Source: a virus
Lineage: Duplodnaviria; Caudoviricetes
Reading direction: 5' to 3' (one strand)
IMG/VR virus record: IMGVR_UViG_3300044728_000033
Coordinates: 1 to 28,487 of that record
DNA length: 28,487 bases
The notes under the pieces were generated by a model. That model made no database searches and was not told the origin of the DNA. It saw nothing but the letters and a program-made list of their open reading frames with translations. Below are positions 1 to 28,487 of this stretch, in pieces (positions within the stretch are counted from its first letter, which is position 1; each line of letters begins with the position of its first letter). The position numbers and the translations under genes are program-made.

Positions 1-489
1 GGAGAGAAGCTCGACGTACTCGCCGGGGTCGTTCGCCCAGACTGCGTTGGCGAGGTTGGGCGGCAGCGGCTTGCACCACTTCAGCATGATGGCGTTGCCC
101 CGTCGCTTGACTGCGAGGTCGGGGGCGAGCGCCAGGAAATCGAGCGCCGTCTCCAGCTTGCCCGGCAGGCCACGCGCACGAGCGAGGGCGGCCGTGCAGC
201 GGAACCGGTGCAGCGGCAAGTCGATGCCCAGGACCTCGCGCAGGATCAGCCGCTCGAATTGCGCGTTCCAGGCGTGGACCTCGACCTCGTGGTTCTTCAG
301 GGAGCGAGCGAGTGCCGACGGCATCGGCGTCCCAGAGGCGGCCGCCCAGTATTTGACGGGCGCATCGCCGAAGGCGTAGGCAGCGCAGAGGACTGAGGTC
401 GAGGGGTGGCGGGCGTAGACATACGCGCCAGCCTCTTGCAGATCGCACTCGGAGCGAGTCTCGAAATCGAGGTGCAGCGGCAGGGTCAT
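1..489 (-). CDS. Phage family-A DNA polymerase, N-terminal 3'-5' exonuclease region (runs off the left edge)
   Basis: Manual translation from ATG at 489 gives MTLPLHLDFETRSECDLQEAGAYVYARHPSTSVLCAAYAFGD...VHAWNAQFERLIL...RCTAALARARGLPGKLE. The ExoI (DFET) and ExoII (HAWNAQFE) motifs are typical of SPO2/APSE-type phage PolA. Not in the supplied ORF track because it is truncated. Confidence 0.9.
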   Translation of the reverse strand, partial: MTLPLHLDFETRSECDLQEAGAYVYARHPSTSVLCAAYAFGDAPVKYWAAASGTPMPSALARSLKNHEVEVHAWNAQFERLILREVLGIDLPLHRFRCTAALARARGLPGKLETALDFLALAPDLAVKRRGNAIMLKWCKPLPPNLANAVWANDPGEYVELLS

Positions 490-558
490 GGGTGCCAATT
501 CCAAAATTGAAAAAATCGACTTACGGTCAGGGGTGTAGCCTGGGGCTGAATTCCCCGT

Positions 559-590
559 AACGAAATGGGCCAGGGGTGAGCCCTGGCCCA
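559..590 (-). terminator. Probable intrinsic terminator after the SSB-like gene
   Basis: Stem TGGGCCAGGG/CCCTGGCCCA (566-590), followed on the minus strand by TTTCGTT, just after the stop at 597. Confidence 0.6.
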
Positions 591-596
591 GGTGGC

Positions 597-1265
597 TTAC
601 GACGCCCGGCGTGCCTTGGCGGCCTGCTTGGCGGGGCTCGTCTTCTTGGCGGCGACCTTCTTGGCCGGAGCGACCGGTGCGGGCTTCTCGGCGGCGGCCG
701 CCGGGAGGTCCTTGTGCCACTTCACGATGGTGAAGACCGGGGTGTAGATGCGGCCGAAGGTCTTGTTCTTGTGCTTGTAGCTGTCGCACGAGAGCGAGAC
801 TTCGGCGATCATCTTCTCCGGGTCCCTGTGGTACTGGGCGAGGTACTCCTCGGCCAGGGCGGCGAAGGCGTTCAGGCCGCCCACCGACGTGGTCGAGTAG
901 ACGAGCTTCTCGCCAGCCAGCAGGACCGACATCCCGCGCACCTCACCCCAGGGGCGGCCGTTTTCCGGCACCTTGGCCGGGCGGTCGGGCAGGGGCTGGT
1001 CCATGCCAGCGATGATGTCGCCGAGAAGCTCGGACTGCACGCCAGCGAGGTCGGTGTCGGCCCAGCACTGCCAACCGTGGACGAAGCCGTTGGGGTTGAC
1101 GAAGACGTGGTCGTCCTCGGTCACCTCCGTCTCGTCGGAGCCATAGCTCCAGGCTCCGTCCTTGCCCATCTTCAGGAAGCCGACCCGCGTCGAGGCGGCC
1201 CGCTTCATGTTGGTGATGACGGTCGCGGCAAACTTGCTCGCGTCGAATTTGACTACTTCACCCAT
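597..1265 (-). CDS. Putative ssDNA-binding/annealing protein
   Basis: 222 aa, lying between the exonuclease and polymerase genes where such phages carry their SSB. Aromatic beta-rich core (FLKMGKDGAWSYG, GRIYTPVFTIVKW), Lys/Ala-rich tail, good RBS (AGGAG). Confidence 0.55.
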   Translation of the reverse strand: MGEVVKFDASKFAATVITNMKRAASTRVGFLKMGKDGAWSYGSDETEVTEDDHVFVNPNGFVHGWQCWADTDLAGVQSELLGDIIAGMDQPLPDRPAKVPENGRPWGEVRGMSVLLAGEKLVYSTTSVGGLNAFAALAEEYLAQYHRDPEKMIAEVSLSCDSYKHKNKTFGRIYTPVFTIVKWHKDLPAAAAEKPAPVAPAKKVAAKKTSPAKQAAKARRAS

Positions 1266-1267
1266 GA

Positions 1268-2398
1268 CTATCTCCTGTGTTTCAAAAGTGCAAGGTTTGC
1301 CATCAGCGGTGCCATCGGCTCTGCTTCAGACTTCAAGGCCACGAGAGGAGCCTGGGGGTTGCCCTTGCTCTTCACGAGGTTCGAGCCGGAGGATACAGCA
1401 ACGATGCATGCTGTCAACTCCTCGGGCATGTTCTTGTGCGCCTTCTCGGCCATCGCAGGCGACATGAGCTTGTCCTGCCAGATTTTGATGCGGCGGCGGC
1501 GGGCGATCTCCAGCACCTTGTCCTCGTCGACCCACTGGCGCGTGGCACGCTTGGGCTTCAACTCGTAGCCGGGGATCGGGTGACCGGACGACGCGAGGTC
1601 GTGCGCCACCTCGCGCAGCGAGTCGAGCCACTGCTGCATCAGGTCGGCCTTGTCGAGCCAGCCAGCCAGCCTCTCGGGCCGAAGCTCGCGGACGACGACC
1701 GGCAACGCCTCGACGACGTGGCCCATGAGCTTGGGGCAGACCGGCTTGGCCTTGCAGAACCGGCAGTGCTCGCCGGGCACGAGGTCGAAGGAGCCTGCCA
1801 GGGCAGCGCGGATGGCAGCCTCGGCCTTGACGCCCCAGGCCAGGACGAAGGTGCTGGTCGTCTCCCAGGACTTGACCGGCTTGGCCTCGTCGGGCGGCTG
1901 CACGATGGTCAGCGTGACCCCCTTGGGCATCGGAAGGTCGAACCGCTTGCGCTTGAGCAGGACCATGTAGGCATAGGCCAGCAACTGGTCGTTCTCCTCG
2001 GGCTCGACCATGATGCCAGCCCCGGTCTTCAGGTCGACCACCTCCAGCCACTCGTCGTCGATGGCGATCAGGTCGGGCGTGCCGAAGAGGAGGTCGGAGT
2101 GCTCGACCCGCTCCTCGATGCGGACGACGCCGCCGCTCTTCTTGTACGCCTTCAGCACCTTGGCCGCGTGGCCCAGGTAGGGCAGCAGGAAGGCATGGTC
2201 GGCGGGGTCGACCACGCCGCCGGGGAAGTAGTCCTTGGTGCCGCGCAGGATCGCGGCCGCGACGTCGTGCAGGCGGGTGCCCTCGGCGGCGTAGGCACTA
2301 TCGGGTGCCTCGGGCAGTTGGAGCCCCAGGCCGAAGGACCCGGTGCAGGTAAGCCAGCGGGTGGCGCTGGAGGGGGCGAACGGTGCGTGCGTTGACAT
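1268..2398 (-). CDS. Cas4-like PD-(D/E)XK exonuclease (DUF2800 family)
   Basis: Probable start MSTHAPFAPSSATRWLTC. Motifs AAEGTRLH, FGTPD, VVDLKTG, NDQLLAYA and the C-terminal Cys cluster HCRFCKAKPVCP. Confidence 0.85.
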   Translation of the reverse strand: MSTHAPFAPSSATRWLTCTGSFGLGLQLPEAPDSAYAAEGTRLHDVAAAILRGTKDYFPGGVVDPADHAFLLPYLGHAAKVLKAYKKSGGVVRIEERVEHSDLLFGTPDLIAIDDEWLEVVDLKTGAGIMVEPEENDQLLAYAYMVLLKRKRFDLPMPKGVTLTIVQPPDEAKPVKSWETTSTFVLAWGVKAEAAIRAALAGSFDLVPGEHCRFCKAKPVCPKLMGHVVEALPVVVRELRPERLAGWLDKADLMQQWLDSLREVAHDLASSGHPIPGYELKPKRATRQWVDEDKVLEIARRRRIKIWQDKLMSPAMAEKAHKNMPEELTACIVAVSSGSNLVKSKGNPQAPLVALKSEAEPMAPLMANLALLKHRR

Positions 2399-2406
2399 GG
2401 TGGCTT

Positions 2407-2874
2407 TCAGTGGTGGGGGGTGGACTTGTGGCCGCTGCGGTCCTCGACCAGGGTCAGCGGTCCTGCGCCGCAGCAGCAGGAGGGCTTGCCGACCCGGAGC
2501 CACTTGTTGGTGGTCCGCACGTTGTAGCCGCAGGAGGGGCACTGGAGCTTGACCAGCCGGGTGCTCTGGCGGGCGAGCCCAGGGACCCGCTGCTGGTTCT
2601 TCAGCGGCCGCAGCTTGACGATCAACTGGTTCCGAAGGTCCTCGGCCTGCTTGTCGGTCAGGCGTTCACTCAGCCGCAGGGTCCTGACCTTCACACCGCT
2701 GTCGATGGCGGCACCCAGGTCGACGTGCCAGGGGCGCACCGAAGGGTGCGCGGGGTCGGTGCGGGCGATCTCGGCGATGCGCAAGTGGTCGCCGTCGCTC
2801 CAGTTCGATCCCTTGCCGACGTACCAGAGGGCACCGCCGACGACGATCTTGTAGACATAGCAGGAAGGGTTCAC
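2407..2874 (-). CDS. GIY-YIG-like protein with C-terminal zinc ribbon
   Basis: CYVYKI...WYVGKG...R...AEDLRNQLI...PLKN resembles a GIY-YIG/LEM-3-like core. C-terminal CPSC...CCC. GTG start. Confidence 0.55.
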   Translation of the reverse strand: MNPSCYVYKIVVGGALWYVGKGSNWSDGDHLRIAEIARTDPAHPSVRPWHVDLGAAIDSGVKVRTLRLSERLTDKQAEDLRNQLIVKLRPLKNQQRVPGLARQSTRLVKLQCPSCGYNVRTTNKWLRVGKPSCCCGAGPLTLVEDRSGHKSTPHH

Positions 2875-2892
2875 GATTTAAATCCTCAGGGT

Positions 2893-2979
2893 TCAGTTGC
2901 AGCTATTGCTCAGGCACAGGAAGAGCGAGATCGCCAGCCAGATGCCGCCGATCAGGAGCCAGACGAGTGCGCGCTTCAC
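2893..2979 (-). CDS. Small membrane peptide (28 aa)
   Basis: GTG start overlaps the upstream stop. VKRALVWLLIGGIWLAISLFLCLSNSCN is one hydrophobic helix. Confidence 0.45.
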   Translation of the reverse strand: MKRALVWLLIGGIWLAISLFLCLSNSCN

Positions 2980-3296
2980 AGGTCCCGCCGCTTGCGCCAG
3001 ACCGGCACCTCGTTGGCGTGCCGGTCGGGCTCGGTCGACTTGACGTACTCGCCGGTCTTGACGATGGTCTTGCCCTTGGCGATGCCGCTGAAGACCGCGC
3101 CCCAGACGTTGGGGTGGTGGGGCTCGCCCAGGCCGCGCTCGCGGGCGTCGAGCTTGCAGTCTTCGCCGGTGAACCCGTTGGGGTGGCGGTCCATGTAGGC
3201 GGCGTAGAAGCCACGGCAGCGGGCGTGCCACTCGTCAGGCGTGCTGGCAAGGACACGCTCCATGCCGTCTTCCTTGCGTTGCTCTCCAGTCGACAT
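2976..3296 (-). CDS. Hypothetical phage protein (possible winged helix)
   Basis: 106 aa with a GGAG RBS. Contains PHHPNVWGAVF...H...VPVW and packs tightly with its neighbours. Confidence 0.7.
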   Translation of the reverse strand: MSTGEQRKEDGMERVLASTPDEWHARCRGFYAAYMDRHPNGFTGEDCKLDARERGLGEPHHPNVWGAVFSGIAKGKTIVKTGEYVKSTEPDRHANEVPVWRKRRDL

Positions 3297-3321
3297 CGTC
3301 AGGCTCCAGTAGGTTAGATGG

Positions 3322-3346
3322 GAGCCGGAGGGTACACCTCCGGCTC
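3322..3346. other. Intergenic 10-bp stem-loop
   Basis: GAGCCGGAGG-gtaca-CCTCCGGCTC directly after the SprT-like stop, with no U-tract. Confidence 0.5.
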
Positions 3347-3354
3347 TCGGGTTG

Positions 3355-3933
3355 TCAACCGACCTGCACGCCCTCCTCGGCGTGGCAGATCGGGCAGGAC
3401 ATCTCGCCGACGACGGCGTCGACCATCTTCTGGGTCAGACGCCAGAGCGCGCCGCAGTCGCTGCACTCGCACTTCAGCATCCGGGTCGGCTGCTTCTTGC
3501 GGCTCGACAGGTCGAGCGTGCTGTGCGGGAACTTGCCGACCTTGGCGATGACGGCGTTGGCGATGGCGCTCGACAGGGCTTCGGGAAGCTCCATCTGGGT
3601 CGGCTTGCCGGTCAGCCCCAGGCTCTTGCCGATGGCGACGAAGGCCGCCTTGTGGCCGCTCTTGCAGTCGTCGATGGCGTGGGCAAGCTCGTGCGCCAGG
3701 ATGCTGACGACGCGGGCCGGGTCGGCGATCTTGGGCGAGATGAAAATCTCGTTGATGCCAGCCTTCGACATCTTGCGCGCCCAGCACTCGCCGATGCGCT
3801 TGCGGGCCGATCCGCCGCCCGGCCAGGAGCAGGACACCTTGACCGGCGGGAACGTGACCGATGGGTTGGCCTGGGCGATGGCGACGACGGCGGCTTCGAG
3901 CCACTGCTCGCGGGTGATGAGGGCTTGTGTCAT
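3355..3933 (-). CDS. SprT-like zinc metalloprotease with C-terminal zinc ribbon
   Basis: IGECW...EIFISP...ILAHELAH (HExxH)...GHKAAF, then CSDC...CPIC. Confidence 0.8.
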   Translation of the reverse strand: MTQALITREQWLEAAVVAIAQANPSVTFPPVKVSCSWPGGGSARKRIGECWARKMSKAGINEIFISPKIADPARVVSILAHELAHAIDDCKSGHKAAFVAIGKSLGLTGKPTQMELPEALSSAIANAVIAKVGKFPHSTLDLSSRKKQPTRMLKCECSDCGALWRLTQKMVDAVVGEMSCPICHAEEGVQVG

Positions 3934-3964
3934 TTCAGGGTCCGGTTGGTGGAGGAGAGCCTCT

Positions 3965-3994
3965 ATTGTAGACCCAGGCTTTAAATCTTCACAA
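3965..3994 (-). promoter_or_regulatory. Putative sigma70-type early promoter
   Basis: Minus strand TTGTGA-N18-TACAAT upstream of the SprT-like gene. Confidence 0.45.
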
Positions 3995-4193
3995 CGACCG
4001 TCTGTCGGTTTAGTCGACGGACGTCGGCTTCGAGGTTGCGCAGGCCACGGTAGTCGGAGGGGGTCTTGGCGCTGGTGTAGCAGGCACCGGACGCCAGGAC
4101 CAGCCGGAGGTGCCCGGCGTTGGTGCAGACCTTCTCGACGACGAGCCCCTCGCGCTCCAGGCGCTTGATGATCTGGTTCATGTCCTTCTTCAT
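3981..4193 (-). CDS. HicA-like small protein
   Basis: 70 aa. The pattern helix-G-x-V...GHLRL...TPSDYRGLRNLEADVRR matches the phage HicA-like dsRBD fold. Confidence 0.5.
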   Translation of the reverse strand: MKKDMNQIIKRLEREGLVVEKVCTNAGHLRLVLASGACYTSAKTPSDYRGLRNLEADVRRLNRQTVVVKI

Positions 4194-4378
4194 TTGGAAT
4201 TCCCCGTAACGTAATCGCGCTTTGCGGGAGCCTGGGGCTTGGTGGCCTTGGCCTTTCGGCGGGCCAGCATGCGGCTGAATTTGGCGAGGCTTTCCAGGGC
4301 TAGCTCGCGCCGGGTCGGCCGGGGCTCGTCGAGGTCGATGTCCCAGTCCATGAAGTCGAAGTAGTCCTCGGCGCTCAT
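4190..4378 (-). CDS. Hypothetical protein
   Basis: Probable start MSAEDYFDF overlaps the upstream stop (ATGA), and the stop overlaps the next start. Confidence 0.6.
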   Translation of the reverse strand: MSAEDYFDFMDWDIDLDEPRPTRRELALESLAKFSRMLARRKAKATKPQAPAKRDYVTGNSK

Positions 4379-4608
4379 CGCTTGCCCCTGGCGGCCTTCT
4401 TGGCCTTCTTCGCTGCCCACATCCTGGCCTTGACCGCGCCCTGGTAGATCGCGGCGATGTCGACCTCCTCGCGCTGGCGCAGACCCTTGCAGCGCAGGAC
4501 GAGCAGGGGGCCGTCGAGCGTGGCGATGATCTGCCGGTAGCCCTTGTCGCGGGTGTAGGCCAGGGTCAGCCGGGTGACCGGCTTGGTGGTGTCGGTGAGG
4601 CTGCTCAC
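4375..4608 (-). CDS. Hypothetical basic protein
   Basis: GTG start (VSSLTDTTKPVTR...) with GGAGG RBS, 4-bp overlaps at both ends. Confidence 0.6.
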   Translation of the reverse strand: MSSLTDTTKPVTRLTLAYTRDKGYRQIIATLDGPLLVLRCKGLRQREEVDIAAIYQGAVKARMWAAKKAKKAARGKR

Positions 4609-4874
4609 GGCACCTCCGGGGCGTCGATGATCTCGACCACCTCGGGCTCCAGCGGATTGAGGCAGGGGGCTGCCCGGTCGGCGAAGAAGAAGACGACCGG
4701 CTTGGTGTGGCACAGGTTCTGGAACCGCCGCAGGTACTCGGCGGTCGCCATGCCAGGGAACCAGAGCGGCGCGGCGAAGAGGTCCTCGTGGCTGCGCCAG
4801 TTGGGGTCGAGCAGGTTGGCCTGTCGGCGCACGCACTGCTCCTTGAAATTCTTCAGAGCCTTGGACTGCTTCAC
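4605..4874 (-). CDS. Hypothetical protein
   Basis: 89 aa, translationally coupled to both neighbours. Confidence 0.6.
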   Translation of the reverse strand: MKQSKALKNFKEQCVRRQANLLDPNWRSHEDLFAAPLWFPGMATAEYLRRFQNLCHTKPVVFFFADRAAPCLNPLEPEVVEIIDAPEVP

Positions 4875-5200
4875 AGGTCCTCTCCCGCGTCGGTCTGGCG
4901 GTTCGCCTCGCGGCCGATGGCCTGCTGCAGGGCGCGCTTGGCTTCCTGCTCCTCCATGAAGGCGTCGATGGCCTGCTGGCGGGCCAGGATGTGCGACGTC
5001 GTGTGGATGTCGGCATCGCGCAGCCCCAGGCCATTGCCCTGGGCTTCGCGGATGGCGCGGCCGACCATCGACTGGTAGATCGCCTGGGCTCGGATCGTCT
5101 TGGCGTCGGCCAGGGCGGCTCGGAGAGCGTGCTGGGCGAGCTTGGCCTGGGCTTCCGCCTTGGCGGCTTCCTTGGCGAGGTTGGCGGGGTGGTGGTTCAT
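4871..5200 (-). CDS. Hypothetical Ala-rich helical protein
   Basis: 109 aa, preceded by the conserved CTGGAGCTACACC start motif. Confidence 0.7.
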   Translation of the reverse strand: MNHHPANLAKEAAKAEAQAKLAQHALRAALADAKTIRAQAIYQSMVGRAIREAQGNGLGLRDADIHTTSHILARQQAIDAFMEEQEAKRALQQAIGREANRQTDAGEDL

Positions 5201-5219
5201 GGTGTAGCTCCAGAGTGAA

Positions 5220-5235
5220 GCCCCCCGGAGGGGGC
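5220..5235 (-). terminator. Possible weak terminator or stem-loop
   Basis: Minus strand GCCCCC-TCCG-GGGGGC (UNCG loop) followed by TTCACT, after the DUF6011 stop. Confidence 0.4.
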
Positions 5236-5242
5236 GTGGTGG

Positions 5243-5932
5243 TCAGAAATACTTGGCGGCGCAGATCGGGCCGATGCCGCGCTCGATGGACTCAGGGTCG
5301 GTCAGGTCGCGGCCGCAGATCGAGCAGTTGCCGCTGGCCTTGCCGTACAGGACGGCGGCGCGCTCCGGGTCTTGGTCGATGGCGAGGAGTTGGGTGGTCA
5401 GGTCGCCCAGGTCGACCATCGGACGCTGCCACAGGGTCAGCACGCCGCGCTCGATCTTGCCGACGACCTTCTCGACGCCCTCGACCTTGATCCAGCACAG
5501 GCTGTCGCCGTTCTTGCGGGCGATGGTCAGGCCGTCGAAGCGGAGCTTGGCGAGGCGCTGCATCAGGTCGAAGAGCTTGTTCAGCGTGATGACGGCGGCG
5601 ACAGGCTCCGGGGCGGGCGCAGCGACCGGCGGGCGGACGGTGGCCTCGATGACCGCGCTGTAGGGCTTCGGCAGGCTCCAGGCGATGAGCTTGGCGGCGT
5701 AGCCCGCTTGCTTCTCCGAGACGAACGAGCCGAACCGGTCGAGCTTGTCGGCCATGTCGAAGCAGGTGTCGGCCTTGCCGTCGGCGAACTGGTCGTGGCG
5801 CTTCAGCCAGCGGTTGCCTGCCTCGCGCAGGGCGACGGCGGTGACGGTCGTCTCGACCATCGGGATCGCAGCCGGGGCGGCGGCGGTCGGCATAGCTGGG
5901 CGGGTGGCGAAGTGGGCGGGATCGAATCGCAT
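5243..5932 (-). CDS. DUF6011-domain protein
   Basis: C-terminal CSICGRDLTDPESIERGIGPICA is the characteristic zinc-binding DUF6011 signature. Confidence 0.8.
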   Translation of the reverse strand: MRFDPAHFATRPAMPTAAAPAAIPMVETTVTAVALREAGNRWLKRHDQFADGKADTCFDMADKLDRFGSFVSEKQAGYAAKLIAWSLPKPYSAVIEATVRPPVAAPAPEPVAAVITLNKLFDLMQRLAKLRFDGLTIARKNGDSLCWIKVEGVEKVVGKIERGVLTLWQRPMVDLGDLTTQLLAIDQDPERAAVLYGKASGNCSICGRDLTDPESIERGIGPICAAKYF

Positions 5933-5971
5933 GATGAGCTTCCAGGGTTGTGGTGGGGACTGACAGGAGAG

Positions 5972-6000
5972 ATTCTCCTCCTGTAGCCTGGGGCTGTGTA
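5972..6000 (-). promoter_or_regulatory. Putative early promoter
   Basis: Minus strand TACACA-N17-GAGAAT. It aligns with the 7865-7893 promoter, sharing the CCCCAGGCT spacer and the downstream CCTGTCAG. Confidence 0.5.
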
Positions 6001-6067
6001 TACCGTTCGTCGGGTTAGTCGAAGAGAATGGAATTCCCAGTGACGTTAATCGACTGGGAACCCCTGG

Positions 6068-6259
6068 CTACATCGCCTTCAGAACGGCCAGGGCGACCGC
6101 CAGGACGACGATGACGCCGACCCAGACCCGGAAGATCGTCCGCCTGGGAATGCGGGGTCCTTCGATGGCGCAGGCGTAGTGCGTGTCGGGCACTTGCTCG
6201 CCCATGCGACGGGAGAAGCGGACCCCGGTGCCGGAGTCGTGAAGGGTTGCGGTGGTCAT
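6068..6259 (-). CDS. Small membrane-anchored protein
   Basis: 63 aa with a C-terminal TM segment VWVGVIVVLAVALAVL. Confidence 0.65.
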   Translation of the reverse strand: MTTATLHDSGTGVRFSRRMGEQVPDTHYACAIEGPRIPRRTIFRVWVGVIVVLAVALAVLKAM

Positions 6260-6456
6260 GGCTTCTCTCCAGTGTGGGGGTTGATGTCGGCCCTGGCCTT
6301 GTAGATGCGCTCGGCCTGCTCCCAGGCGTCGAGGGCGATCTCGGCCTGCCGGATGCGCTCCTGCTCTTCGAGGTGGTCGGCCCAGGGAGCGAGGACGAAG
6401 AGGTAGAGCAGCACCAGCACCAGCACGATGGGCAGGACGAGCCAGAGGGCGCTCAT
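6256..6456 (-). CDS. Small membrane-anchored protein
   Basis: 66 aa with an N-terminal TM segment, coupled by 4-bp overlaps. Confidence 0.65.
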   Translation of the reverse strand: MSALWLVLPIVLVLVLLYLFVLAPWADHLEEQERIRQAEIALDAWEQAERIYKARADINPHTGEKP

Positions 6457-6668
6457 TGCCGCCCCCTGCGGACGCTGCCGCCGCCGGTCAGGCGGATGGT
6501 GTTCTGCAGCTTCTCGCGCTCCCTGGCGAGGTGCTCGGGGCTCGGCGTGTAAATCGCGCCTCGCTTGACCGGGTTGCGGCAGGCGTTGACGATCCAGGCC
6601 AGCAAGGCCAGGAGCAGCAGCGGCCAGACGGCCCAGAGGGTGGCGAAGATGTAGGCGATGAGGTCCAT
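6453..6668 (-). CDS. Small membrane-anchored protein
   Basis: 71 aa with an N-terminal hydrophobic helix. Confidence 0.65.
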   Translation of the reverse strand: MDLIAYIFATLWAVWPLLLLALLAWIVNACRNPVKRGAIYTPSPEHLAREREKLQNTIRLTGGGSVRRGRQ

Positions 6669-6669
6669 G

Positions 6670-6879
6670 TCAGTCCCTGAAGATTTCGATGCGGTCGACC
6701 AGCTTCTCGATCTGCTGCAGCCGCACGATCTCCATGAGAGCGCACTGGCGGCCCGAGATGTAGGGCTGCGAGAAGCAGTCGGGCGTGTGGCTCTTCAGCG
6801 CGGCGAAGAGGGCTTCCCAGGTCGCCTCGATCCCGCGCAGTCGCGTGTACTCGTGGGTGCTGATAGTGGTCATGCTCAT
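6670..6879 (-). CDS. Hypothetical protein
   Basis: 69 aa, preceded by the CTGGAGCATCACC start motif. Confidence 0.65.
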   Translation of the reverse strand: MSMTTISTHEYTRLRGIEATWEALFAALKSHTPDCFSQPYISGRQCALMEIVRLQQIEKLVDRIEIFRD

Positions 6880-6903
6880 GGTGATGCTCCAGGCTGGTGG
6901 TGG

Positions 6904-7506
6904 TCAGTCGATGTTGGCGATGATGCTGCGTGCGATCTCGTCGATGTACGTCTCGTAGAAGTCGTCCTTGTCCTCCTCCTCCTTGTAGTCGTCGGGGTAC
7001 TCCTCGCGGGCGCTGGCCTTAGCGTCGGTCAGCAGCGGCTTCAGCAGCTTGCGCAGGGCGAGGTTGCGAGCCTTCTCGGTGGCAGCGCCAAGCTCCTGGG
7101 CGCAGAACACCGACAGGCGGCCGCCGACCTCCTCGCCGACCTCGGACCAGACCCGGTACTCCCACCGGAACAGGTCGAGGTCGAATGCCTCGCGGATCGC
7201 CTGGACGACGTAGTGCGACTCGGCCTTGCGGACGTTGCGCGCTCGCTCCTCGACGATGGCCTTGCTGGCCTGGGCAGCCGCCTTGTCGTTCTCCTTCTGC
7301 CGGTAGGCGGCGAAGGCGACGATGCTCTCGACGTTGCCGTAGGAGCAGTTGGAGCGGACCCAGACCTCGGGGTCCTTGGTCGGCTGCAGCGGGTACACCG
7401 ACAGGCCGAACTTGGCCGCCTCGTACTCGTACCGCTCGGTGCGCTCCAGGCTCTTGCCAGGGCTCGCCTCGATGGGCGACTTGAGGGTCAGGGAGATGCG
7501 TTGCAT
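6904..7506 (-). CDS. Hypothetical protein with acidic C-terminus
   Basis: 200 aa, preceded by the CTGGAGCTTCACC start motif. Tail EEYPDDYKEEEDKDDFYETYIDE. Confidence 0.75.
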   Translation of the reverse strand: MQRISLTLKSPIEASPGKSLERTERYEYEAAKFGLSVYPLQPTKDPEVWVRSNCSYGNVESIVAFAAYRQKENDKAAAQASKAIVEERARNVRKAESHYVVQAIREAFDLDLFRWEYRVWSEVGEEVGGRLSVFCAQELGAATEKARNLALRKLLKPLLTDAKASAREEYPDDYKEEEDKDDFYETYIDEIARSIIANID

Positions 7507-7521
7507 GGTGAAGCTCCAGGG

Positions 7522-7827
7522 TCAGAAGGTGAAGGTCATGCCGAAGGCGCGCTTGCCCTTGAACTGCTTGTACGAGTTGGGGGCCATCTTGACCTCCAGG
7601 CCGCCGCGCTTGCCGACCGCGACCAGCCAGTATTCGCGGGAGACGGCGCGCAGCAGGTTGCCCTCGCCCAGGGCGGTCATGTCGGTTTCGCCCCTGATCC
7701 AGAGGGTGCCGTAGCTCGTGGCTTCGACCGAGAAGAAGGCGGCATCGCCGCGCTCTGGGTGCGGGTCGACGTTGCGCTGGACGTGGTTGGTGAAGAGTCG
7801 GGCGGCGCGGGCTTGCGAGGGGTTCAT
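7522..7827 (-). CDS. Hypothetical protein
   Basis: Probable start MNPSQARAAR, downstream of the promoter at 7865-7893. Confidence 0.65.
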   Translation of the reverse strand: MNPSQARAARLFTNHVQRNVDPHPERGDAAFFSVEATSYGTLWIRGETDMTALGEGNLLRAVSREYWLVAVGKRGGLEVKMAPNSYKQFKGKRAFGMTFTF

Positions 7828-7864
7828 GCGTTGGGCTCGGTGGTGGCGGGGTCTGACAGGGCGA

Positions 7865-7893
7865 ATGCTGGGGGTTGCAGCCTGGGGTGTCAA
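7865..7893 (-). promoter_or_regulatory. Sigma70-type early promoter
   Basis: Minus strand TTGACA-N17-CAGCAT: perfect -35 and optimal spacer, in an intergenic gap. Confidence 0.65.
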
Positions 7894-7935
7894 CCCCCTG
7901 GTCAAGGGGGCCGACATAATTCCCAGTGACGTTAA

Positions 7936-8289
7936 TCAGCCGCAGACGCCCGAAGGCTCGGTGGCCGGGCGGGTCTTGCGCGCCTTGGCGGCCTTCGTCT
8001 GGACAGGCACCACCGAGACGCTGCAGCACAGCCAGTTGAGGGACTTGGCGACCGCCGCAGCGTGCGCAAGCTCGGCGGTCGAGTGGTACGAGATGACCCA
8101 GGGCGTGGCCCTGGTGGCGCACGTCTTGTCGAGGTACTCCCTCGACCAGTGGCTGGCCTGGGAGGCTTCGCAGCGGGCGCGGAAGGTCTTCTCGTCGAAG
8201 GAGTGGGCGACCAGCGCCCAGGTGTAGTTGCGGTCGGTCTTGCGGGTGCCGACCTCGCGGCCGTTCCAGATCACTTGCAGGGTCTTCAT
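7936..8289 (-). CDS. Hypothetical protein
   Basis: 117 aa, preceded by the CTGGAGCTACACC start motif. Confidence 0.7.
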   Translation of the reverse strand: MKTLQVIWNGREVGTRKTDRNYTWALVAHSFDEKTFRARCEASQASHWSREYLDKTCATRATPWVISYHSTAELAHAAAVAKSLNWLCCSVSVVPVQTKAAKARKTRPATEPSGVCG

Positions 8290-8326
8290 GGTGTAGCTCC
8301 AGGGTTGAGGTGAGGGAAGAGGCTGA

Positions 8327-8707
8327 TCAGCCGCCGATGCGAGCCCAACGCTCGTCGTCGCGCTCGCGCTCCTCGATGGCGAGGTCGTCGGCCTGACCGT
8401 ACTCGACGTAGGCGTCGGAGCCGTAGATCGGGCGACCGGCGGGCCAGAGGTCGAAGCCCACCGGGAGCTTGCCCAGGGACATGCGGCGGTTCAGGCGGTC
8501 GGCCAGGGTCATGGCGGCCAGCATCGGGTCGAGCGAGCCGGAGGTCACGGCAAGCTCGCGGGTGTCGCCGTGCTCGTTGTAGGCGCGGACGAAGTTGAGC
8601 ACGCCGTGGATCGCGCCGGTCGGGTTGGTGATGTCGGCGTTCTCTGGGTTGTGGCCGACGACGACGACCATCGAGGTGTTGTCGAAGGTCCAGGCGGGTG
8701 CGTTCAT
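8327..8707 (-). CDS. Hypothetical protein
   Basis: 126 aa with AAGGAG RBS and the C-terminal segment RPIYGSDAYVEYG. Confidence 0.7.
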   Translation of the reverse strand: MNAPAWTFDNTSMVVVVGHNPENADITNPTGAIHGVLNFVRAYNEHGDTRELAVTSGSLDPMLAAMTLADRLNRRMSLGKLPVGFDLWPAGRPIYGSDAYVEYGQADDLAIEERERDDERWARIGG

Positions 8708-8733
8708 GGTGTGCTCCTTGAGGCTTTAAATGA

Positions 8734-9096
8734 TCACTTGACGAGGGGGAATTCGGCGTCCAGGGCGGACAGGTCGACGACCGGGGCAGCCCACTTGCCG
8801 CCGCGCACGCGCTTGTCGCTGATGGCCCAGCCACCGATGCCGCACTGCTTCCAGTTGTAGTTCGCCAGGGCGAAGCGCAGCATGTTGTTGACGACGTGCG
8901 TCTCGGTGGTGTCGAACTGCTCGGCAAGCTCGGCGATGGTCGGGGCCAGCTTGCCGTCGAGGCGCAGGGTCTTGACGTTGTTGGCTTCACGGTAGGCGCG
9001 CTGGCGAGCGGCTGCGTCGGCATGCTTGGCAGGGCGGCCGCGCTTGGCCTTGGGCAGGGGGCCGACGAACGCTGCTTGATCGGTGGACTGTGTCAT
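8734..9096 (-). CDS. Putative DNA-binding regulator (AT-hook-like plus ribbon-helix-helix-like)
   Basis: Probable start MTQSTDQ with GGAG RBS. KRGRPAKHADAAARQRAYRE is followed by the strand-helix-helix pattern KTLRLDGKLAPTIAELAEQFDTTETHVVNNMLRFAL. Confidence 0.55.
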   Translation of the reverse strand: MTQSTDQAAFVGPLPKAKRGRPAKHADAAARQRAYREANNVKTLRLDGKLAPTIAELAEQFDTTETHVVNNMLRFALANYNWKQCGIGGWAISDKRVRGGKWAAPVVDLSALDAEFPLVK

Positions 9097-9131
9097 CTGG
9101 AAGCTCCGCTTGGTGGTGGTGTCAAGCTTGT

Positions 9132-9160
9132 ATTCTAGTGATATTTGGAGCCTCAGGCTA
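9132..9160 (-). promoter_or_regulatory. Putative first early promoter
   Basis: Minus strand TAGCCT-N17-TAGAAT in an AT-rich patch upstream of the regulator gene. Confidence 0.4.
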
Positions 9161-9201
9161 CCGTTTGTCTGGGTTGGCGTGCGAAAGTACCGGAAAGGGC
9201 A

Positions 9202-9410
9202 GCACCAGTGTGGGCTACGCCCGGCAGGCACCAGTGGCACCAGTGGGCAGCACCACCCTGCAAAAGAGCCTCTACGCCCGGTAGCACTACTGGCACTAGT
9301 CTCTCCACAGTAGACGTGGAGAGGGAAGGTAGAAGGGGGGCCAGGGGATCGGTCGGGAATTGACGCAATCGCCAGGGAGAACCACTGGTGCGGATGGGGC
9401 GGGTGGTGCT
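9202..9410. repeat. Cluster of short direct and inverted repeats in the divergent intergenic region
   Basis: GCACCAGTG at 9202, 9228 and 9237, with variants at 9284 and 9293 and an inverted copy at 9383-9391. CTACGCCCGG at 9215 and 9272. Confidence 0.75.
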
Positions 9411-9438
9411 AGCGCGGTTTGGGGGTACATTTGCGCGC

Positions 9439-9798
9439 ATGTCAACCCCTCATTCACCGGGCGACGACGAAAAACTGTCGGACCCTGTCGGCAACCTGAA
9501 CCGCGCCGGGCGCAAGCCCGGCGTGCCCAACAAGAGCACGGTCGCCTTCCGCGAGACGGTGCAGGCGCTGCTCGACGACAACAGGGAGAACGTCGCCCTG
9601 TGGCTCAAGCAGACGGCCGAGGGCTCGCGCAATCGCAAGGTCGGGGGCAAGACCATCCCCGGTCGGCCGCCCGATCCTGCGGGCGCTGCGAGGCTCCTGG
9701 CCCAGCTTGCCGAATTCGCAGCGCCCAAGCTCAACAGGTCCGAGGTCGTCGGCGAAGGCGGCGGCCCGCTGACGGTCGTCATACGCAAGGAAGCCTGA
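9439..9798 (+). CDS. terS: Putative terminase small subunit
   Basis: First late gene. GNLNRAGRKPGVPNK motif and C-terminal EVVGEGGGPLTVVI are typical of TerS. Confidence 0.7.
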   Translation: MSTPHSPGDDEKLSDPVGNLNRAGRKPGVPNKSTVAFRETVQALLDDNRENVALWLKQTAEGSRNRKVGGKTIPGRPPDPAGAARLLAQLAEFAAPKLNRSEVVGEGGGPLTVVIRKEA

Positions 9799-9801
9799 GG
9801 C

Positions 9802-10563
9802 ATGGAGCAGCACGATGTAGCGGCGCTGAAGGGCTGGCGCACGGTCCTGCACCCCAACGGCAAGGACGTCGAGCGTTCCCATTCCGTCACTGGTAATTGG
9901 CCGCCCGACGGTCACCCGCTCTACGCTGACGAGTCGCTGGTCGCCAGGGTGACCGACTGGCTGATCGAGCACGGCCAGACGGTGTTCCAGATGTTCCTGC
10001 TCGACCGCGACGAGCGCACGCACAGCCTGATGGTGCTGCAGCGTGTAAATGTCCCGCACGCTGGTCGCGTGCTGTCCCTGGGCTCCGGCATCGCAGGCAT
10101 GGAGGCGTACTGGAAGACGGCACGACCCGACGTCCAGTTCACCCTGGTCAACGCATCCAGGGCGCAGCTAGTGCGCTCTCGCTGCCCTGGCGAGCGAGTG
10201 CAGTGCGACATGCGCTCGCCTCTCGCTGCGCTGCCTGGGCGGCTGGGCTGGTACGACCTCGTGGTGATGGGCTACTCGCTGCACCACGTCGACGACGTGC
10301 CTGCGATGCTGCGCATGGCTCGCTCGATGCTGCGGCCTGGGGGCACGCTGCTCGTGCTCGACGTGGTCGACGGCACGCACCGCTTCCACGAGGTGGTGAA
10401 CTACTGCAGCCTGCGCAGCTTCGAGCTACAGCATGCAGGGCTCGTGCGCCTCGATGGCGACTGCGACTGGCACAGGCTGCCGACCGAGGTGATCGGCGAG
10501 CGTGCGGCCGAGGTGCTCGACGCTGGCGAGGTCGAGCCCTCGATGTGGATCGGCGCGGCCTGA
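9802..10563 (+). CDS. Class I SAM-dependent methyltransferase
   Basis: Motif I RVLSLGSGIAG, then QCDM, YDLVVMGYSLHHVDD and LRPGGTLLVLD. Confidence 0.85.
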   Translation: MEQHDVAALKGWRTVLHPNGKDVERSHSVTGNWPPDGHPLYADESLVARVTDWLIEHGQTVFQMFLLDRDERTHSLMVLQRVNVPHAGRVLSLGSGIAGMEAYWKTARPDVQFTLVNASRAQLVRSRCPGERVQCDMRSPLAALPGRLGWYDLVVMGYSLHHVDDVPAMLRMARSMLRPGGTLLVLDVVDGTHRFHEVVNYCSLRSFELQHAGLVRLDGDCDWHRLPTEVIGERAAEVLDAGEVEPSMWIGAA

Positions 10564-10631
10564 TGCTGCGGCTGCTGGCGTTCGTCATCGTGGCCGTGCT
10601 GCTCTCCCTCATCGCGTGGTGCGCAGCATGA
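10563..10631 (+). CDS. Tiny membrane peptide (22 aa)
   Basis: MLRLLAFVIVAVLLSLIAWCAA, with a TGATG overlap with the MTase stop. Confidence 0.45.
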   Translation: MLRLLAFVIVAVLLSLIAWCAA

Positions 10632-10759
10632 TCACGCTCGTGGTCAACGATCCCTGGTGGACCTACGGGCTCGACTTCCTCATCGGCGTGCTCTCAGGCG
10701 CTGCAGGCATGTATGTCTTCGACCGGTGGGCAACGTGGAAGGGCAAGCGCGGTGGATGA
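10628..10759 (+). CDS. Small membrane protein (43 aa)
   Basis: MITLVVNDPWWTYGLDFLIGVLSGAAGMYVFDRWATWKGKRGG, with an ATGA overlap. Confidence 0.55.
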   Translation: MITLVVNDPWWTYGLDFLIGVLSGAAGMYVFDRWATWKGKRGG

Positions 10760-10871
10760 CATCTTCTTCATCGGCACCATCGTGCTGCTCTCGGGCATCG
10801 TCGGCTTCATCGGCGGGGTGACCTGGGTCTGGTGGCTGGCGGGCACGCCTAGCGATCCCGACTATGGCTGA
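10752..10871 (+). CDS. Small membrane protein (39 aa)
   Basis: GTG start. MDDIFFIGTIVLLSGIVGFIGGVTWVWWLAGTPSDPDYG overlaps the TerL start. Confidence 0.55.
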   Translation: MDDIFFIGTIVLLSGIVGFIGGVTWVWWLAGTPSDPDYG

Positions 10872-12225
10872 GATCACGCTGCCCAACGGCTTCACCGCAC
10901 GGCCCCTGCAGAAGGCGCTGATGCGGTACTACGACCACGGCGGGCTGCGTGCGGCCTGCTGCTGGCCTCGTCGGTTCGGCAAGGACCTCACCATGCTGCA
11001 CCAGACAGCGAAGATGAGCTTCGAGCGCCCTGGCATGTACTTCCACATGCTGCCGACGCACAAGCACGCCAGGAAGGTCGTCTGGGATGGCTTCGACAAC
11101 CAGGGCAGGAAGACCCTGGACGTGGTGTTCCCCAAGCAGTTGCGTGAGGACACCAACAAGACCGAGATGAAGATCACCCTGCGCTCTGGGGCGATCTGGC
11201 AGCTTGTAGGCTCGGACTACTACGACAGCTTGGTGGGCTCCAACCCCTTCGGCATCGTGATGAGCGAGGCGGCCCTGAGCGATCCCAGGGCGTGGTCGAT
11301 GTTCCGGCCGATGCTCGCGGGCAACGGCGGCTGGGCAGCCTTCATCAGCACACCCCGAGGCTACAACCACTTCCACGACCTGATCCAGTTGGCGAAGTCC
11401 AGCGACCACTGGTTCCACTCGCACGTCGGCGTCGGCGAGACGCAGCACATCCCGCAGGGCGTGCTCGACGACGAGCGCCGCGAGATGCCCGACGAGCTAT
11501 ACCGGCAGGAGTACGACTGCGACTTCAGCGCCGCGAACGTCGGCGCGATCTTCGGCCGCTACGTCGAGCAGATGGAGAAGCAGGGCCGCATCTGCTTCGT
11601 CGACCGGCCAGGACCCAACGACGAGGTCTGGGTGACCTCCGACATCGGCTACCGGGACAAGGCCGCGTTCATCTGGTGGAAGCGCATGCGCGGCGGCTTC
11701 GAGATATTCCACTACGACGACGGCAGCGGCATGGACGCCGAGGAGTGGATACCCAGGCTTAACAAGCAGCCCCGTGCCGATGTGCTGATCCTGCCGCACG
11801 ACGCCAGGGCGAAGACCTTCGCCTCGAAGCGCAGCGTGGTCGAGACGTTCCTGGCCGACCGGCCCTGGGGCGGCTGCGACGTGCGTGTAAATGAGCAGAG
11901 GAAGAAGCAGGACAGCATCAACGCCGGTCGGCTGATGCTGCGCCGGGTCAGGATCAGCAACAACGAGCCCTGCGCTCCGCTCCTCCAGGCTCTGAGGGCG
12001 TACCACTTCAAGTACGACGAAGAGACGAAGACCTTCCGCGCCGAGCCCGAGCATGACTGGTCGAGCCACCCGGCCGATGCGTTCATGGAAGGCGCTGCCA
12101 AGCTCGTCGAGATCGAGCCCCCGCCGCCCGAGAAGACCATAATCGTGCCGCCGCTCAGTCACACGTTCACCCTGGATCAACTCCACGAGACTGTCGGCAC
12201 GCACTCGACCCAAGGACGACTCTGA
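10864..12225 (+). CDS. terL: Terminase large subunit
   Basis: Walker A-like WPRRFGKD, Walker B GIVMSEAA, coupling motif FISTPRG, and nuclease motifs SDIG and HDWSSHPADAF. Confidence 0.95.
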   Translation: MAEITLPNGFTARPLQKALMRYYDHGGLRAACCWPRRFGKDLTMLHQTAKMSFERPGMYFHMLPTHKHARKVVWDGFDNQGRKTLDVVFPKQLREDTNKTEMKITLRSGAIWQLVGSDYYDSLVGSNPFGIVMSEAALSDPRAWSMFRPMLAGNGGWAAFISTPRGYNHFHDLIQLAKSSDHWFHSHVGVGETQHIPQGVLDDERREMPDELYRQEYDCDFSAANVGAIFGRYVEQMEKQGRICFVDRPGPNDEVWVTSDIGYRDKAAFIWWKRMRGGFEIFHYDDGSGMDAEEWIPRLNKQPRADVLILPHDARAKTFASKRSVVETFLADRPWGGCDVRVNEQRKKQDSINAGRLMLRRVRISNNEPCAPLLQALRAYHFKYDEETKTFRAEPEHDWSSHPADAFMEGAAKLVEIEPPPPEKTIIVPPLSHTFTLDQLHETVGTHSTQGRL

Positions 12226-14297
12226 TGGCAACTTACGGTGAAGCCGCAACTACCAGTGACGAAAAGTCCGGGGACGGCAGGGAATACAAGGACATCCACG
12301 ACGGCAAAAAGCCCGGCGATCAGTCCCTGGTGCCCGAGCGCGACAAGGGCAAGAGCCCCACCGAGCTAGCTGTCCGCTGGGAGCGGGAGCTTCAGGCTTC
12401 CAAGAAGGAGCTTTCCAAGTTCCACATCACCGCCAAGAAGCTGGTGCAGAAGTACCTCGACGAGCGCGACGGTGCCGCGTTCAACGAGGCGGACTCGAAG
12501 TTCAACCTGTTCTGGTCCAACATCGAGGTGCTGAAGTCCTCCTTGTATGCCAAGCCACCCAACGTCGACGTCAGCAACACGCACAAGGACTCCGAGGACG
12601 ACGTCAGCCGCGTGGCAGCCAACATCCTGCAGCGGATGCTCAACAACGACTGCGAGGACGACGACGAGAGCACCTACCCGGAGATCACGAGGCAGGCGGT
12701 CGGCGACTACCTGATCGTCGGCCTGGGTCAGGTCTGGTACAGGTACGAGGTCGAGACTGAGCAGGCCAAGACCGAGGCTGTGACCGACCCGACGACCGGC
12801 GATGTCCTGGCCGAGCCGGTCGAGTACGAGGCGATCACCTCCGAGGACGCCCCGGCCGACTACGTCTACTGGGAGGACTTCTGGTGGAGCCCTGCCAGGG
12901 TCTGGCAGGACGTTCGCTGGGTCGCCCGCCGCGTGTACATGAACCGCGAGGAGCTTATCGCCCGGTTCGGCGAGAAGATCGGCAAGGTGATCCCGGTCAG
13001 CAAGCAGAAGTCCAAGGCTGATGCCCTGGGGCACATCAACGACCCGTGGGAGAAGGCTGGCGTCTTCGAGATATGGGACAAGACCACGAAGTGCGCCTAC
13101 TGGCACGTCATGGGCTTCAACCTGATCTGCGACTACAAGAAGGACCCGCTGAAGCTCAAGGGTTTCTTCCCGTGCCCGCAGCCGCTGATGGCGAACCTGA
13201 CCACCAGCAAGTTCATCCCCCGCGCCGACTACCTGCTGGCGCAGGACCAGTACGCCCAGATCGACGAGCTTTCGACCCGGATCAAGTACCTGACGAAGGC
13301 TTGCAAGGTGGTCGGGGTCTACGACAAGAACAGCACCCCTATCGGCCGTGTCTTCCAAGAGGGCATGGAGAACCAGATGATCCCGGTCGACAACTGGGCC
13401 GCGTTCGCCGAGAAGGGCGGGCTCAAGGGGCAGATGGACTTCGTCCCCATCGAGATCATCGCTGCGGTCATCGAGAAGCTCACCCAGCAGCGCGACATCA
13501 TCAAGGGTGCGCTCTACGAGGTGCTGGGCATCGGCGACATCATGCGCGGCATGACCAACCCCGACGAGACGCTGGGCGCGCAGCAACTCAAGGCGCAGTT
13601 CGGCGGCAACCGGCTGCAGTTCAAGCAGCAGCACATTGGAGCCTGGGTCGCTGGCGGCCAGCGCATCAGGGCGCAGATCATCTGCGACCGGTTCCAGCCG
13701 CAGACGATCATGCAGCGGTCGAACATCGAGCACAGCCCCGACAAGGACATGGCTCCCCAGGCCATCGAATTCCTGAAGCAGTCCGGCGACGACAAGTTTT
13801 ACCGGATCAGCGTCGAGAGCGAGACGATGGCGATGGTCGACTGGGCGCAGGAGCGCGACAGCCGCAGCCAGTTCATGGAGGCGGTCGGCTCGTTCGTCAT
13901 GGCGGTCACTCCCCTCATCCAGGCCAAGCCCCAGGCTGGCCCTGTCGTCCTGCAGATGATGAAGTGGGGCTTGGGCGGCTTCCGCGTCTCGAAGGAGATC
14001 GAGACGGTGCTGGATCAGGCCATCGCCGCCGCGCAGCAGCCGGACCCGGAGAAGGAGCGCCCCGACCCCATCGAGGAGTCGACGGTGAAGAAGAACATGG
14101 CGACGGCCGTCAAGGACAAGACTCAGGCAGTGCTGAACCTGACCAAGGCAGGCCAGCAGCAACTGGAACGCGCCATGATCGGCGTCGACGCCAAGCCCGA
14201 CCAGGGCGCGCTGCCGCCCCCCGGCGCGCAGCCCCCTGGCCCCCAAGGTCCCCCGCAACCCGGCCCGCAAGGACCGCCACCCAACCTGATGCAGTAG
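12225..14297 (+). CDS. Portal protein
   Basis: 690 aa directly after TerL. FNLFWSNIEVLKSSLY, FFPCPQP and ETLGAQQLK are typical of P22-like podovirus portals. Pro/Gln-rich tail. Confidence 0.88.
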   Translation: MATYGEAATTSDEKSGDGREYKDIHDGKKPGDQSLVPERDKGKSPTELAVRWERELQASKKELSKFHITAKKLVQKYLDERDGAAFNEADSKFNLFWSNIEVLKSSLYAKPPNVDVSNTHKDSEDDVSRVAANILQRMLNNDCEDDDESTYPEITRQAVGDYLIVGLGQVWYRYEVETEQAKTEAVTDPTTGDVLAEPVEYEAITSEDAPADYVYWEDFWWSPARVWQDVRWVARRVYMNREELIARFGEKIGKVIPVSKQKSKADALGHINDPWEKAGVFEIWDKTTKCAYWHVMGFNLICDYKKDPLKLKGFFPCPQPLMANLTTSKFIPRADYLLAQDQYAQIDELSTRIKYLTKACKVVGVYDKNSTPIGRVFQEGMENQMIPVDNWAAFAEKGGLKGQMDFVPIEIIAAVIEKLTQQRDIIKGALYEVLGIGDIMRGMTNPDETLGAQQLKAQFGGNRLQFKQQHIGAWVAGGQRIRAQIICDRFQPQTIMQRSNIEHSPDKDMAPQAIEFLKQSGDDKFYRISVESETMAMVDWAQERDSRSQFMEAVGSFVMAVTPLIQAKPQAGPVVLQMMKWGLGGFRVSKEIETVLDQAIAAAQQPDPEKERPDPIEESTVKKNMATAVKDKTQAVLNLTKAGQQQLERAMIGVDAKPDQGALPPPGAQPPGPQGPPQPGPQGPPPNLMQ

Positions 14298-14306
14298 GAG
14301 CGCACC

Positions 14307-14588
14307 ATGACCAAGAAGGAAGAGAAGCTCGTCGAGCAGGAAACCGATCCGATCCAGCAGAAGTACGAGCGCGAGGCGCTCGAAGAGCAGGCCAAGCTGG
14401 AGAAGAAGGCCGAGAAGGGTGCCTATCTGGAGCCCCAGGCTGCCGAGGCGATGCCGCAGCGATTCTCGACCGGCGGCGCGACCTACGACGACAAGGTCGC
14501 CTGGGAAGCGGCGCACGGTGGCGCAGCGCCCGCTGGCGCGGCCATCGAGCCCGGCTACGCCGAGGCGAAAGATGTCGCGCCTCAGTGA
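14307..14588 (+). CDS. Hypothetical protein
   Basis: 93 aa with a strong AGGAG RBS. Confidence 0.7.
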   Translation: MTKKEEKLVEQETDPIQQKYEREALEEQAKLEKKAEKGAYLEPQAAEAMPQRFSTGGATYDDKVAWEAAHGGAAPAGAAIEPGYAEAKDVAPQ

Positions 14589-16287
14589 CCTCCTGCGCGA
14601 GGCAGGGACCGAGGTCGCCGGTCAGGCCGACGCGACCGGCCAGTTGCTCTGGGGGCTCGCCAAGCAGCCCGTGGCAGGGCTGACCGGTGCCAGCACCGGC
14701 ATCGCGTCCCTGCTGCGCGGCAAGGGCAAGGACCAGTCGCTGGCCGACGCCACCGAGCAGATCGAGCGTGTAAATGCCTGGGGCGGCGCCCCGGTCACCG
14801 AGCGCGGCGGGCAGCGGCTGCAGGAGCTTGGCAGCACCATCAAGGGTGCTGGAGACTGGGCGACCAAGAACGTCCCCGGCGCGAAGGCCGCAGGCGAGGG
14901 CTGGGACCAGTACGCCATGCAGAACCCTGCGATGGCGGCGGGCATGGTCGGGCTGGTGGAAGCCGCGCCAGGGCCGGGCAAGGCCAAGGGCGCCATGCGC
15001 GCCGCCGAGCAGGCGACGACGCTGGCGTCGGGCCGTGCGCGGCTGCTGCGCGAGGGGCTCGACCCCGAGAACGCGAGCAAGGCCGCCGTCGAGTCTGCCG
15101 GGCGGCCGCGCAGCATCGCCACGGTGCAGGACCCGCAGCGTGTGTCCTACCCTGGCGTGTACGACAACCCGAAGGAGCTTGTGGCTCGCGCCAAGGTCGC
15201 CCCCGAGGACCCGGCGATGAAGCAGTTGTTCGGGGTCAACCGTGGCGACCTGCTGGCGATCTCCGAAGGCGGCAGCCGCAGGGGCAACACCCCCGAGTAC
15301 CCGTACCCTTCCAGCGACAAAGGCAAGCCCAACGAGGCAGCCCTGGCCGTCTCCAACCCGCGCAACATCCAGAGGCTTCAGGACATCACCCACGAGGCGC
15401 TGAACCGCTCCGATCTGGCCGAGGGGATGGTGCCCTGGTACGTCATGGACCCGATGTTCCAGCAGTACGTCAAGCTCTGGGGGCCGGAGAAGGCGGTCGA
15501 GGAGTACAACCGGTTCAACAACTTCACCGGGATGTCGAGCCCGAGCAGCGAGGTGCTGACCGAGCTTCGCCGTGGCACTGCCGCCAACCGGCTGCACGGC
15601 GAAGGCCGGTGGGACGACTTCGTCAAGTACGGAGGGATGCCGTACCCGACCCGCAAGGGGCTGCTGGAGCAGGGGGCTTATCCCCAGGACATGATGCACA
15701 TCCCTGGGCACATGAACCACAAGACGGCGCACGTAAAGCCGATGCAGACGATGATCGAGAACGACATGACGCCGGACATGGGCAGCGCCAAGGTGCCCAG
15801 CTACATTGAAGCCTCAGGTGTCCCCGAGACGGGCTTCCAGACCGAGCACCCCATCGGTGACGCCCACTTCTCCCGCATCGTCGGCCTGCCCGATACCCGC
15901 AACTGGACGAAGACCAAGGGGATGCTCGACGTCCCCCGCGCCAGCGCCACCATCCCCGAGATGAAGATCGTCGGCGATATGTTCCGCGAGAAGGTGGCCG
16001 AGCCCGCCGGTCTGAGCGGTGTCGGCGGCCAGGGGCTGGTCTGGGGTGCCGGGTCGCACGCGACCGGCGTCACCTCGCCCATCGGAGCACCCAAGCTGGA
16101 ACTGATCTCGCAACTGATCATGCGGACGGCGAAGCGCCTGGGCGTCAGCCCCGAGAAGGCACGCGATCTGGTGATAATGCGGCAGGCCGACCTGGGACGT
16201 GCCACGCCTGGGGCTATGGGAGCCGCAGGCGCTGCAGCCGCAGGCGGTTCAGCCCTGGTGAACGCTCTCCGCGACGAGGAACCGTAG
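14572..16287 (+). CDS. Large protein with HhH-GPD glycosylase-like motifs, possibly virion-associated
   Basis: Probable start MSRLSDLL. Gly/Ala-rich N-terminus, then PWY...SSP...GSAKVPSY...PIGDAHFSR...GQGLVW. Confidence 0.55.
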   Translation: MSRLSDLLREAGTEVAGQADATGQLLWGLAKQPVAGLTGASTGIASLLRGKGKDQSLADATEQIERVNAWGGAPVTERGGQRLQELGSTIKGAGDWATKNVPGAKAAGEGWDQYAMQNPAMAAGMVGLVEAAPGPGKAKGAMRAAEQATTLASGRARLLREGLDPENASKAAVESAGRPRSIATVQDPQRVSYPGVYDNPKELVARAKVAPEDPAMKQLFGVNRGDLLAISEGGSRRGNTPEYPYPSSDKGKPNEAALAVSNPRNIQRLQDITHEALNRSDLAEGMVPWYVMDPMFQQYVKLWGPEKAVEEYNRFNNFTGMSSPSSEVLTELRRGTAANRLHGEGRWDDFVKYGGMPYPTRKGLLEQGAYPQDMMHIPGHMNHKTAHVKPMQTMIENDMTPDMGSAKVPSYIEASGVPETGFQTEHPIGDAHFSRIVGLPDTRNWTKTKGMLDVPRASATIPEMKIVGDMFREKVAEPAGLSGVGGQGLVWGAGSHATGVTSPIGAPKLELISQLIMRTAKRLGVSPEKARDLVIMRQADLGRATPGAMGAAGAAAAGGSALVNALRDEEP

Positions 16288-16686
16288 ATGCCGACCTATT
16301 CCTTCCGCTGCGCCAAGTGCGAGAAGACCCTGGATGTCGTCCGCTCGATCTCGGACCACCTCAGGAGCCCCAGGCCGCTGATCTGCTGCGGCGAGGTGGC
16401 CGACCGCTACTTCCCGCCGGGTCCGCGTGTAAATGCTCTGGACAACGCCCTGGCAGGCGACCGGCACTACATCGGGGTGTGTGCCCAGGACGGCACCGAC
16501 ATCTCATCGAGATCGAAGCACCGGGAGTACATGCACAGGCATGGTCTGACGACCGCCGACGACTACACCGAAACCTGGGCGAAGGCGCAGAAGGCTCGTG
16601 AAGCCTACCGGCGCGGCGAACGGGGGACCGGTGCAATTACCCGTAACGATATTGAGCGGGCGTTCGCCCGAGCCAAGGGAGCCTGA
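16288..16686 (+). CDS. FmdB-family zinc-ribbon protein
   Basis: N-terminal MPTYSFRCAKC...ICCG. Confidence 0.75.
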   Translation: MPTYSFRCAKCEKTLDVVRSISDHLRSPRPLICCGEVADRYFPPGPRVNALDNALAGDRHYIGVCAQDGTDISSRSKHREYMHRHGLTTADDYTETWAKAQKAREAYRRGERGTGAITRNDIERAFARAKGA

Positions 16687-16687
16687 G

Positions 16688-16870
16688 ATGACTATTACCT
16701 CGTTGCTGACCGTTCTGCTGGTTCTGGCCGTCTTCGGCCTGATCGTCTGGCTGATCGTCACCTACATCCCGATGCCGCCCCCCTTCAAGACGGTGATCAT
16801 CGCCGTGGCAGCCATCGTCCTGATCATCTGGCTGGTCCAGTGGTCCGGCCTGCTGCGCCTGCACGCCTAG
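16688..16870 (+). CDS. Small two-TM membrane protein (Thivi_2564-like, possible holin)
   Basis: MTITSLLTVLLVLAVFGLIVWLIVTYIPMPPPFKTVIIAVAAIVLIIWL has two TM helices separated by IPMPPPFK. Confidence 0.65.
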   Translation: MTITSLLTVLLVLAVFGLIVWLIVTYIPMPPPFKTVIIAVAAIVLIIWLVQWSGLLRLHA

Positions 16871-16915
16871 CTAGCGTAGCCCCTATTTCGCGCTCGTAAA
16901 CCACAAGGAGAACCT

Positions 16916-18067
16916 ATGGGACCTGATGACGACGCCGTGGACGACGGCCCCGACCTTCGCTCGACCATCGAGAGCGCCATCGAGAGCGAAGGTGGCGATA
17001 CCGGGGCGTCGGCCGAGCCTACCGCTCCTGCGGCCGAGCCCACCCCAACTGGGGTGGACAAGGGCCAATCCGGGGAGCCCCAGGTCCAGGCGAAGGGCGA
17101 CCGCGACTCGCTGGGTCGGTTCATCCCGAAGGCCGAGAAGGCCGCAGGAGCGCCTGGAGCGACTCCTGGCACCCCTGGCCCCACCGGGCCGACGAACGGG
17201 GCGCTGCCGCCCATCCAGCCCGCGCCGCTGGCCCCTGCGCTGCAGGCTCCGGCGTCATGGTCGCCTGGGGCTCGTGAGCACTGGAAGACCGTCGCCCCGG
17301 CCGTGCAGCAGGAGATCGCCCGGCGCGAGTCGGAGATGGCCCGCTACGTCAACGAGATGGCCCCGGCCAGGAACATCGCCGAGCGGTTCACCCAGACGAT
17401 CCAGCCCTTCCTGGGCACGATCCAGGCCGAAGGGGTCGACCCGCTGACGGCCGTGCGCAACCTGATGCAGGTCACCCAGACGCTGCGCTCGGGCACCCAG
17501 TACGAGAAGGCCAGCACCCTGGCGCAGATCGTCCGCGTCTACGGGGTCGACATCGCCTCGCTCGACGCTGCCCTGGTCGGTCAGGCTCCCCCGGAGAGCA
17601 GCCAGCAGCAGTCCAACCCGCAGTACGTCCAGCAGGCAGTCCAGCAGGCGCTCGCGCCCCTGTACCAAGCCGCCCAGAGCCGCCAGAACCAGTTGGTCCA
17701 GGCTGCCGAGGGCGAGGCACGGTCGGAGCTTGAGCAGTTCGCGGCCGACCCGGCCAACGAATTCTTCAACGACCTCCGGGTCGAGATGGCCGACATCATC
17801 GAGCTTGGGGAGCGGCGGGGCCGCGACATCAGCATCGCCGACGCCTATAAGCAGGCGGCGATGTTGCACCCGGAGGTTTCCAAGGTTATGCTCGCACGGC
17901 AGCAGGGTGCGAACGCCCGGCAATTGACGCAGAACGCCCAGCGGGCTCGCTCCGCAGCGGTCAGCGTCAGGGGCACCGCTCCTGTTGGCAATCCGGCTGG
18001 CCCGGAACCGTCGTCGATCCGCGAAAGCATCGAGGCGGCCATCTCGGCTCACTCGGGGTATAGCTGA
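16916..18067 (+). CDS. Capsid scaffolding protein
   Basis: Located before the MCP. Disordered acidic/Pro N-terminus, RDSLGRF and APASW motifs, coiled coils. Confidence 0.75.
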   Translation: MGPDDDAVDDGPDLRSTIESAIESEGGDTGASAEPTAPAAEPTPTGVDKGQSGEPQVQAKGDRDSLGRFIPKAEKAAGAPGATPGTPGPTGPTNGALPPIQPAPLAPALQAPASWSPGAREHWKTVAPAVQQEIARRESEMARYVNEMAPARNIAERFTQTIQPFLGTIQAEGVDPLTAVRNLMQVTQTLRSGTQYEKASTLAQIVRVYGVDIASLDAALVGQAPPESSQQQSNPQYVQQAVQQALAPLYQAAQSRQNQLVQAAEGEARSELEQFAADPANEFFNDLRVEMADIIELGERRGRDISIADAYKQAAMLHPEVSKVMLARQQGANARQLTQNAQRARSAAVSVRGTAPVGNPAGPEPSSIRESIEAAISAHSGYS

Positions 18068-18198
18068 AGCTCGTAGAACCGAGCCGGGGGAAGTAGAACC
18101 GCAACGCGGCCATCGACACCCCCAGGCAACGGCCATCGAAAGGCGGATGAGAACGGTCTGCATGTAAATGCAGGGTACAACTTCATTCGGAGATTTCA

Positions 18199-19170
18199 AT
18201 GGCCTTCCCCAACGTCTCGGACATCGTCGCAACGACGATCCAGTCACGCACCCGCAAGATCGCGGACAACGTGACCAAGAACAACGCCCTGTACATGAAG
18301 CTCGACCAGCGCGGCAATCGCAAGCCGTTCTCGGGCGGCAACGTGATCTACCAAGAGCTTTCCTTCGCGCAGAACGCGAACGGCGGCTGGTACTCGGGGT
18401 ACGACCTTCTGCCGGTGGCAGCGAGCGACGTCATCAGCGCCGCCGAGTTCAACATCAAGCAGCTTGCCTGCCCGGTCACCATGTCCGGCCTGGAGCAAAT
18501 CCAGAACGCGGGCAAGGAGCAGATGATCGACCTCCTCGAAGCGCGCATCAACGTCGCCGAGAGCACGATGGCGAACCTGATGGCCGAGGGCATCTATAGC
18601 GACGGCACCACCTACGGTGGCAAGTCCCTCACGGGTCTTGCGGCTGCGGTGCCTGCGCTGGCTCCCGCCTCGCAGACGACCGCCTACGGTGGCATCGTCG
18701 GCTCGACGTGGACCTTCTGGACCAGCAAGTACACGCTGACGGTGGCGCAGACGGCGGCCAACATCCAGGGCTTTATGAACACGATGTGGGCGAGTCTCGT
18801 GCGCGGCACCGACCGGCCCGACCTGCTGGTGCAGGACAACGTGGCCTGGGGCACCTACATGGCATCGCTGCAGGCGATCCAGCGGTTCACCTCGCCCGAT
18901 GTTGGTAACCTGGGGTTCCCGTCCATCAAGTTCATGGACGCGGACGTGGTTCTGGATGGCGGCATCGGCGGCTTCAACACCGCCAACACGACGTTCTTCC
19001 TGAACACCAAGTACCTGTTCCTGCGGCCGCACTCGGCTCGTGACATGGTCGCCCTGGACCCCAACAAGCGGTACGCCGTCAATCAGGACGCCGAGGTCAG
19101 CATCCTGGCCTGGGCGGGCAACCTGACTTGCAGCGGTCGCCAGTTCCAGGGTCGCCTCGTCGGCGGCTGA
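18199..19170 (+). CDS. Major capsid protein
   Basis: 323 aa. MAFPNVSDIVATTIQSRTRKIADNVTKNNAL...YSGYD...GNLTCS is a common podophage MCP pattern, followed by a strong terminator. Confidence 0.9.
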   Translation: MAFPNVSDIVATTIQSRTRKIADNVTKNNALYMKLDQRGNRKPFSGGNVIYQELSFAQNANGGWYSGYDLLPVAASDVISAAEFNIKQLACPVTMSGLEQIQNAGKEQMIDLLEARINVAESTMANLMAEGIYSDGTTYGGKSLTGLAAAVPALAPASQTTAYGGIVGSTWTFWTSKYTLTVAQTAANIQGFMNTMWASLVRGTDRPDLLVQDNVAWGTYMASLQAIQRFTSPDVGNLGFPSIKFMDADVVLDGGIGGFNTANTTFFLNTKYLFLRPHSARDMVALDPNKRYAVNQDAEVSILAWAGNLTCSGRQFQGRLVGG

Positions 19171-19180
19171 TCTCCTTGAC

Positions 19181-19207
19181 GCCGGGGCTTCGGCCCCGGC
19201 CCTTTTT
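19181..19207 (+). terminator. Rho-independent terminator after the MCP
   Basis: GCCGGGGC-TTCG-GCCCCGGC (cUUCGg loop) followed by CCTTTTT. Confidence 0.85.
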
Positions 19208-19225
19208 CAGCTTCAGGAGAACACG

Positions 19226-19834
19226 ATGCCCGCAGGACTTTCCGGCAGCACGCTGGTCCAGAACCTCGCCAACCCGAGCCTGGGCAACTTCACCATCTTC
19301 GACCTCCTCTCCGGTCCCAAGGGCTCGCCCAAGGACCGCGACGTCGACGTCCCCTATCTCGGTCTTCCCGCTGGCAGCGGCTTCGCTGCGAGCGGCAACG
19401 CTTCGACGGGTGGCCTCAGTACCGGTATCGGGTTCGGTTCCCCGCCGATCATCGGACTGACGGCCCCCGCCTCCATTGTCGCCGCAGGCTTCAACGACGA
19501 CTACACCCCCGGCAACACCAAGCCGGACGGCACCGCCACCACCAACTCGACGTATATGTACATCGGCGGCGGCCGCAGCACCAACGCTGCCGACGCGCCG
19601 TCGAACCCGTACACGGCGGGCTACGGCATCGGTGGCGGCGGCCAGGGCGGCAGCCGCGATGCTGGCGCAGGACCGGCCTACACGGGCTTCGTCACCAAGA
19701 TGGTCACGGCAACCGGCGCGGTGGCGACGGGCGCTGCGGTCGAGACGGGCTACAGCAACCGCTCGGGCTCTGCCCTGGTGACCGGCCAGTCGGTGTTCGG
19801 CTCCTTCGGAACCGCCAGCGCCGCACCGGCCTAA
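19226..19834 (+). CDS. Gly/Ala/Thr-rich virion protein (possible capsid decoration)
   Basis: 202 aa after the MCP, with AGGAG RBS and a composition typical of structural proteins. Confidence 0.55.
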   Translation: MPAGLSGSTLVQNLANPSLGNFTIFDLLSGPKGSPKDRDVDVPYLGLPAGSGFAASGNASTGGLSTGIGFGSPPIIGLTAPASIVAAGFNDDYTPGNTKPDGTATTNSTYMYIGGGRSTNAADAPSNPYTAGYGIGGGGQGGSRDAGAGPAYTGFVTKMVTATGAVATGAAVETGYSNRSGSALVTGQSVFGSFGTASAAPA

Positions 19835-19843
19835 GGGTCCGCC

Positions 19844-20563
19844 ATGTCGACGGACACCGTAGCGGACATCTACCAGAAGCCTGGGGCTCCGTACAGCACG
19901 TCTACCGACGCCTACAGCAGCACCACCATCGGTGCTGCTGCGGCGACTGTCGAGGCTGCGTCGGTGGTCTGCCCGACCATCGCCAACGCCCTGCCCCCGG
20001 TGCTGCTGCCCGGCGTCAACATCCTGACGAAGACGCAGTTGTTCGAGAACGCCGTCTGGACGAAGACTCGTGCGTCCGTCACCGCCAACGCGATTGCAGC
20101 GCCGGACCTCACGCTGACGGCGGACAAGCTCGTCGAGGATGCGACCGCCAACAACACCCACACCCTGAACGGCACGGCCGCCACGACGGTGGCCGAGGCG
20201 AACTACATCTGGTCGATCTACGCCAAGGCCGGGGAGCGGACGCGGATCAGGCTGCGTGCCGCGACCAACATCACCTTCCTGGGCGACATGATCGTCGACC
20301 TGTTGACCGGGACCGTCGTCTGGGCTGGCAGGGCGAACCTCGTACCGGCTGTAGCCGGGATCATCGACGCGGGCAACGGTTGGTATCGGCTCTGGATGCG
20401 TATCCCCACGCAGCCGCTGTCGGTGTCGTCCTCTCTCAACGTGTGGCTGGTCGACACCGGGCTCAACACCACCTACGACGGAAACGGCACCAGCGGCGTG
20501 TACCTCTGGGGTGCCCAGCTTGAGCAGTCGGACACCCTCCACGCCTACACCGCTGTAGCCTGA
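19844..20563 (+). CDS. Head spike/fiber-like protein with CBM-like beta-sandwich
   Basis: NILTKTQLFENAVWTKT...TADKLVED...SIYAKAGER...GNGWYRL...GVYLWGAQLEQ is a recurrent phage fiber module. Confidence 0.65.
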   Translation: MSTDTVADIYQKPGAPYSTSTDAYSSTTIGAAAATVEAASVVCPTIANALPPVLLPGVNILTKTQLFENAVWTKTRASVTANAIAAPDLTLTADKLVEDATANNTHTLNGTAATTVAEANYIWSIYAKAGERTRIRLRAATNITFLGDMIVDLLTGTVVWAGRANLVPAVAGIIDAGNGWYRLWMRIPTQPLSVSSSLNVWLVDTGLNTTYDGNGTSGVYLWGAQLEQSDTLHAYTAVA

Positions 20564-20564
20564 C

Positions 20565-20963
20565 ATGCTGGTATCCGGCGTCCTCAAGTTCGACGACCTT
20601 GGCAGGATCATCCTGTCGGGCGGGCCGCCGCTCGACTTCAACGGGGGCACCCCCATCGGGGCTGACGGTGGCCTTGTTGCAGCCGCAGGCGCTGACCCCG
20701 ATCTCTACTTCGCGGCCATCGGCTACCTCGACGACGGCAGCCTCACTGACAGCAGCAACCCGCTGGTGCCCCAGAGCGGCCCGCTGACCAACGACAAGGG
20801 TCAGGTCCGCATCAGCTTCGACGTGCCGGTCTACTGGTACGCAGGGCTGCCGCTGACCGCCGATGGCTTCCTCTCGATCAGCGACGGCGTCGTCCCGCCA
20901 GTGATCGGCCCTGGAGCCTTCGACCAGGGCTTCGACAACGCCTTCGACAACGGGAGCCCGTGA
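20565..20963 (+). CDS. Hypothetical virion protein
   Basis: 132 aa with internal G-x-P-x-x-x-D-G repeats and a C-terminal AFDQGFDNAFD motif. Confidence 0.65.
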   Translation: MLVSGVLKFDDLGRIILSGGPPLDFNGGTPIGADGGLVAAAGADPDLYFAAIGYLDDGSLTDSSNPLVPQSGPLTNDKGQVRISFDVPVYWYAGLPLTADGFLSISDGVVPPVIGPGAFDQGFDNAFDNGSP

Positions 20964-21535
20964 TGGCACGCAAGACAATGTTCGCGTTGAAGGCTCAGGC
21001 TGACGCTACGCTGCCCGACAACGCCTCGCACCAGATCACCGCCGCCGCAGTGCGGACGATGATCAAGGACTTCATCGACACGATGACGCCAGGGTTCGGC
21101 GCGCTCGGTGCCGACATCGCCACCCTTGTAGCCCTGGGCACCACGCCTGTGATGGTTGTGCTGCCCAACCTGATGGCGATCACCGCCGACTTCACGTCGT
21201 TCGGCCCGACCAGCGGACAGCTTCGGCGCAACGCCCTGGGGCTGCCTTCGACGAACACCCGCGTCACCTTCTACGCAGGCATCTCCTGCGACGTGGGCAA
21301 CGAGATCGTCTTCAGCTTGTTCCGCGACGGGGTCAACGTGCCTGGGGGCTGCACGATCAGCGGCCAGGGCAACACCAACGTCACCGAGGGCTCCTTCGAG
21401 GTCATCAACGCCGTGCCCGTGGCAGGCGACCCGGTGTACGAGGTCAGGGCGAGCAAGATCAGCGGCGGCATCGACGATGTCGAATTGACCGACGTGCGCC
21501 TGATCCTTGAGGTGGTCCCGACCATCGGCATCTGA
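20963..21535 (+). CDS. Hypothetical virion protein
   Basis: ~190 aa with a TGATG overlap. N-terminal LPDN...ITAAAVR, beta-rich C-terminus. Confidence 0.65.
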   Translation: MARKTMFALKAQADATLPDNASHQITAAAVRTMIKDFIDTMTPGFGALGADIATLVALGTTPVMVVLPNLMAITADFTSFGPTSGQLRRNALGLPSTNTRVTFYAGISCDVGNEIVFSLFRDGVNVPGGCTISGQGNTNVTEGSFEVINAVPVAGDPVYEVRASKISGGIDDVELTDVRLILEVVPTIGI

Positions 21536-21607
21536 TTTAAATCTGCAGGCTTCAGTGGGATGGGCCAGCCGAGATTTCCCAACATCCCACGCACAAGGAG
21601 AACCCAG

Positions 21608-22279
21608 ATGGCACTCGACGCACAGCAGGTTGAAGCCCTGCAGAACAGCCAGCCCCCCACCGATTGGTCCAAGTTCGATCAGACCGTCAGTGTGGATGCC
21701 CGTACCTTCGGCGGTGCGCCGGGTGGCCTGCCGCCGGGCATGGGGCCGGGGCACGACGACAAGCTGCACGTCCACTTCTACATGAAGCCGCGCATCGACA
21801 TCGAGGAGTCGAACAAGGCCAACCGGCCGATCTACAAGGACGTCCCGTTCATCACCGTGATGATCCCCGGCGACAAGAACAACATCGTCACCGCAGAGGT
21901 CTGGGACCTCCACCGCAGGCGCTTCCCGCAGCACTGGGCGCAGTTCATCGCTGGGGTCAAGGATCAGGTCGTCGGCACGCCGCTCAAGGTCGCGCCGTTC
22001 CTGACCGAGGCGCACATCGAGGAGCTTGCGTACTTCAAGATTCGCACCATCGAGCAGTTGGCGAACCTGTCGGACACCAACATGACCTTCATGGGTGCCC
22101 GCGAGATGTCCGACGCGGCGAAGAAGTACCTGCTGACCGTCAACGGCAACGAGGCGCTGCTGGAGCGCATCAGGGCACTCGAAGCCCAGATCGGCAGCCA
22201 GAGGGCCGAGATGGACGCCAGCAGCAAGCAGGACAAGCCGGACAAGCCCAGCCAGGGCGTGAAAAACTTCGGCCGTTAA
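21608..22279 (+). CDS. Conserved-type phage hypothetical protein
   Basis: Start MALDAQ after AAGGAG. Contains RPIYKDVPFI..IPGDK, RFPQHWAQF, GTPL and KIRTIEQLANLSD, with a C-terminal coiled coil. Confidence 0.7.
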   Translation: MALDAQQVEALQNSQPPTDWSKFDQTVSVDARTFGGAPGGLPPGMGPGHDDKLHVHFYMKPRIDIEESNKANRPIYKDVPFITVMIPGDKNNIVTAEVWDLHRRRFPQHWAQFIAGVKDQVVGTPLKVAPFLTEAHIEELAYFKIRTIEQLANLSDTNMTFMGAREMSDAAKKYLLTVNGNEALLERIRALEAQIGSQRAEMDASSKQDKPDKPSQGVKNFGR

Positions 22280-22294
22280 GCCTGGGGAAACAGC

Positions 22295-23077
22295 ATGGCT
22301 ACCACCTACTCGATCACCAACTTCTCGACGTTCCAGACGTTGATGCAGCAGGTGTGCGCCATGCTCAACCTGCCGGTCCCGACCGACCCGGTCGGGTCGG
22401 CGGACCCCAACATGGTCCTGATGCGGACGGCGGCGAACCTCGCCAGCCTGGAGATGCTCAACGCCTACGAGTGGAGCCAGTTGACCAAGGACGGCACGAT
22501 CACCGTCCAGACGCTGGTGCCGCCGCTCCCTGGCGAGTCGAGCGAATTGGCCTTCCCTCTCCCGGCCGACTTCTACCGGTTCATCGACCAGACCCAGTGG
22601 AACGGCTCGATGCGCTTCCCGGCGGTCGGCCCGGTCGCGCCCCAGGGCTGGATGACCTACCGGGTCTTCCCGATCAGCGCCAACTTCACGCTGACGTGGC
22701 AGATGCGGCAGCGCCAGCTTTGGTTCCTGAACCCGCCCCCGCCGCCAGGGCAGACGTTCAGGTTCATGTACCTGTCCCAGGCGCTGGTGCAGGACGCGGA
22801 CAACCCCGACCTGTACAAGAACGTCGCAACGAAGGCTGGCGACATCTTCCAGCTTGACGGCATCCTGATGACGCTCTGCACCCGGATGAAGTGGCTTGAA
22901 GCCCGTGGCTTCGACTCGTCCGCTGCGGTGCGCGACTTCCTGCTGGCCTTCGACTCCCGCATCGGCGCAGAGAAGGGCGCGAACATCCTGAACATGGCAG
23001 GCGGCCGCCACGACTACCCGTACATCGGCGTCGGCAACCTGCCTGAGGCGAGCCTCTACGGCATGCGCCAAAACTGA
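22295..23077 (+). CDS. Head-tail adaptor / tail tubular protein A-like
   Basis: Helical N-terminus, YEWSQL and FPLPADFYRFIDQTQW, located before the nozzle gene. Confidence 0.65.
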   Translation: MATTYSITNFSTFQTLMQQVCAMLNLPVPTDPVGSADPNMVLMRTAANLASLEMLNAYEWSQLTKDGTITVQTLVPPLPGESSELAFPLPADFYRFIDQTQWNGSMRFPAVGPVAPQGWMTYRVFPISANFTLTWQMRQRQLWFLNPPPPPGQTFRFMYLSQALVQDADNPDLYKNVATKAGDIFQLDGILMTLCTRMKWLEARGFDSSAAVRDFLLAFDSRIGAEKGANILNMAGGRHDYPYIGVGNLPEASLYGMRQN

Positions 23078-23094
23078 TAGTTACTGGTGACGAA

Positions 23095-23319
23095 ATGGCA
23101 ACTCTTCCTCCAGGCTGGGTGATCACTCCGACCGACGAAATCGTCCCCAATCCCAACGTAGGGACTCCGGCCGAAGGGTCGTTCTTTGCCCGCCGGACCT
23201 ACATCTGCCGCAACGCTGCCGGTGCCTACGTCTGCTCGTCCGGTGCCCTGGAGGACTGCGAGGCGCAAGCCCAGGGGCTGGCCCAGCAGCGCACGCAGAA
23301 GCAGCCCTACTACAACTGA
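23095..23319 (+). CDS. Hypothetical protein
   Basis: 74 aa that exactly fills the gap between adaptor and nozzle. Confidence 0.6.
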   Translation: MATLPPGWVITPTDEIVPNPNVGTPAEGSFFARRTYICRNAAGAYVCSSGALEDCEAQAQGLAQQRTQKQPYYN

Positions 23320-23320
23320 C

Positions 23321-24955
23321 ATGGCTCTCGTTCCCTACCAAGGACCCCGTCGCACGACGCCCAGGCGGTCGAGCGCCACGCAGAACCATCAGGCGTTCCC
23401 GTTCGGTGCGCCGCTGCGCGGCCTGGACGTGACCCAGCCCCTGCCGGGTGGCGACCCGCAGACGGCTATCCGGCTGGAGAACCTCATCCCCCGCGTGCTG
23501 GGCTGCCAGATGCGCCGGGGCTTCCTGCGCCACAAGAGCCACCTCACGGGCGAGGTGCGGTCGTTCATGAAGTACCTGTCGCCGCTGGGGGTCAACAAGC
23601 TCCTGGCTGCATCGGCCGCAGGCGATGTCTTCGACGTGACCACGGCATCGGCCTCTGGCGTTGTCCCGGCCCCCGTGCTGGCCGTGCCGACCGGCACGCC
23701 CGTCGGCGAGTGGACCTCGCTCAACTTCGTGACATCGGCAGGCGTCCACGTCATGCTGATGGTGAACCCTGGGTCTGGCTACTGGATTTACAACGGCGCA
23801 GCGTTCACCCAGATCACGCTCGGTGCCGGACCCAACCAGATCGCTGGCATCAATCCCAACCTCTTCAGCTTCGTCACCGTCTACAAGAACCGGGTCTGGT
23901 TCATCGAGAAGGACACGACCCGTGGCTGGTACTTGCCCTTCGGCCAGTACGCTGGGACGGCGACCGCCTTCGACTTCGGCTCGATGCTGCCCAACGGTGG
24001 CAACCTCCAGGCGTTGATCAACTGGACCTATGACGGCAGCAGCGGCGTCGGGGTCCAGAACCAGTTCGTCATCGTCGCCAGCCAGGGCGACGTGCTGGTC
24101 TATGGTGGCGACGATCCTGCTGTAGCCGCGAGCTTCCAAGTGGTCGGCCGCTGGTACATCGGCCGCGTGCCGGTGGGCAACCGGTTCTTCACCAACTACC
24201 AGCAGGACGTCGCACTGCTCTCCGAGCGCGGCATGTGCTTCATGTCGGAGCTTATGCGCGGCCAGGGCTTCTTCCAGAACCCGCAGATCGCCAGTGCCAT
24301 CAACTCTGCCCTGGCGGTCGAGATCGCGGGCTCGCTCGACGTGCGCTACTGGGAGATCAAGTTCCTGCCGCACGAGCAGTTGCTGCTGATCAACCGGGCC
24401 GAGATCAACCTTGAGAACCTGCAGTGGGCATACGAGGTGAACAACAAGGCGTTCGCCATGCTGCGCGGCTACCCGATGCTGACGGTCGAGGCGTTCAACG
24501 GCAAGGTGTTCTCGGGCGATCTCGTCGGCAACGTCTGGCAATGCTTCGTAGGCGGCACCGATGGACAGGTCGACGCCGTCCCCGGCAGCGACCTCCAGGG
24601 GCTCGTGGTGACCGCCTTCCAGCCGCTGGGCGAGGGCATCCGGGTCAAGCGGTTCCACATGGTCCGCCCGAGCTTCATCAGCGACTCGGCTCCTGGCGTG
24701 CAGGCCGGGTTGAACAGCGAGTGGAACCTTGAGATCAGCGGCTCGATCCCGGCGTACCTGGGCGCGGGCTCGGGAGCCTGGGACGTCGGCCTGTGGGACG
24801 TGGCCGTCTGGTCCGGCCAGGGGCAGAGCTACGAGGCATGGACCGGCGCTGCTGGCAGCGGCCGCTACGGTGCCCTGGCGATGAAGGTCCGCGCATCGGC
24901 CGACACGATCTTCGTCGGCTGGCAGGCGCTGGTGGAGCCTGGGGGTGTGCTGTGA
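23321..24955 (+). CDS. Tail nozzle / packaged-DNA stabilization protein (P22 gp10-like)
   Basis: Start MALVPY. Beta-propeller-like content (YKNRVWFIEK, GDVLVYGGDDP) and a C-terminal WDVGLWDVAVW. Confidence 0.75.
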   Translation: MALVPYQGPRRTTPRRSSATQNHQAFPFGAPLRGLDVTQPLPGGDPQTAIRLENLIPRVLGCQMRRGFLRHKSHLTGEVRSFMKYLSPLGVNKLLAASAAGDVFDVTTASASGVVPAPVLAVPTGTPVGEWTSLNFVTSAGVHVMLMVNPGSGYWIYNGAAFTQITLGAGPNQIAGINPNLFSFVTVYKNRVWFIEKDTTRGWYLPFGQYAGTATAFDFGSMLPNGGNLQALINWTYDGSSGVGVQNQFVIVASQGDVLVYGGDDPAVAASFQVVGRWYIGRVPVGNRFFTNYQQDVALLSERGMCFMSELMRGQGFFQNPQIASAINSALAVEIAGSLDVRYWEIKFLPHEQLLLINRAEINLENLQWAYEVNNKAFAMLRGYPMLTVEAFNGKVFSGDLVGNVWQCFVGGTDGQVDAVPGSDLQGLVVTAFQPLGEGIRVKRFHMVRPSFISDSAPGVQAGLNSEWNLEISGSIPAYLGAGSGAWDVGLWDVAVWSGQGQSYEAWTGAAGSGRYGALAMKVRASADTIFVGWQALVEPGGVL

Positions 24956-25374
24956 TAGCGACCCAGCCGCAGGACGCCCTCGCCTACTGGCTGTGCAGCC
25001 GGATCGGCCTCGTGCCTTCGCCCAACATCCAGTGCATCGGCTCGATCTCCGACCGCGAGCCCCATGTCCTGCGCGGCGTCGTCGGCTTCGACAGCTTCAA
25101 CGAAGCCTCGTGCGTGATGCACATGGCAGGCGAGCCCGGCTGGATCGACAAGAAGATGCTGCACGTCTGCTTCGACTATCCGTTCAACGTCATGGGCTGC
25201 AATCAGGTCCTGGCCTTCGTCCCGAGTGACAATATCGTCGCGCTCGACATCAACCGCCGCCTGGGGTTCTCGCTCGTTGTCGAGCTTGACGGCGCTCACC
25301 CCGACGGCTCGCTCTTCCTCATGCGGATGCGCCGCGACGAATGCAAGTGGCTCGCGCCACGGAGGACCCACTGA
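24952..25374 (+). CDS. GNAT-fold protein (acetyltransferase-like)
   Basis: GTG start overlaps the upstream stop. FDYPFNVMGC...VPSDNIVALDINRRLGFSLV is a GNAT C-terminal motif, in the usual position before ejection genes. Confidence 0.7.
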   Translation: MIATQPQDALAYWLCSRIGLVPSPNIQCIGSISDREPHVLRGVVGFDSFNEASCVMHMAGEPGWIDKKMLHVCFDYPFNVMGCNQVLAFVPSDNIVALDINRRLGFSLVVELDGAHPDGSLFLMRMRRDECKWLAPRRTH

Positions 25375-26504
25375 TGGGCAAGAAGTCAGGACCGCCGCCC
25401 CCGCCCGACTACTCGGCGATGGCCGAGAAGACGGCCGCGTCGAGCCAGGAAGCGCAGACCCGTGCCGACTGGGCGAACCGGCCCGATCAGGTAACACCCT
25501 GGGGCTCCCAGAAGTGGGAGTCGCAGGCGATGGTCGACCCGGCCACGGGCAAGACCGTCACCAAGTGGGTCCAGAACACCACCGTCGACCCGAAGATGCA
25601 GGAGGCGCTCGACGCCCAGCAGAACGTCGACAACGCCAAGAGCCAGCTTGCCCAGGCGCAGATCGGCCGCGCTGGCGAGGCGATGGCGAACGAATTCGAC
25701 TGGAACAACCTCGCCAAGGGTGGGCAGGCGGTCGCGGCACGCGAGACGGACCCCAACGCCTTCATGTCGAGCGGTGCAGGCCAGGGCATCATGGGCAACC
25801 TGGGCAAGACCAACGTCACCCAGGCCGGTGGCGATCTCGGGCGGCAGCGCACCGAGCAGGCGCTGATGGCGCGCATGCAGCCGCAGAACGACCGGGCCAT
25901 GTCCCAGCTTGAGGGCAAGCTGCAGAACATGGGGCTCACCCGTGGCAGCGAAGCCTGGAAGCAGGAGATGCAGAACCTGCAGGACAACCAGTCGCGGCAG
26001 GCGTTCGACGCCATGCAGACGGCCGGTGGCGAGCAGCAGCGCAACTACCAGATGGAATTGCAGGGCCAGGGCCAGCAGTTCCAGCAGGACCTCGCCGGGG
26101 CGCAGTTCCAGAATCAGGCACAAGCCCAGGGCTTCGGCCAGGGCATGGCGCAGAACCAGCAAAACTTCGGGATGATGTCTGGTGCGAACCAGCAGAATTT
26201 CCAGCAGGACCTGTCGGCCTCGCAGTACGCCAACACCCTGCGGCAGCAGCAGATCGCCGAGCAGATGCAGAAGCGGGCGATGCCGCTCAACGAGATGAAC
26301 GCGCTGCTGACCGGTGCCCAGGTGGCGATGCCGACGATGCCGAGCTTCAACGCCTCGCAGTCGGCTGGCGGCGTCAACTACTCGGGCGCGGCCAAGGACC
26401 AGTACAGCGCAGGCATGGACGCCTACAACGCGAAGCAGCAGCAGAGCCAGAGCTTGATGTCCGGCATCGGGTCGGTCGCAGGCATCGCGGCGATGGCAAT
26501 GTAA
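25374..26504 (+). CDS. DNA ejection/pilot (internal virion) protein
   Basis: MGKKSGPPPPPDY...NRPDQVTPWGS N-terminus, Gln/Ala-rich helical body and a hydrophobic Gly/Ala C-terminus. Confidence 0.7.
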   Translation: MGKKSGPPPPPDYSAMAEKTAASSQEAQTRADWANRPDQVTPWGSQKWESQAMVDPATGKTVTKWVQNTTVDPKMQEALDAQQNVDNAKSQLAQAQIGRAGEAMANEFDWNNLAKGGQAVAARETDPNAFMSSGAGQGIMGNLGKTNVTQAGGDLGRQRTEQALMARMQPQNDRAMSQLEGKLQNMGLTRGSEAWKQEMQNLQDNQSRQAFDAMQTAGGEQQRNYQMELQGQGQQFQQDLAGAQFQNQAQAQGFGQGMAQNQQNFGMMSGANQQNFQQDLSASQYANTLRQQQIAEQMQKRAMPLNEMNALLTGAQVAMPTMPSFNASQSAGGVNYSGAAKDQYSAGMDAYNAKQQQSQSLMSGIGSVAGIAAMAM

Positions 26505-26519
26505 CCCCAGGAGATAGAG

Positions 26520-26999
26520 ATGGCTGACGACATCACGATGGCAGCGCCTGCGAACATGCAGCCCCAGAACGAGGAGATGCTCCTCAAGCACCTGATGGGC
26601 CAGGGCGTGCATAACGCGGCCGACAAGAGCATCGCCAAGAAGCAGGCGATGCTGAACCAGTTGCGCCAGACGACTGAGCTTCCCGGCATGATCCAGGGCG
26701 GCGGCGCTCGCACGGTCCAGGCAGCGCACCCCCTGTCGGCCATCGCCAACGTCGCCGGTCAGGTGATGGGGGCGCAGCAGCAGCGGGGGCTGAACGACGA
26801 GTCGGCCAACGTGATGGGCAACCGGCGCTCCGACCTCGCCAACCTCCAGTGGCAGCAGCAGCAGGCCAAGGATTACGCCGCCATCGGCAAGAATCCCGAC
26901 GGCAGCCCGATGCAGCCCCGGCCCGGTGCCGTGCCCCCGGTGATGCCCCAGGCTGCGCCGCCGATGATGGACCCGACGCAGACCTTCGGTGGCCCCTGA
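26520..26999 (+). CDS. Putative ejection/internal virion protein
   Basis: 159 aa, Gln/Met/Pro-rich, with AGGAG RBS, within the ejection cluster. Confidence 0.55.
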   Translation: MADDITMAAPANMQPQNEEMLLKHLMGQGVHNAADKSIAKKQAMLNQLRQTTELPGMIQGGGARTVQAAHPLSAIANVAGQVMGAQQQRGLNDESANVMGNRRSDLANLQWQQQQAKDYAAIGKNPDGSPMQPRPGAVPPVMPQAAPPMMDPTQTFGGP

Positions 27000-27008
27000 G
27001 GAGTCGAG

Positions 27009-28487
27009 ATGTACGAGGACGTAATCAGCACGATCCTCGGGGACCTTCAGCAAGCCCCGAGCCCTGGCGCAGCGCGTGTAAATGCGCTGCGTGGTCAGCC
27101 GGGCTCGTTCGCCGACATGAGTCAGCCCGGCCCGCCCGAGATGCCGCCGCCCGGCATGCCCCCGCCGCCGCGCCAGCCCGGCCCGCCGTCGTTCGTCGCC
27201 AACGGTCCTGGCGGCGGCGTGCTGCCGCCTGGGCAGGCCGCTGGTGCGCCCCAGGGCGGCCCGTCGCCGCAGGGTGGTGCCACGGGGTCCTGGGGCGATC
27301 CCGAGCCCAACACGGGCGGCCAGACCGGCTCCTGGGGGCCGCCGCCTGGACCGGTCCCGCCCGCTGGACCGGTCCCGCCCGCTGGACCGCCGACCGGCGG
27401 CCTGGACATGGCGACCGGTCGGAGCCCTCAGAACGGCCCAGGAGGCGCTGGAAGCTCCTCAGGCGGGGTTGGTATCACCGTGGGCGCTGGAGCGCCAGGG
27501 CGGCCCGCTCCGGCCGGTCCTGACCCCCTCGCGGCCGAGTACGCCGACATCGTCCGCCGCCAGAAGGAAGCCGAGCAGCAGGAGCAGGACCTCCTCAAGC
27601 CGGTCGACCGGCGCGAGATGGAGCGGATGTACGGTCGCCGGGCCGAGTCGGGGAACACCAAGATGCTGCTCGCCCTGGCGGCGCAGCAGGCCGGGGACGA
27701 GTACGCCCCGTTCCAGGCTCAGTTCCTGAAGCAGGCCGCCGAAGCCGAAGCACCGATGAAGGTGACGGGCGGGACGATGACAGCCCAGGGCTTCATCCCC
27801 GACGCCGACTTCGAGCGCGAGAAGGCCATCGTCCGCGTCCAGGCGCGGCTGCAGTCCCTCGCCAACGCCAGGGCGCACGTCCTCACCAAGCAGTCGGACA
27901 ACGAGCTTCGCCGCCAGCAGATGGAGTCGCAGGAGGAGATGAAGCGGCTGATGCTGGGGCAGACGGCCGCCATCGCCAACATGCAGAGCGCCGACCGCCG
28001 GTACGGTATCGACATGGCGCACGCGGATCGCCAGGACCGTGCCGCTGGAGCCAAGGGTGCAGGCAGCGGCAAGGGCACGGCCGACCCGCAGACGATCCTG
28101 AACCTGCTCGACCGCGCAGAGGCGCACCTGGGCAACGCCACCGGGTCCGGCGCTGGAGCCCTGGTCGACAAGGGTGTCGGCTTCTTCGGCGGCTCGACGA
28201 AGGGCATGGTGGCCGCCGGGCCGCTGAAGGTGATCGCAGGCAACCTGACGATGGCCCAGCCCCGGATGGAAGGGCCGCAGTCGGACAAGGACACCGCCCT
28301 CTACAAGGAGATGGCGGGCAACCTCGCCGACGACACGCTGCCCGTCAACGTGCGGATGAGCGCCCTCAAGGAGATGCGCCTGATCGCCAACCGGTACAAG
28401 TCCGGCTACTGGGCACCTCCGGGTTACAAGCCCCCGCCTGGATTCAAGGTCGACAGCGGCACGGGCGGCCAGACCGGCGGCGGCGGC
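27009..28487 (+). CDS. Putative large ejection/internal virion protein (runs off the right edge)
   Basis: Open from ATG 27009 (MYEDVISTILGDLQQ...) to the window end. Pro/Gly-rich N-terminus, helical middle, and PRMEGPQSDKD motif. Confidence 0.7.
   Translation, partial: MYEDVISTILGDLQQAPSPGAARVNALRGQPGSFADMSQPGPPEMPPPGMPPPPRQPGPPSFVANGPGGGVLPPGQAAGAPQGGPSPQGGATGSWGDPEPNTGGQTGSWGPPPGPVPPAGPVPPAGPPTGGLDMATGRSPQNGPGGAGSSSGGVGITVGAGAPGRPAPAGPDPLAAEYADIVRRQKEAEQQEQDLLKPVDRREMERMYGRRAESGNTKMLLALAAQQAGDEYAPFQAQFLKQAAEAEAPMKVTGGTMTAQGFIPDADFEREKAIVRVQARLQSLANARAHVLTKQSDNELRRQQMESQEEMKRLMLGQTAAIANMQSADRRYGIDMAHADRQDRAAGAKGAGSGKGTADPQTILNLLDRAEAHLGNATGSGAGALVDKGVGFFGGSTKGMVAAGPLKVIAGNLTMAQPRMEGPQSDKDTALYKEMAGNLADDTLPVNVRMSALKEMRLIANRYKSGYWAPPGYKPPPGFKVDSGTGGQTGGGG
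27347..27387 (+). repeat. 18-bp in-frame tandem repeat (GPVPPA units)
   Basis: TGGACCGGTCCCGCCCGC occurs twice, followed by a partial third copy. Confidence 0.8.

Follow-up and report, generated by a model that had tools for sequence, protein, structure and literature searches.

An 8-bp word dispersed through phage genomes and plasmids varies with two residues of a SprT-like protease, its likely reader

Analysis of a 28,487-nt stretch of phage DNA (hereafter the window) reveals a rare 8-bp near-palindrome that recurs evenly along the phage genome at approximately one site per 2-3 kb. The spelling of this word tracks two residues of a SprT-like protease across unrelated phages and plasmids, which indicates that the copies are likely landing sites for the protease. 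The protease is very likely the reader of the word, and, from the comparison of sequences, it very probably binds directly, through a KKQPTR loop and the zinc finger.

The word is present in the window in 11 copies with the spellings GTGTAAAT, ATGTAAAT, ATTTAAAT and CTTTAAAT (Table 1), and four of these copies are absent from an earlier note on this DNA, which had described an 11-nt element on the + strand of late genes. The copies reported in that note are recovered by a scan of the window, with GCGTGTAAATG at 10041, 11883, 14766, 16425 and 27074, together with GCATGTAAATG (18160) and GCGTGTAAATC (6545); every one of them is on the + strand. In the window, the 11-mer has eight matches with at most one mismatch compared with 0.24 expected, and none of 100 shuffles reaches eight. 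The repeat unit is the 8-mer rather than the 11-mer, and the C/G letters flanking it are likely codon context. The assignment to late genes holds for some copies, but the members at 2876, 3979, 8724 and 21535 occupy gene borders, the early region contains three of these four, and the copy at 6545 is present but runs antisense inside an early gene, where it is read as I-Y-T. A one-mismatch copy at 12931 is not a member, as it belongs to a conserved RRVYMN stretch with variable codons. Additionally, neither Pfam nor PHROG supports the description of the gene around 14766 as glycosylase-like.

Table 1. Positions of the word and of protease-related features in the window.
Feature	Position	Strand	Context
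Site ATTTAAAT	2876..2883	.	Between ribosome-binding site and start codon, early gene 2407-2874
Site CTTTAAAT/ATTTAAAG	3979..3986	.	Over stop codon of HicA-like gene, inside putative protease promoter
Site GTGTAAAT	6547..6554	.	Antisense in early gene 6453-6668 (I-Y-T)
Site CTTTAAAT	8724..8731	.	Directly past stop of gene 8734-9096, ahead of next ribosome-binding site
Site GTGTAAAT	10043..10050	.	Methyltransferase gene (R-V-N)
Site GTGTAAAT	11885..11892	.	Gene of terminase large subunit (R-V-N); CTTTAAAG-type phages have ordinary codons here
Site GTGTAAAT	14768..14775	.	Within variable gene, about 14572-16287
Site GTGTAAAT	16427..16434	.	FmdB-like gene; gain or loss among near relatives
Site ATGTAAAT	18162..18169	.	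Loop of capsid-leader hairpin (18157-18174)
Site ATTTAAAT	21535..21542	.	At stop codon, gene 20960-21535; G001 has GTTTAAAC at this slot
Site GTGTAAAT	27076..27083	.	Near start of last gene, GC-rich stem (27067-27092)
SprT-like zinc metalloprotease, 192 aa	3355..3933	-	phrog_6361, E 1e-37; tracks the word
Codons of basic loop RKKQPTR, residues 145-151	3481..3501	-	Pro149 = 3489-3487, Arg151 = 3483-3481
Putative sigma-70-like promoter of protease gene	3965..3994	-	-35 TTGTGA 3994-3989, -10 TACAAT 3970-3965; site in spacer

The loop that precedes the zinc finger of the protease predicts the spelling of the word: Arg151 accompanies GTKTAAAC (C-type), Tyr151 accompanies CTKTAAAG (G-type), and Pro149 together with Arg151 accompanies the ...AAAT form of the window (T-type). 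In a set of 71 non-redundant proteins, each flanked by or part of 10 kb or more of DNA, Arg151 in the absence of Pro149 is found with 38 C-type and 16 uncalled loci, Pro149 plus Arg151 with seven T-type loci and one uncalled locus, and Tyr151 with the G-type in five of five, and the remaining loops comprise one G-type and three uncalled loci. The 16 uncalled loci among the 54 with Arg151 but not Pro149 lie under the calling threshold. None of the 51 called loci is contrary to the code, although these tests are not fully independent because discovery genomes recur in the larger set and near relatives share sites. On a tree of the protease domain only, strongly supported branches imply at least four changes for Tyr/Phe and at least three for Pro, and L281 (Tyr, G-type) and L244 (Arg, C-type) form a sister pair. 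This loop-to-word code points to sequence-specific DNA binding.

The words of the relatives are GTKTAAAC or CTTTAAAG, with 3-46 sites in records other than the window. Both orientations occur (20 and 19 sites in Stuff, a Streptomyces phage; 11 and 7 in G003), which removes the proposed strand polarity; the fallback reading of the note, a polarised stoperator-like DNA site, is otherwise near the mark. At the slot of the 3979 site, G001 has GTTTAAAC, whereas G004 and G005 have CTTTAAAG, and the same word as that at 2876 is located at 32623 in G002. At p<0.05, the spacing is more even than expected from uniform random placement in 15 of 28 records, comprising 9 of the 17 relatives and 6 of the 11 others. 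The GTKTAAAC spelling is common to phages of Actinobacteria and of Alpha-, Beta- and Gammaproteobacteria, and near relatives can differ. Immunity conflict accounts more readily than self-protection for repeated respelling across a whole genome.

The proposal that the nucleotide sequence rather than the protein is selected is borne out by codon usage. All five RVN tripeptides in the 41 called genes are encoded by CGT GTA AAT, codons with shares of 0.09, 0.038 and 0.058 in the window, and 2000 synonymous shuffles yield no site in 1963 cases and one site in 37, compared with five observed. At the same RVN of the terminase, T-type phages use CGT GTA AAT and C-type phages use CGT GTA AAC, whereas CTTTAAAG-type phages use CGC or CGG, GTC and AAC. 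Because these codons vary with the word type of the phage, the DNA letters and not the protein appear to be under selection. The window apparently represents the rare Pro149 spelling in a half-converted state: sites whose G is fixed by an Arg codon read GTGTAAAT, and those under no such constraint read ATKTAAAT or CTTTAAAT.

The gene and the word are carried together by unrelated phages of Arthrobacter, Microbacterium, Streptomyces, Dinoroseobacter, Burkholderia and E. coli and by Sphingobium plasmids. Carriers of the gene comprise 164 phages and 74 plasmids. With the protease ORF of the distant, low-GC G421 as the query, matches are obtained in 12 of 12 other word-positive genomes and in 1 of 12 word-negative genomes; the latter, G428, has TKTAAAG at 11 of 14 hexamers (by eye). 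The word-positive fragments G406 and G409 (61% and 75% complete) yield no match to the gene. GTKTAAAC is present in all 15 named records examined that encode a K-[KP]-Q-x-T-R loop (Stuff, 39 copies; Reedo, 28; Zeta1847, 22; IAmGroot, 18; Maureen and Emotion, 17 each; 4A, 14; R5C, 10; Mica and Arya, 7 each; HeidiAbel and pUT1, 6 each; Mano and Persinger, 4 each; pSAMIE_5, 3). Six of seven named records with other loops are without it, and the seventh, FP1, has no excess. Five Microbacterium phages have a KSRSG[KR]S loop; no comparable word is found in the four of them that were examined or in FP1/Psa21, and GCGATCGC is only mildly enriched. The loop and the array are both absent in nine of ten cellular homologues examined.

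The protease contains the catalytic motif H81-E82-H85 plus H94 and a C-terminal zinc finger (C157, C160, C180 and C183). H81, E82, H85 and H94 are invariant among 111 homologues, and the metal ligands overall are invariant or nearly so. The match to the Pfam SprT-like family (PF10263; E 4e-5, 24 bits) is under the cut-off of 25.6, and searches of the PDB by sequence and of PADLOC and NCBIfam return no match. Foldseek returns nothing at E<=0.001; the best match is abylysin (E 0.008), and weak matches include CapP, IrrE and PprI (E about 0.1-0.2). The protease is predicted to form a homodimer, with a model score of 0.67, a level attained by 20 of the 30 solved pairs and by one of the 23 single chains; the best of three controls scores 0.00, and the homodimer runs show at least 96% contact agreement and a pLDDT of at least 87.

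In many carriers, the word lies in or just past the promoter-like sequence of the protease gene, and in G414, the gene and the word are present with no site near the promoter. The promoter activity of 3965-3994 is presumed from its sequence, and the protease quite probably represses this promoter itself. In the phage group of the window, early promoter-like sites other than that of the protease are without the word, which is more consistent with a role across the genome than with a switch of early genes.

Other candidate readers were rejected. Neither of those suggested in the note, the product of gene 8734-9096 and the FmdB-like protein, tracks the word: the predicted DNA-contact strand of the former, which is ribbon-helix-helix-like, is unchanged across different words (VKTYRID in G001 and G005, VKTLRLD in the window and L038), and the latter does not co-vary with the word, nor does the terminase small subunit. 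A Cro-like HTH gene past the helicase, outside the window, is found in 10 of 12 other word-positive and 0 of 12 word-negative genomes and is not found in G421; its helix PQSLYKWER is constant in five genomes with three spellings. The primases of G001 and G003 are unrelated despite a common word.

The favored explanation is that the protease regulates itself and is tethered at sites along the phage genome, and the odds of this appear even. The protease would bind each 8-bp word as the predicted dimer, and the bound protease would shut down its own promoter. Posted every 2-3 kb, it would cleave proteins being loaded onto or moving along the phage DNA, and the candidate targets are silencers and defence complexes of the translocating restriction or SMC type. 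Such local proteolysis of DNA-bound host proteins by the word-tethered enzyme could equally prove right or wrong.

Alternatively, the protease may be an immunity repressor, with promoter sites as operators, intragenic sites as stoperator-like roadblocks in the lysogen or carrier state, and the protease domain as an induction switch acting by self-cleavage; this reading is possible but doubtful. Its weak fold matches include CapP, which cuts a repressor, and IrrE/PprI, which are also repressor-cutting proteases. The word is in the spacer of four Zeta1847 promoter-like sites and directly past the -10 box of several in Maureen (by eye), the word is missing from all five Microbacterium phages whose loop is KSRSG[KR]S, and the protease-domain tree indicates repeated switches of specificity. 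However, the word occurs within the group of the window only in the promoter-like site of the protease itself, no integrase is seen among the ORFs listed for G001-G005 (crude gene calls), and HeidiAbel has an annotated CI-like repressor and just six sites. The gene and the word are also found on conjugative plasmids, and one spelling is common to most phages across phyla. In favor of the repressor reading, the cluster AZ phage Powerpuff is reported to make homoimmune lysogens, no repressor being known for it (PMC8758107). Liebe, in which the gene is frameshifted, is described as forming clear plaques and Maureen turbid ones (bioRxiv 10.1101/2025.05.26.655371), which is only suggestive, as the two differ at three further positions.

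It is improbable that the sites are allosteric switches that activate the protease only when phage DNA is present or multiplied, with a diffusible host target being cut. The word is rare in sampled Burkholderiales chromosomes, the catalytic residues are invariant, and SPRTN-type proteases are reported to be DNA-dependent, all of which agree with this mechanism; however, it expects the number of sites and not their position to matter, and the spacing is over-even in the 15 records mentioned above.

A host protein of the nucleoid-occlusion, partition or methylase type that reads the word, the phage accumulating sites for it, is very improbable and largely refuted. GTWWAC, reported as a methylated motif in Burkholderia and Ralstonia, is contained in GTGTAAAC, and some relatives contain parS-like palindromes. 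However, GTWWAC is absent from GTTTAAAC, ATTTAAAT and CTTTAAAG, the same spelling spans host phyla, and the spelling of near relatives differs in step with the phage protein. No general excess of the word is observed in 251 (including G033, unpublished) and 151 Burkholderiales genomes, which may not be the host's group. The word therefore does not behave like a chromosome-organising site (SlmA SBS, matS, parS, Chi/KOPS), which would be enriched or patterned in the host chromosome and fixed by host lineage. No prophage relative closer than 70% capsid identity was found in bacterial genomes.

The lead reading of the note, a GUAA-tetraloop RNA hairpin acting in late transcripts, is the least credible, since many relatives would have UUAA or UUAC loops, relatives use perfect palindromes with non-GNRA centres (GTTTAAAC, CTTTAAAG), some sites are antisense or in early genes, and relatives without the word at the leader keep the hairpin there with a GCAA, AUGUA or GUGUA loop, although the stem around the capsid-leader copy appears by eye to covary among relatives and two relatives hold the word in a terminator-like loop. 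The stems described at 27074 and 18160 do extend nine and five pairs past the 8-mer (G-U allowed), but only 3 of 11 sites have at least three extra pairs and the other eight have at most two; flank pairing over 369 sites (11.7% with at least three extra pairs) slightly exceeds the null (8.4 +/- 1.4%). No conserved GNRA-loop stem of the boxB/nut type is found on the transcribed strand, and Pfam and PHROG scans of 50 window ORFs surfaced no N-like antiterminator.

A comparison with known systems reveals partial similarities to the proposed tethered protease. Cluster A stoperators are 13 bp in length and polar, and their repressor has an HTH fold. KorB/O_B of IncP plasmids and P1 C1 have at least 12 dispersed operators, at promoters and inside genes, with autoregulation, but those sites are longer, and the readers, of the HTH or ParB type, have no protease domain. 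Cluster A mycobacteriophage repressors (L5 gp71 type) are reported to have many short sites genome-wide, at promoters and in genes, read by one phage protein with specificity that diverges between relatives (PMC9283540, PMC6550527); dispersed sites with a single, putative phage reader are also found here. However, that repressor is described as monomeric with an asymmetric site (PMC9283540), whereas the present word is a near-palindrome in either orientation, and its reader would be a homodimer that combines a zinc protease domain with a zinc finger. Cluster A sites also lie at early lytic promoters of temperate phages; the word accompanies promoter-like sequences in Zeta1847 and Maureen, and in the group of the window it does so only at the protease gene. 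As in SPRTN/Wss1, to which the Pfam match is weak, an HEXXH zinc protease with intact ligands precedes a small zinc-binding, likely DNA-binding domain, but SPRTN is reported to recognise DNA structures and to cut cross-linked proteins, and it is not known to have a sequence-specific site array. IrrE/PprI, ImmA, CapP and plasmid ArdC are similarly zincins that serve mobile elements or stress circuits and have a link to DNA binding, and we know of none with cognate dsDNA sites across its own genome. IrrE differs in that it is described as cutting a separate repressor. ArdC is reported as an anti-restriction protein with a zincin-type domain that binds ssDNA non-specifically, and its structurally related protease site is dispensable for anti-restriction (PMC7213743). 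A literature search, with most subscription papers outside its coverage, found no description of the word or its link to the protease gene, and the combination of a protease positioned by DNA sequence was not found in the literature searched.

We tentatively propose that phages and plasmids of several phyla use a small, sequence-specific, DNA-tethered dimer protease with a one- or two-residue code, stationed at intervals of a few kb on its own genome, which destroys in cis the complexes of host defence or silencing, and that in AZ/EH actinophages the same protein is the missing immunity repressor. If true, a widespread and unexplained "SprT-like protease" gene would gain a DNA target and a readable specificity code. 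The AZ and EH phages, which are homoimmune without a known repressor, carry 17-28 sites, some abutting promoters, and the link makes the question of their missing repressor directly testable, with HeidiAbel (E. coli) and Maureen and Liebe (Arthrobacter) available in culture.

The window is a 28.5 kb fragment (66% GC) from a podovirus-like phage. Its minus strand encodes early and replication functions and its plus strand the late genes; among named phages, the capsid protein is closest to those of Stenotrophomonas phage BUCT555 (67%) and Myxococcus phage Mx8 (57%). All copies of the repeat listed in the earlier note are found in their places, and eight one-mismatch copies occur in the window versus 0.24 expected. 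A survey of 80 viral loci related by capsid protein, from which 28 whole or partial genomes were fetched, reveals that the unit is one 8-bp near-palindrome with three spellings in this set. The C-type, GTKTAMAC, is present in G001 (20 copies, one duplicated by the terminal repeat), G003 (21), G413 (18), G415 (15), G421 (15), G407 (13), G408 (12) and G410 (12); the G-type, CTTTAAAG, in G004 (17), G005 (16) and G414 (9); and the T-type in the window (11) and G002 (12, one duplicated by an overlap). Nearly all TKTAAA hexamers of the GC-rich members lie inside the lineage's own 8-mer (20/20 in G001, 11/12 in the window). In 9 of 17 genomes the sites are spaced more regularly than under a uniform random null (p<0.05; window, CV 0.51, p 0.023; G413, CV 0.37), and the 17 genomes are non-independent since relatives share sites.

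In five genes of the window the word is read within the tripeptide Arg-Val-Asn (RVN). All five RVN tripeptides in the window use CGT GTA AAT, and synonymous shuffles (n=2000) yield at most one site. The proposal that the nucleotides rather than the protein are selected is borne out by the terminase RVN, where the codons differ by word type: CGT GTA AAT in T-type phages, CGT GTA AAC in nine C-type phages, and ordinary codons in the two G-type phages retaining RVN. The proposed strand polarity does not extend to the relatives, in which both orientations are common; the plus-strand bias in the window likely follows from coding constraint because a GC-rich gene can accommodate the word mainly as sense R-V-N or other-strand I-Y-T. 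The suggested GUAA-tetraloop RNA hairpin is also disfavored, as at least three extra flanking pairs are found at 11.7% of 369 sites in 21 genomes (3/11 in the window), slightly above the 8.4 ± 1.4% obtained with swapped flanks. This small excess fits placement of the word within already existing hairpins, and the capsid-leader stem of relatives, read by eye, is kept whether or not its loop contains the word.

A comparison of 13 word-positive with 12 word-negative genomes points to a SprT-like protease as the candidate reader. Among the matches listed, it is the sole gene that G421, whose other genes resemble the word-negative group, shares with 12/12 other positives and 1/12 negatives; the one negative, G428, carries TKTAAAG at 11/14 hexamers (counted by eye). 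Six shorter fragments were left out of this comparison: the gene is present in word-positive G412 and G420, and no match is found in word-positive G406 (61% complete) and G409 (75% complete) or word-negative G422 and G425. The ribbon-helix-helix-like and FmdB-like genes, both proposed earlier as binders, do not co-vary with spelling, nor do the terminase small subunit, primase and Cro-like genes. No general word excess is found in Burkholderiales chromosomes in samples of 251 and 151 genomes, which may not include the phage's host.

The spelling is predicted by protease residues 145-151 (RKKQPTR in the window). From 138 viral loci, including the window, 84 proteins below 90% identity were obtained, 71 of them with 10 kb or more of DNA, and spellings were called at p<0.001 (order-3 Markov). 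Arg151 without Pro149 accompanies 38 C-type and 16 uncalled loci, Pro149 with Arg151 seven T-type and one uncalled, Tyr151 the G-type in 5/5, and the remaining loops one G-type and three uncalled; no contrary call is found among 13 shorter loci. In G433 (loop QTQKTYM), CTGTAAAG is present 46 times. In a quick protease-domain tree excluding loop and finger, strongly supported branches require at least four changes for Tyr/Phe and at least three for Pro.

Outside the capsid group, the gene is matched 164 times among named phages and 74 times among plasmids; 22 of these records were examined. All 15 records with a K-[KP]-Q-x-T-R loop contain GTKTAAAC: Reedo 28 (0.8 expected), Stuff 39 (50 of 54 kb), Zeta1847 22, IAmGroot 18, Maureen 17, Emotion 17, phage 4A 14, R5C 10 (50 of 78 kb), Mica 7, Arya 7, HeidiAbel 6, pUT1 6, Mano 4, Persinger 4 and pSAMIE_5 3. 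The word is absent from five KSRSG[KR]S-loop Microbacterium phages and Psa21-HRN and shows no excess in FP1. Of 11 records tested for spacing, 6 have their sites placed more evenly than at random. A homologue is present in 13/401 Burkholderiales genomes; nine of ten cellular homologues read lack both loop and array, and the tenth, G165, has the loop and just two sites in 29 kb. Burkholderiales chromosomal homologues (L343-L346, L351-L359) have proline-rich loops without a word array, and some form part of longer fusion proteins (438-724 aa frames).

The AlphaFold2 model of the protease is confident and two-domained (pLDDT 93.8, pTM 0.80), and H81, E82, H85 and H94 are unchanged across 111 homologues. 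Modeling supports a homodimer, with a score of 0.67 (a mark reached by 20/30 solved pairs and 1/23 single chains) versus 0.00 for the best of three controls, contact agreement of at least 96% and pLDDT of at least 87. No solved structure matches by sequence, and Foldseek returns no match at E<=0.001, its top rows being abylysin and then weak matches including CapP and IrrE/PprI.

The word lies inside the spacer of the protease gene's promoter-like sequence in the window, G002, G004, G005 and L157, and directly after the -10 box in G001, G407, G408, G410, G412, G413, G415, Reedo, HeidiAbel and Mica; it is absent within 110 bases in G414, R5C, 4A, L165-L169 and pSAMIE_5. Other early promoter-like sites in the window's group lack the word, and four promoter-like sites of Zeta1847 contain it.

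Word sites, genes and other elements in the window and related loci
Feature	Location	Strand	Remark
Protease	window 3355-3933	-	192 aa
Additional word sites	window 2876, 3979, 8724, 21535		At stop codons, or in the gap from ribosome-binding site to start codon; slots hold other spellings in other lineages
Early-gene copy	window 6545		Antisense
Rejected near-copy	window 12931		Conserved RRVYMN, variable codons
Small protein	window 8734-9096	-	AT-hook-like KRGRP, ribbon-helix-helix-like segment (fold by eye); group-conserved
HicA-like gene	window 3981-4193	-	PADLOC E 1e-8; directly upstream of protease; preceded by small acidic ORF, a possible antitoxin
TTGACA...TATCCT, promoter-like	window about 1390-1417	-	Inside exonuclease gene; kept in G001, G004, G005, G408
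AGCC-NNN-GGCT, imperfect palindrome	window 537, 3614, 4229, 5985, 9149, 13927, 14431, 19878	both	Eight copies
parS-like TTCCACGTG[GA]AAC	L036:753-825, L038:2110-2275, L037:7114		Two each in L036, L038
PEP-CTERM genes	L090:84-1359 (G001)		Two; similar genes in G002-G004
TTAC[GC]CGTAACGATATTGC	L010:5509, L016:8448, L020:8660, L021:8663, L035:8688, L036:7516		Conserved, about 1.3-1.55 kb upstream of capsid gene
Capsid match from residue 2	L018:6509, L024:1321		Coding-like sequence replaces usual leader; possible insertion or fusion
CCTGCGGG	L198-L200 (Maureen)		38 times
CCGTAGCC/CCGGAGCC	L115-L116 (G421)		Strongly repeated
CTCCCG-type	L040		Strongly repeated
TAGCGGG	L058:688-958		Strongly repeated

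The AGCC-NNN-GGCT palindrome may in part be a promoter element because CCCCAGGCTAC or CCCGGGCTAC runs into the -10 boxes of early promoter-like sites in relatives. The TTAC-containing words, and CGTAACGAAA words repeated in several genomes, are possibly a late promoter or another regulator's site. The parS-like palindromes, so named for their likeness to the parS consensus, hint at episomal maintenance. The PEP-CTERM genes suggest a host with an exosortase, and the 'provirus' labels on trimmed relatives may be due to them.

It is very probable that a protease dimer would read the word through its zinc finger and basic loop; residue 151 would set the outer base pair, which Pro149 would shift to A-T. 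The protease would also, quite probably, repress its own promoter, so that its level tracks site number. Posted along its own genome, it might then cut proteins loading on or travelling along phage DNA, an overall reading to which we give an even chance because the catalytic residues are conserved, the sites are evenly spaced, early promoters here are uncovered, and both conjugative plasmids and phages that have a CI of their own are among the carriers. Less likely is the chief rival reading, in which the protein is a stoperator-like immunity repressor switched by self-cleavage. In its favor, the spelling has changed repeatedly, cluster AZ phages form homoimmune lysogens without a known repressor (PMC8758107), and the frameshift phage Liebe makes clear plaques, with three other changes confounding (bioRxiv 10.1101/2025.05.26.655371). 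The genome-posted protease and the immunity repressor can both hold, in different phages.

The same AZ preprint, in its available text, predicts a DNA-binding domain and a SPRTN-like function for the protease, and a text search of that part does not find the word (bioRxiv 10.1101/2025.05.26.655371); 'SprT' and 'TAAAC' do not occur in the main-text passages covered of a Microbacterium phage survey (PMC7302621). No description of the word or of the gene-word link was found in the mainly open-access literature searched. The window extends this link with the spelling that goes with Pro149 and with a control at the level of codons.
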